Sequence record: NZ_CP118990.1
Source: a plasmid
Length of the DNA stretch: 64,000 nucleotides
Strand: one strand, 5' to 3'
Part shown: positions 1 to 64,000 of the stretch, in pieces
How the letters are laid out: each line of letters opens with the position of its first letter
How positions within the stretch are numbered: position 1 is the stretch's first letter
Notes under the pieces: model-generated
Seen by the model: only the letters and a program-made list of their open reading frames with translations
Told to the model about the DNA's origin: nothing
Database searches by the model: none
Translations under genes and position numbers: made by a program

Positions 1-1080
1 ATGGACAACCAACTAAACGGCACTAGCGGGATCAAGATGACAAGAAAAGCGAAAGACAAAGCTGTCGAGAAACTGCTAATTGAGAAAAACTCTCCGCAGA
101 TGAGTCTTTTTGAGATAATTGAGTCTCCAGGCAAAGAGAGCGAATACTCAAACACAATTGAGCTTTACGATGCGTTACCAAAGTACGTTTGGGACACCAA
201 GAGGGAACAAGAGGACTTATCTAACGCTGTCGTAACGAGACAATGCACCCTGAGGGGTCAACAATTTACCGTCAAAGTAAAACCAGCGATTATTGAAAAA
301 GATGACGGTCGTTCGGTTCTTATTTATGCGGGGCAACGAGAAGAGATTGTTGAGGATGCTTTGCGCAAACTTGCAGTGAAGGGGGCAGGCCTTGTTATTG
401 AAGGTAAAGCCTCGGTAATGTTCTCACTGCACCAACTTCGACAAGAACTCGCAAAACTAGGTCACACGTACAGCTTCTATGAAATCAAAGAAGCAATCCT
501 TGTTTGTCGCGGCGCAACACTTGAGTGCATAAGCAATGATGGTGGAACGATTTTCAGCTCAAGTTTTTTCCCAATGGTTGGACTTACAACGCTCAACGAC
601 CTGAAAAATAAAAAACAGGACGCTCGCTGTTATGTGCAATTTCACCCGTTGGTGCACGAATCAATTGTTAGTCTGACGTATCGGCAGTACAACTACAAAA
701 TCGGCATGAATATACGCTCGCCGCTTGCGCGGTTTATATATAAGCGCATGAGTCATTACTGGACTCAAGCATCATTGAGCACACCTTATACTCCCTCGCT
801 AAAAAGCTTTCTGAGCCAAAGCCCGAGGGAATTAAGTCCGAGGATGCCGGAAAACGTCCGAGCAATGAAAAACGCTCTTGATGTTTTAGCTGGGGAACAA
901 GTAATTAGCGAATATGAGGCCAATCACATTAAAGACGGCCGCAAGACGCTTGATGTGAGATATGTAATCCTGCCGCATGATAAATTCGTAAAGCAGATGA
1001 TGGCCTCTAACAAACGCAGACAGCAGGTTGAGCAAAAGGCATTGGATAACAAGGACATGAAAAACACCAAGGGTAAATAA
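1..1080 (+). CDS. repA: Plasmid replication initiator, RepA-like (RPA/IncA-C-type family); begins at window edge
   Basis: 359-aa ORF with N-terminal MSLFEI-type motif typical of RepA initiators; immediately followed by a large iteron field and DnaA boxes. Confidence 0.55.
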   Translation: MDNQLNGTSGIKMTRKAKDKAVEKLLIEKNSPQMSLFEIIESPGKESEYSNTIELYDALPKYVWDTKREQEDLSNAVVTRQCTLRGQQFTVKVKPAIIEKDDGRSVLIYAGQREEIVEDALRKLAVKGAGLVIEGKASVMFSLHQLRQELAKLGHTYSFYEIKEAILVCRGATLECISNDGGTIFSSSFFPMVGLTTLNDLKNKKQDARCYVQFHPLVHESIVSLTYRQYNYKIGMNIRSPLARFIYKRMSHYWTQASLSTPYTPSLKSFLSQSPRELSPRMPENVRAMKNALDVLAGEQVISEYEANHIKDGRKTLDVRYVILPHDKFVKQMMASNKRRQQVEQKALDNKDMKNTKGK

Positions 1081-2048
1081 CCCGCGCATGACATTGCACA
1101 TTACAGACAGAGCCTGCAATTATTGGCCTTGTTCTTCCGCGCCAATAATGACACCAGACAATCCCCTGCCAACGTCCCCCCTACGATAGGTAGGTTTGCT
1201 GCACGGTTTGATTGAACCACCGTTCAGACCCATCACCCCACCACACACTCATGGTCATCAAACATCAACACAGGCGCTCAGGGCCGCCTGAGGCGAACTC
1301 AGACGTCCAAGGGGCGGGGGAAGTACCCCGGCATCATCACGGCGCTCCTGAGGCCGCATAGAGGCTATGAGCAAAGCGTAGGTGCAATCCACCAGCAACA
1401 AGACCAGACTCCATTATTATCAATCAGGAGGCCGCGAAGTACCGGCGCCCAGTAAGCCATACTCGGCAAGCTGGTGGATCAGCAAAGGTGTCCCATACGT
1501 ATCAAGCCCGGCGATCGGGTTTACTGGGGCCCTCCCCCCCCCCCCGGATATGATTTCAAGACCGTCTACCCCGAACACAAGCAACCAAGATGAGCACAAT
1601 GGTAATCCCTGTTCAGTACGGCTGCACCAGGGGTTGCTATGCAACTCAGTTGAGCAGTCGCTGGCCCCCCCTCACGCAGGATACTGGCAACCATGGGCAG
1701 ATTTCGGCATCGCCAGTTGGCGGCCGGAGTCAGCTATCGGCCACTGCCACAGCAGTACATGCAACCCCCTGTCGAGAGCCAAAATAGCTCAGAGCTGTCG
1801 GCAAGCTCCCCGACAGCAGCGGATAACAGAGCAATGAGGCTCTGCGACCTATACACATCTTCGTCCATGCCCCTCCAACTAACTACCTCCAGCCACCAGC
1901 ATAACTGCCGATCTGGTTCTGGTACGTAGCCCCCCGGCCATGAGCCGGTGAGCCCATCCCATATTGAGCTACCCCCACATAGTTCGACTGCAAGTGATAA
2001 CTCTCGGGAGTTAGGTTAGCGGATCGATAGCAGCCTACCGTAGCGGAT

Positions 2049-2128
2049 ATCCACGGTAGGTTCGCTGCACGGTATTCGGTAGGTTTGTTAGGCGATAGCG
2101 ACCCGGTGACGGTAGGTTCGTGGCGCAA
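2049..2128. repeat. Dispersed iteron copies (3 partial/complete copies of CGGTAGGTTYGCTGCACG core)
   Basis: Direct reading: cggtaggttcgctgcacggta, cggtaggtttgtt..., cggtaggttcgtggcg. Confidence 0.6.
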
Positions 2129-2238
2129 ATAGGATGAGCGCCCTTACCCAAGAGGCATCGAGAACCAAACACCCACCAGGATGTTGCATATGAGTCTGCC
2201 CGCCTGCAAAATGCGGACACATTCGAACTCAATAATGG

Positions 2239-2679
2239 ATGGTTCAGGTCATGAAAAAGTTATTGGCAGTTGCGTTGGTACTTACCTCGTTCTCTGGCTT
2301 TTCTTATACGTCCCCAGAGGACGCTTTCGAGGATTCAGATTTTGTGGATGTGGTATATGCCCCATTTGTCTCGGACGAGGCAATCTATCTTACTAAAGGG
2401 TACGAGTCATTGAGGGGGACGGATGAGTACATTGAAGTGATCATGATGGTCAACAGCAAGCTGGCTGATGAATGCGGTGCAGTTGCTGAGCCATCAAATT
2501 TTGCGATGAGTCACTTGATCGCAATTATGGCTGACGCGCAGAAAAACGGGAACCACGACGTGGTGAAGGTAGGGCTAGACAAGGTTACTTGTGCGATCTT
2601 CAACCAGGACAGATTGAATCAAGAACTCGATGCAAAGAAGGGGCTCCAGACGCCAAAACAGGAAGTGGGACATCAGTAG
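2239..2679 (+). CDS. Hypothetical secreted protein (signal peptide)
   Basis: 146-aa ORF, N-terminal MKKLLAVALVLTSFSGFS hydrophobic signal; terminator hairpin downstream. Confidence 0.45.
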   Translation: MVQVMKKLLAVALVLTSFSGFSYTSPEDAFEDSDFVDVVYAPFVSDEAIYLTKGYESLRGTDEYIEVIMMVNSKLADECGAVAEPSNFAMSHLIAIMADAQKNGNHDVVKVGLDKVTCAIFNQDRLNQELDAKKGLQTPKQEVGHQ

Positions 2680-2696
2680 TCACCCCATAAATACCT

Positions 2697-2720
2697 AAAC
2701 CGCCGAATGGCGGTTTTTTT
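2697..2720 (+). terminator. Rho-independent terminator (aaaccgccgaatggcggttttttt)
   Basis: GC stem-loop followed by T7 run directly after ORF 2239-2679. Confidence 0.7.
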
Positions 2721-2760
2721 GACCTATTTGAGCCGGGGAGGTTCAAAGCGTGGGGCAAGA

Positions 2761-3246
2761 ACGGTAGGTTCGCTGCACGGTAAGAGGCCGGGGGGGAAAG
2801 CGGTAGGTTCGCTGCACGGTAAGAGGCCGGGGGAAAGCGGTAGGTTCGCTGCACGGTAAGAGGCCGGGGGAAAGCGGTAGGTTTGCTGCACGGTAAGAGG
2901 CCGGGGGAAAGCGGTAGGTTCGCTGCACGGTAAGAGGCCGGGGGAAAGCGGTAGGTTTGCTGCACGGTAAGAGGCCGGGGGAAAGCGGTAGGTTTGCTGC
3001 ACGGTAAGAGGCCGGGGGGAAAGCGGTAGGTTCGCTGCACGGTAAGAGGCCGGGGGGAAAGCGGTAGGTTCGCAGCACGGTAAGAGGCCGGGGGGAAAGC
3101 GGTAGGTTCGCAGCACGGTAAGAGGCCGGGGGGAAAGCGGTAGGTTCGCTGCACGGTAAGAGGCCGGGGGGAAAGCGGTAGGTTTGCTGCACGGTAAGAG
3201 GCCGGTGGGGAAAGCGGTAGGTTTGCTGCACGGTAGAAGATCGACT
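2761..3246. repeat. Tandem iteron array: 13 direct copies of a 37-38 bp unit (CGGTAGGTTYGCWGCACGGTAAGAGGCCGGGGGRAAAG)
   Basis: Counted 13 consecutive copies by eye; unit-length periodicity 37-38 bp; explains the repetitive spurious minus-strand ORFs 2600-3315. Confidence 0.9.
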
Positions 3247-3408
3247 GTGCAGGCGAAGAACGGTAGGTTTACTGCACGATAGAAGGCCGACAGTACGTTT
3301 GTTGCACGAAAACATTCAGCTGGCGAAACCTGTCAAAGATTGACTCATCAGAACAAAAGGAAATCGAACAAAAAAGAGACAAAAATGGTGCCCATGAACG
3401 CCGTAGTC

Positions 3409-3417
3409 TGTGGATAA
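3409..3417 (-). promoter_or_regulatory. DnaA box (TGTGGATAA = complement of TTATCCACA, 9/9)
   Basis: Perfect match to E. coli DnaA box consensus, located between iteron clusters. Confidence 0.6.
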
Positions 3418-3589
3418 CCATATGTCAGCTCGGTAGGTTTACTGCACGATAGGCGGTAGGTTAGTTGCACGGTTCATTTTTCGAGCGAAACGCACGGTAG
3501 GTTTGTTGCACCGATACGGTAGGTTTGCTGCACGATAAGCATCTGCTCGGTAGGTTTGTTGCACGGTAGAACGGATAGCCGTGAAGAAA

Positions 3590-3598
3590 TGTGGATAG
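3590..3598 (-). promoter_or_regulatory. DnaA-like box (TGTGGATAG, 8/9)
   Basis: Near-consensus DnaA box inside iteron field, adjacent to GATC. Confidence 0.4.
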
Positions 3599-3790
3599 AT
3601 CAACGACCTGCTGTGCAAAACCGGTGACGTATTCGGAGGGGACGGTAGGTTTACTGCACGGATTCCGGTAGGTTCGCTGCACGGATCCAGGTAGGTTTGT
3701 TGCACGATAGATTTTCAAAAACGTCAAATATATCAAAATGTTGTGTCAGAACGGAGTGTCACTATCCTTTCTTTAACCTTGATCGATCCT

Positions 3791-3828
3791 TTAACCAGAT
3801 CTAAAGATCTTTTATTTATTCTGTGCCA
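3791..3828. promoter_or_regulatory. GATC cluster (4 Dam sites) plus oriC-13-mer-like AT-rich element (GATCTTTTATTTA): putative DNA unwinding element of oriV
   Basis: gatcgatcc...agatctaaagatcttttatttatt; 13-mer matches GATCTnTTnTTTT consensus. Confidence 0.45.
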
Positions 3829-3849
3829 AGCGCATCTGTGAGTAAGGAG

Positions 3850-4290
3850 CTACCTAAGCAACTCATAGAGCACGCCAACAACAAGGAAAAGCACGAACAG
3901 GGAGGCCAGCATCGCAATCAAATAGCCGAGTTCATGAACAACCCCTTTGATCAGTGATTTCAGGCTGACGGATCTCCCTGTGATCCTGTGAACGATCCAC
4001 TGATACACAGCAAACGAGGCCAGCCCGCAAATTACCAGAACCCCCACCAGCAGGAGAATATTACCCTTCACCGCAGACATACTCAGCACACCAGACTGGA
4101 TGCCCCATCCAACAAGCTTGCCCAAGCCAAAGCCCAACACCAAGGCTACAGTACCCCGCCAAAGAACAACTTTCAGCGACTGACCCCAAGTGAGTTCGAC
4201 CCCCATACTTCTTCTCGCTGAGAAGCGCACCAGTACCACCGATGTCACGATACCGATCACAACCATCAAAATGACGTCCAAATCCCTCAC
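3850..4290 (-). CDS. Hypothetical inner-membrane protein (about 4 TM helices)
   Basis: 146-aa ORF, strongly hydrophobic segments. Confidence 0.4.
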   Translation of the reverse strand: MRDLDVILMVVIGIVTSVVLVRFSARRSMGVELTWGQSLKVVLWRGTVALVLGFGLGKLVGWGIQSGVLSMSAVKGNILLLVGVLVICGLASFAVYQWIVHRITGRSVSLKSLIKGVVHELGYLIAMLASLFVLFLVVGVLYELLR

Positions 4291-4296
4291 CCCATA

Positions 4297-5407
4297 TCAA
4301 TCTGAACCACATGCCTCACGGCCAAAAGCGCCTGGTGGCGTTTCCCATTTCTGTCCCGCTGGCACCAACACCGGCAACACGTATTGTTCCATCGACACCT
4401 GATTCAACGCATCAACATCCGAAATCCGTATCGGTGAAACACCAGCGCTCAAGTCAAGCACATCAATCCGCTTCCTTGAGACCGTCACGCCAAAGCTTTG
4501 TTCATAACGCGCAATCGACATCACCCGTTCAGGCCAATAGTGCTTGATCGTTGCCCACACCCGCGGGGAGTTGTATATGCAAGTCAGCCAGACGATCGAC
4601 TCCACCCAAGCCGGTAGGGGACTGGTGCACTCACGCGATGTTTCTCCAGTACCTCCCATACCAGTTCCTCAGTCCAATGCAATACTGGCCTCCAAACATC
4701 AACCCTCCGTGCAGTCCTGCCGCTCCTTCTGTCACAAGCATGGGCCTCCAGCTGGTTGTACTTAGCCCTGTTGGCGCTTTCCTCTCGCCGCTCACCCGTC
4801 ACGAATAGGATCTTCTTACCCCTGAATCGATCTTGGTTATTCAGCGCCCGACGACCAACATCGATTTTCAACGCACTGGAGCACCACCTGGTTTGAAGTG
4901 AAGGAGATTGTTGGGGGAAGCGAAGCCTAGTGGACGGTGATGGTCGCTGATGGTCCCTGGGCAGCACCAGAAGCCCCTCATGCGTCTCAACGTGGTGTGG
5001 ACGACTGTAGGCATTATCCTTTAGCAGCTCCCCCTCAAAACCGCCCTCAAGCCACGAAAAGTACAGTGGTACCTGGAATACCTCCGCCAACTGGTGGCAG
5101 TAGTCGCGCATAACCCCCAGTCCATCAAAGAGCTCCCCTCCCGGCCATCGACGTCATGATGCCAGAACTCTACCTTCGAGCGGTCTACCCCCATATCGAG
5201 CGACCTCAAGTAGGCAGCTATCGAATCCTTGCCGCCAGATATACAAACTATGACGTGATCGTACAAAGCCAGATCTACTTCCGGGGCCGAGTAATACGAT
5301 GTTTCAACGTGACAACCCTTCTTACTTGGAAGACCGGTCAAGGCCCCTTCGAGAGACGGGATAACCACTTGGTCGTCAAACAGATCACCCTGAACATTAC
5401 CTCTCAT
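4297..5407 (-). pseudogene. Phosphoadenosine-phosphosulfate (PAPS) reductase-family / PP-loop ATPase gene, broken over three frames
   Basis: PP-loop motif VCISGGKDS in frame 1 (5021-5407), KKILFVTGERREESANRAKY in frame 2 (4584-5111), C-terminal continuation in frame 3 (4297-4659); frameshifts may be real or sequencing errors. Confidence 0.5.
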
Positions 5408-5632
5408 AAACAGCTCACCATTTTTGCTTTACCGTTCTATATTTTCATATTACAGTATCATAAAGCGATCCTGTAATTAACAGGGTGCTTTTGACCATTA
5501 CGCCAGGCGCACCACAAGGAGTCATCAAAAAGCAATCTAAACGTAGCCTTTGGAATTGACTGGGATACTTGGCAACGCCGGGGTGGGTTAGGGAAGCGCA
5601 GATAGGTTGCTTTTAGATGGGTTCTTGATTGG

Positions 5633-6271
5633 TTGGCTGGTTCATTGTTCAACGAGAAGGTGACGACAGTGGAAGCTATAAAGCGATTCATCGTCTGGGT
5701 GAATTACGGTCTTGAGGGGGGGAGCATGTACGGCTCTAGCAACGATTGGAAAGAAGCCCTCTCCCTTCGCCTGGATGCGATAGAAGGGGGTGGCAATGAC
5801 AAAGGGGATGTCTTCGTGACCGAGAGCAAAGAAGCGCTGGTGGCTGAGACCGAATTGACAGAATGGCACCGGGAGCTCGAAGCGGTGCTGATGGCCCTGG
5901 ATGATTGTCAGTTGGAGTGCGATGGCATGACTTGGGCCGTGAGTCACCTATTGAAGGCGGCCGGGATCCCCCACGATTGCATGAGCGGCATAGTGAGGAA
6001 CGAGCAGACCAAAGACATTGTGACCCCTCACTACTGGATAGCTCTCAATGGGGGTTGGGTGGTGGACCTTCGGCTCCGGATGTGGTTCGGGGACCATGAT
6101 GAGGTTCCCCATGGAATCTTTCACTCTCTAAGCGAACCGGGCTTCTTCTACCAGGGTGAGCTCGTCCAACAACACCAAGGAATGCGGTTATCGAGGGCGG
6201 TACTGGACATGATGACCGATGGAAAAATTTCACATGTGAAAATTCCATCGCTACAAAGCGGAGAGAAGTAG
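5633..6271 (+). CDS. Hypothetical protein
   Basis: 212-aa ORF; no recognisable motif; operator palindrome overlaps its 3' end. Confidence 0.35.
   Translation: MAGSLFNEKVTTVEAIKRFIVWVNYGLEGGSMYGSSNDWKEALSLRLDAIEGGGNDKGDVFVTESKEALVAETELTEWHRELEAVLMALDDCQLECDGMTWAVSHLLKAAGIPHDCMSGIVRNEQTKDIVTPHYWIALNGGWVVDLRLRMWFGDHDEVPHGIFHSLSEPGFFYQGELVQQHQGMRLSRAVLDMMTDGKISHVKIPSLQSGEK
6224..6245. promoter_or_regulatory. Palindromic operator-like site (AAAAATTTCACATGTGAAAATT), family member 1
   Basis: Core TTCACATGTGAA at 6229-6240, 30 bp upstream of ORF 6273. Confidence 0.5.
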
Positions 6272-6272
6272 A

Positions 6273-6818
6273 GTGGAACTGAACTACGACAAAGAAGTAT
6301 CGGACGCACACTTGGCAGCTGCCGGTTGGGGGATGGACGCTTTCAATCATTCCAACCCTTTCGAAAGCCATGTCATCTACGTGCGAGACTATCGGAGCGA
6401 CAACACTAGGCTGTTCACCATCAGGCAGGATGAGTTCGATGTGATCCGTGTCCCTGCCCACCAGCCAATCGAGGTGATGACTTCTATCATTGCAGCGTCA
6501 ATGATAAAGCTCGCTCGGGGAACACTAAAAATCAACGAAAACTCAGGGCTGGCTCACGCCTTGGTGGGCTACGCCAAAGCAACTCAGACATACCGCCAGT
6601 GGCGTCTTGTCGCTGGTGCAAAAGAGCGTCTGCACTTAATCCTCAATATCTACCCTACTCGTGGTGATGACGGACTACTCAGACCCATTATCCTGCGCAC
6701 CCCTGAAACAGTCCTGAGCACGACCGAAGTTCTCATGACCGCAGCCCAAATCCGGGATGTGGATAGAGTTAATCACCCCGAGTGGTTCAAGACCAAAAAG
6801 CTCGGCGGCCGGAGGTAG
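6273..6818 (+). CDS. Hypothetical protein
   Basis: 181-aa ORF, tightly packed with neighbours. Confidence 0.4.
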   Translation: MELNYDKEVSDAHLAAAGWGMDAFNHSNPFESHVIYVRDYRSDNTRLFTIRQDEFDVIRVPAHQPIEVMTSIIAASMIKLARGTLKINENSGLAHALVGYAKATQTYRQWRLVAGAKERLHLILNIYPTRGDDGLLRPIILRTPETVLSTTEVLMTAAQIRDVDRVNHPEWFKTKKLGGRR

Positions 6819-6820
6819 TG

Positions 6821-7351
6821 ATGAAGCTTGTTCTCTGGATAGGAGCCCTGATCATTGCCCCCTTCGTCATCGCCAAGGTGGATTTGTGGCGCCGACGCGG
6901 CATCGGTGAGGCCTGGGGCTGGTGGGAAACAGAGAACATGCCTCATGAGCTGCGTACCGCGACCCTGTTCCTATCGGAGCAGGACATCGCGACTTCCCTG
7001 CCGGTGCCGATGCACGGCAGGGTTGACCAGGTGTACAAGACCAAGCGGGGGGTGCTCATCCCGCTTGATACCAAATCTCGTCCGATGACTCGCGTCTACG
7101 AATCGGACATCATTCAGCTCTCGGTTTACCGGATCATCCTGTTGCATCAGTACAACGTCCCCGTCGCCAACTACGGCTACGTCAGGACTGTGACTGAAAC
7201 CTCAACCGGGGAGCGAGTCCGTTACATCAAGACAAAACTGCTCAGCGAAAGGCAAGTGGTCAAGCTATGGCGGCGCTATCAGTCGATACGCTCCGGCCAG
7301 ATGACACCATCCTGTACCTGTGGTGGTGATTTCCACTCAACATCACGTTGA
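6821..7351 (+). CDS. Hypothetical membrane-anchored protein, possible PD-(D/E)xK-like motif (GRVDQ...LIPLDTKS)
   Basis: GGAGG RBS 6 nt upstream of ATG 6821; N-terminal TM helix; weak nuclease-like motif only. Confidence 0.4.
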   Translation: MKLVLWIGALIIAPFVIAKVDLWRRRGIGEAWGWWETENMPHELRTATLFLSEQDIATSLPVPMHGRVDQVYKTKRGVLIPLDTKSRPMTRVYESDIIQLSVYRIILLHQYNVPVANYGYVRTVTETSTGERVRYIKTKLLSERQVVKLWRRYQSIRSGQMTPSCTCGGDFHSTSR

Positions 7352-7402
7352 GTGTTTGGTTGTTTACTCGGGCCGATTGGCCCTTTTCCCATGGAGAGGC
7401 AT

Positions 7403-8314
7403 ATGTGGTTCAAAAACTTGAGCGTCTATCGTTTCACCCGTCCATTCGAGCTCACTGCGGAGCAGCTGGAGACCCAGCTTGAAACCTGTGCTTTCACCCC
7501 CTGCGGTAGCCAGGACATTTCCAAGTTCGGCTGGGTTAAACCCCTTGGCAAATTCGGTTCGATGCTGACCCACTCAGCACAAGGTCACATCCTCATCTGC
7601 GCTCGCAAGGAAGAGAAGCTCCTGCCGACAGCCTTCGTTAACGAGCAGCTGGCCGAGAAGATCGAAGAAGTGGAGCATGAGCAGGGCCGAGCCCTCAAGA
7701 AGAAGGAAAAGGCAGCTCTGAAAGAGGAACTGCTGCACTCCCTGCTACCTCGTGCATTCAGCCGCACAAACCAGACACTGGCTTGGCTGAATCCCGCAGA
7801 GAACCTGCTGGTGGTCGATAGCAGCTCAGCCAAGAGGGCAGACGATCTGCTGGCACTGCTGCGCAAATCCATTGGCTCCCTGCCTGTGGTGCCGGTGGCT
7901 CTCAAGAACCCGCCCGAGATCACCATGACCGAGTGGCTGAACGAGGGTAATCTCCCCGCCAGCTTCACCCTGGAAGACGAAGCTGAGCTGCGGAGCGCCA
8001 TGGAGGAAGGAGGAATTATCCGCTGCAAGAAACAGGACCTGATGACTGATGAGATCAAGCATCACCTGTCCAACGACAAACAGGTAACCAAGCTGGCCTT
8101 GACCTGGGGGGATACCCTGAGCTTCGTACTGGGGGACGATCTTTCCATCAAGCGGCTCAAGTTCAGCGAGGAGCTGCGCGAGCAGAACGATGATGTGAGT
8201 AATGAAGACCCCGCGGCCCGGATTGATGCGGACTTTGCCCTGGTGACTGCTGAGCTGTCACAGTTTATCCCAGCCCTCTTTGCTGCCCTGGGGGGCGAGG
8301 AACAGGCTCAATAG
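7403..8314 (+). CDS. rdgC: Recombination-associated protein RdgC
   Basis: N-terminus MWFKNLSVYRF... and overall ~303-aa length match RdgC; RBS GGAGAGG before ATG 7403. Confidence 0.8.
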   Translation: MWFKNLSVYRFTRPFELTAEQLETQLETCAFTPCGSQDISKFGWVKPLGKFGSMLTHSAQGHILICARKEEKLLPTAFVNEQLAEKIEEVEHEQGRALKKKEKAALKEELLHSLLPRAFSRTNQTLAWLNPAENLLVVDSSSAKRADDLLALLRKSIGSLPVVPVALKNPPEITMTEWLNEGNLPASFTLEDEAELRSAMEEGGIIRCKKQDLMTDEIKHHLSNDKQVTKLALTWGDTLSFVLGDDLSIKRLKFSEELREQNDDVSNEDPAARIDADFALVTAELSQFIPALFAALGGEEQAQ

Positions 8315-8324
8315 GGAGATACCG

Positions 8325-9083
8325 ATGTATCACGCTTTCGACCTTTTCAGCATCATTTCTCTTGTGCTGATTATTGCCGTAATCGTTATCGCTCTGTTCC
8401 AACTGAACAGACCGGCGACGATAGTTCTTTCATCACCAAGTTGGCTGATTGTGCTCATGAGCCCAGCAACAGTATTACCTCTTGTCCCCATCTTATTTTC
8501 ACTGTGGATTGTAGGATCCTCCTACTTATATGGGGCTACTGCTGGGAACATCTTTGGGCTCATTTTTACAGGCTTCTGCTACTACGCATTTCACGCGATC
8601 CTGCACAAAGGAGCGAGATTTTTCATGTCAAAACCGGTTAGGGAGTTGCAGTGGTGGATCGACTACCGTGGCAACTTCCATCCGCACTTAATCATCATGA
8701 ATAACACTGACAGGACACATTTCAGCAAGAGGAAGGAAAAAGCGTTAAGCCTGCTGGCCGACATTGAGGAAGCCGGTCCATTTGGCAGACCCATTGTAGT
8801 GAAAACGCCGTTCAAGCTTGATTACCTGTCAGCCCGTTTGGCTAGACAGGGATGGAAGATCGAGAGACGCCCCGCCTCCAGTTGTCCCTGGATTGTGCGA
8901 GTCGCGCTCCTGATGCGACGCGGGAAATTACAGTTACCGATACCTTCAAATGGCTGGAGGCTCAAGCTGCCTACTCGTCGCGATTGGCGAGACCTTGCCA
9001 TGATGCACCATGCGGTACTCTCCCCTCCCAGCTATCCAAGTGTTGAGATCACTCCATCAGCAGCAAGACTGCTCAGGGATTAG
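8325..9083 (+). CDS. Hypothetical membrane protein (N-terminal multi-TM, C-terminal soluble domain)
   Basis: RBS GGGAGA before ATG 8325; hydrophobic N-terminal ~110 aa. Confidence 0.4.
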   Translation: MYHAFDLFSIISLVLIIAVIVIALFQLNRPATIVLSSPSWLIVLMSPATVLPLVPILFSLWIVGSSYLYGATAGNIFGLIFTGFCYYAFHAILHKGARFFMSKPVRELQWWIDYRGNFHPHLIIMNNTDRTHFSKRKEKALSLLADIEEAGPFGRPIVVKTPFKLDYLSARLARQGWKIERRPASSCPWIVRVALLMRRGKLQLPIPSNGWRLKLPTRRDWRDLAMMHHAVLSPPSYPSVEITPSAARLLRD

Positions 9084-9115
9084 TCACAGGATATGAGGGA
9101 GCTATCCCCAGAATT

Positions 9116-9124
9116 TGTGGATAA
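9116..9124 (-). promoter_or_regulatory. DnaA box (TGTGGATAA)
   Basis: Perfect 9-mer complement of TTATCCACA. Confidence 0.3.
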
Positions 9125-9138
9125 AACGAGCTCAACTT

Positions 9139-9163
9139 AGGCCCCTAATCGGGGCCTTTTTTT
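9139..9163 (+). terminator. Rho-independent terminator (aggcccctaatcggggcctttttttg)
   Basis: GC hairpin + T7 run after ORF 8325-9083. Confidence 0.7.
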
Positions 9164-9203
9164 GCCTACAGAACGGCGGAGCTGTCAGCAGAAAGGGGGG
9201 GGG

Positions 9204-9223
9204 AAATTTCACATGTGAAATTT
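9204..9223. promoter_or_regulatory. Palindromic operator-like site AAATTTCACATGTGAAATTT, family member 2
   Basis: Perfect 20-bp palindrome, preceded by a G9 homopolymer. Confidence 0.5.
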
Positions 9224-9725
9224 TCTTCGACTGACCGAAAGAAGGGTAGTCATATTTGACGGGTTGGAACGCCGAGGATACACTAGACATATATGACTAC
9301 ATGGCGAGAGTTCATCACTATCCGGCGATACCGAAAAGGGCACTGGTTTGGGGGATGCAGACCCTTTGCTGATGGCGATGTCGTGCTTGCTTGGAAAATG
9401 AAGGGGCCAGACCCAGCTGGTCAGGCTGTTGAAAACAACGACGAGACAACCATCAATTCCGAGGGGTGATGACCATGGCTAAGCGCACCACGATTTGTAT
9501 AGATCGACTGTTCCATGACTTCCAGCTCTGCCAACACTTCGGCTATCCCTGCCGTTTTACTGTTGGCCGCAACACCGGGTATGGGCCCAGCGTGGTCGCG
9601 GCGTTGGAAAAGCGTGGATACACCCTGGTCAAGGTGCGCAAGAGTTGTTTCGAGATCACTGGCGTCCAAGGTGGGCCTGACAAGACAAGCTGAGTTGGCC
9701 CACCAGCAGTTTGAAGGGGAGGCAG

Positions 9726-11861
9726 CTACTTCGCCGCCTCCGCACGATACTTCACCAATTTAGCCTCCTTCGTCATACTGGCCTTGGTCAGCAGATTGAT
9801 CAGCCTCGCATTGAGCATGGCCGCCCTGATCCCCTTCAACATGACCTCCCCTTCCTCGGTAACCATCAGAGCCAAGAAATCACGAATCTGTGCTGCATAG
9901 GTGATGGCCCACTGGTCAGGATCTTTGATCTGGGACTCTCGCGGCATCGCGGACAGAAGGTTGTAGAGACGATTATCATTGCTGGTGGTCATGGTTCCCC
10001 AGAACTCAGCACACACACCGGCCATAACCGCCTTATCCGGCCCATCCAAGGCTATATTGAAGAGGTTTGCCAGGCGCTCACGTCTATATCCAAGAACTGA
10101 CTTCATGGTTTTCCTGCACAACGCGGTATCAAGCTCACGGAGAAGCTTGGTTCTGACCGCCACCTTCACCAGGTCGGCCCTATAGAGCTCAACAATATCG
10201 GGCATGGTGAGATAACGAGCGCGGCCGAAGTCTACCGATTTCAGGATATGGGTAATCTCGTTGCTGAGAGTCACGGCTGATACATCGCTGAGTTCGTCAG
10301 ACGTCTCCTCCTGTAACCCCTTAGGCAGTTGCGCGGAATGTTCTCCAGCATCCTCACTCTGCCCATTATGGGGCGAGTGTTTATGGGAGATCCGGTGGCG
10401 TGTCAGCTCGATCTCGACCTTTAGGCCATCGAGAATGAATAGTTTGCAGTTCTCAGGGGTAATGGGGGTGAATTGCGTATCGGTGTGTCTACGATAGGCG
10501 CACTCCAGTACCCCGCAGCCCACCAGCTCGACAAGGGCTACCTCCAGCATTTTGACGTGCCTCTTCTTGTAGTACCCGGCTTCTGTTAGGGGGTGAATAC
10601 CCTCAAGAATCCCTCTAACAGACAATTTTTTGTTGATGTAGACCCAATCTTGCTTGAACTGCCCATTCCCGATCGTTGTCAGCCAAAGGCTGAATATCCG
10701 GCTGATCGGATGCTCAAAACCAATGATGGTGCTCCTGTTGACTGCGATGAGACGACTTGCTGCTCTGTACATCTCGCGCATTGGCAAGTTGGGCGTGATC
10801 CGGATGATGCCGTCCCCATCCAGGCTAATAACACTGACGAGGCCAACGATCATCACCGAGCCTTTCATCCGGGAGCTATCCTTACTCTCCTTACCACTAT
10901 GGACCTCTGCGTCCTCAGGTTGCCTGAACAAAGTCATTTGGAAGGCATGAAGACGCTTCATGGAGTGCAGGATCTTGTCGGTCCGCATGAAGTCGCTGAT
11001 GTAGTTCCCAAATTCTGCTGGAGATAAAAACTCCGCTAATGGGGAGTAGAATTGCTCCGGGGTGACCTCGATATACGACGCAGCGGCTCTCTCATACTGA
11101 GCATCAGTCATCGAACCAAGTAACTTGACTAGGCACAGGTACGTCTTGATGTCCAGGTCTGTATCCAGCACAGGCCCAGCCAACGTCATTGCCTTGTACC
11201 CATTCATGAAGCGTGGATCCACCTCATAGACGATCTTGCTGTCCAGCACCGGGCGCAAGGCGGGGTTGTTGATCAGGTTTCTGTTGAGTGTGCGAAAAAT
11301 ACCGGTCCCGATAACCAGCTGGGTGTGATTGTCCAAAGTCACAGGTAGAGGCCCCCTTTGTTCTGACATGTCAAACACCCTGGTTGCACTCTCCGAAGCG
11401 GAAGAGGGTAATTCCGGCTCTGACTTACCTGCTGGAGTGAGAGGCGGTACCCGCGCTGGCTCGACTTCGAGTTCCGGCTCAAGCTCCGGTTCTGGTTGAG
11501 GGGGTAAAGGGTTATCACCAATCTGTGCTGATGGGGCCGGAGCCGGAGATGGTAATACGGGGGCCAACCTCGGGCTTTGCTCGGAAGGTTCGCCCTGTGT
11601 CGTCAACGACGGTTGAGGGTCACTATCCTCCTCCTCGATCAGCCAAGAGCTATCATCAAAGAAGGCAACGAACCTTGCTACCACTTGGTCAGGATTCCGA
11701 GAGGGAGAGTCCCTGAGGAATTGGCACATGGGGAGTATTTTTGCTCGGTCCACAAGGCTGCTAAAGAAAGCGATGCTCTTCTGGTTAGCAGGCAACCCGA
11801 TCTTCTGAGCCTCATATTTAGCGATTGCCGTCACAATTCGCGCTACCGCATCATCTGTCAT
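9726..11861 (-). CDS. Large hypothetical protein (711 aa) with Pro/Glu-rich linker; candidate Rep-like or DNA-binding protein by position only
   Basis: Long uninterrupted ORF; PQPEPELEPELEVEP low-complexity linker; sits beside second iteron-like array. Confidence 0.45.
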   Translation of the reverse strand: MTDDAVARIVTAIAKYEAQKIGLPANQKSIAFFSSLVDRAKILPMCQFLRDSPSRNPDQVVARFVAFFDDSSWLIEEEDSDPQPSLTTQGEPSEQSPRLAPVLPSPAPAPSAQIGDNPLPPQPEPELEPELEVEPARVPPLTPAGKSEPELPSSASESATRVFDMSEQRGPLPVTLDNHTQLVIGTGIFRTLNRNLINNPALRPVLDSKIVYEVDPRFMNGYKAMTLAGPVLDTDLDIKTYLCLVKLLGSMTDAQYERAAASYIEVTPEQFYSPLAEFLSPAEFGNYISDFMRTDKILHSMKRLHAFQMTLFRQPEDAEVHSGKESKDSSRMKGSVMIVGLVSVISLDGDGIIRITPNLPMREMYRAASRLIAVNRSTIIGFEHPISRIFSLWLTTIGNGQFKQDWVYINKKLSVRGILEGIHPLTEAGYYKKRHVKMLEVALVELVGCGVLECAYRRHTDTQFTPITPENCKLFILDGLKVEIELTRHRISHKHSPHNGQSEDAGEHSAQLPKGLQEETSDELSDVSAVTLSNEITHILKSVDFGRARYLTMPDIVELYRADLVKVAVRTKLLRELDTALCRKTMKSVLGYRRERLANLFNIALDGPDKAVMAGVCAEFWGTMTTSNDNRLYNLLSAMPRESQIKDPDQWAITYAAQIRDFLALMVTEEGEVMLKGIRAAMLNARLINLLTKASMTKEAKLVKYRAEAAK

Positions 11862-11958
11862 AACACACCCCTAGCAACCTGTAAGTAAGCTGTACATAAC
11901 TACGTATAAGCTGTTGAAAAGCATAAATTAAGGCCCTATTGAGCCCCATAAAATGACC

Positions 11959-12128
11959 TGTTTGGGGGTTAAAACTTGACTATTTGGGGGTTAAAACCAC
12001 CTTATTTGGAGGTCAAAAAACTCTGTGTGGGGGTCAAAATACCCAATATGGAGGCCAAAATATACTGTTTGGGGGTTAAATTGATGTGCTTGGGGGTTAA
12101 TGTGGGCTGTTTGGGGGTTAAATTTAAG
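11959..12128. repeat. Eight direct repeats with 21-22 bp periodicity (consensus ctgTTTGGGGGTTAAAa): iteron- or centromere-like array
   Basis: Copies start at 11961, 11983, 12005, 12026, 12047, 12068, 12089, 12110. Confidence 0.8.
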
Positions 12129-12176
12129 ATTTAATTCAATTAAAACAACCGGTTGCGAGCTCTATCTTTTATCCTT

Positions 12177-12250
12177 GATCCTTTATCTATGATCTTAGGA
12201 TCTAAAGAGGATCTAAAGAGGATCTACAGAAGATCTACAGATCAGGGATC
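12177..12250. promoter_or_regulatory. GATC-dense block: 8 Dam sites in 74 bp, with ~5 tandem 11-12-bp GATCTAMAGAR repeats (oriC-13-mer-like); AT-rich stretch 12121-12150 just upstream
   Basis: ggatctaaagaggatctaaagaggatctacagaagatctacagatcagggatctaaat read directly. Confidence 0.55.
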
Positions 12251-12868
12251 TAAATAATTAAAGGACTAAAAAATTATAAGTTGTTCTCTCAACACATTTT
12301 TCGATGCTCTCGTTTGGCTTCCGTTGGGGAGAGCAAGCAAGTCCCAGGGATGCGATATGAGGCCATCTATGCAAGCTTGCTGCGATAAGTCATTACCTAT
12401 ACTAAAAAAACGCCGCACAGAGCGTCACAGCGCAGCTGTGTGGCATCCTCAAGGTGGGCGTGGTGCACCCAGCAGGTTTTGCCGGGATCCAAGCCTGCCC
12501 ATGATGGATCCTCGCTATCCTGTTGTCGGTTCCCGTGAGCTTCACTCTCATCTGACTTAACAGCCAAATTGGAACGATCCACCGCTTGATTTAACCCCCA
12601 AACACAAAAGTCCCTGTTCGCTGGGAGCATCACTGTTAACAAGCCGATGACCATCTTTGGGCATGACTCAATCCCTCCATTCCCCACTCGCAACACCTAT
12701 CAATCCGCAACGAACACGAGTCGTACTAGCAGAACGCTGGTGGTTTATGTTGTTTACAGTATCATAAAGTGATGCTATGTTTTACGGGGTAGCTTAAAGC
12801 AAACAGGTAACAGCGTGGTGATGCTCGACCCTGTTCGGCGTTGCATGTGCCGCCATACCAGCAGGAAA

Positions 12869-12888
12869 AAATTTCACATGTGAAATTT
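12869..12888. promoter_or_regulatory. Palindromic operator-like site AAATTTCACATGTGAAATTT, family member 3
   Basis: Perfect palindrome ~90 bp upstream of ORF 12979. Confidence 0.5.
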
Positions 12889-12978
12889 TAGCGGTGTTGG
12901 TGCCCAATCCGGGCAGTTTCGCGGGCTTGCATTTTTGGGAAATCCTGTAGGCTTGCTGGCATGAAAAGGAGATAAGCA

Positions 12979-13452
12979 GTGACCCAGTTTAAACGCAGCC
13001 GCGTCATCATGTTCGGCGCCTTTGCTCTATCAGGAGCTTTAGCAATCAGTGGAATGAATCTCCTAGCGTTGCTCTTTGGTTGGGTTGCTGTCTGGCAACT
13101 CACATCGAGCGCGAAGTCAGAAATGGTTCACACCAGTATCCAGGCGGCGAAGAGTGCATTTGAGTCGCTGAATGTGGTGATGTTCGATAAGCGCTGGGTT
13201 GGCGATAGAGCAACAGTAGCGAAGGTATTGCACCAACAGCTTCCAACAGTTGAGTCAAATGGGCTGTCAGTGGTGCGGGTCATAGCTGTAGCTCAGGGGG
13301 GAACTTGGTTCAGTCTGGACATGGCTGTATCAAGAGCCCAAAACGTAGAATTGCTTAACCTGCAACCGCTCAGCGAACCCGAAGCGAAGTTCATGTTGGC
13401 CTCAGACCTTGAGGCATACGAAACCTTTTTCGGAAAGCCCGATAATGCTTGA
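12979..13452 (+). CDS. Hypothetical membrane protein
   Basis: 157-aa ORF with N-terminal TM segments. Confidence 0.4.
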   Translation: MTQFKRSRVIMFGAFALSGALAISGMNLLALLFGWVAVWQLTSSAKSEMVHTSIQAAKSAFESLNVVMFDKRWVGDRATVAKVLHQQLPTVESNGLSVVRVIAVAQGGTWFSLDMAVSRAQNVELLNLQPLSEPEAKFMLASDLEAYETFFGKPDNA

Positions 13453-13462
13453 GGACAAAGTG

Positions 13463-13756
13463 ATGGAAAAGACCAATGAAGTGAGCGGCGCGGAGTTCAC
13501 GGCCGAAGAAAAAAAAGCAATGAACCATGCTGCCTATGCCCAGTGCATCTTCATCCTGGCCCAGGTTCTGCTGTACCCGGCCCTCGGGGCGACTGGCGCC
13601 ATCTTGGCCGCGTTCTGTGGAATGATGCCGTGGCTGCCCCGCTTCGTTAAACAAGCACCGTCGAAGGCCTTTGGTATGGTGCTGGCCTCTGTCTGCCTGG
13701 CTCCACTTTATGCCAAGGTTTGCACCTTCATCGTAACAGCTGTCCAGGGCATTTGA
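13463..13756 (+). CDS. Hypothetical small membrane protein
   Basis: ORF in 13409-13756 frame; start choice uncertain; followed by terminator. Confidence 0.3.
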   Translation: MEKTNEVSGAEFTAEEKKAMNHAAYAQCIFILAQVLLYPALGATGAILAAFCGMMPWLPRFVKQAPSKAFGMVLASVCLAPLYAKVCTFIVTAVQGI

Positions 13757-13806
13757 TTCACCTGGCCTGGACGCAGGTTTAGTGAAAGGGAGTGCGGTAA
13801 TCCCAG

Positions 13807-13834
13807 AAAGGAGGTTTTGGCCTCCTTTCTTTTT
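13807..13834 (+). terminator. Rho-independent terminator (gaaaggaggttttggcctcctttcttttt)
   Basis: Stem-loop + T-run. Confidence 0.65.
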
Positions 13835-13913
13835 GAATGGAAAATCCTTCCTGCCTCATGCCCTCCAGCAGAACTCAGCGTCCTGACTATTTTCCCATCA
13901 GGAGTGGTTTGAC

Positions 13914-14780
13914 ATGACCGTACTAAGCAGCAAGAAGATCCAGATAGGTGTTATCGCAGCAATCGTATTGGGGGCCCTCGGTACCGGTATAGGGGTGTAC
14001 CAGTCAGTGAAGGTGGACCAACTGACGAATGACCTCGCCAAGGTGAATAATACTCTCAGCAACATGAATGCCATCACCACCAATTCAATCACTTTCAAGA
14101 ACCAAACCGAGTTTGATACAGCAGTGGCCGCTAGTATCAACAAGCTGGTGGATAAGCAGCAGCAGGAGAAGATGAGCCAGAAGTATGCTCAGTTCGATGC
14201 GGCGGCCGAGAAGGTAGCTGATGGTAAACACATCTACGGTGACCTCAATGCCCGCTTCACCTTGGTCGAGTTCTCTGACATCGAATGCCCCTATTGCAAG
14301 CGATTCCATGACACACCAAAGCAGCTTGTTGATGCCAGCAAGGGGAATGTGAACTGGCAGTGGAAGCACATGCCACTCGATTTCCATAACCCAGCTGCAT
14401 TCAAGGAAGCTGTGGCCGCTGAGTGTATTTCAGAACAGAAGGGTAACCGCGGGTTCTGGGTCTTCATCAATGACATGTTCGAGCACACCCAGGGTAATGG
14501 GGCCGGGGTCAAAGATCTGCCTCAGGTGGTGGCCGGTGTTGGAGCCGATTTGAGTGCGTTCCGCGAATGCCTTGCCGCTGGAAAGATGGATGAGAAGGTT
14601 CAGGAAAATATCCAGCAAGCGAAGAGCCTTGGGGTCAACGGCACACCGGCCACCTTTGTCGTTGACAACAAAACGGGTAAGAGCCAGCTCTTGGGTGGCG
14701 CTCAGCCGCCTGAGGCCATCATGGCGGCGATGAGGAAAATGGTGGTTGAAGACCAGGAACAGAGTGCAGCGAAGCAATAA
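13914..14780 (+). CDS. DsbA-family thiol:disulfide interchange protein (thioredoxin fold, CPYC active site)
   Basis: N-terminal TM/signal anchor, CPYC motif, periplasmic thioredoxin-like length; RBS GGAG before ATG. Confidence 0.7.
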   Translation: MTVLSSKKIQIGVIAAIVLGALGTGIGVYQSVKVDQLTNDLAKVNNTLSNMNAITTNSITFKNQTEFDTAVAASINKLVDKQQQEKMSQKYAQFDAAAEKVADGKHIYGDLNARFTLVEFSDIECPYCKRFHDTPKQLVDASKGNVNWQWKHMPLDFHNPAAFKEAVAAECISEQKGNRGFWVFINDMFEHTQGNGAGVKDLPQVVAGVGADLSAFRECLAAGKMDEKVQENIQQAKSLGVNGTPATFVVDNKTGKSQLLGGAQPPEAIMAAMRKMVVEDQEQSAAKQ

Positions 14781-14800
14781 AAATTTCATATGTGAAAGTT
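14781..14800. promoter_or_regulatory. Operator-like site, variant (AAATTTCATATGTGAAAGTT), family member 4
   Basis: 2 mismatches from the 20-bp consensus. Confidence 0.4.
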
Positions 14801-14884
14801 GAGTCGGGCGCATGGGGGATGAGCTTCGTTGGGCTGGTGCCAAAGATGACACCGCCAAGCGGTTTGACATTGAGGGAGAAGAAG

Positions 14885-15568
14885 ATGGAAATCCGTGATC
14901 AAATGAGAATGTTGCTGGAGGCATTAGGAAAACATGATGCCGTTACTCGTGATCTGCTCATAGAGCACAGTGATCTGATCCGGGCAATCAGCAAAAAATG
15001 CCAGAGCTCTGGCCTGTACCTGGACTTTGAGCCAAGAATCCGCCAAGTTGCTCAGAAAATCGAAGCTGACCACAAGGCTGATGATCGCCTGATGTATGTC
15101 TGGAACTGGTGTATGCAGCTCATTGTCAGTGCTCGGTCTCAGTTCCAGCGTGATGGCGCCATCATTCTTACCATACCTTTGGTCGCTAAGTATCTGCCTG
15201 AAACGACGGAGCTGGAAAAGCCAGAGGCAATAATCATCAACCTCGATCTGGACTACCGCGCACCAGAAGGGAGTAAAACACTGCGTCAGCTGGTCAGCGA
15301 GCGGAGGGCATGGCCTAGCGGCGCAACCTGCGCGACCCAGGATGTCGAAGGCGAGATTCTCTATTGGGATGCGGAGGTTGAGCATGTGAAAACAACCGCA
15401 GGGGAGAGTCGTCGGGTGGAGTTCAGGCACCAGATCGATGCCTGGTTCGCAGATATAGACAACCCACTCTTGGCAACTGACTGGACTACCGCCGTCGTTA
15501 CCCCCGAAGAGTTGGATGATGAGTACCAGCTTGATCCGGAGTGGGTGTTCTCTCACTCGGGAGCATGA
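14885..15568 (+). CDS. Hypothetical protein
   Basis: ORF 14792-15568 frame; start placed at ATG 14885 after GAGGGAG RBS. Confidence 0.4.
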   Translation: MEIRDQMRMLLEALGKHDAVTRDLLIEHSDLIRAISKKCQSSGLYLDFEPRIRQVAQKIEADHKADDRLMYVWNWCMQLIVSARSQFQRDGAIILTIPLVAKYLPETTELEKPEAIIINLDLDYRAPEGSKTLRQLVSERRAWPSGATCATQDVEGEILYWDAEVEHVKTTAGESRRVEFRHQIDAWFADIDNPLLATDWTTAVVTPEELDDEYQLDPEWVFSHSGA

Positions 15569-15604
15569 TTTAACGTCCAAATAACTTGGCTGGTGGGCGC
15601 TGAA

Positions 15605-15624
15605 AAATTTCACATGTGAAATTT
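15605..15624. promoter_or_regulatory. Palindromic operator-like site AAATTTCACATGTGAAATTT, family member 5
   Basis: Perfect palindrome ~45 bp upstream of nuclease gene. Confidence 0.5.
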
Positions 15625-15669
15625 ATTTTGCCTATGAAGGCGCATTTTTGCAGGGAAGAGGTTCGATCA

Positions 15670-16203
15670 ATGACAGTCGATGTGCAATCAGTCCATAAAT
15701 TTGGCAGGGCAATCCTGCTGCTCACTCTTGGCTTGACTTCGCCCTTTGTGTCGGCCGAGACCTTTACTGGTCAAGTCGTCGGTGTTTCCGATGGCGATAC
15801 GGTCAAGGTTCTGACAGAACAAACCTGTAATTCCGGGGAAGAATGCCGAAGTGGTAAAGTGCAGTACCGGGTTCGGTTGGCCGAGATCGATGCTCCCGAG
15901 AAGAAGCAGCCATTTGGCTCAAAGGCCAAGGCTGCACTGTCGGAGCTGGTGGCTGGGCAGATGATCACCGTTGAGCAAGTGGACAAAGACCGCTATGGCC
16001 GTCTGGTTGCCAATCTCTACGCCGATGGCAAATGGGTAAACGCCGAGATGGTCCGCTCAGGTGATGCCTGGGTGTACCGCCAATACGCTAAAACCCCTGA
16101 GCTATTCCAATTGGAAGAAGAGGCAAGGGAAGGGAAGCGCGGCCTCTGGGCTCTGCCTGAACAGGAACGGACTCCTCCCTGGGAATGGCGTAAAGCGCAC
16201 TAA
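15670..16203 (+). CDS. Secreted thermonuclease (staphylococcal nuclease/SNase-like) family protein
   Basis: Signal peptide, then [12 protein letters not shown]...RLAEIDAPE...DRYGRLVA...GLW motifs characteristic of SNase fold. Confidence 0.7.
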
Positions 16204-16265
16204 TCACAACCCCTTCTGTGATAAGGAAGGGGGCAATTATAACCACGACAGAGTAGGAAGACGTA

Positions 16266-16537
16266 TGAACAAAAGTGATTTGATAATGGCGATAGCTGAG
16301 TCAGCTGACATCACCAAGGCTAAGGCAGAGGCTGCGGTTAACGCTTTGATGGCTACTATCACCACCGAACTCAAGGAAGGTGGTTCCGTAGCTCTCACTG
16401 GCTTCGGAACCTTCCAGGTGAGAGCTAGAGCCGCCCGTACTGGGCGCAATCCGCAAACCGGAGAGGCAATTGAGGTTGCCGCGGCAAACATCCCTAGCTT
16501 CAAGGCTGGCAAATCACTGAAAGATGCGGTGAATTAA
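16266..16537 (+). CDS. HU/IHF-family nucleoid-associated DNA-binding protein
   Basis: 90 aa, MNKSDLI...[38 protein letters not shown] matches HU fold signature. Confidence 0.85.
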
Positions 16538-16541
16538 CCAA

Positions 16542-16564
16542 TTATTCATGTGCCACATGAATAA
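16542..16564. promoter_or_regulatory. 23-bp perfect palindrome TTATTCATGTGcCACATGAATAA
   Basis: Read directly; second near-identical copy 59 bp downstream. Confidence 0.45.
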
Positions 16565-16580
16565 GAATGGTGTTTACATT

Positions 16581-16606
16581 GGGCTCCTCTCGTGGGAGCC
16601 TTATTC
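16581..16606 (+). terminator. Terminator-like hairpin gggctcctctcgtgggagcc + ttattc
   Basis: GC stem immediately after HU gene; T-run weak. Confidence 0.5.
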
Positions 16607-16623
16607 ATGTGGCACATGAGTAA
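16601..16623. promoter_or_regulatory. 23-bp palindrome copy 2, TTATTCATGTGgCACATGAgTAA (1 mismatch)
   Basis: Read directly, just upstream of ORF 16633. Confidence 0.45.
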
Positions 16624-16632
16624 GGTGAAAAT

Positions 16633-16920
16633 ATGAGGCTATCGGCAACGCAAAAGGACGTGTTGTACATCCTGTTCTCTATAGAGGCTAGGGGAAGGTT
16701 TGACCCTGTACCTGGTATGAAGTTGCTGGGGATGCTTAATCTGACACGCAGTAGCGAGATTCACGATACGAACTTTCGCACATCATGCCATACCTTAGTC
16801 GCCAATGGTCTGTTGAGTAAGTACCGATCGTCATCGCTGATGCTGGCCTTCACGTTGACTGCTGACGGGCGGGAGAAGGCCAAAGATATTTATCAGACCA
16901 GGGCGGAAGCAACAAGTTAG
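16633..16920 (+). CDS. Small hypothetical protein, possible winged-helix DNA-binding regulator
   Basis: 95 aa; helix-turn-helix-like N-terminal segment; flanked by palindromes. Confidence 0.35.
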   Translation: MRLSATQKDVLYILFSIEARGRFDPVPGMKLLGMLNLTRSSEIHDTNFRTSCHTLVANGLLSKYRSSSLMLAFTLTADGREKAKDIYQTRAEATS

Positions 16921-16940
16921 CGTTTTGAGAACCCGAGATC

Positions 16941-17294
16941 TTACCAAAATACTGAGCCGACGTGCTCCCCTGTCTGCACGTCACAGCCATCGGAAACAAG
17001 CCGGATAGAGCTCTTTTTCTTTTTTCTGGCTGCATTTCCCTCAGTCTGGTCTTTTGGTGCGGCGAGTAAACCATAGAACAGCCCGCCTACAAGGGCCCCT
17101 TGCCAAGTGAATAAAGCCACCAGCCCCCAGAAAGCCAAACCCACCCAGTAATTCTTGTGGAGCAGGTCCAGCACGGTTTTTACCCAGTAAACCACTGCAA
17201 TCGCGATCACAGCGTAACCCCAACCAGTCGCTTGCAGCATCGCGGTACCAAGGGCAACTACGGCCATCAGGAAAATGTTGATTAAGTCTTTCAT
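16941..17294 (-). CDS. Small inner-membrane protein
   Basis: 117 aa with 3 hydrophobic helices and KKKK tail. Confidence 0.4.
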   Translation of the reverse strand: MKDLINIFLMAVVALGTAMLQATGWGYAVIAIAVVYWVKTVLDLLHKNYWVGLAFWGLVALFTWQGALVGGLFYGLLAAPKDQTEGNAARKKKKSSIRLVSDGCDVQTGEHVGSVFW

Positions 17295-17601
17295 GGTCTA
17301 TCTCCTCACAAGTTATGTATCCACTTTATCACGGGTGCAAATAATGCAACTGTAATTGGCCTATAAAACGAGCCTTTTGTGATGTTTTTTCACCGCACTG
17401 AGCGATGAGGTCGCTAGCGTTAACGTTATCAATCACCGCTAAATCAATGGGTTCAAATAGATACTTAAAATGTGCTGCCTAATATTTACTGGATCATTAA
17501 GTGGTGCTATTGTTTATCTCGATTTTGATTTGAACTGGTCGCATTTTGGATGACGTAGCCGGTGATGTGCAGCTAGGTAAGCGCAAAGTTATTTTGGATT
17601 A

Positions 17602-17811
17602 GTGGGCACGTGGTCAATGAAGCAAAAAGAAATGGATCGAACAGACTGGCTCATCAAATTTCGGCGGGCCAAGTGCAATGAAACCCTTGATGTGATGCGT
17701 GATGCAGCGCTTCGCGAGCTGACAAATATCAGAGAAGTAGCCAATATGCTTTTTGCACATGAGAAGAGAGAGGATGAAATTGAGATAGGGCTGTACTGTC
17801 GGAAAATATAA
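17602..17811 (+). CDS. Small hypothetical protein
   Basis: 69-aa ORF in AT-rich leader region; weak support. Confidence 0.2.
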   Translation: MGTWSMKQKEMDRTDWLIKFRRAKCNETLDVMRDAALRELTNIREVANMLFAHEKREDEIEIGLYCRKI

Positions 17812-17829
17812 GGCTTCTAGCCTCTCGTT

Positions 17830-18680
17830 TTGATGATGTTCCAGATGCGGTCTGGTCTGATAACCGGAGCTTTTTCACTGACTTCAATGAACGGATCCAT
17901 CGGTGTGTGACCTCGCCACCTTATCCACTGCGGGTCACCCGCGGCTATGGCAATGTACAGGAGATGCAGTGGGTCGATTTCATTACCCAGACGCTCGAAC
18001 CTATCGTGAAGAACTTGGTTCCCGGTGGTAGTGTCGTGCTCAACGTGAGCAACGATATTTTCGAGTCAAAGCGTCCCTCGCGCTCGATGTACCTGGAGCG
18101 TATGGTGCTGGCACTGCATGACAGACTGAGGTTATCGCTGATGGACCAATGGCCGTGGATCAACACCTCCAAGCCGCCGTCGCCCACGCAATAGACGTGC
18201 GTGAATCGCGTCCAGCTATGTTCAGGGTGGGAGCCGGTGTACTGCTTTACTAATGACCCCAGTTGCGTCCGCTCGGACAATCGCAGGGTCCTGCTTCCTC
18301 ATATCGACGCCCACCAGAGCCTGATGGATTCGGGTGGCGATCGCCGTGTGGTGAGCTACGGCGATGGTGCTTACCGGCTACGGGGTAATGCTTTCGGAAA
18401 ACAGACAGAGGAACGTATCCCAAAAACGTGGTCCAGCGGGGCCACCGTTGTGCTGACACGATGGCAATCCGGTTTCTCACTGAGGCTGGCGATCTCGTGG
18501 TTGATCCCTTCTGCGGCTCCAACAAGAGCTGCCTCGCGGCAGATCGATGACCGGCGCTGGGCAGCCTGTGACAACACCTTTGAGTACATCAGGCAGCAGG
18601 ACGAGATGTTCACCGTTTTTGATGGATTTTGGATGAACCCTGCAATTGCAATGGTGGGCAATGGGGGAGCCTGTAATTGA
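17830..18680 (+). pseudogene. DNA methyltransferase (beta-class N6A/N4C, motif IV SPPY before motif I DPFCGS) split over several frames
   Basis: SPPY at ~17915 in one frame; DLVVDPFCGSNKSC at ~18490 in another frame; no single intact ORF. Confidence 0.5.
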
Positions 18681-18890
18681 GTGAAGTGAACGAGAAAGAC
18701 ATGGAACAACGAATTGCGGCGGCACAGCCAAAGCTCAAAGCGTGGTTCGCGTGGAATGAGCCACCACAGATTAGATTTGTACTGACAACACAAACTCTTA
18801 CAAAAAACGGCCATTGGCCGTTTTTGCTTTGTGAATGTTTTTACAGCACCATCATAAGAGATTGCAGCATCATTTTATGAACGATAGAAT

Positions 18891-18910
18891 GTTTCACATG
18901 TGAAAGTTTG
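18891..18910. promoter_or_regulatory. Operator-like site, variant TGTTTCACATGTGAAAGTTT, family member 6, 45 bp upstream of parA
   Basis: Core TTCACATGTGAA perfect; flank TGTTTCAC resembles parS half-site. Confidence 0.5.
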
Positions 18911-18953
18911 GGGGTGATTTGGATCACCTGGAGAAAACAACATAGGGGTCGGT

Positions 18954-19739
18954 ATGGCAAAAGTCATCAGCTTCGCCAACCAGAAAGGCGGAGTGGGTAA
19001 GAGCACCATATGTATCCAGCAAGCCTTTTATCTGTCGATGAAAAAGAAGAAGAAAGTGCTGGTTGTGGACATGGATGGTCAGGGCAATACGTCCTCTCGG
19101 CTGGCTGCCAAGCGCGAGCTTGAAGATGGCGAGTTCGAGCCGGTTTTTTCGGGCACGAAGACAGCAGAGCTGTTTGCCCATGAGATCTCGCACATCGAAG
19201 TCATGCACTGTCCATGCGGGGCGGACCTCATTCACACTCCAAAGAATGACCCGGATTTGTTTGAGATGGAGGCGGTGCCTCTGGATCAAGCTATGAACCC
19301 CGCCCGTCACTTGGCTGTGCTTTTTGAGCAATATGACTATGTGCTGATAGATTGCGCACCGAGCCTCGGCAGAAAGCTTGTGGCCGCGCTGGTGATGTCT
19401 ACCCATGTTGCATGTCCGGTAAAGCTATCAGGGTTCGCTGTAGACGGCGTGGAAGGCCTACTCAACACCATCATCGGTGTTAGGGCCGAGTACAACCCGG
19501 CGTTGGAGATCCTAGGGATTTTAATTAACGATATGGATCGCTCTGTCAACCATGACAAATCCCTAAAGGCACTTCAAAAAGAAGTGCCGGAGCTCCTGTT
19601 CCAGAACAAGATTATGCACCGTCCGCCTCTGGACACCGCAACCACCGATGGCGTTCCTGTGTGGGAATTGCAGTACGGCCATGTTGCAGCGAAAGAGGTG
19701 CAAGCTGTGTTGGAAGAAATGATAGAGAAGGTGGGTTAA
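18954..19739 (+). CDS. parA: ParA-family partition ATPase
   Basis: Deviant Walker A KGGVGKST, 261 aa. Confidence 0.85.
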   Translation: MAKVISFANQKGGVGKSTICIQQAFYLSMKKKKKVLVVDMDGQGNTSSRLAAKRELEDGEFEPVFSGTKTAELFAHEISHIEVMHCPCGADLIHTPKNDPDLFEMEAVPLDQAMNPARHLAVLFEQYDYVLIDCAPSLGRKLVAALVMSTHVACPVKLSGFAVDGVEGLLNTIIGVRAEYNPALEILGILINDMDRSVNHDKSLKALQKEVPELLFQNKIMHRPPLDTATTDGVPVWELQYGHVAAKEVQAVLEEMIEKVG

Positions 19740-19741
19740 CG

Positions 19742-20905
19742 ATGGCTCTTGGTAACCTCAAAGGTCTTTCCGAGCTCGCTAATGTCGCGAAGGGAAAGAC
19801 AGGCAAGCAGGTATTAAGTGTGCCTGTTGAAGATGTGGTTTCGAAGGCGCAGGTTCGTAAGCGCTTTCGGAACATTGAAGAACTTGCGGCAACTCTCGTT
19901 ACAGAAGGCCAGCAATCACCGATCATTGTTTCCCCCAAGGGCGAGGATGGTAAATACGTCATCCAGAAGGGAGAGCGACGTTGGAGGGCCTGCAAACATG
20001 CAGACATTCCAACGATCGACATCATTGTCAATGATAAGAACCAAGGCGAACTGGATGAGACCGCTGGGGAGCTGATAGAGAACATACAGCGTGATGATCT
20101 TACACCGTTGGAAATAGCAGAAGCGCTGGACAAATTCGTCAAAGCGGACTGGAAGAAAAAAGACATCGCTCTACGTCTGGGCGTGAACAATTCGTTCGTC
20201 TCGTCGCATTTGTCATTATTGAAGATGCCTGACTGTGTGCGTGAGCTCTATGACGGCGACATCTCTTCTGACACTGAAACCTTGAACAACCTGCGTCTAC
20301 TGTTCGAACTGAATGCTGAGCGCTGCCGAGCCATCTGTGCTGTTGCTATAACTGATGGGATCACTCGTAAGCAGAGTCGTGAGCTGCTGAATGACGCTAA
20401 GCGCATCCAGGAAGGGCTGGAGAAGGCTCAACTTTCTGGACGTGGCGGAGATAATCCTGGTGCCGGGGCAGAGAGCAATAGCGATCATCTTCCTCCAGAA
20501 CAAGAACATGTCACGTCAGTACAAGGTGACGGGCATCAGGTTGGAAGCAGTAGTGGGAATCGCAACCTCGATCCTCTTGAGGAAGGTGCAGGAGCCGGTA
20601 CAGATAACTCTACCCCTGGAGCTCCCGAAAAGCAGAATAAGGCCAACAGGACCACGATTACCGAAGGTGGGGACGCGCTTCCTCCCCTGGAAAAGGATCG
20701 GGAATGGAAGACGGCTAGGGCCGATAATCTGATCTTCGCTGTGCATGTGCTGGTGGACGATGAGGTGAGGAAGGGTGTTATCATGACTGATCGTGTAGCG
20801 CTCAATCCGTCTACCGTCTGGGTTAAGACGCTGGACAGTGCTGGAAAAGAAAAGCATCTTAATGTGCCAGCATCAGATATCGAGATTTTGAGTATCGAAG
20901 GTTAA
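19742..20905 (+). CDS. parB: ParB-family partition protein with long acidic/Gly-rich C-terminal extension
   Basis: ParB-box GERRWRA, HTH region; immediately downstream of parA. Confidence 0.8.
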   Translation: MALGNLKGLSELANVAKGKTGKQVLSVPVEDVVSKAQVRKRFRNIEELAATLVTEGQQSPIIVSPKGEDGKYVIQKGERRWRACKHADIPTIDIIVNDKNQGELDETAGELIENIQRDDLTPLEIAEALDKFVKADWKKKDIALRLGVNNSFVSSHLSLLKMPDCVRELYDGDISSDTETLNNLRLLFELNAERCRAICAVAITDGITRKQSRELLNDAKRIQEGLEKAQLSGRGGDNPGAGAESNSDHLPPEQEHVTSVQGDGHQVGSSSGNRNLDPLEEGAGAGTDNSTPGAPEKQNKANRTTITEGGDALPPLEKDREWKTARADNLIFAVHVLVDDEVRKGVIMTDRVALNPSTVWVKTLDSAGKEKHLNVPASDIEILSIEG

Positions 20906-20953
20906 GTGACAGTCCCATCTTCTAAGTCGGGACTTTATGAAAAACGGGGGCTT

Positions 20954-21235
20954 ATGGCGATTTCGCGAGACATTAAACGTAAATTTGAGCTGGTGAATGC
21001 CCTGTCGAAGAAGAACAGGCCTAGCCTCAATGATCTGCATCTCGAAACGGGTATCCCCGAATCAACCATCAAGAGGCAGATCTCCGCACTACGCGAAGAG
21101 TTCGGGATGGAGATCTTGTTCATAAGAGGGGCCCGAGGCGCACCGGGCGAACCTGGTACGGCCGGTTACTACATGCTGACGAACTGGGGAATTCTGGAAA
21201 GAGCCGCGTTCTTGAGTAGGTATGGCAAGCTATAG
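20954..21235 (+). CDS. Small hypothetical protein, possible HTH regulator
   Basis: ORF 20906-21235 frame, start ATG 20954; followed by bidirectional terminator. Confidence 0.3.
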   Translation: MAISRDIKRKFELVNALSKKNRPSLNDLHLETGIPESTIKRQISALREEFGMEILFIRGARGAPGEPGTAGYYMLTNWGILERAAFLSRYGKL

Positions 21236-21250
21236 CAAGCCTCGAAATGA

Positions 21251-21276
21251 AAACCCGCCATTACGGCGGGTTTTTT
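21251..21276. terminator. Bidirectional rho-independent terminator (aaacccgccattacggcgggtttttt)
   Basis: A-run/GC stem/T-run; sits between convergent genes. Confidence 0.75.
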
Positions 21277-21277
21277 A

Positions 21278-21908
21278 CTATGCGGCTATGCTGGTGTCCA
21301 CCCTTTGCTGGGCGTAGTAGCCAATCCCGGTAGGGCGCCGTGAGAGAGTATCGATCCCAACAATGCTGAGTGTTTTAGGCGAGACATTACGGGACTCAAA
21401 GAAGTGGAACAACTGCAACATACAGCACTTGACCATTAATCTATCGATGTCTTCGAGATAGATCGATGCACTACTCAGGGCTTCCGGCCCTTGGCTCTCA
21501 AGCAGATGTTCCATCCATTGGATGGCATTTATTCCCGAGCCGCAGCACGGTTCGAAAAAATCTGCCGACGGAGTTGAGCCAACCAGCTGTGACAGGAGGC
21601 GGCCAACCCCTGGAGGTGTCGGAAAGTAGTTGGTTCCCTTCTTGTGAAAACCGGACATGCTAAGCACGTAACCAATTACATCGCTGGTAGGATCTTGCTT
21701 CATGGCCGCAGAGAGAACGTGTGACAGCTCGATAGCGACGGGCTGTAGTTCATCAGGAATGGTGTTGGCGGGAGGATAGAGCCCAGTTTGGAGGTAGGCC
21801 CATTGGTCGATAAACGCCTCAACAAATGCCGAGGTACCCATCCGATAACGCGCTTGCTCAATGAGTGTCAGCGCCTTGTTAGCTAGGGGGGTTATCTGAG
21901 GTGTCATT
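21278..21908 (-). CDS. SAM-dependent methyltransferase-like protein (N6-DNA-MTase-like motifs YFPTP and FFEPCCGSG), short
   Basis: Motif I FxGxG-like EPCCGSG; start set at MTPQ (GGAG RBS); no clear motif IV so function uncertain. Confidence 0.45.
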
Positions 21909-21990
21909 GGATGCTCCAGTGTAGTAACAGAAAAAGTTGTTTGCGCCCAAAGAAGACCCCCGGCCAAGGCCGGGGGTCATTGAGACAACC

Positions 21991-22173
21991 TTAGGAGGGC
22001 TGCCTGTTACCTATCTGCGAGCTACACATCTTTGCAATCGCCTCCCCACACCATTCCGGCATTGTAGAAATCAAGGGAAGCGCGGTCTCCAGCGGCATAT
22101 TGGGGACATCGATCAGGCGGACCCGCTTTGCGGATCGACGGGCGTTGTTACTTACAGTATGATGAGATTGCAT
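21991..22173 (-). CDS. Small hypothetical protein (60 aa)
   Basis: Strong RBS GGAGGA 6 nt upstream; hairpin 21950-21978 downstream. Confidence 0.3.
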   Translation of the reverse strand: MQSHHTVSNNARRSAKRVRLIDVPNMPLETALPLISTMPEWCGEAIAKMCSSQIGNRQPS

Positions 22174-22205
22174 ACGAACTCCTCCGATAAGAGTGTGTGT
22201 AGGCC

Positions 22206-22237
22206 CCCTGTTCGCCCAGGGGGCTTTTTTTTTGCCC
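22206..22237 (+). terminator. Orphan plus-strand terminator (aggccccctgttcgcccagggggcttttttttt)
   Basis: Strong hairpin + T9, no convincing plus-strand CDS upstream. Confidence 0.55.
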
Positions 22238-22425
22238 TCACATTACAGCACCATAAAGTGGTGTCGGTCAAATCAAAATATGACCTAGTAAAGATTGGTG
22301 TATGTCGGCCATCAACAACTTGACGGGAGAGGTGAGTGATTTAATATGAGCTCATTATTTGAGTTAGTAAAAGGTAGGGCGAATCATGCGTACTTACGTG
22401 ATCGTGCCCGTGCGCAGTCGGGCAA

Positions 22426-22445
22426 AAATTTCACATGTGAAATAA
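22426..22445. promoter_or_regulatory. Operator-like site AAATTTCACATGTGAAATAA, family member 7
   Basis: ~65 bp upstream of ORF 22511. Confidence 0.5.
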
Positions 22446-22510
22446 AAGAATGAACCGGTAGTACAAAGCGTGAGACTACAGACCTACACGGTAGCGAGGA
22501 AAAACAGATA

Positions 22511-23257
22511 ATGGCTTTGGATCACGGCATTCTCAATGTCCCGCTCACCAAGCGAAACGGCGATATGGACAAGCAACTAGCCCAGTTCACACAAGAGCGG
22601 ACCAAGGCCAGAAAAGGAGCCCACAAGGAGGCGAAGGCTAGGTACCGTGACGAGAAAGCCATTGCGCAGCGTATGCTCGACATAGCAGGCCCTCAGTTGC
22701 TTGCAGAATGGGCTGTGAAGAAGGGCATGACCGAGCGGGCCTTTCGCACTTTCTTGGTAGATCTGATTAACGACAAGCCCGGCAAGGCCAAAAAGGTACT
22801 TGAGTTGATCGTCCAGAACGGGGCACTCCCACCTCACACTCAGCCTACCGAAGACATAGCTAAAGCAGCTGTGCGCGGGCAACTGTTTGCCAGCATCTCC
22901 AGCCTCAATGTTGTGAGCAAGGCCCTTGGCTTCGATCAGAGCAAGATATATGTGACCCTTGATGGGCAGCAGATCCACGTAGCTGAAAAGGTGGCCTCTG
23001 ACAATCTGGTTCAAGCCAGCGGCAAAACGATAATGAAAGCCGTTCAGGGACAGGAGAAGATACGAGACGCTCAGCAGCTGCGCCTCATAGAACGCATCAC
23101 ACGGGGCCGCACACGCGGCGCCGGGGCGGGAGGGTTTAACCGGGACATCGGTAACATCGAGCACAGAATCAACGATGCTAACACCAAAATAAGCTTACTC
23201 CAGGGGGAACTGAAACGTCGGATCTCGACGATAGCCGTCCAGTGGCAAGCCAAGTAA
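22511..23257 (+). CDS. Hypothetical protein with C-terminal coiled-coil
   Basis: 248-aa ORF, first gene of 4-gene plus-strand block. Confidence 0.4.
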   Translation: MALDHGILNVPLTKRNGDMDKQLAQFTQERTKARKGAHKEAKARYRDEKAIAQRMLDIAGPQLLAEWAVKKGMTERAFRTFLVDLINDKPGKAKKVLELIVQNGALPPHTQPTEDIAKAAVRGQLFASISSLNVVSKALGFDQSKIYVTLDGQQIHVAEKVASDNLVQASGKTIMKAVQGQEKIRDAQQLRLIERITRGRTRGAGAGGFNRDIGNIEHRINDANTKISLLQGELKRRISTIAVQWQAK

Positions 23258-23269
23258 GGGAAAATAGAT

Positions 23270-23641
23270 ATGGAACTGACAGATTCAGTCCTTCATCAGC
23301 TGCGCTACTTGGCAGAGCAAGCCACAGCCGGGGAGTGGGAGGCCGTCAATAACGGCGTGTTATACGGCGTGGTGCGTATCAAGGACACTAATAGCCAGAT
23401 CGCTGCTTGCACCATGTCAGATGACTCACCGCGCTCAATCTCGCCACTGGAAGCAAACAGCCGGTTTATTGCCGCTGTGCAACCTGCCGTTGTCCTGGCG
23501 ATGGTAGAGCGCTTGGCCCGTTTAGATCACCTGGTCAAGGCGAGCAAACAGCTGGTGCTGGCGGAGGCCGATAGCTCCCCGACTGGTGCTTTTAGAGATG
23601 CCATAGACTGGGTTATTAAAGAGACGAAGGATCTTGGTTAA
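23270..23641 (+). CDS. Hypothetical protein
   Basis: 123-aa ORF. Confidence 0.35.
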   Translation: MELTDSVLHQLRYLAEQATAGEWEAVNNGVLYGVVRIKDTNSQIAACTMSDDSPRSISPLEANSRFIAAVQPAVVLAMVERLARLDHLVKASKQLVLAEADSSPTGAFRDAIDWVIKETKDLG

Positions 23642-24095
23642 AGGAGCAGGAACGGTGATGGCTGGAATCCGCCCTCAGTCGATATTGATGTTATGTGCCT
23701 ATGCTGCCACGCCACTCTGGCTGGTGTGGATTTTTGGTCACCTCTACATGCAGGACTTAACCTTGAGGCAATTCTACGGGGAGGGGGATTATGTACGCTC
23801 TCCAGCAGATCATATGGTGATGGGCAACAGCGTAGGCGTTCACTACCTCAAGGAACTGAGGGCTAAACAAGGCGACGACATGCAGTATCAATGTCTCGGA
23901 GTAACAAATGCCGACGGCACCAAGCCAAGTTTGTCATTTCAAGTCAAAGGTGAGCCTGTATGCTGCTCGTTGGCAAAAGATCAGTGGAGCATCCCCTTCA
24001 AAACCATTGGTGACAGCCTCCACCTGCTATGCGGAAAATGGCCCGACGAGAATGAAATTGTGATGACTCCCATACCTGAAAGGATGAATAGATGA
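23634..24095 (+). CDS. Hypothetical protein (N-terminal TM)
   Basis: 153-aa ORF overlapping neighbours by 4-8 nt (operonic). Confidence 0.35.
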   Translation: MVKGAGTVMAGIRPQSILMLCAYAATPLWLVWIFGHLYMQDLTLRQFYGEGDYVRSPADHMVMGNSVGVHYLKELRAKQGDDMQYQCLGVTNADGTKPSLSFQVKGEPVCCSLAKDQWSIPFKTIGDSLHLLCGKWPDENEIVMTPIPERMNR

Positions 24096-24610
24096 GCGCG
24101 GATTTTAAGCATGGTTCTGAGGGATATCCCTGCGGCCAATGTTGCGGTAGCAAGGGGGAATTGAGCGCGGGGGGATGCGAGCTCTGTGAAGGGGAAGGGG
24201 GGTTCGCTGATGCAAAGGTGATGGTTACCCGAGTGATCAGCTACGCCAAAGATAACCGACTGCCGGTGATCGCTGCCTTGTCGTCTTTTGCCTTTCGCAG
24301 CATTGCCACTAAGGGCCATGAACCGTGTGAGCTATTTAAGCTCAGCCAGGAGCTCAATGCCCCCCGTAACTTGATGAGGTATGGGTGGGATGCCTGGGAG
24401 ATCTATGCGCGACATGAAGGCGTGATACCCGAACTGGCTGAGCTGGGGCGTAGAGTCATGCGCGAATGGTATAACCACTCCTGGGAACATTTCGAGGATG
24501 AGGTCGGCTTTGACGCGGCCGAGCATATGATCGCTCAAGCTAAGGCGGAACCAGATAAAACAGAGGCTCGATGGGCTTACCTGCTCAGTGAAGAGTGGAT
24601 GGTGGCGTAG
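24092..24610 (+). CDS. Hypothetical Cys-rich (CxxC...CxxC zinc-ribbon-like) protein
   Basis: 172-aa ORF, CGQCCGS...CELCEGEGG N-terminal Cys cluster. Confidence 0.4.
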   Translation: MSADFKHGSEGYPCGQCCGSKGELSAGGCELCEGEGGFADAKVMVTRVISYAKDNRLPVIAALSSFAFRSIATKGHEPCELFKLSQELNAPRNLMRYGWDAWEIYARHEGVIPELAELGRRVMREWYNHSWEHFEDEVGFDAAEHMIAQAKAEPDKTEARWAYLLSEEWMVA

Positions 24611-24938
24611 TCTGTAATGTGGGATGAAACCTCTGTCATCCCTGAAAATAGAGTTTCATCCTTGAAAATAAAGTCTCATCCTAATTTTATCATGACCCAT
24701 CGAATCTTATGGCAGGCTGGTGCTGGCGACCGGCCTGCTTTTCCACTACTTCACTCACTGATGCCGAGTTATCCAATGCCGCGACTCAAGGCAATGGTAA
24801 GGCTCAATATGAGTTGGCCAAACGTCTGGCCAGCCAACCTGATTACCCCAATGCCATGCACTGGATGCAGCAAGCGGCAGAGCAGTCGGGCCCTTTGGCT
24901 GCCGATGAGCAGGTCCGTGCCAATGCTGCCTGGCATTA

Positions 24939-26231
24939 TTACGCATTATTGGTCGTTTTTTTTGCAACAACCTTACCGGTAGTATTGTCCATGCGGTACT
25001 GCGAGATTGTTCCATCCAAAATGTGGTGAATAACTTCAAGGATGGTTGTCAATGGAGTATGGAACCATTCTCTCGGGGCATAGCTGGTGCCATCAACCCC
25101 CTTCAAGGTGATATCGAGGCGCTGCTTGGCGAGAAAACCGTGCACCAAGGTCTCCAACTTGTGGGTGTTCATGTTGAAACACAGGAAGGTCGTGATGACT
25201 CTGACCGGTGCTTGCAGGAACGTCTTGTCTTTCTCGGCGTGCTTTATCCGGTCTTCGACGGTGCCCTCGGTGAAACCTATCTTGTAGAGATTTTGTTTAA
25301 AGGGCATCAATACCGGGTCCGTGCTCTTTGTTGCGAGTACATAGACAAAGCCGCTTGGAATAGGCGCGTCATTTGGCAAGAGGGGTTTGTCACCTAGCAT
25401 GACCTTACGGCCCTCCTTGTCACGAATAAGCCCCTGGGTTAGTGACTGGTAGAGCATATGCAGCTCAGTGCCATTATCAAAAACCAGGTGAAGTCGTGCG
25501 TTATACCTCTCGTATTGTTCCAATCGTTCTCCAGCACTATGCACATAACCCATCACCCCATTCAGGATGAAGAAATCCCCAACCTGAAAACCATGCTCGT
25601 TTCGATAGCGCACGAGGGAGAACTCTTGGCCTTGCAGGCCCGTTTTCACGGTCTCAAACAGCGGCGCAAAACGAGCGAAATCAGGACAGGGCTGGCGCTG
25701 GGCTATCTCGTCAGGTAACGCCTTTTTCTCCCTAGGCACATGCTGCATGCTGAATATATCGGGAGCATCAAAATCCAATAACCCGAGATCATCGTCGGCA
25801 AAAATATCGTCAAGCGAGGTCACTAGCTCAGACGTGTCAACGGTCGATGCATTAACCGTCTCAGCAGCTACATCCTTTGCATGATACTGCTCATGCTTCT
25901 CTGCCACACTCCCAACAACCTCGATCCCTGCCAACAGGCCATGGATATCCTGACCTGAAAGGGCACGGCATTGATCTGGATCTGTGCGTATCGCCTGCAA
26001 TCGCCTTGCAAGACGCTTCTCGGACATATCGGCAGAGTACGAGTTCTGAGGGGCTCTACCGTGTTGTTCAAAAAACGCCACTATGTCCCCAAACTGGTTG
26101 CTCACGAGGTCAACTGGCGTGCTTCTCGGTTTTAGGGGCTCTACATCAAGCAAACCCAATACATCGTCTTCAGCGAAGATATCTTCAAGAGATGCTTTGG
26201 GTTTGAGCTGATGTGATCGCAACAGGATCAT
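24939..26231 (-). CDS. T5orf172 / GIY-YIG-like nuclease-domain protein with duplicated acidic N-terminal motif
   Basis: C-terminal GFVYVLATKS...LYKIGFTEGTVEDRIKH...REWF segment matches T5orf172 (GIY-YIG-like) domain; start overlaps helicase stop (operon). Confidence 0.6.
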   Translation of the reverse strand: MILLRSHQLKPKASLEDIFAEDDVLGLLDVEPLKPRSTPVDLVSNQFGDIVAFFEQHGRAPQNSYSADMSEKRLARRLQAIRTDPDQCRALSGQDIHGLLAGIEVVGSVAEKHEQYHAKDVAAETVNASTVDTSELVTSLDDIFADDDLGLLDFDAPDIFSMQHVPREKKALPDEIAQRQPCPDFARFAPLFETVKTGLQGQEFSLVRYRNEHGFQVGDFFILNGVMGYVHSAGERLEQYERYNARLHLVFDNGTELHMLYQSLTQGLIRDKEGRKVMLGDKPLLPNDAPIPSGFVYVLATKSTDPVLMPFKQNLYKIGFTEGTVEDRIKHAEKDKTFLQAPVRVITTFLCFNMNTHKLETLVHGFLAKQRLDITLKGVDGTSYAPREWFHTPLTTILEVIHHILDGTISQYRMDNTTGKVVAKKTTNNA

Positions 26232-26234
26232 TAC

Positions 26235-28268
26235 TTAGCTCTCCTGTTTAGCCGCAGATTGTTGTTTCTTCTGTTTGATGTAGGCCAGCGCTTCTGCCAA
26301 TCGTACCTCGATGGGATCAGGCGCATGCAAGGAAGGTGCCCGCTGGTTTTGCTGTGTAAACTCCTTGATCCTCGGCCACAGCATGACCGCCTCTTCCTCG
26401 GAGAGTTGTGACTTGCTGGCACTGACTGCTTCCTGAATGGTTTTGAGCATGGTGGCCGTCACAGATTTGGAGAGGATTTCATAGGCCCCGTGGAACGGGT
26501 TAACCGATTCGATCAGGTCGATGTTCAGGTTGTCGATGTTGATGAACTTCTCACCGATTTTTAAGAACTGCTTACTGGCAGTTGCTTCATCCTTGGTCGC
26601 ATCGGGGCTTGTCCCTCCGATAGAAGTGGGGCTCGGGCCTCCTACAATCTCGGCATCGGGAGGCAAATCACTTTGATTGATCAGCCCGCCCTGCTGATTG
26701 ATATACATGCTTTGCAGCAGGCCGGAACGAACTTGCTCTATCTCATGGGGCAATAGGTCGGGGTAGAGTTCCTGAATGACCGAGGGCAGTTCTAACTGAG
26801 TAAATACCTCGGGCGGAGCTGTTTCAGTAATGGCCTCTTTGACCACCTTCTCCTTGGCCATCAGCGCAGCCAGGATCTCCTCTTTGCCACCATTGAGAAT
26901 ATCTAACACTGTTTGCGACACTTGCACGGTCTCATCACCAACGAGCACTGTATTGGGTGGCAGTACCTCCCCAGTCCATTGTGAGCGAGGCTTGAACTGA
27001 ATATTGGGAGCCAAGATCTGCTCCATCAGTAGGGAAGTGGTGATCGCCTTGAGCATGTTGTTGACCGACACCTTCACATCGTCATCCTGGGCATCAGGCT
27101 GGGCAATCAGGTTTGTGAACTGGGCGTGGGTTTTACCAGGACAATCACGGGTCGCACGACCGATGATCTGCACGACTTCGGTCAGCGAGCTGCGATAACC
27201 AATGGTCAGCACATGCTCGCAATAGGGCCAGTCAAAACCCTCTTTCGCCATGCCAAGGGCAATGATGATATCCATGTCATCAGCTGATTGGATTGTACGT
27301 AAATAAGCCTGCACCTTGGGGCGCTCATTGGCATCGTCATCCACCAGATTGGCAACCTTGAGCAGCTTGCCATCTTCATGTCGTTTCACCAAGTAGATGC
27401 TAGTGTCGGGATCTTTCGACTGCACCTCGCCCAGCACATCCAAGATAGCATCGACCTCGGTGTGCTTGTCCTTGGTGGACTCGCCAGAGTTCACGTTCGG
27501 GATGTGGATAATGGTTTTCAGAGAAGCGTTCAACACCGAAGGCAGAGCACCGATATATTGACCCTGGTAGAAGTGGTAACCAATTCCGAGAGATTTCAGG
27601 TGTTGATAGCCGTTCAGTTGCTCGTAATAGGTGTAGGTGACCTTGGTAAACTTGGCTTCATCCTCTGGTGTCAGGATGGGCACGGTATCGCCACGGAAAT
27701 AAGATCCTGTCATAGCAACGATATGTGCATTGGACTGCTGGATTAAACCGTCGAGTAGCGCTCCGAGGCGGCTATCTTCACTCGCGGAAACATGGTGAAA
27801 CTCGTCGATAGCAATCAGACAATCGTTAAACGAGGTGATATTTACCTCGTCAAAAGCGAAGCGCAGGGTGGCGTGGGTGCAGACAAGGATCTGGTCATCA
27901 CTCTCCATAAAGCGCTTAAACGCGGCCACCTTGCTTTTTTCACCACCATGAATGCAGAGATTGTTTTCAGGTTTAACCTGCCAGTTCGCAAAGAATCCGT
28001 ATTCGGCCAATGTAGTGTCTTTAAACGATGTGCCGATAGACATCTCAGGCACCGCGACGATGACTTTCCGCAGGCCCTGATTGAGCAGCTTGTCCAACCC
28101 CAAAAACATCAGTGCACGGGATTTGCCGCAGGCGGGCGGCGCTTTGATAAGCAGATAGGGGCTGTTGCGTTGAGCGAAGGCGCGGGCCTGCATCTCCCGC
28201 ATCCCCATGCTATTAAGCGCCGAGCTCTGCCCGTTCTGGGCATAGGTCACTTGCAAGATGTTTTCCAT
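26235..28268 (-). CDS. SF2 DEAD/DEAH-box helicase
   Basis: Walker A PPACGKS, DEFHHV (DExH), motif VI QIIGRATR. Confidence 0.75.
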   Translation of the reverse strand: MENILQVTYAQNGQSSALNSMGMREMQARAFAQRNSPYLLIKAPPACGKSRALMFLGLDKLLNQGLRKVIVAVPEMSIGTSFKDTTLAEYGFFANWQVKPENNLCIHGGEKSKVAAFKRFMESDDQILVCTHATLRFAFDEVNITSFNDCLIAIDEFHHVSASEDSRLGALLDGLIQQSNAHIVAMTGSYFRGDTVPILTPEDEAKFTKVTYTYYEQLNGYQHLKSLGIGYHFYQGQYIGALPSVLNASLKTIIHIPNVNSGESTKDKHTEVDAILDVLGEVQSKDPDTSIYLVKRHEDGKLLKVANLVDDDANERPKVQAYLRTIQSADDMDIIIALGMAKEGFDWPYCEHVLTIGYRSSLTEVVQIIGRATRDCPGKTHAQFTNLIAQPDAQDDDVKVSVNNMLKAITTSLLMEQILAPNIQFKPRSQWTGEVLPPNTVLVGDETVQVSQTVLDILNGGKEEILAALMAKEKVVKEAITETAPPEVFTQLELPSVIQELYPDLLPHEIEQVRSGLLQSMYINQQGGLINQSDLPPDAEIVGGPSPTSIGGTSPDATKDEATASKQFLKIGEKFINIDNLNIDLIESVNPFHGAYEILSKSVTATMLKTIQEAVSASKSQLSEEEAVMLWPRIKEFTQQNQRAPSLHAPDPIEVRLAEALAYIKQKKQQSAAKQES

Positions 28269-28291
28269 GCTTGAATCCTTGTCAAAATTGT

Positions 28292-30979
28292 CTAGAGGGT
28301 AGCAGCGGTGAGCTTTTCATAGATTCCGAGTAGATGGCTTACCCGATCCGCTGCATCCTTAAATGGGCGATCCCGATAGAGCTTATCGACAGCACTATCC
28401 AGTGCCTGATGTGCCTCAAGCAGTCCAGCAGGCATGTTGTCGGGGTCATAGAGTTCGGCCAGCGTCTTGCCAGGGTAATCCTCTCGTGCCAACTCAACCT
28501 CCTCAGCCAATCGCTCAATTTCTTTGCGCTGATTCGTCGTAACAGTGGGCCAAGGGAAGGTGTTGTAAACGACCTTATTTCCATAGCTGTACCGGCTTTC
28601 TAGCCTCATTGCCACTAGTCGCATCCAGTCGTTGTGGAGTAATGAGGAGAGGATACCGAATTCATACAGAGTACCATTTGGAAGAATGAAGTTTCGGTCA
28701 GAGCAAATGACATCCGAACTAAAGAATCCCATAGGGACATAGGTTCTACGCTCAGATGAAACACGGGGTACCAGAATATAATCGCCGGAAGTCGGCTGGC
28801 TTACCTGCATAAAAACATGTGGCTTTTCGGCCATCTTAAGTGCTGCTGGGTGACCAGCTTTGATACGAAGTTGCCGAATAATAGATGTTCTTTTCATGAC
28901 CTCAGGCATAGCCAGTAGCTCATCCTCTGAGGCATCTACCAGCCATAAACACCAACGTTCCTTGGCATTTATAAACTCTTCCGCCCCTAATATTTTTTTT
29001 ATCCAGCGTTCTGCCTGAGGTTCGCGTCTCAGTAGTTCGTCTCGCTCATCTCGGGTCAACAGTAAATGACCACCATCTGTTGGTTTATTACCAAATAGCA
29101 ATGGTGGTATGTCGCTTATCAATGGTTTGTTTCGTGCGACGACGGCGATATTACTGCCTTCTACCAGATAGGGACTGATATTTGAAACTGTGCGGCTATG
29201 CCATTCACCATCTACTTGTTGAAATAGCTGCTTGTGTTTTGAACGGGAAGATAGTCCTACAATTACAACATGAACTCCTGCTTTATCACGTGCATTATTG
29301 GCCCATGGAAAACTGGGATAAGCGAGATGAATATGTAAATCTAACGCAAAAATTCTGGGCCAGAGCGTAGCAACTTGTTCACCTTGGCAGATGGAATTGG
29401 TAGATACCAGTGCCAGCTCAGCCCGGGAACCTTGTATATACTGTGCCCCCTTCCAAAACCAACAGGCGACAAAATCCAGATATCCCAGCGCTTTATCATT
29501 GTTAAAAACGGCCTGCATATTCGCGCGCTGTTCATCTGAACGACCCAATGTACCCAAGAAGGGTGGATTCCCGATCACATAGACATCATCCTCAATCCCT
29601 TTGGGGCAGACCTTATGCCAATCTAAAACCAGACTATCACCGCTCACGATATTGCCGGATGATCTCAGTGGTAGCGCGGGGGGGGCATAGCCGAAAGTCT
29701 GCTCCCACTGCTTGTTGAGTTGATGTTCGGCCAACCAGAGTGCAAGGCGGGCGATCTCACAGGCAAAATCGTCAATCTCGATACCGTAAAACTGATCGAG
29801 GTGCAGGCTGCTCATGGAGAAGCCCTGCTGCGGTTCAAGCTGTTGCAAGGCTTGAATGGCCAGTCGCTCCAAGGTATGCAACTCCTTGTAGGCGACGATC
29901 AGGAAATTGCCCGAGCCACAGGCGGGATCGAAGACTTTGATGTTACCTAGGCGCATCAGCAGTTTTTTGAGGCCATTGGCACTCTTTCGATTTTTTTCCA
30001 ACTCGGCCCGCAGTGAATCCAGAAATAGCGGTTGGATCACCTTCATGATGTTGCTGTACGAGGTGTAGTGCTGGCCCAAATTGCCGCGCTGCTCGACATC
30101 GATCACCGCTTGGAACATCGAACCGAAGATATCCGGGTTGATGTCCCCCCAGTTCATCATGCAGCACTCCAGCAGGATCTTGCGGCCCTGCTTGCCAAGC
30201 GCCGGGATGGGCTCATCCACCGCGAATAGCCCGCCGTTTACATAGGGGAAGGCCGCCAGATGGGACGGCAGGGTTTTGCGTAACTCGCTATTGGGTTCGC
30301 TGTTCATGACGGCGAACAAGTCACTGAGGAACTGATCGAGGTCGCTGCCGTCCTCCTCGGTGTAGCCTTTAATGGCAGAGGTGAACTGACCCTGATTAAA
30401 GATCCCCGTATCTTCGGCGAACAGGCAGAACAGCAGCCGGGTCAGGAATACGTTGAGGGCATGAATATCCTCAGGTCTACTCAATTCATTGAGGCTCTTG
30501 ATGAGATCGAAGAGCTTGCCCATCTTCTCGGCAGCCTTCACATCGGCAGGGTTCTCGGCACCCAGAATCGCCTTCTCAAGGCCTGCTAAGGGTAGGAAGA
30601 AACCATATTCGCGGAACAGTTCGCCGAGCTCAGTATCGAGTCTCTCCTCAGTCAGAACGTCCCACGCGAGGAAGCGAACAAAATCGGTGAGGATGACGAA
30701 GCGGTATTTGTGCTTGGTGCTGGCACATTCTGCAATCCGCTGTTCAAAAAGGAGCTCGATATCGGCGCCTTCATCCACCGGCTGAAAGTAGAACTTTGAG
30801 TTGATGCCAACGTGGCCCGATTCTTTGGCAAGGTTGCGACTCCCCCCTTGCCTGATATGCGTGATCGTGGCCTTGGGCAGTCCATAGGCGGCCATAAAGG
30901 CAAAGATAAATTCGGATTGGTCAGGTGCGCTGACCAGCGCTTTCAAGTCATCGGAGATTTTGGTCTGATTGACGGCCAT
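28292..30979 (-). CDS. MmeI-family (Type IIG/IIL-like) N6-adenine DNA methyltransferase with C-terminal TRD; N-terminal nuclease D-x9-ExK motif not detectable
   Basis: Long colinear similarity to MmeI: LLFCLFAEDT, AAFPYVNGGLF, FDPACGSGNFL (motif I), GNPPF (motif IV), NTFPWP; N-terminal region lacks the EMK catalytic triad. Confidence 0.75.
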   Translation of the reverse strand: MAVNQTKISDDLKALVSAPDQSEFIFAFMAAYGLPKATITHIRQGGSRNLAKESGHVGINSKFYFQPVDEGADIELLFEQRIAECASTKHKYRFVILTDFVRFLAWDVLTEERLDTELGELFREYGFFLPLAGLEKAILGAENPADVKAAEKMGKLFDLIKSLNELSRPEDIHALNVFLTRLLFCLFAEDTGIFNQGQFTSAIKGYTEEDGSDLDQFLSDLFAVMNSEPNSELRKTLPSHLAAFPYVNGGLFAVDEPIPALGKQGRKILLECCMMNWGDINPDIFGSMFQAVIDVEQRGNLGQHYTSYSNIMKVIQPLFLDSLRAELEKNRKSANGLKKLLMRLGNIKVFDPACGSGNFLIVAYKELHTLERLAIQALQQLEPQQGFSMSSLHLDQFYGIEIDDFACEIARLALWLAEHQLNKQWEQTFGYAPPALPLRSSGNIVSGDSLVLDWHKVCPKGIEDDVYVIGNPPFLGTLGRSDEQRANMQAVFNNDKALGYLDFVACWFWKGAQYIQGSRAELALVSTNSICQGEQVATLWPRIFALDLHIHLAYPSFPWANNARDKAGVHVVIVGLSSRSKHKQLFQQVDGEWHSRTVSNISPYLVEGSNIAVVARNKPLISDIPPLLFGNKPTDGGHLLLTRDERDELLRREPQAERWIKKILGAEEFINAKERWCLWLVDASEDELLAMPEVMKRTSIIRQLRIKAGHPAALKMAEKPHVFMQVSQPTSGDYILVPRVSSERRTYVPMGFFSSDVICSDRNFILPNGTLYEFGILSSLLHNDWMRLVAMRLESRYSYGNKVVYNTFPWPTVTTNQRKEIERLAEEVELAREDYPGKTLAELYDPDNMPAGLLEAHQALDSAVDKLYRDRPFKDAADRVSHLLGIYEKLTAATL

Positions 30980-31071
30980 GATGATCCTTGGTGCTCTACT
31001 GCAATGTCACATCCACGTAGGGAGGGCAGTGTTCATATTCGATTGGGCACAATGGTAAACCATTGACGCTA

Positions 31072-31094
31072 CGAGACACGAGACACGAGACACA
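31072..31094. repeat. Heptanucleotide simple repeat (CGAGACA)x3.3 in divergent promoter region of the MTase operon
   Basis: acgagacacgagacacgagacaca read directly. Confidence 0.6.
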
Positions 31095-31120
31095 ATCTTT
31101 GCGAGAAGCGGGCACAATTC

Positions 31121-31552
31121 ATGTTCCCGATCTGGTCATCGGAGTTCACTGAAATCGTGTCCACTCGTCCAAATTTGTACAACTGCACCAGTATCATGAC
31201 TTGCGGGATAGTAGAGGCTATTCAGCCACTGGTTATGAAGGGTAGGACAGACTGCGATCCCTTTATGCGCTATTCCATCAGCGATTTGACGACAGTCTAT
31301 GGTGGCATGTTTGGCAGAGGAAGTAGGCCATTCGGCCGTTATGGGTATCTGACTGACTCCAAGACCCCTGATCCCTACCTGCTTTTGCCAGCAGACAGGG
31401 AGGAGGTCAAAACACTCTTCAAGTGCCGGGACTCATCACTGCCCGCTTATCTGCTTGATTACGTGCGATGCCAGAGTCACGGCCAGATCATCTATCCTTG
31501 GAACATGGGGCGGGACAGTGTTTTCCCTGTCGGCGTGGTCTTCTTCCACTGA
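31121..31552 (+). CDS. Hypothetical protein
   Basis: 143-aa ORF followed by hairpin terminator. Confidence 0.35.
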   Translation: MFPIWSSEFTEIVSTRPNLYNCTSIMTCGIVEAIQPLVMKGRTDCDPFMRYSISDLTTVYGGMFGRGSRPFGRYGYLTDSKTPDPYLLLPADREEVKTLFKCRDSSLPAYLLDYVRCQSHGQIIYPWNMGRDSVFPVGVVFFH

Positions 31553-31564
31553 TTAGAATGAGAA

Positions 31565-31591
31565 AGGGGCCTTAGGCCCCTGCTTCGTTTT
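31565..31591. terminator. Terminator hairpin ggggccttaggcccc + T-rich tail (shared by convergent genes)
   Basis: Perfect 6-bp GC stem, loop tta. Confidence 0.6.
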
Positions 31592-31913
31592 CAGTTCTCA
31601 AGCTGCGAGCAACTTTGCCGGGATATGCCTTCCTGATAGGGGGTTTCATTCTTGGTGCGCTTCAAGTCCACCAGCTCGTCCACAATGGGGTTCATTGCGA
31701 GCTCGTGGGGTGATGCCACCTTGCGGCATTTAGTCGCGAAATGGGAGTTCACATCCACAACGACAGAGAGCAGAACCGGATCAGCATTCAAGTCCTCCAA
31801 TCCCTTTGCGATAGTGATCGCATCCTCGCTCACATAGCTACGGGCCAGCCCTGTATCAGCCGCCATTAAAGAACTGGTGTAGATAAAGGCTGTCATCATC
31901 AACAGTCGTAACA
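31591..31913 (-). CDS. Small secreted hypothetical protein (signal peptide)
   Basis: Start taken at MLRLLMMTAFIYTSSLMAA (signal-like) downstream of topB. Confidence 0.35.
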
Positions 31914-31928
31914 TCGTTACATCCTCAT

Positions 31929-34124
31929 TCAATCCTGAAAATCGGACTTTTTGAAAGGCATCGTGGTCTTGCAATCCGGGTATCCTGTGCAGCCCCAGAA
32001 CTTGGTGGCTCTGACTTTTCCAGGTGCCTTGCCTTTCCTCAGTCGCATCGGGCTGGCGCAGTCCGGACAGGCAGGGCAATCCTCAGTCGCGATCCTTTTC
32101 TCTGGTTTGCCTCTGTTATCCGGGAACGTCTTCTCGCAAGCCTCGTTCTTACAACCCCAGAAGAACCCGTTTTTCCCCTTGATCCGGATCAGTGTCTCCC
32201 CACCGCAGTTGAAGCAGACATGCAGCTGGGGTTTTGCCCCGGCAAAGGCCTTTACCATTGCACCTCCGTCCTGTGTAAGAGCAGGGGCCGCCGTCTTGAG
32301 CTGCTCGACCATCTGGCATATCCAGGATGAGATCTGTTTCATGAAGACAGACATGTTCCCGGCGCCAGTGGCGATTTTTTCAAGTTCCTGCTCCCAGGCG
32401 GCCGTCATCCCAGGTGACTTGATCGCTGGTGGTAGTACCGCTATGAGCGCATGGGCCTTCTCAGTGGCGATCAGCACTTTTTTCTGACGCTTGAAGTAAC
32501 CCTTATCCACGGCACCCTGGATGATGCTCGCTCGGGTGGCTGGGGTGCCTAGGCCTGCCGTGTCTTTGAGGATCTGCTTGAACTTCTCCTCGGTCACGAA
32601 TCTGGCGATGTTCTCCATTGCGGCCAAGAGGGTGGCTTCGGTGAAATGCGGGGCGGGGCGGGTCATTTTGTTCGCAAGATCGGCCCCTTTCAATAACGCC
32701 GGTTCTCCTTGGCTGACGCGGGGTAACTTCTCTTGCTCAATCAGTGCATCGACATCCTCACCTTCTTCCTTCGGGTCACTCTCACTGTCAGAGGTGAACA
32801 ACACCTTCCAGCCTTGCTTGGTTGGTGTTTTGCCTGACGCAGCGAAGAGGTGACGGCCACTTTGCACCTCAATGACGGTTTTGGAAAACTCAAACTCGCT
32901 GTAGAACTGCGCAATGTAGAAGCGGCGGATCGCATCGTACAGGTTGAGCTCGATCTCCGACATGGCGCTGATGTTCGTTCTGGCTGGTGTCGGGATGATC
33001 GCGTGGTGCGCGGACACTTTACTGTCATTGAACACCCTGGCCTTGCGATGTGGGTCAGCCCCGGCCACCAGCCCGGAGACCCTTTGATCGGACAATATGA
33101 GCGCCTGGAGGATGTCGGAGATGTTCTCCTTCTGGCTCTCCGGTAGATACCGGCTGTCGGTTCGTGGATAGGTAGTGGCTTTGTGCGTTTCGTACAGAGA
33201 TTGGGCTGCGTCGAGCACCTGCTGAGCGGTATAGCCCCATCGTTTGCTGCCGTACTGCTGTAGGGCGGTGAGGTCAAATGGCAGGGGAGCCGACTCTTTA
33301 CCGGGTTTTGTCTCCGCCTTACTGATGACGGCTTGAGCCCCATTGATCTGGGAGGCGACTTGCTCGGCATAGGCTTTATTGGTACACCGGCCCTGATCGT
33401 CGCTGCACTCCTCGGGCGGTACCCACTGCGCCAAAAACTGCCCATTCTGAACAGCAACGTTGACGCCCAGCACCCAGTATGGCGAGGGTGTGAAGCCCGC
33501 AATATCCCGGTCACGCTGACACACCAGAGCGACAGTAGGGGTGATCACCCTTCCAACATGGAGTGTACTCTCGAAACCGACTTGTCGAGCCAGGACGGTA
33601 TAGAGGCGGCTCACGTTCATGCCGATCAACCAGTCTGCACGTTGCCGCCCAAGGGCTGCGTAGTACAGGGGCACAGTATCCTGACCATCTTTGATATTGC
33701 TGAGTGCTTTGCGGATGCTTGATTCATCCAGGGCTGTCAGGCAAACACGGCGCACCGGGCCTGAGTAGCGGAACCTGTCTAAAAGGGATCTCGCGATGGC
33801 CTCGCCCTCGCGGTCGTAGTCCGTGGAGATGTAGACGGTACTGGCCTTTTTCACCAAGCCCTCAATGATCTTGTACTGCTTGGCGGATTTCTGGCGAACT
33901 TTGCTCTGCCATGACTCCGGCGCAATGGGGAGAGAGTCGAGAGACCATGACTTGTATTTCTCGTCGTAGTCGTCGGGCATATACATCTCAAGCAGATGGC
34001 CGAACGCCCAGGTGATGACTCGCTTGCCTCCGTCATGGATGAAGCCGTCACCGCGTTGTGTCAACTTCAACACACCGGCCAGATCTTTTGCCTGTGAAGG
34101 CTTTTCGCAAATGTACAGATCCAT
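31929..34124 (-). CDS. topB: DNA topoisomerase III
   Basis: MDLYICEKPSQAKDLA... Toprim N-terminus, active-site Tyr region, C-terminal Zn-ribbon Cys clusters; 731 aa. Confidence 0.85.
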   Translation of the reverse strand: MDLYICEKPSQAKDLAGVLKLTQRGDGFIHDGGKRVITWAFGHLLEMYMPDDYDEKYKSWSLDSLPIAPESWQSKVRQKSAKQYKIIEGLVKKASTVYISTDYDREGEAIARSLLDRFRYSGPVRRVCLTALDESSIRKALSNIKDGQDTVPLYYAALGRQRADWLIGMNVSRLYTVLARQVGFESTLHVGRVITPTVALVCQRDRDIAGFTPSPYWVLGVNVAVQNGQFLAQWVPPEECSDDQGRCTNKAYAEQVASQINGAQAVISKAETKPGKESAPLPFDLTALQQYGSKRWGYTAQQVLDAAQSLYETHKATTYPRTDSRYLPESQKENISDILQALILSDQRVSGLVAGADPHRKARVFNDSKVSAHHAIIPTPARTNISAMSEIELNLYDAIRRFYIAQFYSEFEFSKTVIEVQSGRHLFAASGKTPTKQGWKVLFTSDSESDPKEEGEDVDALIEQEKLPRVSQGEPALLKGADLANKMTRPAPHFTEATLLAAMENIARFVTEEKFKQILKDTAGLGTPATRASIIQGAVDKGYFKRQKKVLIATEKAHALIAVLPPAIKSPGMTAAWEQELEKIATGAGNMSVFMKQISSWICQMVEQLKTAAPALTQDGGAMVKAFAGAKPQLHVCFNCGGETLIRIKGKNGFFWGCKNEACEKTFPDNRGKPEKRIATEDCPACPDCASPMRLRKGKAPGKVRATKFWGCTGYPDCKTTMPFKKSDFQD

Positions 34125-34339
34125 TACACAGCCCCCCTCATAGCCTGAGTTGGGCTTGCCAGTTCACTCCAGTTTCGGGCCAAGTCTTTGACCTGCGGGT
34201 AGTCTTTGGAAAGGTCTCCTAGTATCCCAGAGATCACATAAGCCGCCTCTTGGGGGCTCCCCCTCGATGCGGCTTCCTGGAGCATGATCGTGAAGGCATC
34301 TGCGAGATCAGCGTTATTGGTTATTTCAGTGCTTTGCAT
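34124..34339 (-). CDS. Small hypothetical protein
   Basis: 71-aa ORF overlapping neighbours, operonic with topB. Confidence 0.3.
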   Translation of the reverse strand: MQSTEITNNADLADAFTIMLQEAASRGSPQEAAYVISGILGDLSKDYPQVKDLARNWSELASPTQAMRGAV

Positions 34340-34935
34340 GGGTTCACCACTGAGTAGGGGCGCACAGACTCGCGCACAATGCGCCGGTCATCGGGGGTTA
34401 CGCCTTGGTTGGTACAGAAATGGGTCCAGGCCTGTAAATAACCGTGGGAGGTGTGAACAGGCGGGATGCAGCCGGTGATCACTTCCGAAGGCACATTCGT
34501 TGCACCTTGGGCATCGATAAAGCGCCAGTCGTGCTCGTCCATCCCTTTGCCAGCGTTGCAATAACGCTCCCAGCGGGAAATCTCATAAACGGAGTAGCCT
34601 TGGCGGTTGCCGGATTGGATCCCTTCGAACGCCGTCATGGTCGCAGCGATGTCACCGGGCGTCAGTATCGGTGCCGGAAGGGAAATGGTTTCTGATGTTG
34701 TGCTGGCGATGTTGGATGTCAGCGAACCATCCTGCCCCAACACATGGACAAACGCCGGTTGTCTCAGCGCCGCGCCGCCCCGCCCATAATTGTCCCACGC
34801 AACAGTCAGCTCCCGGCTGACCCTCGCCGGTTTGTCGTTGATCGCTGGGGCCTGCGGGGCAGGTGGAGCCTCGGGTGTGTTTGCCGCACACCCGGCCAAC
34901 ATAGCGACCCCAAGAATCAATAGCCGTTGTCTCAT
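34321..34935 (-). CDS. Hypothetical lipoprotein
   Basis: Lipobox LAGC after signal peptide; 204 aa. Confidence 0.5.
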   Translation of the reverse strand: MRQRLLILGVAMLAGCAANTPEAPPAPQAPAINDKPARVSRELTVAWDNYGRGGAALRQPAFVHVLGQDGSLTSNIASTTSETISLPAPILTPGDIAATMTAFEGIQSGNRQGYSVYEISRWERYCNAGKGMDEHDWRFIDAQGATNVPSEVITGCIPPVHTSHGYLQAWTHFCTNQGVTPDDRRIVRESVRPYSVVNPCKALK

Positions 34936-35097
34936 CGCGTAATTCCTTCCTTACCATCATGGATGTCCCATTCTACTGGGGGAGGAAGTGGAACCTCGTT
35001 TCTCAAACTGCCCAAATTGGACAGTTACGCAGGTGTGAGAGGAGAAATAGTTTTGAGAGCATGTAACGACGTAAAACGATGAACATGGTCAAGTTAC

Positions 35098-38000
35098 ATG
35101 TTGAGTGTCCTGAACAAGTTGTTTGGATGGGGCGGGAGCAAGGGGGAGTCCCCTCAGAGTGGCAGGCTCTTGCCGTTGAAGGACATGGATGAGGAAGACA
35201 TCCCTCGCTACCCTCCTTTTGCCAAAGGCCTGCCTGTGGCCCCGATTGACAAGATACTGGCGACTCAAGCTGAACTGATCGAGAAGGTCAGGAACTCACT
35301 CGGTTTCACCATTGAGGACTTCAACCGGCTGGTACTGCCGGTGATCCACCGCTATGCCGCTTTTGTGCATCTATTGCCTGCATCGGAGGCTCATCACCAC
35401 CGGGGAGCTGGTGGACTGTTTCGTCATGGCCTGGAGGTTGCCTTCTGGGCCGCTCAGGCATCCGAGTCTGTGATCTTCTCCATTGAAGGGACACCTAAGC
35501 AGCGGCGGGATAATGAACCTCGCTGGCGGTTGGCGAGCTGTTTTTCCGGGTTGCTGCATGACGTGGGCAAGCCGCTCGCTGATGTGTCCATTACGGACAA
35601 AAATGGGGTAGTGACCTGGAACCCCTACTTTGAATCCCTTCATGATTGGGCCGGACGCAATCACGTTGACCGGTACTTTATTCGCTGGCGGGAGAAGCGC
35701 CATAAGCGCCACGAACAGTTCTCTCTCTTGGCAGTAGATCGGATCATCCCGGTCGCAACCAGGGAATATCTCTCGGAGTCTGGCCCGCTGATCATTGAGG
35801 CAATGCTTGAGGCCATTTCAGGTACCAGTGTTAACCAGCCGGTGACGAAACTGATGCTTCGCGCCGATCAGGAGAGTGTATCCCGAGACCTGAAACAGAA
35901 CCGGCTCAACGTGGACGAGTTCTCCTATGGCGTACCCGTTGAACGGTATGTGTTCGACGCTATCCGCCGTCTGGTTAAAACGGGAAAATGGAAGGTCAAT
36001 GAACCGGGGGCCAAGGTTTGGCATCTCCAGCAAGGGGTATTCATCGCTTGGCGTAATCTTGGTGATCTCTACGATTTGATCAGTCACGACAAAATTCCGG
36101 GCATCCCACGGGATCCGGATACCCTTGCCGACATTCTGATCGAACGCGGGTTTGCTGTACCTAACACTGTGCAAGAGAAGGGAGACCGAGCGTACTACCG
36201 GTACTGGGAAGTCCTTCCCGAGATGATTCAAGAGGCTGCGGGCTCTATCAAGATCCTTATGCTGCGCCTTGAGTCAAATGAGCTGGTCTTCACAACTGAG
36301 CCACCAGCTGCCGTGGCGGGCGAAGTTGTGGGTGATGTGGCGGATGCTGTCATCGAGCTCATTGATCCTGATGAAGCGAGTGACGCTGATGATGAGTCAG
36401 CCAGTGGCATGAGTGAAAGCCTGCTGTCTGCTGAGCAAGAGGCCATGAACGCGCTGGCTGGGTTGGGATTTGGGGATGCGATGGAGATCCTGGGAGGAAC
36501 AGCCAGTGACGACAATGCTACCCAGCCAGCACCAGTAGTGGACACCACTCCACCAGCAAAACCAGCAAAAGGGGCTGGTGGTCGTGGCGGGAAGAATCAA
36601 GCCAAAAAAACCGCTCCGGCAGCGCCCGAACAACAGCAGCCCGAGCCTTCGCCTCAGGAGATCGCGAAAAGTACCCCGCCGCTGGCCGTGGAAAATCCGC
36701 TGCAAGCCATCATGGATGTCGGTGGGGGCTTGGGTGGACTCGACTTCCCGTTCGATGCGTTTGTTGCGGGTACCAGCATGTCCGATGAGCCTAGCCAGGC
36801 ACTAGCCCCTGAACCGAAACAGGATGTTGCCAATCCGGACAACCCAGACACACCCAATCTGGGCCTGATGAATCAGGTTTTCCCGAACTTCATGAATGAT
36901 GAGTCCACCGGAGATGTGGGTGGGATGGATCTACCTCCTGCGTGGGCGATCGAGGAAATTCCATCATTCCATGCCTATGAGGGTGAGGTAGGCCAGCCTG
37001 GAAACCAGTTTGTGAGTGAAGAACTGGCTGGCGCCGACGCTCCGGATGCCAAAGGCGAGCTGCTGACATTGATGGCAACGTTCGGAGAGGCAGGGCCCAT
37101 TCTGGAACGAGCAATTTTACCCGTGCTGGAAGGGAAGGCGACACTAGGTGAAGTGCTCTGCTTGATGAAAGGCCAGGCGGTGATCTTGTACCCAGAGGGC
37201 GCTCGGGCACTCGGAGCTCCGTCAGAAATCCTGACAGCCCTATTCCATGCTCAAGCCATTGTCCCCGATCCGGTTATGTCCGGGCGTAAGGTTCAGGACT
37301 TCAATGGCGTCAAAGCGATTGTTCTGACGGAACAATTATCCAGCGCGTTCATTGCGGCCATCAAGCAGGCAGAATCTTTACTGGGGGGCTATCAAGATGC
37401 CTTTGAGCTTGTTGCCTCTCCTGAGGTCAAGAAAACCCAGTCGAAAAAAAATAGAGGTCAGAGGAAGACAAGCCGCTCGGAAAGTAGCGGAGAAGATAGC
37501 CATGCAGCCTCTCCAGAAAGAGCTCAGGTGGAGGAAAAGCGCGTGATTGCCGATGCGCAGCTCATCGACGTGTCTGTCGAGCCCCCATCGCCACCAGTCG
37601 ATACTACGCCACCACCTGACAAGGTTGTGCCGCGGAAGGAATCACGGGGCAAGGAGAAGGTGGACAAACCAATTCAGCCTGCACCAACAACCAAACCTGC
37701 CGAGGGAACTCAAAATCTCGCTCGCTTGCCGCCGCGTGAGCAGCCAAAGCCTGAGTCTCAGCAAAAGCAGGCTAGGGTGATTGACGTAGGCAATATCGCG
37801 TTGCCAGGCCCAGATCTCCCCGAGGAACTGAGCCCGAGGAGCATCGTGAAGGAGGAGACGGTTGATGAGGCGCTCTATCTCCCACCGAAGATGACTCCCG
37901 AGAAAGCGATTCAGATGCTCAAGGAGATGATCAAGAACCGCAGTGGACGATGGCTTGTCAGCGCTGTGCTTGAAGAAGAAGGATTCCTCACTACCAGCGA

Positions 38001-38139
38001 CAAGGCTTTTGAGGTTATCGCTGGGGAATATACCGGGATCAGTAAGCATGTTTTGGGTGGCACTTTGCGCCGAGCACAAAGGAGACCGTTGCTCAAGCAA
38101 CGCCAAGGAAAACTCTATTTGGAGGTAGATAAATCGTGA
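35098..38139 (+). CDS. traI: MOBH-family conjugative relaxase TraI (HD-domain type, SXT/IncA-C-like)
   Basis: HD motif region HHHRGAGGLFRHGLEVA...LLHDVGK; 1013 aa; followed by traD. Confidence 0.8.
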   Translation: MLSVLNKLFGWGGSKGESPQSGRLLPLKDMDEEDIPRYPPFAKGLPVAPIDKILATQAELIEKVRNSLGFTIEDFNRLVLPVIHRYAAFVHLLPASEAHHHRGAGGLFRHGLEVAFWAAQASESVIFSIEGTPKQRRDNEPRWRLASCFSGLLHDVGKPLADVSITDKNGVVTWNPYFESLHDWAGRNHVDRYFIRWREKRHKRHEQFSLLAVDRIIPVATREYLSESGPLIIEAMLEAISGTSVNQPVTKLMLRADQESVSRDLKQNRLNVDEFSYGVPVERYVFDAIRRLVKTGKWKVNEPGAKVWHLQQGVFIAWRNLGDLYDLISHDKIPGIPRDPDTLADILIERGFAVPNTVQEKGDRAYYRYWEVLPEMIQEAAGSIKILMLRLESNELVFTTEPPAAVAGEVVGDVADAVIELIDPDEASDADDESASGMSESLLSAEQEAMNALAGLGFGDAMEILGGTASDDNATQPAPVVDTTPPAKPAKGAGGRGGKNQAKKTAPAAPEQQQPEPSPQEIAKSTPPLAVENPLQAIMDVGGGLGGLDFPFDAFVAGTSMSDEPSQALAPEPKQDVANPDNPDTPNLGLMNQVFPNFMNDESTGDVGGMDLPPAWAIEEIPSFHAYEGEVGQPGNQFVSEELAGADAPDAKGELLTLMATFGEAGPILERAILPVLEGKATLGEVLCLMKGQAVILYPEGARALGAPSEILTALFHAQAIVPDPVMSGRKVQDFNGVKAIVLTEQLSSAFIAAIKQAESLLGGYQDAFELVASPEVKKTQSKKNRGQRKTSRSESSGEDSHAASPERAQVEEKRVIADAQLIDVSVEPPSPPVDTTPPPDKVVPRKESRGKEKVDKPIQPAPTTKPAEGTQNLARLPPREQPKPESQQKQARVIDVGNIALPGPDLPEELSPRSIVKEETVDEALYLPPKMTPEKAIQMLKEMIKNRSGRWLVSAVLEEEGFLTTSDKAFEVIAGEYTGISKHVLGGTLRRAQRRPLLKQRQGKLYLEVDKS

Positions 38140-40007
38140 CAATGACCTATGACCCGCTCGCCTATGAGATGCCGTGGCGGCCTAATTATGAGATGAGCGC
38201 CGTTTTTGGCTGGGTGGCTGCATCCGTCGGGGCGCTGGCGGTCCAGCAAATTACGGATATGCCGCCGGAACCGTTCTATTGGATGACGGGAATTTGTGGT
38301 GTCATGACAATGGCTCGCCTGCCAAAAGCAATAAAACTGCACCTGCTCCAGAAGCATCTAAAGGGAAGGGATCTGGAGTTCATTTCCATCAAGGAGCTCC
38401 AGAAGAAGGTTCAGGCCTCCCCCGAGGATATGTGGCTTGGATATGGTTTCGCTTGGGAAAACCGCCATGCGCAGCGCGTTTTCGAGATCCTAAAACGAGA
38501 CTGGACCTCTATCGTGGGCACGGAGTCAACAACAAGCAAGATTGTTCGGACGATACGGGGCAAGAAGAAAAAAGAGGTTCCTATCGGTCAGCCGTGGATC
38601 CACGGGGTTGAGCCAAAAGAAGAGCACCTGATGCAACCGCTCAAACACACTGAGGGCCATTCTCTCATCGTGGGTACGACGGGTTCGGGCAAGACCCGTA
38701 TGTTCGATACGCTTATCTCCCAAGCCATCCTACGTGGCGAAGCTGTAATTATCATCGATCCGAAAGGGGATAAGGAGATGCGCGACAATGCGCGTCGGGC
38801 CTGTGAAGCAATGGGGCAAGCAGAGCGGTTTGTCTCTTTCCACCCGGCTTTCCCGGAGGAGTCAGTCCGGATCGATCCCCTTCGAAACTTCACCCGTGTT
38901 ACAGAGATAGCAAGCCGCTTGGCCGCACTCATCCCCTCGGAAGGTGGCGGTGACCCGTTCAAATCGTTCGGTTGGCAGGCGCTGAACAACATCGCGCAGG
39001 GGTTGATCCTGGCGTATGACCGTCCCAACTTGATCAAGCTCCGTCGCTTTTTAGAAGGCGGCGCCGATGGCTTGGTTATCAAGGCTGTGCAGGCATATGC
39101 AGAGCGCGTGATGCCGGATTGGGAAGCCGCAGCGGCCCCTTATTTGGAGAAGGCGGCCAATGGGTCGCGCAGTAAGCTCGCAGTCGCTCACATGGCATTC
39201 TACAACAACGTTATCCAGCCTGAGCACCCAAGCTCGGAACTGGAAGGCCTGCTCAACATGTTCAAACATGATGCGACCCACTTCTCGAAGATGGTTTCGA
39301 ACCTGCTGCCCATCATGAACATGCTGACCTCCGGCGAGCTCGGGCCACTGTTATCGCCTGATGCAACTGATCTCAGTGACGAGCGTCAGATCACCGATTC
39401 CGCCAAGATCATCAACAACGCCCAGGTGGCGTATTTAGGTCTCGACTCGCTCACCGATAACATGGTCGGCAGCGCTCTGGGGTCGATCTTCCTCTCAGAT
39501 CTGACGGCGGTAGCGGGTGACCGCTACAACTATGGGGTGAACAACCTCCCAGTGAACATCTTTGTCGATGAAGCGGCAGAGGTAATCAACGATCCCTTTA
39601 TTCAGCTCCTCAACAAGGGCCGCGGCGCGAAATTGCGTCTCTTCGTGGCAACGCAGACCTTTGCCGACTTTGCCGCCCGTTTGGGTAGCAAAGACAAAGC
39701 GCTCCAGGTGCTGGGGAACATCAACAACGTGTTTGCGCTGCGGATTGTCGATGCGGAGACACAAGAGTACATCGCCGAAAACCTGCCAAAAACACGACTC
39801 AAATATGTCATGCGGACCCAGGGCCAGAACACTGACGGAAGTGAACCGATCATGCACGGTGGTAACCAGGGCGAACGGTTAATGGAGGAAGAGGCCGATC
39901 TCTTCCCCGCTCAGCTGCTGGGGATGCTCCCGAACCTGGAGTACATAGCCAAAATCTCAGGCGGAAAAATAGTGAAAGGTCGGCTACCAATCTTGACCGA
40001 GAAGTAA
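38136..40007 (+). CDS. traD: Type IV coupling protein TraD (SXT/TOL subfamily)
   Basis: Walker A GTTGSGKT, N-terminal TM helices, 623 aa. Confidence 0.85.
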   Translation: MTMTYDPLAYEMPWRPNYEMSAVFGWVAASVGALAVQQITDMPPEPFYWMTGICGVMTMARLPKAIKLHLLQKHLKGRDLEFISIKELQKKVQASPEDMWLGYGFAWENRHAQRVFEILKRDWTSIVGTESTTSKIVRTIRGKKKKEVPIGQPWIHGVEPKEEHLMQPLKHTEGHSLIVGTTGSGKTRMFDTLISQAILRGEAVIIIDPKGDKEMRDNARRACEAMGQAERFVSFHPAFPEESVRIDPLRNFTRVTEIASRLAALIPSEGGGDPFKSFGWQALNNIAQGLILAYDRPNLIKLRRFLEGGADGLVIKAVQAYAERVMPDWEAAAAPYLEKAANGSRSKLAVAHMAFYNNVIQPEHPSSELEGLLNMFKHDATHFSKMVSNLLPIMNMLTSGELGPLLSPDATDLSDERQITDSAKIINNAQVAYLGLDSLTDNMVGSALGSIFLSDLTAVAGDRYNYGVNNLPVNIFVDEAAEVINDPFIQLLNKGRGAKLRLFVATQTFADFAARLGSKDKALQVLGNINNVFALRIVDAETQEYIAENLPKTRLKYVMRTQGQNTDGSEPIMHGGNQGERLMEEEADLFPAQLLGMLPNLEYIAKISGGKIVKGRLPILTEK

Positions 40008-40017
40008 GGGGTCAGCT

Positions 40018-40602
40018 ATGTGCTGTAAGAAATATGATGGATATCAGGTTGATACCTATTCCGTTAACCCGTTTGATCGCGTGATGAATGCGCTAAAAAG
40101 TCGAGGCCGTAAGAACGCCCACATTCTGAGCATCTTGCAGCTGGATTGGCCTGCGTCTGAATCGATCATCCATCGCCTGAGCGACTACATCAGTGACAGC
40201 ATCAAGGCCAACGAGGAGCCGGTGATTTATCCGATCATCGAGGAGGCCCTGCTCCGCTATAGCCAGCTGGTATTCCATGCGCAGAAGTATAAATACGAAG
40301 ATCCTGCCAGGATCAGTGCCTTTTTAGACACCCTCATCACGGAGACCTGCAAGGCCCTGGAGGTTCAAATCGCGGCAAACAGTGGGGGGGGGGCCTGGTC
40401 TGTCGATTCTGGCACCTCATTTTCGGCCTGGTGCACCGACCACCCCGGTGACCTTTCGATCACTCCCCATGCTCATGAGGACGAATCTTCTCTGCGTGGT
40501 CTGCTGTATGACCTGCTTATCTGTGAAAGCGTGAAAAATGTTCTGAGGAGAACAGACTATGAACAAGCCGTGGTTAGTGGTCGTCTGGTTGCTCACCCTT
40601 GA
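40018..40602 (+). CDS. Hypothetical conjugation-module protein (s043-like position)
   Basis: 194-aa ORF; contains G10 homopolymer at 40381. Confidence 0.4.
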   Translation: MCCKKYDGYQVDTYSVNPFDRVMNALKSRGRKNAHILSILQLDWPASESIIHRLSDYISDSIKANEEPVIYPIIEEALLRYSQLVFHAQKYKYEDPARISAFLDTLITETCKALEVQIAANSGGGAWSVDSGTSFSAWCTDHPGDLSITPHAHEDESSLRGLLYDLLICESVKNVLRRTDYEQAVVSGRLVAHP

Positions 40603-41188
40603 GCTACTCGCGATTTTGATATTGATCCCTGGGGATTGGACTGCCAGAGCGATAAAAAATGAGTCCGTTCTGGTGAAACAAAGCCTTGGTATAGAGGCTC
40701 AGGATTGGATACATAACAAGGCCACGACGTGGTACCAATCCAGCATCATTGACTCCGGTTTCTACGACGGTATGTACAAGACGTTGATCCCCTCTGAGGC
40801 TGAGCGGGCGCGGTCAAGAGGGATGGAGGGCATGGGTAAGGATTGGTTTGTGTGGGTCAATGGCCGCATGGATGCCTTTGTGAACATCATCTACCAGTTT
40901 TACACCCGAGCGGCACTCCTGCTGGCATGGGCCCCGTACATGCTGATCTTGTTCGCCCCGGCCATCTATGACGGCTGGATGACGTGGAAAATAAAGCGGA
41001 CCAACTTCGACTATGCGAGCCCCGTGCTGCATCGCTATAGCGTTCGAGGAACGATGTTCATCATGGCGGGATTGTTCATCTGCTTCTTTATCCCGTTCGC
41101 GCTCGACCCGGTTGTCATTCCTCTGACGATGATGGCCTGCTGTGTGCTGGTGGGCCTGACTGTCAGCAACTTCCAGAAACGAGTTTGA
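40559..41188 (+). CDS. Integral membrane protein at the TraJ-like position of the SXT-type gene order
   Basis: 209 aa, 4 TM helices; conserved position after traD/s043 in SXT-type gene order. Confidence 0.45.
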   Translation: MNKPWLVVVWLLTLELLAILILIPGDWTARAIKNESVLVKQSLGIEAQDWIHNKATTWYQSSIIDSGFYDGMYKTLIPSEAERARSRGMEGMGKDWFVWVNGRMDAFVNIIYQFYTRAALLLAWAPYMLILFAPAIYDGWMTWKIKRTNFDYASPVLHRYSVRGTMFIMAGLFICFFIPFALDPVVIPLTMMACCVLVGLTVSNFQKRV

Positions 41189-41323
41189 TAGCGAAAGCCC
41201 TACCGTTGGCGGTGTCTGCATCTGGCATGAACCAGCGGTAGGGAGAGCTAGTCTGGCGAGTGATATTACTCAGTCAGGGCCACGAAGGCACCAGCAGGTG
41301 CGTTTGCAAAAGATGATCAGGAG

Positions 41324-41722
41324 ATGATGGTGATGAAATTACAAAGTTGTTTGCAGCTGATTATGGTAGCAGTGGGAGTGCTGGTGGCTGGTCAAGCTAC
41401 TGCTGCATCGGGCGATACTAACAACACCGATAAGATTACGGCTCTGGATGCGGCCTGTCCCAGCTGTGTGAAGGTGGCGAACGATGTAATGGCTATTCGG
41501 GCGGAGCATTGTCAGCTCAAGAACACATCGGCCGAGATGATGATTAGCACCATGCGCAATGATCCAATGTATGGCTTTATGCAGGCTGTTGACTCGATGG
41601 TGGAGCCTGCGACTTATAAGACCATTCTGACGACCGCAGCAACCCAGGTCGATTGCGGCAACCCGCAAAACTGGATCGACATGACGCAGAAGGCGCTCAA
41701 GAAGAGCACCCCAAAAAGTTAG
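41324..41722 (+). CDS. Hypothetical secreted protein
   Basis: Signal peptide, 4 Cys. Confidence 0.4.
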   Translation: MMVMKLQSCLQLIMVAVGVLVAGQATAASGDTNNTDKITALDAACPSCVKVANDVMAIRAEHCQLKNTSAEMMISTMRNDPMYGFMQAVDSMVEPATYKTILTTAATQVDCGNPQNWIDMTQKALKKSTPKS

Positions 41723-41745
41723 CTGATTCGATTTCATGGCTGCGT

Positions 41746-41788
41746 GCGAACCGCTAAAAAATTTCACATGTGAAATTTTTTAGCGTTC
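41746..41788. promoter_or_regulatory. Extended 43-bp palindrome centred on operator core AAATTTCACATGTGAAATTT, family member 8
   Basis: cgaaccgctaaaaaatttcacatgtgaaattttttagcgttcg, one unpaired base. Confidence 0.55.
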
Positions 41789-42184
41789 GTGTGCGATCTC
41801 GGTGTGGTGACAGTAGAGCCCAAGCAGCAACCGCTGCAAAGTTGAGGGAAAAACGGCCATGAAATTTTGAGTCTGCCAGATGCCGAGCGTGAAGCGGTGC
41901 TGGCGGCCATGCAGGAGGAGGTTATGTCCCAACTGCATGGTTATGACGACAACTGATCAGGGAAAAACGGGATGGCTCGTTGGTACAGCAAACAGCGCAA
42001 ACAGCGCATGAATGGTGACTTCTTGAAGTATGGATTTATCCCAGGCCGTGGCCGCATCGCCCTTGAACAAAAGCCTTGCCACTTTGCCAGTCACCTGGAT
42101 TTGTGCGAGTTCACCGGCGATTGCGATTGCAAGGGCGCTACTTACTGGAGAGAGCAGGCGACAGCCGTCTGAGTTAGAGGAGTA

Positions 42185-42481
42185 TTGATGGATCTGCTCA
42201 TAGCCAAACAACAAGCCAACCCCGTTGAATATTATGTCGAGGCATACGCCCAGCATCCTGATAAGCCGGGAATTTTTTGCTCTTATCGCGGCACAGTTAG
42301 CCGTGAAGGTCTGATCATTTCAGGTGAGGATTTCGATTGCCTCCTCAACGGGTTTATTGACCACATATTTGTCGAGACTGGTGTTCGTTGCCATAGCAGC
42401 ACAATCAAGCTCCACAAGCTGCAACTGGTTCAAGACGACAATTTTCGTAAGTTGTTTGAGGTAGATGAGCAACATTGCTAA
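42185..42481 (+). CDS. Hypothetical protein
   Basis: 98-aa ORF. Confidence 0.3.
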   Translation: MMDLLIAKQQANPVEYYVEAYAQHPDKPGIFCSYRGTVSREGLIISGEDFDCLLNGFIDHIFVETGVRCHSSTIKLHKLQLVQDDNFRKLFEVDEQHC

Positions 42482-42692
42482 GTCAGAGGAGTACACGATG
42501 GACGAGAACGAGAACAAGCTCATCACTGTATCGAATCAACTCAAGGTCGGGCCTGCTCTGGCTACCTTGTCGGTTTGTTTTTTAGTTCTGGCGGGCCACC
42601 TGTCCTGGTGGGTGATCTTGATAGTGTTTCTATGGGGTTTGGACGACTCGATAACCATCAACTGGCGCAAACTGTTTCGTCGCTGGAGTTAA
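42465..42692 (+). CDS. Small hypothetical membrane protein
   Basis: 75 aa, one TM pair. Confidence 0.3.
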   Translation: MSNIAKSEEYTMDENENKLITVSNQLKVGPALATLSVCFLVLAGHLSWWVILIVFLWGLDDSITINWRKLFRRWS

Positions 42693-42704
42693 GGAGAAAG
42701 CCGC

Positions 42705-43043
42705 ATGATGAGGCTGATCTGGGTGTTGGGTGCAAGCGGCTTTTTATCCGGCTGCGATGCCTTTGATGACCTGGCTGCTGCCCAGCAGCCCAAGACTATC
42801 GAGATCGTCGGCGGTTACCAGGTGCAGATTAACGGGCAGCCGGTGGCTATCGCAGGCACCAGCCTGTGCCGGTCCCATAAGAGTCGGCATGACTGTATCG
42901 TAGTTACCCCTGACACTAGCGTGGTCGAGGTACTGGTCGTCTATCTAGGGCAGTCGCTCCGCGAAGCCTGGACGGTCAAACGAGTAGGGGAGCTGCGGCA
43001 ACTGTTACGGGGCGATGGCAGCACGGTTATGGTGGCGAACTGA
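42705..43043 (+). CDS. Hypothetical lipoprotein
   Basis: Lipobox LSGC. Confidence 0.45.
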   Translation: MMRLIWVLGASGFLSGCDAFDDLAAAQQPKTIEIVGGYQVQINGQPVAIAGTSLCRSHKSRHDCIVVTPDTSVVEVLVVYLGQSLREAWTVKRVGELRQLLRGDGSTVMVAN

Positions 43044-43056
43044 TAGAGGAGTAGTC

Positions 43057-43527
43057 ATGGCAAAGCTTGGCATGGCTGTGATCATGAAAATGCGGTGGCT
43101 GGGGGATAATGCTGTGGATGTGGCGGACCTTCTGCCAGACCATAATTTTCACCATAAAGATGGTGTTCTGATCATTCACCAGCACGGCGGTGACGTCAGA
43201 ATACCGAAAGGTGGGAGGTTCGCCGTTGATGATGCTGGCCATGCCCATAAAGTATTGATGCTCACAAGACAGTTTACTTTGAAACCAAACGGTACTGTGA
43301 CGGCCTGCCCGAGGTGTAGCAACAACACTGAATTTATCGGCTGCTCAATTCAAGTGGTAGAGGACTGCTGCGAAGTGTTTGTGATTTGCAGGTGTAACTT
43401 TGATCCGACAGAACAGAACACTGACCACCGCTATGAGGATGTAATGGGTAGCTTGAATCATGACAATCTCATGGTTGCTCTGTCGTGCTGGAATAGGGCC
43501 CTCGCCGATGCAGCAGCAACCAGCTGA
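43057..43527 (+). CDS. Hypothetical Cys/His-rich protein
   Basis: ORF 43015-43527 frame, start ATG 43057 after GGAG RBS. Confidence 0.35.
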   Translation: MAKLGMAVIMKMRWLGDNAVDVADLLPDHNFHHKDGVLIIHQHGGDVRIPKGGRFAVDDAGHAHKVLMLTRQFTLKPNGTVTACPRCSNNTEFIGCSIQVVEDCCEVFVICRCNFDPTEQNTDHRYEDVMGSLNHDNLMVALSCWNRALADAAATS

Positions 43528-43569
43528 ATGCTTGTCTCCGCCGCAAGATCGTTAAAGAAATAATAGGAG

Positions 43570-43821
43570 GTGCTCATGGCGGGCGTGAAAGTCAGTGAGC
43601 TGGAATACCAAGGTCGGCTGGATGGTCGTCATGCCTGGGTGCATGATGGATTCTGGTTCTACTGGACAGAGAAAGCCAACGTGGTGACGTCAGATCTGGC
43701 TGGGCTGGAGCCATTCTGCCTACTTCGCTTGGCATTGGTCCGGGGCGAGCAGAACTCCATTCGAGCATTCACGAAAACAGATGCCAAGCGCGGGATCATC
43801 GATATGTTGAACCGTAAATAG
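43570..43821 (+). CDS. Hypothetical protein
   Basis: 83-aa ORF with GGAGG RBS. Confidence 0.35.
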   Translation: MLMAGVKVSELEYQGRLDGRHAWVHDGFWFYWTEKANVVTSDLAGLEPFCLLRLALVRGEQNSIRAFTKTDAKRGIIDMLNRK

Positions 43822-43857
43822 ATAGGGTTCTGACTGAATTCCAACAAGCTGTTCGGC

Positions 43858-43889
43858 AGTAAAAAATTTCACATGTGAAATTTTTTACT
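43858..43889. promoter_or_regulatory. 32-bp perfect palindrome agtaaaaaatttcacatgtgaaattttttact, family member 9
   Basis: Read directly. Confidence 0.55.
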
Positions 43890-44234
43890 CCCAACTCGGG
43901 ACCGCAGCATATTTTTTTCCCCACACCCCAAAAGGGCCGTAATAGCGCTGTGCTGGTGGAGTGGGGAAAGCGACAATCCCCATGCCAAAGGCAACTTCAT
44001 TTGGGGTTCATCGTGTCGGTACAGACTCAAGTCGGAAAAGTAGAGGTGGCAGCAGGGAGTTCAGGCTCTTGGCCGTTTCTTACTCTCATCAGGTTGGTAT
44101 TGTTCGCGTTTGGTCTTGTTGTCGGCCTTGGGCTCGACAAAGTGGTCGCCCTGATAGGGACGTGAGCTCGGGCCGTCCTTCGGTCGATGCTGTGAAAAGA
44201 CAGAATCAATAAGCAGGCCTGTGAATAAATGGAA

Positions 44235-44260
44235 GGTGGCATGATGCCACCTTTTTTTTA
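44235..44260 (+). terminator. Rho-independent terminator (ggtggcatgatgccacc + T8)
   Basis: Hairpin + T-run, ~85 bp upstream of traL. Confidence 0.7.
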
Positions 44261-44343
44261 TTTGTCGCTGTAACTGCCCGAATTGGGCGCAAAGCCGTAG
44301 TAGGAAAGCGGGTCAACTGAATGAAAATACAGGCAATGAAGAT

Positions 44344-44637
44344 ATGGAGGTGGCAATGAAGCCTGTAAAAATCCCGCGGCGGGTTGATGAACCCCCCCAC
44401 TTGCTCCTGTGGAGTGCCGATGAGTTGGCCCCGATGCTCCTGGGGCTGACGATTGGCGTCATCATCGGAAAGGCCCTCATCTGCTTCATCGGCGGGCTGC
44501 TCGTTACCAACCTGTATCGCCGGTTCCGGGACAACCATCCGGATGGTTACCTACTCCACATGATCTATTGGGCCGGGTTCATCGCTACCAAGGCCAAGTC
44601 GATGAAAAACCCATTTGTACGGAGGTATTTACCTTGA
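44344..44637 (+). CDS. traL: F-type T4SS protein TraL
   Basis: Similarity to F TraL core (RF..P..LLLWS.DEL.P; YW.G), 97 aa. Confidence 0.65.
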   Translation: MEVAMKPVKIPRRVDEPPHLLLWSADELAPMLLGLTIGVIIGKALICFIGGLLVTNLYRRFRDNHPDGYLLHMIYWAGFIATKAKSMKNPFVRRYLP

Positions 44638-45269
44638 AATTGAAAACCTATCTCAAGACCTGGGAAGGGACCCAAGCAGAGAACAAGTGGGGCCGTCTTT
44701 TCCAGGCGGGGCTGTTAATCATCGTGTTACTGCTGGTCATCAAGGTTTTTACGAAAGACACCATTGTCACCATGCAGCCCTACACCCTTTCTGAGGAGGC
44801 ATGGGTTACGAAGGAAAATGCCTCTCGGTCTTACAAAGAAGCTTGGGGCTTTGCGTTCTCACAGCTGCTTGGCAACGTTACGCCCGGTTCGGTGGATTTT
44901 GTCAAAGAGCGGTTGAGCCCCATGCTCTCGCCGGAAATCTATCAGGATGTCATTGATGCCATCGAGATCCAGTCCAAGCAGATAAAGGAAGACCGCGTAA
45001 CCATGCGGTTCGAACCTCGTTTTGTAGAGTACGAAGAGAAGAGCGACAAGGTATTTGCTTATGGGTACTCCTATGTGAAAGGCGCGTCATCTCAACAGGA
45101 GGAGCGTGGGGAGCGCACTTATGAGTTCGTCCTCAAAATCTCAAATTACGCCCCTTCTATCGATTACATGGAAACCTATATGGGTAAGCCACGCACCAAG
45201 GCTGTGCTGGAGCAACTCAAGCGTAAAGAAGAAGAAAAGGAACGGAGAACCAATGAAGCTCAACGCTAA
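44634..45269 (+). CDS. traE: F-type T4SS protein TraE (TTG start after GGAGG)
   Basis: N-terminal TM then periplasmic domain, position between traL and traK. Confidence 0.65.
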   Translation: MKLKTYLKTWEGTQAENKWGRLFQAGLLIIVLLLVIKVFTKDTIVTMQPYTLSEEAWVTKENASRSYKEAWGFAFSQLLGNVTPGSVDFVKERLSPMLSPEIYQDVIDAIEIQSKQIKEDRVTMRFEPRFVEYEEKSDKVFAYGYSYVKGASSQQEERGERTYEFVLKISNYAPSIDYMETYMGKPRTKAVLEQLKRKEEEKERRTNEAQR

Positions 45270-46158
45270 ATACCCACTCTTGGTGCTTGCCCTGTTCGCA
45301 ACAGGGGTGATGGCTGACTCCTCTGAGGATGTTCCTGTTGTCCCCGCGAGTGTGATGAAACAGGGGGTACCTGCCCCTATCGGAAGTAGTGGGGTGATGG
45401 GGCAGGTTAACGAAAGTCCTGTGCTGACGATGAATCCAGGTGTGAACCAAATCATCCCGATCGCCATAGGCCATCCCAATCGGATCGTCACTCCATTTGG
45501 CAATCCAGAAGTGGTTTCCACCTCACTGAGCGGTGCCAGTGCTGATGGACAATGTGGCGAAGTTTGTATCAAGGAAAACGTGGTCTACGTCGCAACGGAC
45601 AAGGAATATCCCGTCACGATGTTCATCACGGAAAAAGGCTCAGAGGCCCAGGCACTGAGCCTGACCATGGTGCCGCGGCGGATACCGCCCCGTGAGGTGT
45701 TCCTCAAGCTCACAGGGAGCGCCAGCATGGGCGGAGGCTTTGCCAATACCAAGGCGGATGCTTGGGAGAAAAGTCAGCCCTACGTTGAGACCGTTCGTAC
45801 TGTGTTCAGAAAGATCGCCCTTGGCGAGGTTCCTCAAGGCTACAGCATGAACAATATCCCAGCCGGAGCGGCGGTTCCCCAATGTGCGACTGGCAGTATC
45901 CGGGTCGATTTTTCGAAGGGTCAGTACATGATGGGACACCATCTCAACGTATTCATCGGGGTGGCCCAGAACACATCGACCCAGCCCATTGAGTTCAAGG
46001 AGTCCTTATGTGGTGGTTGGGACGTAGCTGCTGTGACCACCTGGCCGCTGAACGTTCTCGAACCGGGGCAGAAGACAGAGATCTATGTCGCGATGAAACA
46101 AGGTCGCGGTCAGGCCTCCACGTCTAAGCGGCCGTCTCTGCTGGGGGGGCGTCAATGA
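45253..46158 (+). CDS. traK: F-type T4SS protein TraK (secretin-like)
   Basis: Signal peptide, position and size in traLEKBVA order. Confidence 0.65.
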   Translation: MKLNAKYPLLVLALFATGVMADSSEDVPVVPASVMKQGVPAPIGSSGVMGQVNESPVLTMNPGVNQIIPIAIGHPNRIVTPFGNPEVVSTSLSGASADGQCGEVCIKENVVYVATDKEYPVTMFITEKGSEAQALSLTMVPRRIPPREVFLKLTGSASMGGGFANTKADAWEKSQPYVETVRTVFRKIALGEVPQGYSMNNIPAGAAVPQCATGSIRVDFSKGQYMMGHHLNVFIGVAQNTSTQPIEFKESLCGGWDVAAVTTWPLNVLEPGQKTEIYVAMKQGRGQASTSKRPSLLGGRQ

Positions 46159-47480
46159 ACATTAGCCAGTATTGGAGTGAGCTCGACCCCAAAAAGAAGC
46201 GCTGGGTAGCCGTCGCTGGTGGTGTGTTTGCCCTTTTCGCTGTCGTCACGGTTTTCTCCGGTGAGCCAAAGAAAGAGGAACGGCGTGGGCGTCAGGAAAC
46301 GATCAAGAACGTACTGACAGATAAGAACACACGGGAAATAGGGATCGACTCCCTTTCAGCTGATGTGAAGATGGTCTCGCGTGAAAATGCGGATCTCAAG
46401 AAAGCGCTGGAGCGCGTCAATTCAGAGCTGGAGCAAAACAAGCAGAAAGCAGGGAAGGGCGCTGACGTCGATCGTGAAATTTCTCGCTTGCGCCAGGATA
46501 TTGAGCAACTGGCAAAGATGAATGATGAACTGGCGAAAAAGGTAGATAGCGGAAAAGGGAATAGCAATAGCACCGAGGCCACCGGGAATGCTGATGCCAG
46601 TGTGACCAACACTCCTGGGAACAGTGCTAATAGCCAATTCATGGACAAAAAATTGGACTACAAGGATCCGGCAGCCATTTTCAGGGATGCTCCATTGCCA
46701 GACTCTAAGGGCCAAGCTCCCGGTAGTAAAGGCGATGGCAAATCTCCTGCAAAGACCGGCATCCAGATTGTCAGCTACACCCAAAAGGCGCCTGAGGCAG
46801 ATAAGTCAAAGGGAGCTGATGATGATTCCTTGTATCTGCCTTCGGGATCGATCCTGACTGGGACACTGATAAACGGTATGGATGCCCCAACATCCCAGGG
46901 GGCCCGCCGCGACCCATTCCCGTCAACTCTGCGTATCCAGAAAGAAGCCATCCTCCCTAACCGGTTCCGTGCCGATGTGCGCGAATGTTTCCTAATTGTC
47001 TCTGGCTACGGCGATCTGAGTTCGGAACGCGCCTACCTACGTGGCGAAACATTCTCGTGTGTACGTGAGGACGGTGGGGTGATCGAGGCGAAGCTCGATG
47101 CTTATGCGGTCGGTGAGGATGGTAAGGCTGGGGTTCGTGGCCGAGTGGTATCCAAACAGGGCCAGATTATAGCCAAATCCATGATGGCCGGTTTTTTGAG
47201 CGGTGTCTCTGAGGCATTCGACGTCAACCCAGTACCGGTTGTCAGTACAAACCCTGGTTCAAATACCCAGTATCAGTCGGTTTGGTCTGAGGACATGGTT
47301 CAGGGCGCTGCGGCCAAGGGTGCCAGCAAGGCCTTGGATCGCATCGCGCAGTTCTACATCGACATGGCCGAAGGGATTTTCCCGGTTATCGAGATCGATG
47401 CAGGCCGCCAATTGGACGTAATCATGACCAAGGGCACTAAGTTGCAAATCCGTTCGACCGGGGAGAGCCAGAAAAAATGA
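46155..47480 (+). CDS. traB: F-type T4SS protein TraB (VirB10-like)
   Basis: N-terminal TM, coiled-coil, C-terminal conserved domain; 441 aa. Confidence 0.7.
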   Translation: MNISQYWSELDPKKKRWVAVAGGVFALFAVVTVFSGEPKKEERRGRQETIKNVLTDKNTREIGIDSLSADVKMVSRENADLKKALERVNSELEQNKQKAGKGADVDREISRLRQDIEQLAKMNDELAKKVDSGKGNSNSTEATGNADASVTNTPGNSANSQFMDKKLDYKDPAAIFRDAPLPDSKGQAPGSKGDGKSPAKTGIQIVSYTQKAPEADKSKGADDDSLYLPSGSILTGTLINGMDAPTSQGARRDPFPSTLRIQKEAILPNRFRADVRECFLIVSGYGDLSSERAYLRGETFSCVREDGGVIEAKLDAYAVGEDGKAGVRGRVVSKQGQIIAKSMMAGFLSGVSEAFDVNPVPVVSTNPGSNTQYQSVWSEDMVQGAAAKGASKALDRIAQFYIDMAEGIFPVIEIDAGRQLDVIMTKGTKLQIRSTGESQKK

Positions 47481-48043
47481 GCATTGTGACCAAAATGGGC
47501 AGTTTCACAGACGAGATTCGACTAGGGCTGAGAGTAGGATCTCTCAGACTGTTGGGGGTCGGTGCTGCAATCATGCTGCTCGCGGGGTGTTCATCACTCA
47601 ATATCGGGGAGGAGGAATACAGCTGTCCAGGTATGCCAAACGGTGTGCAGTGTATGTCTGCTCGGGATGTTTACGCCGCAACCAACGATGGGAATGTCCC
47701 TCGTCCGATGAAGGAAGATGAGGCCAAAGCGAAGGGGGAGGGCCAAGCCACCCCCTCGGCCGGAGCCACGAGCACATCTGGAGACCCGGTAATTGACACG
47801 TATGTCGCTCCGCGTTTGCCGGATCGCCCAATTCCCATTCGCACACCAGCGCAGGTGATGCGGATCTGGGTAGCTCCCTGGGAGGACACCAACGGTGACC
47901 TCATCGTAACGGGGTATGTCTACACGGAGATTGAACCGCGCAGATGGGTGATCGGGGATGGTACACCCGAAAACGAGCCGGTGTTGAGACCGCTGCAATC
48001 CGTGCAGCACGAACCGAAAACGGAAACAACCACAACAAAGTAG
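47477..48043 (+). CDS. traV: F-type T4SS lipoprotein TraV
   Basis: Lipobox LAGC, conserved Cys pair. Confidence 0.65.
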   Translation: MSIVTKMGSFTDEIRLGLRVGSLRLLGVGAAIMLLAGCSSLNIGEEEYSCPGMPNGVQCMSARDVYAATNDGNVPRPMKEDEAKAKGEGQATPSAGATSTSGDPVIDTYVAPRLPDRPIPIRTPAQVMRIWVAPWEDTNGDLIVTGYVYTEIEPRRWVIGDGTPENEPVLRPLQSVQHEPKTETTTTK

Positions 48044-48055
48044 GAGATGTTCTGA

Positions 48056-48460
48056 ATGAACATGAATGTAAGTCATACAGGTCCGGTGGCGAATGCCTCC
48101 GCGGTAAACAAAAACAACGCGCTCTTCCTCCTGATGGGACTGGTGGCGGTGGCTCTCGTGCTGGCGCCGGATTCCGTCCACGCAGGCACTGGCGGGACTG
48201 CGTTTGATGATGTCTGGACCACCCTCAAAGACTGGACGCAGGGTACCCTCGGTCGAATCGTTGCTGGTGCCATGATCCTGGTTGGTGTTGTCGGTGGAAT
48301 CGCTCGCCAGAGCCTGATGGCATTCGCCATGGGTATCGGTGGTGGGATGGGGCTGTACAACTCCCCGACAGTGGTTGAGTCGATCATGTCTGCAACACTG
48401 GAACATGCCGACAAGATCGCCCCGGCCGCAATCCACCTCACCAATGGGCTTGGGGGCTAA
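48056..48460 (+). CDS. traA: Conjugative pilin TraA (propilin)
   Basis: Long leader then two hydrophobic helices typical of F-like pilin; terminator downstream. Confidence 0.6.
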   Translation: MNMNVSHTGPVANASAVNKNNALFLLMGLVAVALVLAPDSVHAGTGGTAFDDVWTTLKDWTQGTLGRIVAGAMILVGVVGGIARQSLMAFAMGIGGGMGLYNSPTVVESIMSATLEHADKIAPAAIHLTNGLGG

Positions 48461-48493
48461 GGCACCATCACTCGCCAGACACATGAAGGAATA

Positions 48494-48521
48494 GGGCAGC
48501 CAGTGGGCTGCCCTATTTTTT
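48494..48521 (+). terminator. Rho-independent terminator (gggcagccagtgggctgccc + T-run)
   Basis: Perfect 8-bp stem. Confidence 0.75.
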
Positions 48522-48641
48522 CATCAACAGCCAAATATTTTTCTCAATGTACTCAAAACGGACACAAACACAGCCGGTCTTTCAAAGGCGCGTCCCGTAA
48601 TCTCCATTTTGGGTTCGTGTAACCTTTAAATGGAGAGTGTG

Positions 48642-51600
48642 ATGTTAAAACACAAATTGAAATTACCAGCCTTGCTGGGAGCCCTGGGGGCTATTTTCAC
48701 GGGAACAGCCCAAGCAGAGTTGTTGCAGTATTCCTTTACTGCTCCGGGGGGGGCACAAAGGACGTTAGCGGCGACTGCCAACTATGCCAACCCGACGGGT
48801 AACATTCGATTCGCTTTGAGTGCAGGTATTGACCGTAAGGTCAAAATCTCGGTGCTGCGAACGGATGGTACCTTGGTCTCTACAGTAACCAGTCATCTGT
48901 TGGGGGCGGCCGACCGGATCACTGTAGGCGGCAGCACCTACTATGGTGCAGAGTTGCAACTAGCCGCACCGGTTGCGGGTACCTATAAGCTCAAAGCAGA
49001 GATTTTATCTGCGGCCGGGGCTTCGGTTCAGGCGGATGAGTATCCCCTGACTGTTGATGTCACCGCTCCGACATATGCGTCAGTGGCACCAGAAGCAAGT
49101 AATTATGGGCAAGTCACCACTGGTACCCTCTGGAAGCTGGGTATTGGAGGGGCCGAAGAGAACGCCTTCAAGCTCACCGGTATCAGCGATAGTACGCCGG
49201 TAACAAGCGTCAAAGCGAAGCTGTACAGGCAGGATGGTTCGTTATATCGAAATGTCGCTATTCCTTACGATGCAGCCAACCATGAGGCGCGAAAGCCGTT
49301 CGAAAGCGGATTTTTCCCTAACTCTGATCTGGATGAACAGTTCACTCTCCAGTTCGAAATCGCAGATAGTGCTGGAAACACAACGCTGACGGACGCGCAA
49401 AAAGTGATGTTTGATAACGTCACCAATGCCCCTACCGCACCATTTGGTGTCTTTGACCCCAACAGCTCAAATATCCTGGCGCCGGGGTTGACCGGGTTTG
49501 TGTCTTATACCGATGGTATGACGGTGAAAACAAACCCAATCAAACTGGCGTGGCGTGTGCCGCGTAATAACTGGCATGAATACCGGGAGGGCGGGATCAA
49601 TATGGTCAATGCCCTCGGTCAGATGACCAAGGCCGGTGAAGATAGTCAGTATGTCTACCTAATCACAACTTCCCCCTACGGGCACACTGATGGGAACTAC
49701 TGGCGCTGGGTCAACTTCGGGCAGTGGGGGGGGGGGGTTATTGATTACGATTTGGTCCTATCCCCCTCTGCCCCCAAAAGCCCCAGATTGCTGGGAGTAG
49801 ACTACAACTACAGCGACATCGGTTGGTCCACGATGCTGCGATATTACGTCATGAATAGCTCGCTGCCGCTCACAGTAAGTAGCATCAGGGTTAATGTAGA
49901 GGCAAGACCCTATGTGCAAACGGCTGTGCACCGGGGTAGCTGTAGTGTCCCTGCGGGACAAACGAGCTGTGTCATAGCCAACAGCTTTACCATGGCAAAG
50001 GGCACCACGGGGTACGTTCATGACAACGCAACGGTCTACAACGCGGACAGCACTTTGCAGTCCAATCCCTTGTGGGCAGAGGTGAACTGGAACGACCAGT
50101 ATTACCCCCAACTCACCCAGCAATATGACGCCAATACCAAGATCTTCACCTTGTTTATTGCCCAGCAAGGGCGTGGAAGTTACTTCGACCGCCTCCGGCT
50201 GAAAACGGCTTGGATTGAAGATAACAAAGGTAACAAGCTCTCCCCCCAAGGCGGGTTGACTGCCGACAACTGGGATAATTACACCTACCAATGGGATCTC
50301 AAGACCCTACCAGAAGGGCAGTTCAACTTGGTAGCAGTTGCGGAAGAAATGCACGGCCCGCAGACCAAGCAAACGATGTTCCAGATCACGTCGGATCGCA
50401 CAGCTCCGGTGATGACCATCAATACGGCCCAGGGTGCGAATATCCAGACGCTCGATGATGTGATCATCAACCTGAGTGATGCCCTTGACCCGTCGCCGAA
50501 GCTGACATCGATCGCGCTGGCTGGTGGGCCAGCCAACGACAAGGTGCAGTTATCTTGGCGTGAAGAGTCGAAAGGGCGTTTCCGCTTGGAATACCCAGTC
50601 ATGTTCCCCTCCTTGAAAGCCGGGGAGTCATACACCCTCACTGCCAAGGGGCAGGATGCCCAAGGTAACTCCGTTCAAAAAATCGTGGGGTTCCAGTACA
50701 CGCCGCGGCAGGTGACGCTGGCAGACGGCATGGATGGCAAGCTGATGATCCCGGCCGTGACGCAGGAGTTTACCCATGCCGACGGCAGCAAGATCATTGA
50801 AACGGTGCCGCTGACCCTCAACGACGGCTCCACTGTGACCGGCTCCTATGATGTGTTCGCCACGCTGCGCACTGACGCCAAGGTCCCGCTGGTGGTCAAC
50901 GGGGTGCGGATTGAACCGGGCCAGACCATGAGCATCCTGAGCAAACACAACTTCGGGGCCTCCGGTGGCCGCCTGAGTATCCCGGTAAAACCTGCGGTTG
51001 CGGATGTGATCGGGACCTCCGGCCTGCTGGTCACCACGGCGGCGCCGAACTCCCCGATCCTGGTGCTGGACGTGACCTCCTGGAAGCCGACGGCAAAACT
51101 CTCCGCGGAATCGTGGACGGTGCGCCAGGTGATTGACCCGGTGAAGATCTCCGCCCTGCCAGATGTCGGGGTGCCCTGCCGCTTCACTTCCAAAGAGGAA
51201 GAAGCGAAGCGCTCCGACCCGATCCGGGATCCGGTGTGTCTGTTGCAGTGGGACCGCATACCGGATGAGGCCGAGCAGAGCACTCAGGAAACTGACGGCC
51301 TGAAACTGGCGGGGCTGGTGGGCCAGGCGGTCAGCCTGGGTGAGCAGCCGCTCGAATACAGTCTCTATCTGTTCAGCGGTGACGGCGCCAAGGTGAAGGT
51401 CGGCGGCGGCAGCCGCAACCTGACGGTGACCAGTGCTTACGGTTCCGTGGGCTATACCCCCGGCCCCGAGGTGGCACAGGTGAACCGTATCATCGAGACC
51501 TTCGATGTGCGGATGAGCCAGAATCTGGGGCCCGTCTGCTCGGTGACCCTCAGTGCCGATCAGGCGAAGAAAGATGCGGCCAACAAGGCCTCGGGCAGTA

Positions 51601-54128
51601 TCAGTCGTAGTTGCCTGTTTGAATGGCAGGCGATCCCGGATGGGCTGGTGCAGGATCAAGGCACCACTACCCCAGGTCTGAGCGGGACAGTGACGGAGAA
51701 AATGCAGCACGCGCTGGGCTGGCGGGTGAGCATCTACAGCAAGAACGGCACCCGTGTGACCCTCAATGATCAGACCTTTGCCATCGATGCCATAGATCCC
51801 CCGGCTCCAACTGTGGATTTGACCTCGAAGTACAAATTCCGGGACAACATCTACATGGTGCCGATGCTGGGCGACTACCTGGGGGATGCGACCATCACCT
51901 CGGAGCGGGCAGACCTGGACGTGGCGATCATGCGCAACACCGATACCCTGGAGTCGGAGACATTCTCCCCCGGCTGGGGTTCAAACACCAAAGTCTACCG
52001 TCGGCTGAACACCGACCAGCGGGGTTTGTGGGAAGAGACCACTTACAAGGTGAAGGCGGCCTACAACAAGGTGCCAGAGGTGAAGACCGAAGCGGTGTAC
52101 AAAGCCGTGTCGGTGCCGTCTTACAACTTGGTGCCGGTGGTGGAGGTAGCCGGTGACACGGCCATCGACACCCAGGCGCTGCCAGTGCAGGTGAAGATCC
52201 AGGATCAATACAAACCGACCGAGGCGTTTGACGAGGCCACGATGGGGACCTGGAAGGTGCGGTTGATCCGGCAGATGGCGTACAACAAGACCGAGGCGCT
52301 GACGGATTTTGTGAATGCGACGAACGGTACAGCGAGCTTTGCGGTAGATCTGTCGAAAGTGGACACGAGCTCGGTGCGGATCGTGGCGGAAGCGGAGCTG
52401 GTGTCGCCATTTGAGGGGTACAGCCGGGTAGTGCAGTCCACGCGGCCTGCGTTCTTGACGGTGCTGCGAGGCGGTGCGATTGGCGCGGAGGTTGGTGCCC
52501 GTCGGCTGTCGGGCGAGGCGCCGTTCACGGCGGTGTTCAAGCTGGCGCTAAGTGACCGCCAGGACTACCGGGCGACCGGCGACGTGGTGTGGGATGTCAG
52601 CAGTGACGGCGGGGCGACCTGGGAGAGCACGACACCGGAGGAACGCTACAAGTACCAGATGGTGAAGGTGTTCGAGAAAGGCTCCTACAAGGTGCGAGCC
52701 AAGGTGATCAACCGCAACTCCAGCGCCGAGGCTTACACCGAAGTGGTGGACGTGATTGCCTACGACAAGCCGAAGCTGGAGGTGAAGGGGCCGCAGACGC
52801 TGTTTGTGGGCAGCGAGGGGACATTCTCGACCCGGCTGACCGTGAAGGACGAGGAGATTGGTGCTGAGAACGCGGTGGTGGAGTGGTCAACCGATGGCGG
52901 CAAGGTGTGGGACAAGCAGGGCCCGACGCTCACGCTGAACAGCGACAAAGACACCCGGATCAAGCTGTGGGCACGGGTGCGCTCCGGGGATGCCCCCGCG
53001 AGCGACGAGTACGCCTACCGGGTTGCCAAGACCGCCGTTGAGTTCCGGGTGGTCAAGCCACCGCGGCCGTATGTGTCGGGGCCGTCGGTGATCGAGACAG
53101 GCAAGACCTACACCTTCAAGGCCACGACCAGCTTGCCGTACAAGGGGATGGACGTGCAGGTGAAGGGGGTCTTCGTCCTGCCGAATGGGCAGCGGGTTGA
53201 AGGTGACACGGCGCAGTACACGCCGAGCGCTGAGGACCTGACCAAAGAGCGGGTGGAGACCACCTACACGGCCTGGATAGAGGGTTTCCGGGAGCAGGGA
53301 GCCGAGGCTACGCACTCGATGTACTCCCGTGTGTGGGAGTACGTGTGGCCGCGGTTCGGGATGCAGGTACGCAAGACGGCGAACGTGGCCCCCGCCACGA
53401 TCATTGTGACGGCACGGCCGATCGGCTTCTCGGGCAAGCTGGAAGAGGCTGTTTATGAGTGGACGTTGCCGGAAGGGGCGGCCATTGAAGATCAGAAGCA
53501 ACCGGCAGCGCGGGTGTTCACGATGGGCAGCGCGGGGGAATACCTGGTGAAGCTCAAAGTGCGGGATGCGCGAGGCAACGAGACGGCGCTGGAGGAGCCG
53601 GTGAAGCTGGGCGAGGCCGAACAGTACGTGATCGACCTGCAATACTCGGGCTCGAACCCGGATGCGCGTGAGCCGCTGGATGTGCTGCTTCGGCCGTACA
53701 TCTCGGGTGGTCATCCGCGGGATCGGATCCTGACCCGCCAGTATTCGGTGGATGGGAAACCGCTGGAGAGTGCGGGTTTCTATGGCCGCACGACGTTGCA
53801 GGCTGGTGAGCACGAGATCAAGCTCAAGGCGACGTCGGAGATGGGCAAGGATGTCGAGGGCAAGCTGGTGCTCAAGGTGGCAGAGAACAAACTGCCGACG
53901 TGCACAGTGCGCAGCCGGGAGACGATCGGTTCGTGGATCGTGTACGCAGAGTGTGAGGACCCGGATGGTCGGATGAAGTCGTATCAGTGGACGGTAGGAG
54001 GAGAGGTGCAGGCCATCACCGCGGACCGTCTGACGATCAGCAAGGGCAAGAGCGGTGTGATGCCGCCGATAACGCTGGTCGGGGTGGATGACTCCGGTGG
54101 TAAGTCGGAGTCAGTATCCCTGAACTGA
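48642..54128 (+). CDS. Very large secreted repeat protein with Ig-like/PKD-like domains (putative adhesin)
   Basis: Signal peptide MLKHKLKLPALLGALGAIFTGTAQA; C-terminal PKD-like segments (VKLKVRDARGNE..); 1,829 aa. Confidence 0.65.
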   Translation: MLKHKLKLPALLGALGAIFTGTAQAELLQYSFTAPGGAQRTLAATANYANPTGNIRFALSAGIDRKVKISVLRTDGTLVSTVTSHLLGAADRITVGGSTYYGAELQLAAPVAGTYKLKAEILSAAGASVQADEYPLTVDVTAPTYASVAPEASNYGQVTTGTLWKLGIGGAEENAFKLTGISDSTPVTSVKAKLYRQDGSLYRNVAIPYDAANHEARKPFESGFFPNSDLDEQFTLQFEIADSAGNTTLTDAQKVMFDNVTNAPTAPFGVFDPNSSNILAPGLTGFVSYTDGMTVKTNPIKLAWRVPRNNWHEYREGGINMVNALGQMTKAGEDSQYVYLITTSPYGHTDGNYWRWVNFGQWGGGVIDYDLVLSPSAPKSPRLLGVDYNYSDIGWSTMLRYYVMNSSLPLTVSSIRVNVEARPYVQTAVHRGSCSVPAGQTSCVIANSFTMAKGTTGYVHDNATVYNADSTLQSNPLWAEVNWNDQYYPQLTQQYDANTKIFTLFIAQQGRGSYFDRLRLKTAWIEDNKGNKLSPQGGLTADNWDNYTYQWDLKTLPEGQFNLVAVAEEMHGPQTKQTMFQITSDRTAPVMTINTAQGANIQTLDDVIINLSDALDPSPKLTSIALAGGPANDKVQLSWREESKGRFRLEYPVMFPSLKAGESYTLTAKGQDAQGNSVQKIVGFQYTPRQVTLADGMDGKLMIPAVTQEFTHADGSKIIETVPLTLNDGSTVTGSYDVFATLRTDAKVPLVVNGVRIEPGQTMSILSKHNFGASGGRLSIPVKPAVADVIGTSGLLVTTAAPNSPILVLDVTSWKPTAKLSAESWTVRQVIDPVKISALPDVGVPCRFTSKEEEAKRSDPIRDPVCLLQWDRIPDEAEQSTQETDGLKLAGLVGQAVSLGEQPLEYSLYLFSGDGAKVKVGGGSRNLTVTSAYGSVGYTPGPEVAQVNRIIETFDVRMSQNLGPVCSVTLSADQAKKDAANKASGSISRSCLFEWQAIPDGLVQDQGTTTPGLSGTVTEKMQHALGWRVSIYSKNGTRVTLNDQTFAIDAIDPPAPTVDLTSKYKFRDNIYMVPMLGDYLGDATITSERADLDVAIMRNTDTLESETFSPGWGSNTKVYRRLNTDQRGLWEETTYKVKAAYNKVPEVKTEAVYKAVSVPSYNLVPVVEVAGDTAIDTQALPVQVKIQDQYKPTEAFDEATMGTWKVRLIRQMAYNKTEALTDFVNATNGTASFAVDLSKVDTSSVRIVAEAELVSPFEGYSRVVQSTRPAFLTVLRGGAIGAEVGARRLSGEAPFTAVFKLALSDRQDYRATGDVVWDVSSDGGATWESTTPEERYKYQMVKVFEKGSYKVRAKVINRNSSAEAYTEVVDVIAYDKPKLEVKGPQTLFVGSEGTFSTRLTVKDEEIGAENAVVEWSTDGGKVWDKQGPTLTLNSDKDTRIKLWARVRSGDAPASDEYAYRVAKTAVEFRVVKPPRPYVSGPSVIETGKTYTFKATTSLPYKGMDVQVKGVFVLPNGQRVEGDTAQYTPSAEDLTKERVETTYTAWIEGFREQGAEATHSMYSRVWEYVWPRFGMQVRKTANVAPATIIVTARPIGFSGKLEEAVYEWTLPEGAAIEDQKQPAARVFTMGSAGEYLVKLKVRDARGNETALEEPVKLGEAEQYVIDLQYSGSNPDAREPLDVLLRPYISGGHPRDRILTRQYSVDGKPLESAGFYGRTTLQAGEHEIKLKATSEMGKDVEGKLVLKVAENKLPTCTVRSRETIGSWIVYAECEDPDGRMKSYQWTVGGEVQAITADRLTISKGKSGVMPPITLVGVDDSGGKSESVSLN

Positions 54129-54148
54129 TTGGCTGACTTCTCTACTTC

Positions 54149-54175
54149 AAAGCCCGGTATTACCGGGCTTTTTCT
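54149..54175 (+). terminator. Rho-independent terminator (aagcccggtattaccgggcttttt)
   Basis: Hairpin + T-run after giant ORF. Confidence 0.75.
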
Positions 54176-54282
54176 ATTTATTTCAGATGTGCCCCAAAAG
54201 GGCACAAACACAGTCGCGATCATTCAGTTGGGTCCCGTAATCTGCATTTTGGGTTCGTGTAACCCCTGAATGGAGACGTGAC

Positions 54283-54918
54283 ATGATTAACCACAAACTG
54301 AAATTTCCTGCTCTGTTGGGTGCGATGGCTGTTCTATTCGCTGGCACATCCCATGCGGAGCTACTCCAGTATTCGTTTACTACACCAGGAGGCGCTCAAA
54401 GGTCTTTGTCTCCCGAAGCCATCTACGCCAACCCCAGTGGAAACATAAAGTTTGCCCTTAGCGGTGGGATTGACAGAAAGGTCAGGCTCTCTGTTCTGCG
54501 GACGGATAACACAGTGGTCTCAACCAGCACAAGCAAATTACTTGGCGCAACAGACCGTATAACTGTTAACGGTAAATCCTATTATGGCGCGGAGCTCCAG
54601 CTGCCAGCCCCTCCAGAGGGGGAGTATCAGTTGAAAGCCGAATTGCTGACGTCTAAAGGGGGGTCAGTGCAAGCGGATTTATTCCGTTTTGCCGTTGATG
54701 TAACCCCGGCAACACTTGGGAATTTCTCTTGGGGAATGAATTACGGTCGGGGTTCGGCCCCCGACGGTAAACCAATATTTGCGACAGTTGATGCAAAGCA
54801 CATAACGCTGGATCAAGTGAATGATGCCTTATCTGGTATTGGGGATATTACTTACGAAACCTACTGGATCGGCAGGGCGAGATCACGAACGTTTTTTAAG
54901 CAGAACATGAGGATTTGA
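54283..54918 (+). pseudogene. Truncated paralog of the giant adhesin N-terminus (first ~200 aa), cut by ISAs1-family insertion
   Basis: ~60-70% aa identity to residues 1-200 of ORF 48642; upstream leader 54191-54283 also similar to 48541-48640; ORF runs into IS terminus. Confidence 0.55.
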
Positions 54919-56135
54919 CCGACCGATCTGGGTGTGATCTTATACTCTCTTTTACGGGAGTTTCGTCATGAACCATCAAGCGGCATTTACCCAATTCTTC
55001 TTCGATCTTGAAGACCCTCGTCAAGCAACCAAAATCGCGTATCCCTTCTTCGATGTGGTCTTTCTGACCGTCTGTGCTGCCATCGGTGGGGCTCACGGTT
55101 GGGAAGATATCGAGCTTTTCGGCGAGGCGCATCTGGAATGGCTTCAGCGTAATGGATTGTTTCTTAAAGGATTACCTGTTCACGACACCATAGCCAGGAT
55201 CATCTCCCGTATTCAGCCGGAGCAATTCCAAAACGCCTTTGTCCGTTGGATGCAGGCCACGTCAGAGCGTACCGACGGTGAGCTGATCGCCATTGACGGC
55301 AAGACCTTACGCAGCTCTTACGACCGCGACAGTCGTCAGTCTACCATTCATATGGTCAGTGCCTTTGCCGCTGAGAATCGTCTGGTGCTCGGTCAAGTCA
55401 AAACGGATGCCAAGTCCAACGAAATTACCGCCATTCCGGAATTACTGGCACTCCTCGATATAAAAGGTTGCCTGGTATCCATAGATGCCATGGGCTGCCA
55501 GACCGAGATAGCTTCAACCATAGTCAAGGGTGGCGGTGACTACCTGTTGGCGGTAAAAGGTAACCAACCCACACTGCATCATGCAGTACGCGCGGCTCTG
55601 GTCGAGTCGACGAAGAAGCCTTTGAGCGAAGAAACGTTCAGTGTCGAGAAAGAGCACGGGCGCATCGATGGCCGCGAGTACCATGTGTTACCAGCCGGAG
55701 CACTGGCTGAGCAATTTCCAGAGTGGAAAGCACTGAAGAGTATTGGTGTAGCAATATCCTATCGGATTGAAAATATGGAAAAATTTTCGATGGAGTATCG
55801 CTACTACATCAGCTCGGCAGAACTGACACCAGAGCAGTTTTCCTCAGCAGTACGAGGGCACTGGGCGATTGAAAATAGCCTGCACTGGGTTCTGGATGTC
55901 GTGATGAATGAGGATGCTTGCCAGATATATAGAGGTGATGCTCCTCAGATATTGGCCTGCGCACGGCACATGGCGCAGAACATGCTGCGAGCGGAAACCA
56001 GCCGTAAGGCAAGTTTGCGGAAGAAGCAGCAATTTGCGGGCATGTGCAGTACCTATCTGGAAAAGGTACTGGATGCTGGGCTGGCTAAATTGAATCAAAT
56101 TTAACAATTTGTTCACGCTCTCGCCCTGGTATAGC
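54919..56135 (+). mobile_element. ISAs1-family insertion sequence (boundaries approximate)
   Basis: Contains full-length ISAs1-family transposase; left end shares gtgatcttat...cggga motif with second copy at ~62900. Confidence 0.65.
54968..56104 (+). CDS. ISAs1-family (H-repeat-associated) transposase
   Basis: 378 aa; strong similarity between the two copies in this window and to ISAs1/H-rpt transposases (AIDGKTLR, SIDAMGCQ, LLAVKGNQ). Confidence 0.85.
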   Translation: MNHQAAFTQFFFDLEDPRQATKIAYPFFDVVFLTVCAAIGGAHGWEDIELFGEAHLEWLQRNGLFLKGLPVHDTIARIISRIQPEQFQNAFVRWMQATSERTDGELIAIDGKTLRSSYDRDSRQSTIHMVSAFAAENRLVLGQVKTDAKSNEITAIPELLALLDIKGCLVSIDAMGCQTEIASTIVKGGGDYLLAVKGNQPTLHHAVRAALVESTKKPLSEETFSVEKEHGRIDGREYHVLPAGALAEQFPEWKALKSIGVAISYRIENMEKFSMEYRYYISSAELTPEQFSSAVRGHWAIENSLHWVLDVVMNEDACQIYRGDAPQILACARHMAQNMLRAETSRKASLRKKQQFAGMCSTYLEKVLDAGLAKLNQI

Positions 56136-56145
56136 TGGCCAGTCA

Positions 56146-57153
56146 ATGTTAATAAAGATGAGAAGTATGCATGTTTTGCTTTTTATATTTCTGTTTCTAA
56201 CCTTATCGATAGCGTCGGCTACTGAGTTTTCATCCTCAGATGAGGTAGACCTCAATGATAGTCGCAAGCAGATCAGAGCTTTGCGCAAAGCTGAGCGGAA
56301 TGCCACCATCCCGGCAGATGTACGCCCATCTATAACTCGGTCAAGTCAGTCAAACCAGCAGAGGCTGAATCGCAAGTGGGAACATGCATTACCTTTCTAT
56401 GCGCAGAAGGCGATTGAGCTTGGATTTGATTTACCTCTACCGTTCTCCTTTTCCATTGTGCCAACTTATATGCAACAGGGGATCGGTTTTTCCGGCCTGA
56501 AGCTGGCAATCCCCAGTCGTCCGGATATCGACTTTGACCGTTTAAATCTGGATGAGATCGATTTTGGTCATCCAGAAAGCAATACCCAGACATGGCAACT
56601 GAAACTCAGCTCGTGGGTTCTACCGTTTATGCAGGTCGGCGTACATGCCGGGCGTTTTGATGGAAGCTCTGACTTGGAAGTCACCATCCCGGATTCGGTG
56701 TTTAATCATATTAAGCCGGGTATCAAGCCGATTCATTTTTCGCCAGATTTCTCAGGTTGGAATTATGGGGTAAGTACGAATTTTACCGCTGGTTTCGGTC
56801 AGTATTTTGGTGTTCTGCCGATCAGTTATACCAAGTCGGAAACTGATGATAAGCGAACCGAAAGTGTAGCTCTCCTGATTAGCCCGCGAATTGGTCGTTC
56901 ATTCCACCTCAACAATCTGGGGTTGGTCAGCCCTTTTGTTGGTTTTTCTTATATGAAAGTGAAGGGATTTACGCAGCAGAATGAGCCGTTTGGATACAAT
57001 GTCGCTTACAGTATTTCTTCTGAAAACGAAAATGAGTGGGCAGGTGTGGTTGGGCTGAACTGGAATCTGGCCCGCCATTATGGCGTAGTGACAGAGTTCA
57101 GTGTTGGTCCTGAACGAACCAGCATGGTCATGATGCTGGACTATCGATGGTAG
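56146..57153 (+). CDS. Putative outer-membrane beta-barrel protein
   Basis: Signal peptide, alternating amphipathic strands, C-terminal aromatic residue (..LDYRW); AT-rich codon usage. Confidence 0.45.
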   Translation: MLIKMRSMHVLLFIFLFLTLSIASATEFSSSDEVDLNDSRKQIRALRKAERNATIPADVRPSITRSSQSNQQRLNRKWEHALPFYAQKAIELGFDLPLPFSFSIVPTYMQQGIGFSGLKLAIPSRPDIDFDRLNLDEIDFGHPESNTQTWQLKLSSWVLPFMQVGVHAGRFDGSSDLEVTIPDSVFNHIKPGIKPIHFSPDFSGWNYGVSTNFTAGFGQYFGVLPISYTKSETDDKRTESVALLISPRIGRSFHLNNLGLVSPFVGFSYMKVKGFTQQNEPFGYNVAYSISSENENEWAGVVGLNWNLARHYGVVTEFSVGPERTSMVMMLDYRW

Positions 57154-57318
57154 GCAGAGCCATGATGACCAAGCTTTATTTATATTGGGCGGAGCTTCGA
57201 CGGAACAATAATTATAATGTTAGAAGTGTCTAACGGTTATATTAACCATCGTATGCTGATTATTCATATTTATAAATTTCAATAGATTTCGTGATATGAA
57301 GGTGTCCGTATTTCTGCG

Positions 57319-57885
57319 TTGTCGTGGGAGAGTATGTTGAAAACAAATCGGTGTGCATTGATTTTTATTATGTTAATGGTTGCAGGTTGCAGCCATTTAA
57401 ATGATGAACAAAAGAGTATAAAGCAACAGAACATTAATGACATGGCACGCAACACTATTACGCAGTTGCTCGAGCGGGATGAAAGACTCACTAAAGCATT
57501 CGATGAATCGTTAGCTTATATGGTTGTCGACATGAAAGTAACAAAAATTCCTGCTATTGGAGTAGGTGGCGGCGAGGGGGTGCTTTTCATGAAAGCAGAA
57601 AATAAACCCACTTTTTATCGTGTTCAGCGTTTTGATCTGGGCGCTGGTTGGGGGGCTCGTTCCTATAAGGCTTTAGTTTTAGTGTCGTCACAAAACATCA
57701 TGGAAAAATTAAAAGAGGGTCTCTGGGTATTTGATATCGGAGGAGAGGCTTCCGCTGGCACTGCGGCTATGGCAGGTACATCGAGTGACATTATTCCTGA
57801 GTACTCTGTACACATCTTATCCTTAACCATCCCCTCATATGAGCGAGGCGTGGCGCGGCTTCTGAGGTATGATCGCCATCCTTGA
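57319..57885 (+). CDS. Hypothetical lipoprotein (Gly-rich, possible SYLF-like domain)
   Basis: Lipobox VAGC; AT-rich. Confidence 0.4.
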   Translation: MSWESMLKTNRCALIFIMLMVAGCSHLNDEQKSIKQQNINDMARNTITQLLERDERLTKAFDESLAYMVVDMKVTKIPAIGVGGGEGVLFMKAENKPTFYRVQRFDLGAGWGARSYKALVLVSSQNIMEKLKEGLWVFDIGGEASAGTAAMAGTSSDIIPEYSVHILSLTIPSYERGVARLLRYDRHP

Positions 57886-59100
57886 CCAGCTAATACCCAA
57901 CAGACTATCCCCATGTTTAACCACGAACTAATCCTCAACCACATCGACGATATATTTGGACAGGACATGCATGCCAAGCGTGTTCTTTCCCTCGCCAATG
58001 CTACCCTCGGGGTTATCGAGTCAGGTTCACTGGCCATCCACGCCATCGGTAGTGGCCTCTCCTTGGCCAACGGTCTCGAACGTAAACATGCGGTTAAACA
58101 GGTGGATCGCCTGCTCACTAACACCAAGCTCAATGTCTGGAGCCTCTTTGACGATTGGGTGCCCTATGTGGTCGGTGAACGTACCGAGATCGTAGTCTCC
58201 ATGGACTGGACCGAATTCGATGCCGATGATCACAGTACCTTGGTTATCAGCCTGCAAACCAACCACGGTCGCAGTACTCCGCTGCTGTGGAAAACCCATC
58301 GGAAATCGTTGCTCAAAGGGCAACGCAATGCCCATGAGAAAGAGCTGCTCACCAAGCTCAAGCAGACGTTGCCAGAGGGTATCTTCGTGACGGTAGTCGC
58401 TGACCGCGGCTTTGGTTACATGGAGCTGTTCGAACGCCTGGAGCAAGAGCTAGGCTTTGCTTATCTCATTAGATTTAAAGGAAATGTTTTGGTTGGTTAC
58501 CCTGGTGTAGAGCAGGTTCCAGCTCGGGACTGGCTAACGCCGACCGGGCGCACCCGAACCCTCAAAGCGGTGGAGCTAACTGGGCAGCGACAGCCTGTCG
58601 AACGGGTCTATTGTTGTCATAAGAGTGGCATGAAAGACGCGTGGTTTCTGGCCAGTAACCGGACCGACCTGAGCGCCGCCAAGGCGTTGCAACTATACGG
58701 CCAGCGCTGGGGTATCGAGACCAGTTTTCGTGATATCAAAGATTACAAATTCGGCATGGGTATGGGAGATGTGCACATCAGTAATCCGGTCCGGCGCGAC
58801 CGACTGTTTTTATTCAGTGCCCTGGCCATCGTCTTGCTGACGCTGCTGGGTAAGGCTGGAGACAGTGTCGGTCTAGAGAGAACGATCAAGGTCAATACCA
58901 GCAAGAGCCGAACCTATTCGTTCTTTCGGCAAGGGGTCATCTATTACCAGTTGCTACCTAAAATGAAAGAAGCCAATGCGGTCTTGTTGATGGATAAATT
59001 TATCTACTACCTGAAGCAACACCGCTTATATACCCGCACACTTGGAATTATTTGAGTCTCTAAAAATGAGGGGATCTCTGAGCATCTTATCTGATGGTGG
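57880..59100 (+). mobile_element. IS4-family insertion sequence (IS10-like transposase; boundaries approximate)
   Basis: Encodes 380-aa IS4-family DDE transposase. Confidence 0.6.
57913..59055 (+). CDS. IS4-family DDE transposase (IS10/IS231-like)
   Basis: DWTEF, ADRGF, YGQRWGIETSFRDIKD motifs align with the IS10 transposase catalytic region. Confidence 0.8.
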   Translation: MFNHELILNHIDDIFGQDMHAKRVLSLANATLGVIESGSLAIHAIGSGLSLANGLERKHAVKQVDRLLTNTKLNVWSLFDDWVPYVVGERTEIVVSMDWTEFDADDHSTLVISLQTNHGRSTPLLWKTHRKSLLKGQRNAHEKELLTKLKQTLPEGIFVTVVADRGFGYMELFERLEQELGFAYLIRFKGNVLVGYPGVEQVPARDWLTPTGRTRTLKAVELTGQRQPVERVYCCHKSGMKDAWFLASNRTDLSAAKALQLYGQRWGIETSFRDIKDYKFGMGMGDVHISNPVRRDRLFLFSALAIVLLTLLGKAGDSVGLERTIKVNTSKSRTYSFFRQGVIYYQLLPKMKEANAVLLMDKFIYYLKQHRLYTRTLGII

Positions 59101-59159
59101 CGTGTCAGCTTCAATTACAGCAAGGGCAATCAGAATCAGTAAAAGTGACCTCAATTGAA

Positions 59160-59521
59160 CCAGAATATGAGCTGAAGGCTCCCTTTAGAGAGGACTACTG
59201 CTGGCCGCCGGGGTGCTCGCCGATCGCATCAGCTTCAGCTCCGATGCCAACGCCATCCTGCCGCGCTTTGATAGCGAGGGGCGCCTCATCGAGCTGCGCT
59301 GCGGCCAGATTGCCAGCCTGTGGCAGGAGTGCGTCCGCGCCTGCGCCCTCGGGGTGTCGCTCGAGGTCGCCCTCGGGGCGGTCACGGGCAATCCGGCGCG
59401 GGCCCTGGGGCTGGCAGGCAAGGGAGCGATAGCGGTGGGGCAGGATGCGGATCTGCTGCTTATCGACCCGAATACGCTGGCCATCCAGCGGGTGATGAGC
59501 GGCGGCCAGTGGCGGGCTTGA
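59160..59521 (+). pseudogene. C-terminal remnant of an amidohydrolase-family gene (isoaspartyl dipeptidase/deacetylase-like) stranded between two IS
   Basis: GNPARALGL...GAIAVGQDADLLLID C-terminal amidohydrolase signature; no N-terminus. Confidence 0.4.
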
Positions 59522-59539
59522 AGCCAGTGTGCGCCCGTC

Positions 59540-60960
59540 AGTAAACAGAAAGCCCGGCACTGCTGCCGCAATGCTGTTCACTTAAGCGGAGCCGCATTGC
59601 GATCTACCGGAAAACGGGTCTTTGATATCTTCACCGCCCTGGGTCTCGATGGCCTGGGGCGTTTTTCTATGAACATGACGCCTATGCAGCCCCGCAACTC
59701 CGCCAACCTCCGTGGCGTATGGGCTGGCGATAACGCGCCCGCCATCACTGCCATCTGGTTCGCGATGAACTGACAGGCAAACTTAAAGCTCACCTCATTG
59801 GGCGCTCGCTGATGGGCTACGGCGGCCTGGCTGGCCTCCCGCCTGACCAGATTGTATCCAAGCAGCAATCCCCACAGCTCCTGATAGACCAAGTCCACTT
59901 TCTTGCTTCTCAGCGTGATGGCGTTGTGCTGCATCGCGCTTTTGATATCCCGGTATCCCAGCTCGATTTCCCAGCGCTCGTGGTACAGGGTCGCCACCTG
60001 AGCTGCGCTGAATCGCGCCACGGGCAGGGAGGTAAAGACCGTTTTCTCCTTGCCTGCCACCTCATAGGTCACTGCGCGAACTTGCCAGTGTGTCGGCAAC
60101 GCCGGGTTTTTCTTGCGAGCCTGAGGCGAGACCGTCATTTGCAACAGACGGTCACCGTCGCCATAGCGCTCAAGTTCCGTGTATACCAGCCCCTTGCGTT
60201 CCGGGATGAGCCAGTGACGGTCGGTGTCTTCGGCCTGAATACGCAGCAACAGGTCGGCACCGAAGAAGCCTTTATCCAGCAGGGTCACTGACTTGTCCGG
60301 CAATGAGTGAATGAACTCGCTGGCCAGGGGGATTTCCCCTTTGCGGTACGGGCTGATGGCCGCGTTGGCAATGACATGCGAGCGGACATTCATGAGCGTG
60401 ACCAACCGCAGCATCGGGTAGGGTGTCTGCCGGTTGGTTGAGGTGTTACCCGAGCCGAAATGTGCTCTGAGTTCAGGCATATCCTGGGTCCGGAACAGGG
60501 CCCCATCGATGGCAAAGACCTGTAAACCGTGCCACTGGTCTTGAGGATAACGTTCCCGCCCCCACACATCGGCGCACTGCTTGAACAGCCACTCGAGCGG
60601 CTGTTTGCCGAGTCGCTGACGGGCCTGAGACAGGGCACTGTCCGCGAGCAAGGCATCATTGGCCAACCCTTCTGCACAGATGTTGAGGCGCCGAGCGACC
60701 TCGGAGATGGGCTCATTGCGGAAAAAGGCCATCCCCACGACGAGCCACAAGACCATATCAGAAGGTAAGCGGCGTCGGCGGATAGTGGCCTTTTCAGACA
60801 AGGCGGCAGCGGCAGTAATCCATTCGTCGGGAATATGGTCGGCAAAAATGGCCAGCCGAGCCAGCATGTCGCCAGATGCCTCAACAACATCGTTCAGATC
60901 GTTTGCAATAGACATAAAAAATCCGGAACCAGTGATTGGTTCCGGATTGTCCTACAGCAG
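59540..60960 (-). mobile_element. IS4 (IS4 group) insertion sequence (boundaries approximate)
   Basis: Transposase closely resembles E. coli IS4 transposase. Confidence 0.65.
59578..60915 (-). CDS. IS4 transposase
   Basis: Colinear similarity to IS4 Tnp: RRRLP..MV.W.VVGMA, AIDG..FRT.D, SPQARKK, YHERWEIELGYRDIKS, LRSKK. Confidence 0.85.
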   Translation of the reverse strand: MSIANDLNDVVEASGDMLARLAIFADHIPDEWITAAAALSEKATIRRRRLPSDMVLWLVVGMAFFRNEPISEVARRLNICAEGLANDALLADSALSQARQRLGKQPLEWLFKQCADVWGRERYPQDQWHGLQVFAIDGALFRTQDMPELRAHFGSGNTSTNRQTPYPMLRLVTLMNVRSHVIANAAISPYRKGEIPLASEFIHSLPDKSVTLLDKGFFGADLLLRIQAEDTDRHWLIPERKGLVYTELERYGDGDRLLQMTVSPQARKKNPALPTHWQVRAVTYEVAGKEKTVFTSLPVARFSAAQVATLYHERWEIELGYRDIKSAMQHNAITLRSKKVDLVYQELWGLLLGYNLVRREASQAAVAHQRAPNEVSFKFACQFIANQMAVMAGALSPAHTPRRLAELRGCIGVMFIEKRPRPSRPRAVKISKTRFPVDRNAAPLK

Positions 60961-61042
60961 AAGGATCGGTCAATGGATCCTTAACTGATCAGCATTGGGC
61001 ACTGCTGCCGGGCTTTTGTTCGCCTGGGTGTTATCTCCAGGC

Positions 61043-61960
61043 TCAGATAGCCAGGAAGCCCAGGATCAAAATGGGGCCGAGCAGGCTCAGTATAAAGCCC
61101 GAGACGATGGCCACCGGCACCACCTGAATGCCGCCGGATTTCTGGATCACCGGCAGGGTGAAGTCGAGCGCGGTGGCGCCGCCGTAACCGATGGCGGCGG
61201 AGGGGTGGCGACGCATCAGCACCGGAATGAGGAGGATGGCGATGAGCTCGCGCCCCAGATCGTTGATGAAGGCGGCGGAGCCGAGCACCGGCCCCAGCTT
61301 GTCGGCCACCAGGATGCCGGAGAGCGAATACCAGCCGAAGCTGGAGCTCATGGCCAATCCGTGGGCAAAGGGCATGCCCAACAGCTGTGAGGCCAGCAGG
61401 CTGCCGAGCCAGCTGCTGAGGATGACGGTGGCGGCTATCTTCATGCCCCAGGGGTTGAGCAGGATCTGGCGCAGACGCATGCCGGAGTTGCGCATCTGGA
61501 TGCCGATGAGCAGCAGCAACAGCATCAGGGCCCACTCGCTCCACTTGTCGATGGGCAGGGCGCGCAAGTCCACCAGCAGCCCCAGCAGCACGCCGCCGAG
61601 CACCACGAAGCAGAGCTGGAGAGACTCCCACAAGAGGTGCAGCTTGCTCGGCATCTTGCCGTCGCTCGCCTCATGGGTGGGCGGACTACGCCTGTCCAGC
61701 CACCAGAGCGCCAGCAGGTTGCAGACAGTGATGGCGGCCAGCATCACCCCGGCCACCTTGAAGATCACCGCCAGGTTGCTGCCGAGGTTCTCCACGTAGG
61801 CGAGCCCCAGCCCCATCAGGAACAGGATGAGATAGACCATCTTGCCCAGCGATTGATTGACCAGCTTGATGAGCCGCTGACTGGAGAGGGGAACAAGATA
61901 GCCGATGGCCAGGGGTAACAGGATCAGCAACACATTCAGCAACATTGGGGCCTCGGTCAC
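61043..61960 (-). CDS. lysO: Lysine exporter LysO/YbjE-family membrane protein
   Basis: ~300 aa, ~10 TM, conserved DUF340-like signature. Confidence 0.6.
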   Translation of the reverse strand: MTEAPMLLNVLLILLPLAIGYLVPLSSQRLIKLVNQSLGKMVYLILFLMGLGLAYVENLGSNLAVIFKVAGVMLAAITVCNLLALWWLDRRSPPTHEASDGKMPSKLHLLWESLQLCFVVLGGVLLGLLVDLRALPIDKWSEWALMLLLLLIGIQMRNSGMRLRQILLNPWGMKIAATVILSSWLGSLLASQLLGMPFAHGLAMSSSFGWYSLSGILVADKLGPVLGSAAFINDLGRELIAILLIPVLMRRHPSAAIGYGGATALDFTLPVIQKSGGIQVVPVAIVSGFILSLLGPILILGFLAI

Positions 61961-62477
61961 AAAACTGGTAAAAACGGCACCTTATCACGACTTGTTGCAT
62001 CTGTGTCACATATCCGAGTATTTGAATGCCCCAGACGGGGCTTTTTTATCACATTGTTATGTTTTTTCGATGACTGACGAAATGGACTGGCTGCGTGAAA
62101 CGGGGGATCATCACCAGTAAAATCAATTCCATCCTCATATAATTGTGCGATGGCTTCACCAGAGGAGGATGAATAAAGTCGTTTTGGGTGACATCTGGTG
62201 TGGATAGTGGAATATTCTTGCCAGTAGGGCGTTGCAGGTATAAAAGTGCGGTATCCGAGAACCGACTGAAAATGGATTTTATGCAGATAAAGTGCTGAAA
62301 AATACCGATGAGGCCAATAAAAATACAGATAAAACACCAAATACCTCGGTTCTGTATTGTTTTTTGACTACCTGAATGATATTTTCGCTGAAGGTTGCCA
62401 TCGGTTAACGTTTTGTTAAATAGACGATGGTGGGATCACGCCGTAGCGGCGTCTAGGGACAGACAAGGTTGTAATGG

Positions 62478-62778
62478 ATGAGCGACGTTGCCGCACTGGA
62501 AGTTCGTGAACTGCACAAGTATTTTGGCACCCACGAAGTGCTCAAGGGCATCGATATGACGGCCCACAAGGGGGATGTGATCTCCCTGATCGGCTCCTCG
62601 GGTTCGGGGAAGTCGACCTTTCTACGCTGTATCAATCTGCTGGAAACCCCCTCTTCCGGCACGGTTTCCCTCCATGGCGAACTGATCCGCATGAAAAGCA
62701 ATCGGGCCGGTGAGCGCCTGCCTGAGGACATGCGTCAGGTGGAGCGGATCCGCAGCCGTCTGGCCATGGTGCAGGGCA
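62478..62778 (+). pseudogene. N-terminal part of polar amino-acid ABC transporter ATP-binding protein (HisP/ArtP-like), interrupted by IS
   Basis: Walker A GSSGSGKST, Q-loop region; ORF continues into IS-derived sequence after ..LAMVQ. Confidence 0.7.
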
Positions 62779-63647
62779 AGATTACGAAACCCCGCGATTT
62801 TAAAGGGCTGCGAAAGAGGTCGTTTTTCGAGATGACGTTTGTTGAGGCTTAAGTAAATCTTTTTTGTGCATTTTTTCTTGCTAAATAAGGATCGCTTTGA
62901 CGATCTTGCCAGATCGTGATCTTATCCTGTTTTTTATCGGGATAGTATCACAGTGACAGGACTCAGCCTTTTGGACCACATAAGCCTCATTAAAGACCCA
63001 CGCCAATCATGGAAGATCAGTCACAAACTGGCCGATATTATCTTTTTGACAGTAACGGCACTCATTGCCGGTGCCGAGGGTTGGGAAGAGATTGAAGATT
63101 TTGGGACCGATCACTTAACCTGGCTTCGTCAATATGGCGACTTTGAAAACGGGATCCCAAGCCACGATACGATAGCGCGGCTAATGGGATTGTTATCAGG
63201 CCAGCAGTTGCAACGTTTCTTTGTGCAGTGGATGCAAACCTGCCATGAAATGAGTGATGGGACGCTGGTCGCGATCGATGGCAAGACGCTTCGTGGCACA
63301 GCAGATAAGCGCATTAAAAACAGTGCGATCCATATGGTGAGTGCCTTCTGTGCGGCCAATCGCGTGGTGCTTGGACAAGTAAAAACAGAGGCCAAATCGA
63401 ATGAGATCACAGCGATACCAGAATTACTTAACCTATTGGAATTGAAGGGTTGCCTGGTCAGTATCGATGCCATGGGGTGCCAACGGAAAATAGCGAAACA
63501 GATAGTGGAAAAGGGCGCTGACTATCTGCTGGCGGTGAAAGGTAATCAGGGTAAGTTAGAGCAGGCTTTTGATGCATGGTACAGCCCGCAGATGTTCAAA
63601 AGTGGGATGGAAGAGAGTGATGGTCACTATGCCACGCAGGAGTCAGG
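62779..63647 (+). mobile_element. Truncated ISAs1-family element (3' ~1/3 deleted) inserted in hisP/artP-like gene
   Basis: Transposase ORF lacks C-terminal ~140 aa relative to copy 1; host gene resumes in frame at FNLWSH. Confidence 0.6.
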
Positions 63648-63650
63648 TCA
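62953..63650 (+). pseudogene. ISAs1-family transposase, C-terminally truncated
   Basis: ~75% identity to residues 1-215 of transposase 54968-56104, then reads into ABC gene. Confidence 0.75.
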
Positions 63651-64000
63651 TAGAGCTTCAACCTCTGGTCGCACATGACCATCATGCAGAACATCATCGA
63701 GGTGCCCATCCAGGTGCTCAAGGTACCCCGTGCCGAGGCCATCGCCAAGGCGGAGCAGTTGCTCAACCGGGTGGGGCTGTGGGAGCGGCGCGACTACTAC
63801 CCCGGTCACCTCTCCGGCGGCCAGCAGCAGCGGGCGGCCATCGCCCGCGCGCTGGCGGTGGATCCCGAGGTGATGCTGTTCGATGAACCCACCTCGGCGC
63901 TCGATCCCGAACTGGTGGGGGAGGTGCTCGGCCTGATGCGCGAGCTGGCCGAGGAGGGGCGCACCATGCTGGTGGTCACCCACGAGATGTCGTTTGCCCG
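63648..64000 (+). pseudogene. C-terminal part of HisP/ArtP-like ABC ATPase (runs off window end)
   Basis: [21 protein letters not shown]..., signature LSGGQQQR, Walker [12 protein letters not shown]. Confidence 0.75.

Follow-up and report, generated by a model that had tools for sequence, protein, structure and literature searches.

The closest described counterpart of the palindromes reported here is parS of the IncC plasmid R55, which has the 14-bp core TTTCACATGTGAAA and is present in 14 dispersed copies (Kiss lab, NAR 2024, PMC10954446). Purified R55 ParB binds these sites in EMSA, and binding is lost when 4 bp are inserted at the centre of parS. A parS replicon is stabilised by ParA together with ParB, surplus parS copies cause incompatibility, and ParB represses the parA promoter, PparA, where a parS overlaps the -10 element. 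The bare core is not bound and flanks are needed, with a conserved right-flank GT emphasised by the authors; the third gene of the operon, 053, gave no contribution to parS-dependent stabilisation (PMC10954446). The same 14-bp core is found in the parS mimics DR1/DR2 of SGI1, which serve to hijack the IncC ParAB; these differ from the sites described below in being two copies with IncC-type flanks on a chromosomal island that lacks par genes.

Two more distant systems are relevant. KorB of the IncP-1 plasmids RK2/RP4 is encoded right after a ParA partner, autoregulates its own operon, has some twelve palindromic sites spread over the plasmid and represses many promoters in cooperation with KorA/TrbA. 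Its OB operator is the 13-bp sequence TTTAGCSGCTAAA, which is unrelated to TTTCACATGTGAAA. OB operators are described in PMC10954446. Chromosomal ParB/Spo0J proteins likewise have a ParA partner and carry the motifs GERRxRA and ENxQR; their parS is TGTTTCACGTGAAACA, with the half-site TTTCAC/GTGAAA.

A comparable set of sites is found in the window, i.e., the whole 64-kb stretch of plasmid DNA analysed. The window is backbone DNA of a conjugative plasmid of the Aeromonas pAsa4 type, which is distantly related to IncA/IncC. The par region is 99.8% identical to that of pAsa4b, and pAsa4 has been described in the literature as a distant relative of A/C plasmids. An IncA or IncC replicon was ruled out, as the near-identical pAsa4b is typed rep_cluster_71 in PLSDB, where pRA1 is IncA and pAR060302 is IncC.

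By analogy with R55, the nine palindromes of the window are very probably the parS (centromere) sites of the plasmid's own type Ia system, parA-parB-053 (18954-21235). Observed here are the identity of the core, the protein architecture, the conservation of site positions, the promoter geometry and the co-occurrence of core and ParB homologs. ParB binding, stabilisation by ParA and ParB and repression of PparA have been shown in R55 only and would carry over to the pAsa4-type ParB. Given that analogy, the role of the palindrome would be essentially explained already by the 2024 IncC work.

Copies of the palindrome and their distribution

A pattern search of the 64 kb with the 20-mer AAATTTCACATGTGAAATTT gave nine matches at up to three mismatches, with none expected from 100 dinucleotide-preserving shuffles; the earlier note was right that the palindrome family is dispersed and beyond chance. 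Five of the nine are perfect 20-mers. The 14-bp core is exact in eight, and no additional core copies at up to two mismatches were found across the whole 64 kb. Six of the coordinates listed earlier stand; those given as 6224, 18891 and 41758 are shifted by 1-2 bp (Table 1).

Table 1. Palindrome copies, promoter elements and par genes in the window
Feature	Position	Strand	Sequence (mismatches per 20-mer)	Setting or basis	Nt to next start codon	Position in pRA1; pAR060302
parS copy 1	6225..6244		AAATTTCACATGTGAAAATT (1)	Inside last ~15 codons of CDS 5633-6271; next start at 6273	28	5488; 5680
parS copy 2	9204..9223		perfect (0)	Before small ORF at 9293; terminator-like hairpin 9139-9157 upstream, G9 homopolymer adjoining left side	69	
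parS copy 3	12869..12888		perfect (0)	Upstream of gene 12979-13452	90	6567; 6759
AcaCD-type activator box	12897..12924	+	TTGGTGCCCAATCCGGGCAGTTTCGCGG	Begins 11 bp past parS core; PWM scan and alignment		
parS copy 4	14781..14800		core variant TTTCATATGTGAAA at 14784, 1 core mismatch (2)	Immediately past dsbA stop codon	18	10150; 12031
parS copy 5	15605..15624		perfect (0)	Upstream of thermonuclease gene 15670-16203	45	
Predicted parA promoter	18862..18890	+	-35 TTGCAG 18862-18867; -10 TAGAAT 18885-18890	17-nt spacer		
parS copy 6	18889..18908		ATGTTTCACATGTGAAAGTT; core exact at 18892-18905 (3)	Before parA ATG	45	
parA	18954..19739	+		Walker-type partition ATPase; AAA_31 and CbiA matches; annotation		
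parB	19742..20905	+		KorB-type; domain matches; predicted binder of the palindromes		
053	20954..21235	+		Homolog of IncC orf053 (69% identical); winged HTH; third operon gene		
parS copy 7	22426..22445		AAATTTCACATGTGAAATAA (2)	Upstream of gene 22511-23257	65	33477; 38226 (flanking DNA unalignable)
parS copy 8	41759..41778		perfect (0)	36 nt past stop of gene 41324-41722	193	
parS copy 9	43864..43883		perfect (0)	42 nt past stop of ORF 43570-43821; upstream of traL	~470 (recalculated for traL at ~44356)	

Copy 1 lies within a CDS and the other eight copies are intergenic. In the first 23 kb, six of seven sites fall within DNA that is unannotated in pAsa4b and makes up at most 29% of the sequence (binomial ~0.003, by hand arithmetic from the pAsa4b annotation). 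A scan of the whole pAsa4b replicon gave 17 copies, 14 of them intergenic, compared with a published range of 7-14. All are restricted to the conserved backbone, with no palindrome in the accessory regions (Tn7-like/tetE, Tn21/mer, T6SS). Many copies dispersed in a conserved backbone are also characteristic of R55. A point against the partition reading is that the copy number exceeds what a centromere needs, which leaves room for an additional function.

Five of the nine site positions (cores 6228, 12872, 14784, 18892 and 22429) are common to the window, pRA1 and pAR060302, and the core is retained even at two places where the flanks cannot be aligned. Copy 5 is lineage-specific, with no counterpart at its position in pRA1 or pAR060302. 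Further afield, six more lineages, whose ParB proteins are 42-55% identical, have the exact 14-mer in 1-13 copies at up to 8-21 kb from their parA-parB(-053) operons; the chance expectation is ~8e-5 per 21 kb. In one of the six, an E. coli plasmid, the cores form a tandem array with a period of ~47 bp. To our knowledge, E. coli has no chromosomal ParB. The motif travels with plasmid ParB homologs, E. coli included, which sets it apart from chromosomal parS. An orphan chromosomal homolog has no core in its vicinity. The likeness to the chromosomal half-site pointed out earlier is correct: TTTCAC-AT-GTGAAA is the chromosomal core with two extra central bp, which alter the half-site spacing. The chromosomal 16-bp parS itself was rejected as a candidate, with none of the nine copies matching its spacing.

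The par operon and its promoter

The ParB of the window has a ParB_N CTPase domain with the motifs GERRWRA and ENIQR (PF02195, E 2.6e-13), a KorB DNA-binding domain (PF08535, E 4.3e-30, exceeding the gathering cut-off), a low-complexity linker and an SH3-like C-terminal domain whose fold matches KorB-C, the dimerisation domain of KorB. Among PDB sequences, KorB 8qa8 is the best match. Sequence identity to RK2 KorB is low, with a phmmer E of 1e-19 across the N-terminal and DNA-binding domains. Compared with chromosomal ParB, the DNA-binding domain is of KorB type and the SH3-like domain takes the place of the chromosomal dimerisation domain. Identity to IncA/IncC ParB is only 65-67% overall and reaches 79% across the N-terminal and DNA-binding part. 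The earlier proposal of ParB as a KorB-like protein that binds the centromere and regulates agrees with this full KorB architecture, the 79% identity and the R55 parS core.

The operon has the same parA-parB(KorB domain)-053 order as in R55. As 053 is a winged HTH protein encoded in the par operon and conserved with it across the family, it might be asked whether 053, or some other small repressor, binds the palindrome while ParB uses another centromere; the R55 data also hint that PparA has a further regulator, encoded elsewhere than in the par operon (PMC10954446). Such an arrangement is very unlikely. Purified R55 ParB shifts parS sites by itself, 053 is dispensable for parS-dependent stabilisation (PMC10954446), and the surroundings of the par operons in relatives showed no other repeated palindrome that could be an alternative centromere. 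The dedicated small wHTH repressor suggested in the earlier note finds no support.

At the parA promoter, the copy 6 20-mer shares 2 nt with the end of the -10 element, and its core covers the expected transcription start. The arrangement of promoter and parS aligns with, and is kept in, pRA1 and pAR060302. Copy 6 itself keeps the IncA/IncC-type right flank GTTTGGGGGT. A parS likewise overlaps the -10 element of PparA in R55 (PMC10954446). Given its placing over the -10 element and start site, copy 6 (18889-18908) is the predicted autoregulatory operator of the par operon.

The partition reading suggests the following mechanism. Dimers of the KorB-type ParB would recognise the invariant 14-bp core and a few flanking bases. 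ParB probably loads at parS as a CTP-dependent clamp and spreads or slides along the DNA. Loaded ParB would form partition complexes, to be segregated to daughter cells by the ParA ATPase. Copy 6 would double as the operator for repression of the par operon by ParB, and the other copies in backbone intergenic DNA would be additional loading sites. These might also modulate nearby promoters, e.g., the AcaCD-dependent promoter at ~12.9 kb.

Promoters near the other copies

It is plausible, if tentative, that the palindromes form a KorB-like global operator network, in which many backbone promoters are repressed or tuned by ParB from scattered sites, either directly or at a distance as a sliding clamp, with 053 or the like as a possible co-factor. 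Such a network would extend the partition reading and excludes nothing in it. The complete KorB architecture of ParB is consistent with it. So is the placing of the sites: eight of nine lie between genes, and seven of nine precede a plus-strand start by 18-90 nt. RK2 KorB is described as a CTP clamp that silences over long distances (PMC11790492). The R55 authors point to parS beside four AcaCD promoters; they also describe an effect on replication control at the SGI1 PS004 promoter and term the global-regulator idea 'ongoing' (PMC10954446).

In the window, copy 3 lies beside an AcaCD-type box identified with a PWM built from PMC4207636 Table 1. The parS-to-box arrangement (12869-12924) is kept in IncA/IncC by alignment. 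The position appears to be that of the AcaCD-regulated R55_9/vcrx012 promoter of PMC10954446, a correspondence drawn through pRA1 and pAR060302. Against a network, an adjacent AcaCD box is found at this one site of nine only. Clear operator geometry is confined to PparA, and a consensus promoter scan gave no sigma-70-like promoter overlapping the other eight sites. For two sites the next gene is 190-470 nt away, another site is within a CDS, and a fourth is wedged between a stop codon and the RBS that follows. The earlier note placed most copies 45-100 bp ahead of a plus-strand gene, which holds for gaps of 69, 90, 45, 45 and 65 nt but not for those of 28, 18, 193 and ~470 nt. In the sister system of R55, the roles demonstrated are limited to partition and autorepression of PparA. 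With operator geometry at parA only and the pAsa4b sites confined to the backbone, an element-wide operator over both backbone and cargo operons, as first proposed, is not borne out.

Flanks and extended symmetry

The flanks differ from those of R55. At seven of nine sites they consist of an A-run and a T-run (AAAAA-core-TTTTT) instead of the R55 type AAAC-core-GTTT, which is approached at PparA; the right-flank GT is present only at 14781 and 18889. In pRA1 and pAR060302, C/G flanks were found at all 14 sites examined. The change to A/T goes together with a Ser/Thr difference in the recognition helix of ParB. Counting against the parS reading, seven of nine sites lack the right-flank G, so the details of recognition must differ from R55, or the flank requirement is not base-specific.

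Beyond about ±5 bp, the flanks of the window copies are unrelated, with at most 40% ungapped identity and a mean of 31%, which is background. The earlier note had named conserved flanks beyond the palindrome as the mark of a MITE-like repeat; none are present, and the copies are therefore not a MITE. More broadly, it is extremely improbable that the palindromes are MITE/REP-like mobile or selfish repeats, or RNA hairpins or terminators, instead of protein-binding sites. Several copies do follow a stop codon by 36-42 nt and could form extended hairpins. Copy 8 sits in a copy-specific extended palindrome of ~46 bp (CGAACCGCTAAAAAA...TTTTTTAGCGTTCG), and the sequence window around it folds at ΔG -27.6 kcal/mol. 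However, the 20-mer alone gives merely -3.2 kcal/mol, the outer arms differ from copy to copy, no U-run follows the hairpins and a terminator scan flagged none of the nine sites. In IncA/IncC, the copies function as parS although they have no extended arms.

The extra dyad symmetry at several pAsa4-type copies is a further difference from IncA/IncC. Pairing of the outer arms exceeds that of 95% of random positions at six of the 17 pAsa4b sites, and three pAsa4b copies outside the window have a common intergenic module of ~130-150 bp, both of which would suit a mobile or hairpin-forming repeat. ParB binding has no obvious need for this copy-specific symmetry, which counts against the parS reading. 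The extended arms may, however, be a neutral outcome of quasipalindrome template-switch 'perfection' in the surroundings of a long perfect palindrome.

Palindromic sites and the par operon

A mismatch-tolerant search for AAATTTCACATGTGAAATTT finds exactly nine matches in the 64-kb window and none in 100 dinucleotide-preserving shuffles of it. This bears out the repeated palindrome described in an earlier note on this DNA; most coordinates in that note are right, and three are shifted by one or two bases. Five copies are perfect 20-mers (starts 9204, 12869, 15605, 41759 and 43864). Eight of the nine copies have the 14-bp core, TTTCACATGTGAAA, without any change, and the copy at 14784 has one mismatch in it. 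Further copies of the core with ≤2 mismatches were not found in the whole window. The palindromes are predicted to be parS centromere sites of a KorB-type ParABS system, with the copy at parA doubling as a putative autoregulatory operator.

The par region of the window is 99.5-99.8% identical to pAsa4-type plasmids of Aeromonas salmonicida and A. caviae, and ∼77% identical to Enterobacterales IncC plasmids. Because its close relative pAsa4b is typed as rep_cluster_71 (conjugative, MOBH, MPF_F), the window replicon is a relative of the IncA/IncC plasmids and not a member; pAsa4 has been termed a 'distant relative of A/C plasmids' in the literature. The third gene of the par operon is 69% identical to IncC 053, and a relaxase, traD and the traL block follow downstream. 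The block containing the parA promoter, PparA, is nearly invariant in an alignment of the window with the IncA plasmid pRA1 and the IncC plasmid pAR060302, the comparators used in place of the IncC plasmid R55 (JQ010984). The PparA arrangement matches that described for R55, where a parS copy overlapping the -10 of PparA mediates repression by the par operon (PMC10954446).

A G9 homopolymer (window 9195-9206) immediately adjoins parS copy 2; pAsa4b has G5 followed by two additional A's at this position. The left flank of this copy is thus altered by tract-length variation. Between a minus-strand 711-aa open reading frame and parS copy 3 lies ∼1.1 kb (11862-12978) that carries no annotated gene.

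Features of the par region, related loci and neighbouring boxes (L004 and L005 are parts of the pAsa4b record; L026 and L028-L032 are loci of ParB relatives)
Feature	Record	Position	Remarks
parA	window	18954-19739	ATG at 18954
parB	window	19742-20905	
Small winged-HTH gene (053 homolog)	window	20954-21235	third in operon
PparA -35, TTGCAG	window	18862-18867	17-nt spacer to -10; read manually
PparA -10, TAGAAT	window	18885-18890	read manually
parS core at PparA	window	18892-18905	3' of -10
AcaCD box beside parS	window	12897-12924	11 bp after core; PWM scan; conserved in IncA/IncC
Other AcaCD boxes, strong matches	window	35000-35032; 44266-44293; 47483-47510; 54186-54213	PWM scan
Extended palindromes	window	41734-41803; 43850-43900	
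Extended palindromes	L004	59664; 62405	
Extended palindromes	L005	105334; 116082; 120908	
Repeated parS module	L005	100460-100700; 105245-105480; 115990-116230	outside window
FlhC-family homolog	pAsa4b	177124-177690	
Tandem parS array	L029 (CP100851)	5001-5395	
Extra HTH_ParB / ParB_C proteins	L029	8072-8989	
Extra HTH_ParB / ParB_C proteins	L030	12746-13264; 18138-19040	
Extra HTH_ParB / ParB_C protein	L031	13374-13892	
Extra HTH_ParB / ParB_C protein	L032	11947-12459	
A/T-flanked core bracketing distant parAB	L026 (Phytohalomonas tamaricis NZ_PVRV01000021)	1139-3380	42% identical
A/T-flanked core bracketing distant homolog	L028 (Marinospirillum celere)	1358-2255	33% identical

ParB and its proposed sites

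From the operon, promoter, site-position and family-wide co-occurrence tests taken together, ParB is predicted with high confidence to bind the window palindromes. The earlier note was right to propose ParB, and the resemblance it saw to chromosomal parS is judged correct. Of the nine sites, five (6228, 12872, 14784, 18892 and 22429) have counterparts at matching backbone positions in pRA1 and pAR060302. Two of these, 12872 and 22429, retain an intact core amid intergenic DNA that is unalignable with these plasmids, the mark of selection acting on the core.

Homologs of ParB fall into 601 clusters at E ≤ 1e-10, and the neighbourhood sample consisted of the DNA around six diverse homologs plus one further locus from a pattern scan. 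Every sampled locus with a ParA partner carries 1-13 exact 14-mers within 8-21 kb, where ∼8e-5 per 21 kb is expected by chance. These loci are an E. coli plasmid, two metagenome/Logan contigs with parA-parB-053, Marinobacter, another Logan contig and Phytohalomonas; their ParBs are 42-55% identical to that of the window. The sole sampled locus lacking the core has an orphan chromosomal ParB homolog without parA. In the E. coli plasmid, CP100851, eight exact cores and one 2-mismatch copy form a tandem array with a period of ∼47 bp, a classic centromere layout.

The spacers of this array are C-rich, and it lies 4 kb upstream of the parA-parB-053 operon. Part of the DNA-binding region is duplicated within the CP100851 ParB (51% identical, 409 aa). 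Small additional HTH_ParB / ParB_C proteins are encoded near the par operon in relatives, some directly adjoining a parS copy, and in R55 a 'parB-like regulator' lies beside one parS site.

A full-text literature search with the 14-mer returned a single paper (PMC10954446, NAR 2024), and no further work was found on pAsa4 parS or, after 2024, on IncC ParB regulation. Purified R55 ParB shifted three 14-mer sites, and binding was lost on a 4-bp central insertion. A parS-bearing replicon was stabilised only when ParA and ParB were both supplied, with no contribution from 053 (PMC10954446). These experiments contradict a dedicated repressor such as 053 as the binder. IncC plasmids carry 7-14 parS copies and IncA plasmids 10-14, and two parS mimic sites are present on the genomic island SGI1 (PMC10954446). 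pAsa4b, with 17 copies per replicon, exceeds the published range of 7-14.

The comparative result is no new kind of system: this one is already known and was experimentally characterised in sister IncC plasmids in 2024, the window being a slightly variant member. What is extended here is the invariant 14-bp core, common to ParBs down to 42% identity, around which the flanks vary. IncA/IncC-family plasmids are major multidrug-resistance carriers, and pAsa4-type plasmids carry resistance in the fish pathogen A. salmonicida. With centromere and binder known, the sequences setting partition incompatibility are identified. Genomic islands could exploit the plasmid or drive it out via its centromere, as SGI1 does to IncC, and cloned parS copies could be a simple plasmid-curing handle. 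The remaining points of interest are a possible shift in flank specificity and possible regulation by ParB outside its own operon.

Flanks of the core and the recognition helix

Runs of A and T border the core (AAAAA core TTTTT) in the window, in pAsa4b and in pHX3, a plasmid of A. veronii, whereas at all 14 sites examined in pRA1 and pAR060302 the adjoining base is C or G (AAAC core GT). The PparA site is an exception, keeping GTTTGGGGGT, a C/G-type right flank, in all lineages. R55 ParB needed the flanks of the core, with emphasis placed by the authors on the GT at the right (PMC10954446); thus either the details of recognition differ in the pAsa4 lineage or the need for flanks does not depend on particular bases. 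The recognition helix of ParB reads VSSHL...KMP in all three A/T-flank lineages (window, pHX3 and Phytohalomonas) and VSTHL...KLP in all seven C/G-flank lineages, although these ten lineages are not independent of one another. The Ser-for-Thr change is residue S155 of the window ParB, and its correlation with flank type is a lead and no demonstration. Strict co-variation of flank and ParB is rejected: the flanks of CP100851 are mixed (C...C), so the flank is not palindromic-specific in any simple way, and correlation with Ser/Thr is confined to the A/T-versus-C/G split.

Flank variation around an invariant core offers a concrete hypothesis for the way in which related plasmids may be spared interference in partition. 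If S155 reads the flank, pAsa4 partition would be orthogonal to that of IncA/IncC and resistant to SGI1 parS decoys, and the PparA operator, with its C/G-type right flank, would be a deliberately weaker autoregulatory site. That the pAsa4 centromere is a specificity-shifted version of the IncA/IncC one, its 17 dispersed sites, some beside AcaCD promoters, possibly forming a KorB-like silencing network, seems unlikely.

A genome-wide scan with the A/T-flanked 18-mer gave 21 stretches, mostly singletons compatible with chance, as a palindromic 18-mer has only nine free positions; an SGI1-like decoy island was not identified among them. A relationship seems likely only for Phytohalomonas (with parAB), Aeromonas lacus and possibly Marinospirillum. 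A/T-flanked cores bracket distant homologs in Phytohalomonas and Marinospirillum (table), both on large contigs. This suggests that the range of the ParB/parS pair includes elements of Halomonadaceae and Oceanospirillales, which may be integrated.

Dispersed sites and extended palindromes

The earlier note read the palindromes as a candidate element-wide operator, which is possible but unproven; a broader regulatory role of ParB has been raised only as work in progress (PMC10954446). The note's claim of global control goes too far; operator geometry is seen at PparA alone. One of the nine sites is within a coding sequence, and distances to the next start codon range widely (in site order 28, 69, 90, 18, 45, 45, 65, 193 and ∼470 nt). 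Control of 'cargo operons' is not borne out: all 17 pAsa4b copies are in backbone DNA, and the complete sequence has none in transposon, integron, tetE or T6SS regions. A consensus scan for sigma-70 promoters overlapping the sites was uninformative, with 11 promoter-like matches against 12.8 expected, and only the manually read PparA is convincing.

A weight matrix (PWM) built from published boxes (PMC4207636) places a box for AcaCD, an FlhDC-type activator, beside one of the nine sites. It seems to match the R55_9/vcrx012 promoter, to which the R55 authors drew attention. The other boxes are far from any parS, and general parS-AcaCD coupling is rejected. AcaCD boxes are found 5' of mobH and the gene divergent from it, ahead of traL and within the tra region. 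From the box matches and the FlhC-family homolog of pAsa4b, the AcaCD regulon logic appears conserved in pAsa4-type plasmids.

A MITE-like repeat with conserved flanks, which the earlier note had set against an operator, is rejected for the window: past about five A's or T's per side, flank identity among the nine copies is background (pairwise mean 31%, maximum 40%). A terminator or RNA hairpin is not supported either. The 20-mer alone folds at -3.2 kcal/mol, no site of the nine was flagged by a terminator scan and no U-run follows the hairpins.

Several parS copies lie within longer palindromes (for example GCCGCTAAAAAA, core, TTTTTTAGCGGC), the copy at 41759 forming a ∼46-bp hairpin (deltaG -27.6). 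Their GC-rich outer arms vary between copies, so the extended palindromes are not a shared element. Outer-arm pairing is above 95% of random positions at 6 of 17 pAsa4b sites versus 0 of 14 in IncA/IncC (binomial ∼0.005, three duplicated copies counted as one locus). A structural role of the arms is possible; the favoured account is that template-switch mutation neutrally 'perfected' a long perfect palindrome outwards. The arms at 41759 differ from those of the pAsa4b counterpart, yet still pair.

Three pAsa4b copies are in a repeated intergenic module of ∼130-150 bp, with right-hand 40-nt flanks 92-100% identical. The order is a G/C hairpin, CTTTCC...parS...GGAAAG and ∼70 conserved bp; the module may represent duplication of a terminator-parS-promoter cassette that lies between small genes.

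What the first reader, a model, noticed from the sequence alone, without database searches (positions are those of the whole stretch)
24939..30979. Candidate split restriction/defence system: nuclease-motif-less MmeI-family MTase-TRD + DEAH helicase + T5orf172/GIY-YIG protein
Three minus-strand genes are transcriptionally coupled: a 23-bp gap between MTase and helicase, and a 4-bp overlap between helicase and the T5orf172 gene. The first (895 aa) is colinear with MmeI (Type IIG/IIL) through the gamma-class N6A MTase motifs and a C-terminal target-recognition domain. I cannot find the N-terminal D-x9-ExK endonuclease motif that MmeI uses to cut DNA. The second is an SF2 DExH helicase (motifs I, II, VI intact). 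The third carries a C-terminal T5orf172 (GIY-YIG-like) domain. Together these give the activities of a Type ISP enzyme (MTase-TRD, translocase, nuclease) on three polypeptides, with a GIY-YIG-type rather than Mrr/PD-ExK nuclease. I do not recognise this exact trio as a named system (it is not BREX, DISARM, Type I or Type III by gene content). It sits in cargo just upstream of topB and traI; the equivalent SXT/R391 hotspot often carries anti-phage systems.
Basis: partly seen in the sequence, partly recalled or inferred. Interest (0 to 1): 0.85.

Follow-up and report, generated by a model that had tools for sequence, protein, structure and literature searches.

The report
Known YeeABC-type three-gene restriction system
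A plasmid-borne operon pairs a DNA methylase that has lost its own cutting site with a helicase and a separate nuclease; it is real and very widely conserved, but this gene trio and this reading of it were published in 2009, so it is not new.

Summary
The three minus-strand genes exist as described: an 895-aa MmeI-family methyltransferase-TRD, a 677-aa DExH helicase and a 430-aa T5orf172/GIY-YIG protein. One detail is wrong. The helicase and T5orf172 genes are separated by 3 nt; they do not overlap by 4 bp.

The methyltransferase keeps the MmeI N-terminal fold but lacks the catalytic D70/E80/K82. None of 53 family members has the ExK. Across 80 species-representative genomes from many phyla, the T5orf172 gene follows the helicase in 77 of 77 loci with room. 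An MmeI-like methyltransferase lies upstream in all 67 loci with enough flank.

Morgan et al. 2009 described exactly this trio (YeeA/YeeB/YeeC type) and proposed a Type I-like restriction system. The B. subtilis copy (DnmA) methylates DNA but gave no restriction in the assays used. In Vibrio crassostreae, resistance to one phage group depended on yeeAB.

The locus sits on a pAsa4-type Aeromonas conjugative plasmid next to topB and traI. Against pAsa4 it carries a recombination patch that swaps the MmeI-rule specificity pair from K-D to E-R. That predicts a changed recognition site. The mechanism has not been characterised biochemically.

The parts
28292..30979 (-). YeeA/DnmA-type MmeI-family N6-adenine methyltransferase with fused TRD (895 aa) and no nuclease catalytic residues
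   Evidence: Pfam finds MmeI_N/hel/Mtase/TRD/C. Matches the MmeI structure 5HR4 at E=4e-204. Motif I DPACG is at 351-355 and motif IV NPPF at 471-474.
30497..30967 (-). Degenerate MmeI N-terminal (PD-ExK-fold) domain, aa 5-161. H56, Q66 and V68 stand in place of MmeI D70, E80 and K82.
   Evidence: Pfam MmeI_N scores 85 bits. The profile-to-5HR4 alignment has E=3.6e-14. None of 53 family members has ExK at these columns. The catalytic role of D70/E80/K82 comes from PMC4833311.
28544..29158 (-). Target recognition domain, aa 608-812. E794/R796 (codons at 28598-28600 and 28592-28594) are equivalent to MmeI E806/R808.
   Evidence: Pfam MmeI_TRD scores 241 bits. Residue mapping comes from the alignment. 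pAsa4 has K794/D796 instead. This is the most diverged stretch against pAsa4.
26235..28268 (-). YeeB-type SF2 DExH helicase (677 aa). The core spans about aa 26-410, followed by a conserved C-terminal region of unknown fold.
   Evidence: Weak Pfam DEAD/ResIII/Helicase_C hits. Motifs I, II, III and VI are intact and conserved in 79 homologues. Full-length homologues at 51-74% identity occur across many phyla.
24939..26231 (-). YeeC-type protein (430 aa). It has an N-terminal helical module (aa 39-100), two acidic L.DIF..DD.LGLL motifs (aa 15-29 and 140-153), a beta-rich middle domain (aa 180-280) and a C-terminal T5orf172/GIY-YIG domain (aa 294-403).
30980..31590 (-). 611-nt upstream intergenic region, presumed to hold the operon's promoter (not identified)
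   Evidence: No convincing ORF. The only promoter-like match ends 2 nt before the ATG. A terminator-like hairpin lies at 31565-31581 after the upstream gene. No Rfam family matches.

Best explanation
This is a YeeA(DnmA)-YeeB-YeeC-type three-gene restriction-modification-like defence operon. It is carried as cargo on a pAsa4-type (MOBH, MPF_F) conjugative plasmid beside topB and traI.

Shown here: the first protein is an MmeI-family gamma-class N6-adenine methyltransferase with a fused TRD and intact catalytic motifs. Its N-terminal domain keeps the MmeI fold but not the catalytic residues. The second protein is an intact SF2 DExH helicase. The third carries an intact T5orf172/GIY-YIG domain. 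The three genes are an almost invariant unit across bacterial phyla and are under purifying selection.

Inferred: the methyltransferase-TRD reads a short asymmetric site and methylates one adenine on one strand to mark self, as MmeI and DnmA do. At unmethylated sites, its degenerate N-terminal domain recruits or licenses the helicase. The helicase translocates on DNA using ATP, and the GIY-YIG protein nicks or cuts. Restriction therefore depends on the methyltransferase subunit, as in Type I, III and ISP systems. Because only one strand is marked, some site-orientation or two-site logic is probably needed to spare newly replicated host DNA.

By the MmeI covariation rules, this allele (E794/R796) should read C:G at site position 6, while the pAsa4 allele (K794/D796) should read G:C.
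For: - **Domain content and motifs:**
- **Synteny:** in 80 species-representative loci, the T5orf172 homologue (full length, 28-59% identity) follows the helicase in 77 of 77 loci with room, usually overlapping by 8 nt. An MmeI-like methyltransferase lies upstream on the same strand in all 67 loci with at least 2.7 kb of flank.
- **Independent gene calls:** these show the same trio in B. cereus and V. parahaemolyticus islands, with integrases and other defence-type genes nearby.
- **Selection:** dN/dS against pAsa4 is 0.089 for the methyltransferase and 0.057 for the helicase.
- **Specificity residues:** E-R and K/R-D pairs dominate at the position-6 determinant columns (50 of 53), as in true MmeI enzymes.
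- **Operon inserts:** related operons hold RhuM, Fic/DOC or Schlafen-type genes between methyltransferase and helicase. From my own knowledge, such genes are also found inside Type I R-M operons.
- **Literature:** the same model was proposed in PMC2731913. DnmA is a site-specific m6A methyltransferase, and a dnmA deletion has no growth defect (PMC7261158). In V. crassostreae, resistance to one phage group depended on yeeAB. The T5orf172 protein Odn is cited as one of the few biochemically characterised members of this GIY-YIG-superfamily domain.
Against: - No biochemical reconstitution of any member turned up in the searchable literature.
- YeeA alone shows no endonuclease activity.
- The B. 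subtilis trio gave no restriction of plasmid transformation. Deleting yeeB or yeeC did not change susceptibility to three phages, and the DnmA site is not depleted in phage genomes.
- Translocation, cleavage and subunit contacts are inferences only.
- The helicase has no close solved relative.
- The site-specificity prediction transfers rules from nuclease-containing MmeI enzymes.
- I could not retrieve B. subtilis YeeA/B/C for a direct comparison.
Confidence: 0.6

Rival explanations
1. It is an orphan epigenetic methyltransferase with two inactive relic neighbours. The methyltransferase methylates plasmid and host DNA to tune gene expression, and the helicase and nuclease no longer restrict anything, as concluded for B. 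subtilis DnmA-YeeB-YeeC.
For: In B. subtilis, no restriction of transformation was seen. Deleting yeeB or yeeC did not change susceptibility to three phages, there was no motif avoidance, and m6A altered promoter activity.
Against: All catalytic motifs are intact in all three proteins here. dN/dS is 0.06-0.09. The B. subtilis YeeB and YeeC are reported to lack C-terminal stretches that the Vibrio proteins have, whereas the window proteins are full length relative to the family. Helicase homologues at 73-75% identity occur in Vibrio species, a genus in which yeeAB was needed for resistance to one phage group. The specificity residues are being swapped between otherwise near-identical plasmids.
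Confidence: 0.15
2. It is a methylation-guided defence that does not work by classical DNA cleavage. It could be BREX- or DISARM-like, blocking replication or remodelling DNA, or it could trigger abortive infection with the GIY-YIG domain acting on host or other targets.
For: The DnmA motif is not depleted in phage genomes, and the authors say any mechanism must differ from canonical R-M. The methyltransferase shows partial similarity to DrmMI (111 bits) and weak similarity to PglX. The nuclease protein carries extra conserved domains of unknown function.
Against: No BREX or DISARM partner genes are present (PglZ, BrxC/L, DrmA/B/C). NCBIfam PglX scores are 20-32 bits against cut-offs of 400-900. 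The GIY-YIG catalytic residues are strictly conserved.
Confidence: 0.15
3. It is a complete single-polypeptide Type IIG/IIL enzyme whose helicase and T5orf172 neighbours are unrelated. A pipeline that relies on the PADLOC Type IIG model would label it this way.
For: PADLOC model PDLC03598 'REase_MTase_IIG' matches residues 19-892 at 988 bits. Pfam MmeI_N is present.
Against: The equivalents of D70/E80/K82 are H56/Q66/V68, and none of 53 family members has ExK. Mutating any one of these three residues abolishes MmeI cleavage. YeeA and MslORFHP showed no endonuclease activity. The neighbours are conserved with it in every locus that has enough flank.
Confidence: 0.02

Closest known systems
YeeA(DnmA)-YeeB-YeeC cluster: the 'second group of MmeI homologues' of Morgan et al. 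2009, also studied in B. subtilis PY79/168 and V. crassostreae 7F1_18
   Same: An MmeI homologue without PD-ExK, followed by a DEAD/DExH helicase and then a T5orf172/GIY-YIG protein, in the same order and on the same strand. It sits on horizontally acquired DNA. The proposed Type I-like mechanism is the same.
   Different: It is plasmid-borne on a pAsa4-type conjugative plasmid. The proteins are longer than the B. subtilis ones as reported, and the TRD allele differs. A direct alignment to the B. subtilis proteins could not be made here.
MmeI (Type IIL/IIG), PDB 5HR4
   Same: Colinear from about residue 26 to the C-terminus. It shares the helical spacer, gamma-class methyltransferase, TRD and C-terminal domain, and the same E-R / K-D specificity pairs.
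   Different: The catalytic D70/E80/K82 are absent. MmeI needs no helicase or ATP and has no conserved neighbours.
Type ISP enzymes (LlaGI, LlaBIII)
   Same: The same set of activities: nuclease, SF2 helicase, gamma-class adenine methyltransferase and TRD, recognising an asymmetric site.
   Different: Type ISP enzymes are one polypeptide with an Mrr/PD-ExK nuclease. Here there are three polypeptides with a GIY-YIG-type nuclease, and the helicase shows no detectable specific similarity to them.
Type I R-M (HsdM/HsdS/HsdR)
   Same: Separate subunits, a helicase-type motor, and restriction expected to depend on the methyltransferase. Accessory genes are inserted within the operon.
   Different: There is no separate S subunit, because the TRD is fused. 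The motor and nuclease sit on separate proteins and neither is HsdR-like. Single-strand methylation is expected.

Membership tests
YeeA-YeeB-YeeC type (Morgan 2009 group 2) | An MmeI homologue highly similar to MmeI beyond the first ~100 residues | tested here: met
   The 5HR4 match has E=4e-204 over query residues 68-892. All five MmeI Pfam domains are present.
YeeA-YeeB-YeeC type (Morgan 2009 group 2) | [quoted passage not shown] | tested here: met
   H56/Q66/V68 align with D70/E80/K82. None of 53 family members has ExK.
YeeA-YeeB-YeeC type (Morgan 2009 group 2) | A DEAD/DExH helicase gene immediately downstream | tested here: met
   23-nt gap on the same strand. Motifs are intact. The arrangement is conserved in the 80 related loci.
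YeeA-YeeB-YeeC type (Morgan 2009 group 2) | A GIY-YIG/T5orf172 protein gene next after the helicase | tested here: met
   3-nt gap. Pfam T5orf172. Present in 77 of 77 related loci with room.
YeeA-YeeB-YeeC type (Morgan 2009 group 2) | Direct sequence similarity to B. subtilis YeeB and YeeC | not tested
   The B. subtilis sequences were never returned by name. Bacillus cereus-group and other Bacillaceae trios of 879/641/381 aa were found.
YeeA-YeeB-YeeC type (Morgan 2009 group 2) | Site-specific m6A methylation and phage restriction | not testable with these tools
   This needs a methylome and plaque assays.
Type IIL/IIG (MmeI family proper) | Catalytic PD...(D/E)XK (D70, E80, K82) in the same polypeptide | tested here: not met
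Type ISP | A single polypeptide with an Mrr nuclease, helicase, methyltransferase and TRD | tested here: not met
   There are three separate ORFs. The nuclease domain is T5orf172, not Mrr.
Type I R-M | HsdM, a separate HsdS, and HsdR | tested here: not met
   The TRD is fused. The helicase's best Type I hit in PADLOC is 13.9 bits.
BREX | PglX at the family cut-off, together with PglZ, BrxC and the other BREX genes | tested here: not met
   NCBIfam PglX models score 20-32 bits against cut-offs of 400-900. The operon has only three genes.
DISARM | DrmA, DrmB and DrmC with a DrmMI/MII methyltransferase | tested here: not met
   Only a partial DrmMI match of 111 bits to the TRD part. No DrmA/B/C are present.
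GIY-YIG superfamily (T5orf172 branch) | GIY- and YIG-type tyrosines, a catalytic Arg, and a metal-binding Glu | tested here: met

The most novel reading that the evidence does not exclude
The YeeABC family is a distinct, still mechanistically unsolved class of ATP-dependent restriction-modification system. In it, a catalytically dead MmeI nuclease domain has become the docking or licensing platform for a separate helicase and GIY-YIG nuclease. Assembly would use the ~40-aa helical module shared by helicase and nuclease and the two acidic L.DIF..DD.LGLL motifs. This window and pAsa4 offer a natural near-isogenic pair whose specificity differs by one base (E-R versus K-D), which could be used to prove the model.
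Probability: 0.45. Interest if true: 0.5.

Novelty: already known. Interest (0 to 1): 0.3.

Why it matters
The family is very widespread. At least 592 species-representative genome stretches encode a relative of the helicase, spread over many phyla, and it rides on conjugative plasmids and integrative islands. Yet no member has been reconstituted biochemically, and the PADLOC Type IIG model would label the methyltransferase as a self-sufficient Type IIG enzyme.

For this window, the practical value has two parts. First, it corrects the annotation: the system is three genes, not Type IIG. Second, it points out a natural specificity-switch allele pair on a near-identical plasmid backbone, which could serve as an experimental handle. 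It does not open a new category.

Tried and rejected
- **B. subtilis link:** I tried to retrieve YeeA/B/C by name through Bacillus-type queries and cluster look-ups. None returned them, so the link to B. subtilis rests on the published description and on Bacillaceae homologues.
- **Fold library:** afdb50 was unavailable.
- **Helicase structure:** a PDB profile search found nothing closer than a marginal DHX58 hit at E=0.008.
- **E. coli genomes:** a megablast search found no match.
- **Regulatory elements:** the promoter/terminator scan gave no more sites than shuffled sequence and no credible operon promoter. Rfam found nothing in the window.
- **Readings rejected:** a complete Type IIG enzyme with chance neighbours, BREX, DISARM, Type I and Type ISP membership.
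- **Literature:** searches found no later formal name and no biochemical study of the trio.
Full report
**1. Observation**

The methyltransferase-helicase spacer is 23 nt. The helicase and T5orf172 genes do not overlap by 4 bp. The helicase stop TAA (26237-26235) is followed by 'gta' and then the ATG at 26231, so there is a 3-nt gap. The ORF has no earlier in-frame start. This is a small error and does not affect the case for co-transcription.

**2. The proteins**

*Methyltransferase.* Protein 1 carries all five MmeI Pfam domains in order: MmeI_N 5-161, MmeI_hel 173-252, MmeI_Mtase 328-587, MmeI_TRD 608-812 and MmeI_C 815-892. It matches the MmeI crystal structure 5HR4 at E=4e-204. Motif I (DPACG, 351-355) and motif IV (NPPF, 471-474) are intact.

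The single-sequence alignment to MmeI begins only at MmeI K82. I therefore built a profile of 24 N-terminal domains from homologues (A2). It aligns to MmeI residues 26-195 at E=3.6e-14. In that alignment MmeI D70, E80 and K82 face E/K/V in the family consensus and H56, Q66 and V68 in the window protein. Callahan et al. 2016 state that mutating D70, E80 or K82 abolishes cleavage. In an alignment of 53 full-length family members, none has ExK at these columns, while DPACG and NPP[YF] are conserved.

*Helicase.* Protein 2 has intact SF2 motifs: GKSRA 48-52, DEFHH 155-159, MTGSY 186-190 and QIIGRATR 367-374. All are conserved in 79 homologues.

**3. Conservation as a unit**

A degenerate-pattern scan of one genome per species (GTDB) with a helicase alignment found at least 592 relatives. 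The best 80 loci come from Pseudomonadota, Bacteroidota, Bacillota, Planctomycetota, Chlamydiota, Actinomycetota, Spirochaetota, Melainabacteria and candidate phyla. Helicase identity is 51-74% over the full length.

In my tblastn and ORF analysis:
- A full-length homologue of protein 3 (28-59% identity) follows the helicase in all 77 loci that have downstream sequence. The junction typically overlaps by 8 nt.
- An MmeI-like methyltransferase lies upstream on the same strand in all 67 loci with at least 2.7 kb of flank.
- The 13 loci without a methyltransferase hit all have less than 2.4 kb upstream.

Independent gene calls with precomputed Pfam show the same trio in Bacillus cereus (879/641/381 aa) and in Vibrio parahaemolyticus. 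There it sits on integrase-bearing islands beside Mrr_cat, DUF4276+AAA_21, PDDEXK and WYL genes. A full HMMER pass over 1.84 billion cluster representatives finds 351 clusters at E<=1e-30.

**4. What is already known**

Morgan et al. 2009 (PMC2731913) split MmeI homologues into two sets. [quoted passage not shown] One is a DEAD helicase like YeeB and the other a GIY-YIG-family protein like YeeC. They proposed that the MmeI-like subunit supplies specificity and protective modification, and that its N-terminal domain interacts with separate helicase and nuclease subunits in a Type I-like arrangement with single-strand modification. YeeA and MslORFHP alone showed no endonuclease activity.

Nye et al. 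2020 showed that YeeA (DnmA) makes m6A at GACGAG, that a dnmA deletion has no growth defect, and that plasmid transformation is not restricted. Fernandez et al. 2023 confirmed the methyltransferase-helicase-T5orf172 synteny across species. They found that deleting yeeB or yeeC in B. subtilis did not change susceptibility to three phages. They noted that B. subtilis YeeB and YeeC lack C-terminal stretches present in Vibrio crassostreae. In V. crassostreae, Piel et al. showed that resistance to one phage group depended only on yeeAB.

A 92-94.5% identical copy is annotated on pAsa4 (NC_009349) and other Aeromonas plasmids as 'DNA methyltransferase | helicase-related protein | GIY-YIG nuclease family protein'.

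PADLOC v2 has no model for the trio. The helicase and protein 3 get only marginal hits, but the Type IIG model PDLC03598 matches the methyltransferase end to end at 988 bits. A pipeline built on that model would probably call it a single-gene Type IIG enzyme.

**5. Mechanism**

*Shown:* the three sets of catalytic motifs are intact, the unit is conserved, and it is under purifying selection. dN/dS against pAsa4 is 0.089 for the methyltransferase and 0.057 for the helicase.

*Inferred:* the methyltransferase-TRD binds an asymmetric site and methylates one strand. At unmodified sites the dead N-terminal domain recruits the helicase. ATP-driven translocation then brings the GIY-YIG nuclease to cut.

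Two features may be assembly elements. First, the helicase C-terminus (aa 630-670) and the N-terminal module of protein 3 (aa 46-87) are homologous (hhalign probability 95.7%, E=1e-8). Second, protein 3 has two conserved acidic motifs, L.DIF..DD.LGLL, at aa 15-29 and 140-153. Both roles are speculative.

The main counter-evidence is the negative B. subtilis data and the lack of motif avoidance in phages. I give the restriction model 0.6. The rivals are an orphan methyltransferase with relic partners (0.15), a non-cleaving or abortive methylation-guided defence (0.15), and a self-sufficient Type IIG enzyme (0.02).

**6. Context and an allele difference**

The backbone from topB through a hypothetical gene to mobH/traI and traD is 99.7% identical to pAsa4. 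The flanks of the trio are 99-100% identical. In contrast, 26500-30300 has diverged, down to 74% at 28900-29500, which is the end of the methyltransferase domain and the TRD.

Of the residues known to set MmeI-family specificity, all but two are the same in the two alleles. The window has E794/R796, equivalent to MmeI E806/R808 and 'exclusively' C:G at position 6. pAsa4 has K794/D796, which reads G:C. Across 53 family members these columns are E-R (22), K-D (21) or R-D (7), so the MmeI rule seems to carry over.

This looks like a recombination-borne specificity switch, as expected for a system under selection to restrict. The location beside traI parallels SXT hotspot 5, where defence systems cluster.

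**7. Verdict**

Its remaining interest lies in the unsolved mechanism of the family and in the natural allele pair.

Noticed in passing
window 28592-28600 (methyltransferase codons 794 and 796), compared with L001 (pAsa4): The window allele has E794/R796 where pAsa4 has K794/D796. These are the MmeI E806/R808 positions, which specify C:G versus G:C at site position 6. All other known specificity positions are identical, so a one-base change in the recognition site is predicted.
   Followed up: partly
window 26500-30300, compared with L001: There is a diverged patch (74-97% identity, lowest at 28900-29500) inside a plasmid backbone that is otherwise 99.7-100% identical to pAsa4. It covers the 5' half of the helicase gene and most of the methyltransferase gene, and looks like a recombination tract. 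dN/dS there is 0.06-0.13.
   Followed up: partly
L012-L015, L026, L029, L032, L041, L042, L058, L060, L074, L077, L079, L080 and L082, between the methyltransferase and helicase genes: In 21 of 64 related loci, 0.5-5.4 kb lies between the methyltransferase and helicase genes. Most of these gaps hold same-strand cargo genes: RhuM, Schlafen AlbA_2+HATPase_c_4, Fic/DOC+HTH, HTH_3+Peptidase_M78, or an extra DEAD helicase. A few (L010, L027) hold a split-off 3' part of the methyltransferase gene instead. From my own knowledge, accessory genes of this kind also occur inside Type I R-M operons.
   Followed up: partly
window 26258-26380 (helicase aa 630-670) and 25971-26096 (T5orf172 protein aa 46-87): The helicase C-terminus and the N-terminal helical module of the nuclease protein share a homologous ~40-aa module (hhalign probability 95.7%, E=1e-8). 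It might be a common docking or DNA-binding element.
   Followed up: partly
window 26145-26189 and 25773-25814 (T5orf172 protein aa 15-29 and 140-153): Two copies of an acidic motif, L(E/D)DIFA(E/D)DD.LGLLD, sit in low-confidence linker regions. Both are conserved across the family. They may be short linear interaction motifs.
   Followed up: no
window 21278-21967 (-): A 229-aa ORF matches only the first ~100 positions of the N6_Mtase profile (E=7e-4). Its counterpart on related Aeromonas plasmids is annotated 'type I restriction endonuclease subunit M' (210 aa). It may be a truncated HsdM-like fragment, and its function is unclear.
   Followed up: no
window 30980-31590: The 611-nt intergenic region upstream of the methyltransferase has no convincing ORF, promoter match or Rfam family. 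How the operon is regulated is unknown.
   Followed up: partly
PADLOC model PDLC03598, matched against window 28292-30979: The PADLOC 'REase_MTase_IIG' model matches this nuclease-less methyltransferase end to end (988 bits, against 683 bits for the phmmer match to MmeI itself). YeeA-type proteins would therefore probably be labelled as complete Type IIG enzymes.
   Followed up: partly
window 9726-11861 (-): A 711-aa ORF has no Pfam match at E<=0.001.
   Followed up: no

Follow-up and report, generated by a model that had tools for sequence, protein, structure and literature searches.

The DNA under study is a plasmid stretch of 64,000 nucleotides (NZ_CP118990.1), referred to here as the window, in which three elements follow one another on the plus strand downstream of traA. 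The traA pilin gene (48056-48460; NF041281 TraA_gammapb, E = 6e-35) is the last of the traLEKBVA block, and is followed by gene 1 (48642-54128), predicted to encode a giant secreted Ig-like (Big) conjugation-accessory protein of 1828 amino acids, by copy 2 (54283-54872), the 196-codon 5' remnant of a related gene, and by an ISAs1-family insertion sequence (54873-56128). The open reading frame of gene 1 covers 48630-54128 (1832 codons), and its probable true start is the ATG at 48642, which has a GGAG ahead of it (48632-48635) and corresponds to the start annotated in relatives. Pfam recognized DUF4165, Big_3_2, Big_3_3 and PKD domains in the product, with E values from 1e-57 to 1e-11, so that the Big and PKD domains anticipated from the sequence alone were indeed found; an NCBIfam search yielded no model for the giant protein, and a search of solved structures by sequence gave a best E value of 0.047. 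At the DNA level, gene 1 is 95.7-99.2% identical to an 'Ig-like domain-containing protein' gene in eight pAsa4-family plasmids, and 88.3% identical to its homolog in the A. hydrophila plasmid NZ_CP013966. Gene 1 is the pAsa4-family ortholog of IncC vcrx076, i.e., orf1832/orf1847, and of the pKAZ3 'Big' protein.

The protein is clearly modular. Its N-terminal module (48642-49061) combines a Sec-type signal peptide with DUF4165 (PF13752, E = 2.8e-48); the predicted signal peptide, read from the sequence, comprises residues 1-25 and ends in AQA before ELLQY, and the AF2 model has low pLDDT across residues 1-24. Next comes a hypervariable head cassette of type A (orf1832-like; 49062-50711, residues ~141-690), in which a Big_3_2 domain, a region of 290 amino acids that has no Pfam match, and a Big_3_3 domain succeed one another. 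The remainder is a conserved stalk (50712-54125, residues 691-1828, ~1140 residues, GC3 ~0.81), which contains a PKD domain at 53385-53588 (Pfam). The family comprises at least four head types, which share the Big_3_2...Big_3_3 architecture but only 26-35% pairwise identity, whereas the N-terminal modules attached to them are 54-90% identical and the stalks are 70-100% identical throughout the family. The AF2 model of the head (pLDDT 81.8) is all-beta and multi-Ig, and a fold search with it retrieved generic multi-Ig proteins only, at TM 0.1-0.2; since no enzyme or lectin fold was among them, this offers no specific mechanistic lead. The sequence-only reading had called gene 1 a giant adhesin, which was a fair structural guess, because a chain of Ig-like sandwiches makes up the head model, but the documented role of the family is in conjugation (PMC8730810).

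A sharp change of base composition within gene 1, noticed at the outset, proved to be real, although its parameters needed correction: the first part is not ~48% but ~53% GC (~0.53 in 48642-50591 against ~0.62 in 50592-54128), and the break lies near 50.68 kb rather than 50.5 kb. Codon usage is indeed non-uniform, with GC3 rising from 0.612 to 0.807 across the gene while GC2 is flat (0.457 and 0.455). The maximum-likelihood GC3 change point falls at codon 680 (nt 50682) with a log-likelihood ratio of 42, the largest value in 200 permutations being 9. The GC3-rich part also carries the long antisense open reading frames (50628-51710 and 52887-53813) that had been regarded as ghosts, and neither of them had a match in Pfam. 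In the tandem paralogs of plasmid pHX3, described below, the last differing codon of the divergent region adjoining the head corresponds to window position 50718, so that the head/stalk junction can be placed at 50682-50718; the GC3 break thus lies within ~40 nt of the point where those paralogs turn nearly nucleotide-identical, and also where the known replacement of the orf1832/orf1847 type ends in IncC plasmids. In short, the composition step at 50.68 kb marks the border of the head and stalk cassettes. The mosaic reading of the gene holds up at this border, but the gene as a whole is conserved in its family and is no intruder.

Upstream of both gene 1 and copy 2 lies a leader of the same build. 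That of gene 1 contains a degenerate candidate AcaCD-type box (AATGTACTCAAAACGGACACAAACACAG, 48546-48573), which scored 14.7 bits with a position weight matrix (PWM) derived from published AcaCD boxes, marginally above the mean shuffle maximum of ~13.6; a search with the consensus TGCCCAAAAAGGGCANNNNCAG at up to three mismatches missed it, and the PWM was required. The candidate box of copy 2 (GATGTGCCCCAAAAGGGCACAAACACAG, 54186-54213) is near-consensus (23.5 bits), with two mismatches from TGCCCAAAAAGGGCANNNNCAG where 0.08 matches would be expected by chance, and is the fourth best PWM match across the 64-kb window, in which the other top matches lie upstream of traI (a divergent pair), traV and traL. 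The two boxes are equidistant from their ATG codons, and that of gene 1 aligns with the IncC box. Each is followed by a conserved promoter/5'UTR block: GTCCCGTAATCTCCATTTTGGGTTCGTGTAACC at 48592-48624 in gene 1, with a -10-like TAATCT, and a block one base different at 54232-54264 in copy 2, ahead of GGAG (54272-54275) and ATG (54283); the core of the block is kept in pHX3, IncC and pKAZ5. The gene 1 transcription start is predicted at ~48609-48612 from the motif-to-TSS spacing of 36-38 nt in pVCR94. Box, -10-like element, 5'UTR and Shine-Dalgarno sequence are conserved in six genes, IncC among them, and a sigma-70 consensus promoter was sought in both leaders and found in neither. The earlier claim of a duplicated leader was thus right in that the leader recurs before copy 2; however, it is a family-wide element kept in IncC, namely, the putative AcaCD-dependent promoter and 5'UTR of the family. 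In pVCR94, an AcaCD ChIP-exo motif and a mapped TSS lie upstream of the monocistronic vcrx076, the expression of which rose from 3 to 2495 upon AcaCD induction (Carraro 2014, Table S3). By analogy with these homologs, gene 1 would be activated by AcaCD; AcaCD orthologs are absent from the 64-kb window. Gene 1 ends in an intrinsic terminator (54149-54176) with a 10-bp stem (AAAGCCCGGT/ACCGGGCTTT) and a T run, and this hairpin is kept downstream of pHX3 gene 1. It is to be noted that an RNA-thermometer-like pairing of TCTCCATTT (48601-48609) with AAATGGAGA (48628-36) was considered and rejected, because the predicted TSS is downstream of the 5' arm and because the pairing is missing from copy 2 and IncC.

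Copy 2 encodes a signal peptide, DUF4165 (E = 8e-47) and the first ~55 head residues, after which its reading frame continues into the insertion sequence to a stop at 54918. Leader and 5' coding region together recur over ~54186-54872 with a mean column identity of 76%, in agreement with the 65-80% estimated originally; nonetheless, the similarity does not span the ~200 codons claimed and is strong only to about codon 145, as the amino acid identity of consecutive 50-residue blocks is 68, 74 and 55%, and then 12%. Beyond this point, residues 141-196 of copy 2 share 58.9% identity with pKAZ5, as against 15.9% with gene 1. A scan of genome contigs with copy 2 retrieved only 49%-identical loci, in Marinobacterium, and look-ups of the exact protein gave no match for copy 2 or for gene 1. 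That copy 2 is a truncated tandem paralog cut by ISAs1 was correctly recognized, since it ends exactly at the element (54873-56128), which has imperfect terminal inverted repeats of 18 nt (54873-54890 and 56111-56128) and a transposase gene at 54968-56104 (NF033564, E = 4.9e-127). The flanks of the element, when read, revealed no target-site duplication, and the right flank is unrelated low-GC DNA. A neighboring gene for an outer membrane protein has matches only on two short metagenome contigs.

Gene 1 had also been thought to occupy the place where traC, traF, traH and traG normally follow traA, with dsbC-traC possibly replaced. Comparison with relatives contradicts this: traA lies directly upstream of the giant gene in all of them, and the same gene stands between traA and dsbC-traC in IncC plasmids as well as in nine close relatives, with identical traA-gene-dsbC synteny in pAsmA, pAsa4c, the IncC plasmid pTMSNI47-1 and pKAZ5. 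Gene 1 is therefore a conserved backbone gene of the plasmid family and has displaced no tra genes; the supposed mosaic adhesin is a normal conjugation gene of a known family in a modestly new arrangement. The type IV secretion module is nevertheless incomplete in the window, as stated originally, in that dsbC-traN is absent from all 64 kb and the dsbC side of gene 1 is occupied by copy 2 and the insertion sequence instead. The actual defect is a truncation associated with ISAs1, which parts traLEKBVA and the Big gene from dsbC-traN, and a similar parting is found in the non-conjugative pAsa4.

Among known systems, the closest is IncC vcrx076 = orf1832 (variable region R1 of type 1 IncC), which shares with gene 1 the post-traA position, domain order, head type and ORF length (1832 codons counted from the upstream ATG, or 1828 in the annotated form), as well as a homologous leader with box, -10-like element, UTR and SD. 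In the type 1 plasmid pTMSNI47-1, protein identity to gene 1 is 70% in the DUF4165 module, 77.6% in the head and 69.6% in the stalk. Gene 1 differs in belonging to another lineage (pAsa4-type, Aeromonas), in the GC3 of its stalk (0.81 against ~0.57 in IncC), in its degenerate box, and in having a second paralog, not dsbC, as its downstream neighbor. The orf1847-type pKAZ3 protein (ALG87338.1) has the same DUF4165, Big_3_2 and Big_3_3 domains and a 70.7% identical stalk, but its head is only 32.8% identical. The arrangement itself has one counterpart, in pHX3 of A. veronii (NZ_CP040718), which was the sole other example when tandem junctions were sought in PLSDB plasmids. Here traA, gene 1 with a type A head, terminator, AcaCD-type box and a gene 2 with another head are found in this order; window positions 48000-54630 are colinear with it at 86%, and the copy-2 region in particular with its gene1-intergenic-gene2 stretch. 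In contrast to the window, pHX3 has both genes as full-length open frames, of 1832 and 1819 codons from stop to stop, with dsbC next in line. Their stalks have 100% amino acid identity and two differing codons. Within gene 2 the GC3 is 0.345 in the head and 0.736 in the stalk. The gene 2 head differs in type from that of copy 2 (16% identity over residues 141-196). For this tandem locus, a 3.4-kb CDS is the sole entry in the PLSDB table.

Taken together, these comparisons indicate that copy 2 did not arise by local duplication of gene 1 but is a second, diverged paralog that carries another type of head, and that the window holds the remnant of a tandem pair like that of pHX3. In the explanation that we regard as probable, the window is backbone of a pAsa4-type (IncA/C-like, MOBH/MPF_F) conjugative plasmid of Aeromonas carrying the family Big gene, modular in head and stalk, and an ISAs1-truncated tandem paralog. 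Gene 1 would be monocistronic, between the traA terminator and its own, and transcribed from an activator-dependent promoter with the candidate AcaCD-type box, and its product would therefore be expected alongside the mating apparatus. The protein would consist of the conserved signal peptide and DUF4165, an interchangeable head of ~550 residues, and a stalk of ~1140 residues homologous to the IncHI protein RSP. Copy 2, with its leader, would be what is left, namely promoter and 196 codons, at the 5' end of a separately promoted paralog arranged as in pHX3, the remainder of which was presumably removed by the ISAs1 copy, or by a recombination or deletion involving ISAs1; the same ISAs1-linked event would also have removed, at this position, the dsbC-traC...traN operon found next in relatives.

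Several other accounts of the tandem pair and of the composition break were weighed against this explanation. The same orientation of copy 2, its immediate adjacency, and the leader and DUF4165 in common could suggest that the 5' end of gene 1 was recently duplicated in tandem, in situ, the new copy being struck by ISAs1 later, but this is effectively refuted and must be deemed extremely improbable, given that the two copies average only 76% column identity, that beyond codon ~145 copy 2 is 16% identical to gene 1 and 59% to the pKAZ5 head, and that pHX3 has an intact two-gene layout with two different heads. How the paralogs came to lie in tandem is a separate matter, on which the 3' end of gene 1 bears: over the last ~230-250 nt (53880-54128), inside the stalk, identity to pAsmA, the closest relative, falls from ~99.9% to ~88%, marking a recombination breakpoint. 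The segment from ~53.9 kb on, with the final ~230 nt of gene 1, the intergenic region and copy 2, may have been imported by homologous recombination in the stalk from a different, tandem-bearing IncA/C-like plasmid, such that the tandem was acquired and the pAsmA-like single gene is original. Besides the near-identity to pAsmA up to ~53880 and the ~12% divergence from there to the stop codon, this would account for a copy-2 head that has no close relative in Aeromonas plasmids, its best match being the IncC-related pKAZ5, and for the GC3 of copy 2 (0.49, against 0.58-0.67 in the backbone). However, the same pattern would arise if pAsmA-like plasmids had lost gene 2 by stalk-stalk recombination, taking the last ~230 nt from gene 2; near-identical direct repeats of 3.4 kb, which would readily delete, exist in pHX3. 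The identity break at ~53.9 kb is thus compatible with both an ancestral and a recombination-acquired tandem state, and we give import a real though minor chance.

As for the GC3 jump, it may alternatively reflect mutational or conversion regimes, such as GC-biased gene conversion between repeated copies of the stalk, or its stronger amelioration toward the Aeromonas host, either of which would raise its GC3, acting on a head and stalk of common descent. Consistent with this, head A and stalk are similarly diverged from IncC type 1 (77.6% and 69.6%), as co-descent predicts, the pHX3 stalk copies differ at two codons only, suggestive of concerted evolution, the GC shift is purely synonymous, as GC2 is unchanged, and IncC type 1 displays only a weak GC3 shift. 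Regimes alone nonetheless appear unlikely to suffice: amelioration has not brought the remaining tra genes of the backbone to a GC3 of 0.8, and the strong GC3 contrast within pHX3 gene 2, together with IncC heads that are 26-35% identical on stalks that are 97-100% identical, contradicts congruent descent of heads and stalks and requires cassette exchange. Lastly, size, multi-Ig architecture and structural matches including SiiE and S-layer proteins might recommend gene 1 as a host-directed virulence adhesin (T1SS/RTX or intimin-like), a plasmid passenger unrelated to conjugation. This is very improbable. Unlike the SiiE/LapA/BapA-type T1SS/RTX adhesins, gene 1 has an N-terminal Sec-type signal; its match to SiiE is only of the generic Ig-fold kind, and no RTX or T1SS Pfam match was found in it, nor were RTX repeats, T1SS genes or a beta-barrel anchor, the neighbors being tra genes and IS elements. 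Among MOBH/MPF_F plasmids it keeps one fixed place in the tra region, and its IncC homolog is a member of the AcaCD regulon, with a phenotype in conjugation.

The preferred explanation, a family Big gene with a truncated paralog, leads to a role in mating. The only family member with secretion and conjugation data is pKAZ3 ALG87338.1, which is present in the secretome and the knockout of which lowered conjugation in liquid mating at 25 C, not at 37 C (Huttener 2022, PMC8730810); an effect of the IncA/C homolog on flagellum or motility was not seen (PMC8730810). By extension from these homologs, the gene 1 product may share both the secretion and the conjugation phenotype, although the pKAZ3 head is only 32.8% identical and the 25 C phenotype is therefore carried over to gene 1 by inference. 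In pAsa4b, an ISAs1 interrupts the gene at about codon 600, and yet on agar at 18 C this plasmid is transferred to E. coli (PMC5088629), which means that mating on surfaces can proceed without the protein. RSP and RSP2 of the IncHI plasmid R27 resemble gene 1 in being large secreted Ig-like proteins in MOBH tra regions, and reportedly bind to flagella as well as to conjugative pili, favoring conjugation (PMC8730810). RSP is distant in sequence; with the stalk as tblastn query, ~24.7% identity was found over residues 222-1119 of 1128 (~80%; E = 2e-57). Considered jointly, gene 1 would encode an extracellular accessory factor that binds the pilus or the cell surface and helps mating pairs to form, chiefly in liquid and at low temperature, and one may speculate that the head determines binding specificity.

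The gene family forms part of the backbone of IncC and related multidrug-resistance plasmids, and IncC typing already makes use of it (orf1832 versus orf1847), but its biology is barely explored. This typing polymorphism now appears as one case of a general system of head cassettes, the borders of which are fixed. Heads can stack in tandem, each behind its own putative AcaCD-type promoter, and elsewhere head and stalk are separate genes, as on the A. hydrophila contig DACSNN010000036 and the Klebsiella IncFIB/HI1B plasmid pCPE16_2, where several heads lie in tandem. In these split arrays, proteins of ~800 amino acids with DUF4165, Big_3_2 and Big_3_3 match residues 2-797 of gene 1 at 40% identity and a 1398-aa protein aligns to residues ~811-1822 at 24%; unlike the post-traA gene 1, the arrays adjoin a DtrJ-like gene. 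The cassette system, the tandem stacking and the split genes together lead to the hypothesis that the head is a binding-specificity module. More tentatively still, the head may be a swappable specificity cassette of a conjugation adhesin, of which MOBH/MPF_F plasmids keep one to several alternatives, either as tandem full-length paralogs with conversion-homogenized stalks or as head genes of their own that are served by a single stalk gene. If so, alternative heads would let a plasmid widen or change the set of partners or surfaces bound in mating, analogous to the receptor-binding-protein cassettes of phages or to TraN specificity groups. For the window itself the result is mostly clarifying; under the same condition, the window would be a decayed two-head example, and its pKAZ5-like head, a rare kind, would be of a sub-type not seen before.

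The composition break inside the giant gene, which encodes an Ig-like Big protein, and the tandem remnant that follows it, which is real, are both explained by a head/stalk cassette architecture, of which the orf1832/orf1847 polymorphism of IncC plasmids is one case. The giant gene occupies an ORF of 1832 codons (48630-54128). Since a GGAG (48632-48635) precedes the ATG at 48642, and every close relative is annotated from the same ATG, the true start is probably 48642, which would give a product of 1828 amino acids. The sequence-only reading had claimed a composition break within this gene, and it was indeed found: GC is 0.534 across 48642-50591 and 0.622 thereafter, and GC3 climbs from 0.612 to 0.807, while GC2 is flat (0.457 vs 0.455); thus, the shift sits at synonymous sites. 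A two-segment likelihood scan placed the GC3 break at codon 680 (nt 50682), with an LLR of 42 against a maximum of 9 across 200 permutations. The figures of that reading needed correction, as its 48% GC for the first part was an underestimate and the break is about 180 nt downstream of where it had been put. The long antisense ORFs that it described are also present, and a Pfam search matched them to no family. It is to be noted that the hypervariable head (residues ~141-690) has a backbone-like GC3 of 0.61 (tra genes, 0.58-0.67), and that the conserved stalk (residues 691-1828), at 0.81, is the outlier.

The region of 34.3-54.1 kb corresponds to the first transfer block of a pAsa4-type plasmid of Aeromonas (mobH relaxase, traD, a DUF4400 gene, traL, traE, traK, traB, traV and traA). 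It shares 99.5% identity with pAsmA of A. salmonicida and 97-99% with pAsa4b, pAsa4c and plasmids of A. caviae. The pAsa4-type plasmids are untyped, IncA/C-like plasmids that have tra synteny and AcaCD-type regulation in common with IncC (PMC11493245). In pAsmA, pAsa4c, IncC pTMSNI47-1 and pKAZ5, the giant gene lies between traA and dsbC-traC-...-traN. Because the slot is the same in these four plasmids, synteny identifies it as a backbone gene and not a replacement of traC; the suggestion that the locus had taken over the traC position was therefore wrong, as relatives keep the giant gene plus dsbC-traC after it. Everything 3' of the giant gene in relatives is absent from the window: a blastn comparison of the whole window with the pAsmA and pAsa4c regions showed only the paralog cross-match beyond 54128, and the large ORFs scanned with Pfam in 1-34 kb comprised no tra gene, matching maintenance, repair or restriction functions or nothing. 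Within 24939-30979 (minus strand), genes for an MmeI-type restriction-modification enzyme (895 aa), a DEAD/ResIII helicase (677 aa) and a T5orf172/MUG113-domain protein (430 aa) adjoin, and this cluster looks like a plasmid-borne defence cluster.

The giant gene is a member of a known, partly characterised family, and near-identical copies are already public. Its product matched DUF4165, Big_3_2, Big_3_3 and PKD in Pfam, and its IncC counterpart is vcrx076, also called orf1832 (type 1) or orf1847 (type 2), one of the markers that tell the two IncC lineages apart (PMC6872532, PMC7652850). The pKAZ3 protein ALG87338.1, studied by Huttener et al., is of the orf1847 type (1843 aa, same three domains) and was detected in culture supernatant; its deletion strongly reduced conjugation in liquid at 25 C and left it unaffected at 37 C, and these authors related it to RSP and RSP2 of R27 (IncHI), which bind conjugative pili and flagella (PMC8730810). 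Over 80% of its length, the window stalk is ~25% identical to annotated RSP genes (E = 2e-57), and the relation to RSP is read from this alignment as direct homology. An AlphaFold model of residues 1-720, built on an alignment of 13 sequences (mean pLDDT 81.8), showed a disordered signal peptide followed by a string of beta-sandwich domains. Foldseek of the head model against PDB retrieved only generic multi-Ig proteins (complement MG domains, S-layer proteins, SiiE), with no enzymatic fold among the matches. A classical T1SS giant adhesin was rejected, because neither an RTX or T1SS signature in the protein nor an exporter gene in the neighbourhood was found. The family extends past Aeromonas, Vibrio and Enterobacterales, since a single 413-kb contig of Marinobacterium aestuariivivens (NZ_JBHSWE010000002) has two loci for DUF4165 proteins that share 49% identity with the second paralog of the window.

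The cassette architecture is clearest in pHX3 of A. veronii (NZ_CP040718), which carries two open, full-length frames in tandem (1832 and 1819 codons) between traA and dsbC. The two products share 100% identity across their last ~1100 residues and 8-30% across columns ~150-650 of the alignment; in the nucleotide sequence, the divergence stops at the window equivalent of 50718, after which just two codon columns differ, and this point is 36 nt from the GC3 change point of the window. For the intact 1819-codon frame, PLSDB lists only a 3.4-kb 'hypothetical protein' (9234-12617 of the pHX3 locus, L003), and the tandem pair is therefore effectively unannotated publicly. The head/stalk boundaries are the same in IncC, where pTMSNI47-1 (orf1832-type), pKAZ3 (orf1847-type) and pKAZ5 have stalks 97-100%, N-terminal modules (signal peptide plus DUF4165) 84-90% and heads only 27-35% identical. 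Four head types occur among the five full-length proteins compared. Type A is that of the window, pHX3 gene 1 and IncC type 1, with about 560 PLSDB records matching at 60-80% identity; the heads of pKAZ5 and pHX3 gene 2 are each unique in PLSDB at an identity of at least 99%. The Big_3_2...Big_3_3 layout is present in all heads, which are old allelic lineages rather than unrelated inserts.

The chimeric origin claimed for the gene thus holds insofar as the protein is modular and one cassette of it can be exchanged, as the pHX3 and IncC heads document, while a recent chimera of this particular type-A gene is less clear. Between Aeromonas and IncC, head A is in fact more conserved than the stalk (77.6% and 69.6% identity). 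The outlying GC3 of the stalk could possibly reflect the import of an Aeromonas-adapted stalk, and GC-biased conversion between stalk repeats is likewise possible. Head and stalk are also found as separate genes. On an A. hydrophila contig (GCA_015898245.1, DACSNN010000036, 2865-14607 of locus L011), three tandem, head-only genes of ~800 aa (DUF4165 + Big_3_2 + Big_3_3) are followed by one 1398-aa stalk-like gene, and the array adjoins a DtrJ-like gene. The third head gene is 40% identical to window residues 2-797, and the 1398-aa gene matches residues ~811-1822 at 24% identity (E = 1e-56); the array is a split form of the fused 1828-aa protein. In K. pneumoniae pCPE16_2 (IncFIB/IncHI1B, locus L015), tandem ~800-aa genes annotated as Ig-like domain proteins (8998-13947) are accompanied by a further copy (20174-22612), with 31% identity between the window head and one gene of the tandem. 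For many large Klebsiella plasmids, the searches with heads gave matches at 3-4 places in each record, so that head arrays of several copies seem to be common among MOBH/MPF_F plasmids.

The duplication of the leader and 5' coding part, also noted from sequence, was confirmed as a recurrence, with a mean column identity of 76% over the aligned stretch and one base different in a 33-nt block (48592-48624 vs 54232-54264). The repeated leader itself is best understood as the promoter and 5'UTR of the family, occurring once per gene, because of a mapped site in pVCR94, a conserved leader alignment of six genes, and a strong terminator (54149-54171) between gene 1 and the second leader. In pVCR94, ChIP-exo and 5'RACE placed an AcaCD motif and transcription start right upstream of vcrx076, which is monocistronic and rises in expression from 3 to 2495 upon AcaCD induction (Carraro 2014, Table S3). 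A position weight matrix was made from the seven AcaCD boxes printed in Carraro 2014 and run over the window, and the best matches coincided with pVCR94 site locations: a divergent pair upstream of the relaxase gene (35000-35032), one at the traB/traV junction (47483-47510) and one upstream of traL (44266-44298). The predicted boxes thus appear to mirror the pVCR94 regulon map. The box in the copy-2 leader (54186-54213) scored 23.5 bits, fourth best in the window; that of copy 1 scored 14.7 bits, barely over the mean shuffle maximum of ~13.6, and the two are equidistant from their ATGs. A strong predicted box also lies at 12892-12924, upstream of an ORF at 12979-13452. When 140 nt upstream of the six genes (both of the window, both of pHX3, and those of pTMSNI47-1 and pKAZ5) were aligned, all six had kept the box, a CCCGTAAYCT -10-like element, TTGGGTTCNTGTAAC and the GAATGGAGA Shine-Dalgarno region. 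No sigma-70 consensus promoter is present in either window leader, as would be expected of promoters that depend on an activator. The TTGGGTTCNTGTAAC element is located at the predicted transcript 5' end (48609-48624 and 54249-54264 in the window, and also in the IncC and pKAZ5 leaders), and is kept between Aeromonas and IncC genes despite backbones just ~74% identical.

The copy-2 ORF (54283-54918; DUF4165, E = 8e-47) runs into an ISAs1-family element at 54873-56128 (transposase NF033564, E = 4.9e-127; 18-nt terminal inverted repeats), in agreement with the claim that ISAs1 cuts it off. Since 48000-54630 runs colinear with pHX3 from gene 1 through the terminator and the box-bearing leader into the first part of gene 2, copy 2 is what remains of a complete second paralog under a promoter of its own. 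The DUF4165 module of copy 2 shares 59-73% identity with other family members. The ~55 surviving head residues share 58.9% identity with pKAZ5 and 16-27% with every other type, and a recent duplication of gene 1 is ruled out by this pKAZ5-like head. A PLSDB search for the stalk-end-to-leader junction found the tandem arrangement in one record only, pHX3. Compared with pAsmA, the closest relative, the window is ~99.9% identical to ~53880 and then ~88% (~12% divergent) to the stop codon, i.e., over the last ~230-250 nt of the giant gene; this abrupt drop at 53880-54128 marks a recombination breakpoint within the stalk 3' end. The single-gene plasmids may have lost gene 2 through stalk-stalk recombination, or the window plasmid may have gained its distal segment via recombination in the stalk, and the drop in pAsmA identity at ~53880 fits both.

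The ISAs1 element lacks a target-site duplication and borders on unrelated DNA at its right end, so that the truncation probably involved deletion or IS-IS recombination and not simple insertion. Beyond the element come a low-GC gene for a beta-barrel OMP, two IS4-family elements, a LysO-like gene and an ISAs1-type transposase fragment, with the IS cluster extending over ISAs18-like (57819-59082) and ISAeme15-like (59549-61016) copies to the second ISAs1-family transposase fragment (62953-63678), which could have partnered the 54873 copy in a rearrangement. The low-GC segment (56146-57885, ~45%), wedged between ISAs1 and ISAs18 copies, encodes a 335-aa OMP-like protein and a 188-aa ORF that Pfam did not match; outside the window, the OMP-like protein turned up on just two short contigs derived from metagenomes (one from wastewater, one from a Logan run). 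The same giant gene is likewise interrupted by ISAs1 near codon 600 in pAsa4b (5043-6250 of locus L009) and pAsa4 (7043-8250 of locus L010). In the case of pAsa4, the traLEKBVA block was inverted by paired ISAS1 copies, and this plasmid does not conjugate (PMC5088629).

For the giant gene of the window, family membership, promoter motif, Sec-type signal peptide, multi-Ig head and conserved stalk are established. Judging from its homologs, AcaCD would turn it on along with the pilus genes, and the protein would be exported, act extracellularly on the pilus or partner surface, and favour mating-pair formation, chiefly at low temperature and in liquid. It is an accessory, non-essential factor, because pAsa4b can transfer on agar at 18 C despite its disrupted gene (PMC5088629). 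The tandem two-head layout, a new sub-type of the pKAZ5-like head and the connection to split head/stalk genes, no description of which was found in the literature searched, are modest additions. Speculatively, the head sets what is bound, and several stacked heads widen the range. The copy-2 stub, with its near-consensus box, could give a secreted, 211-aa DUF4165 fragment.
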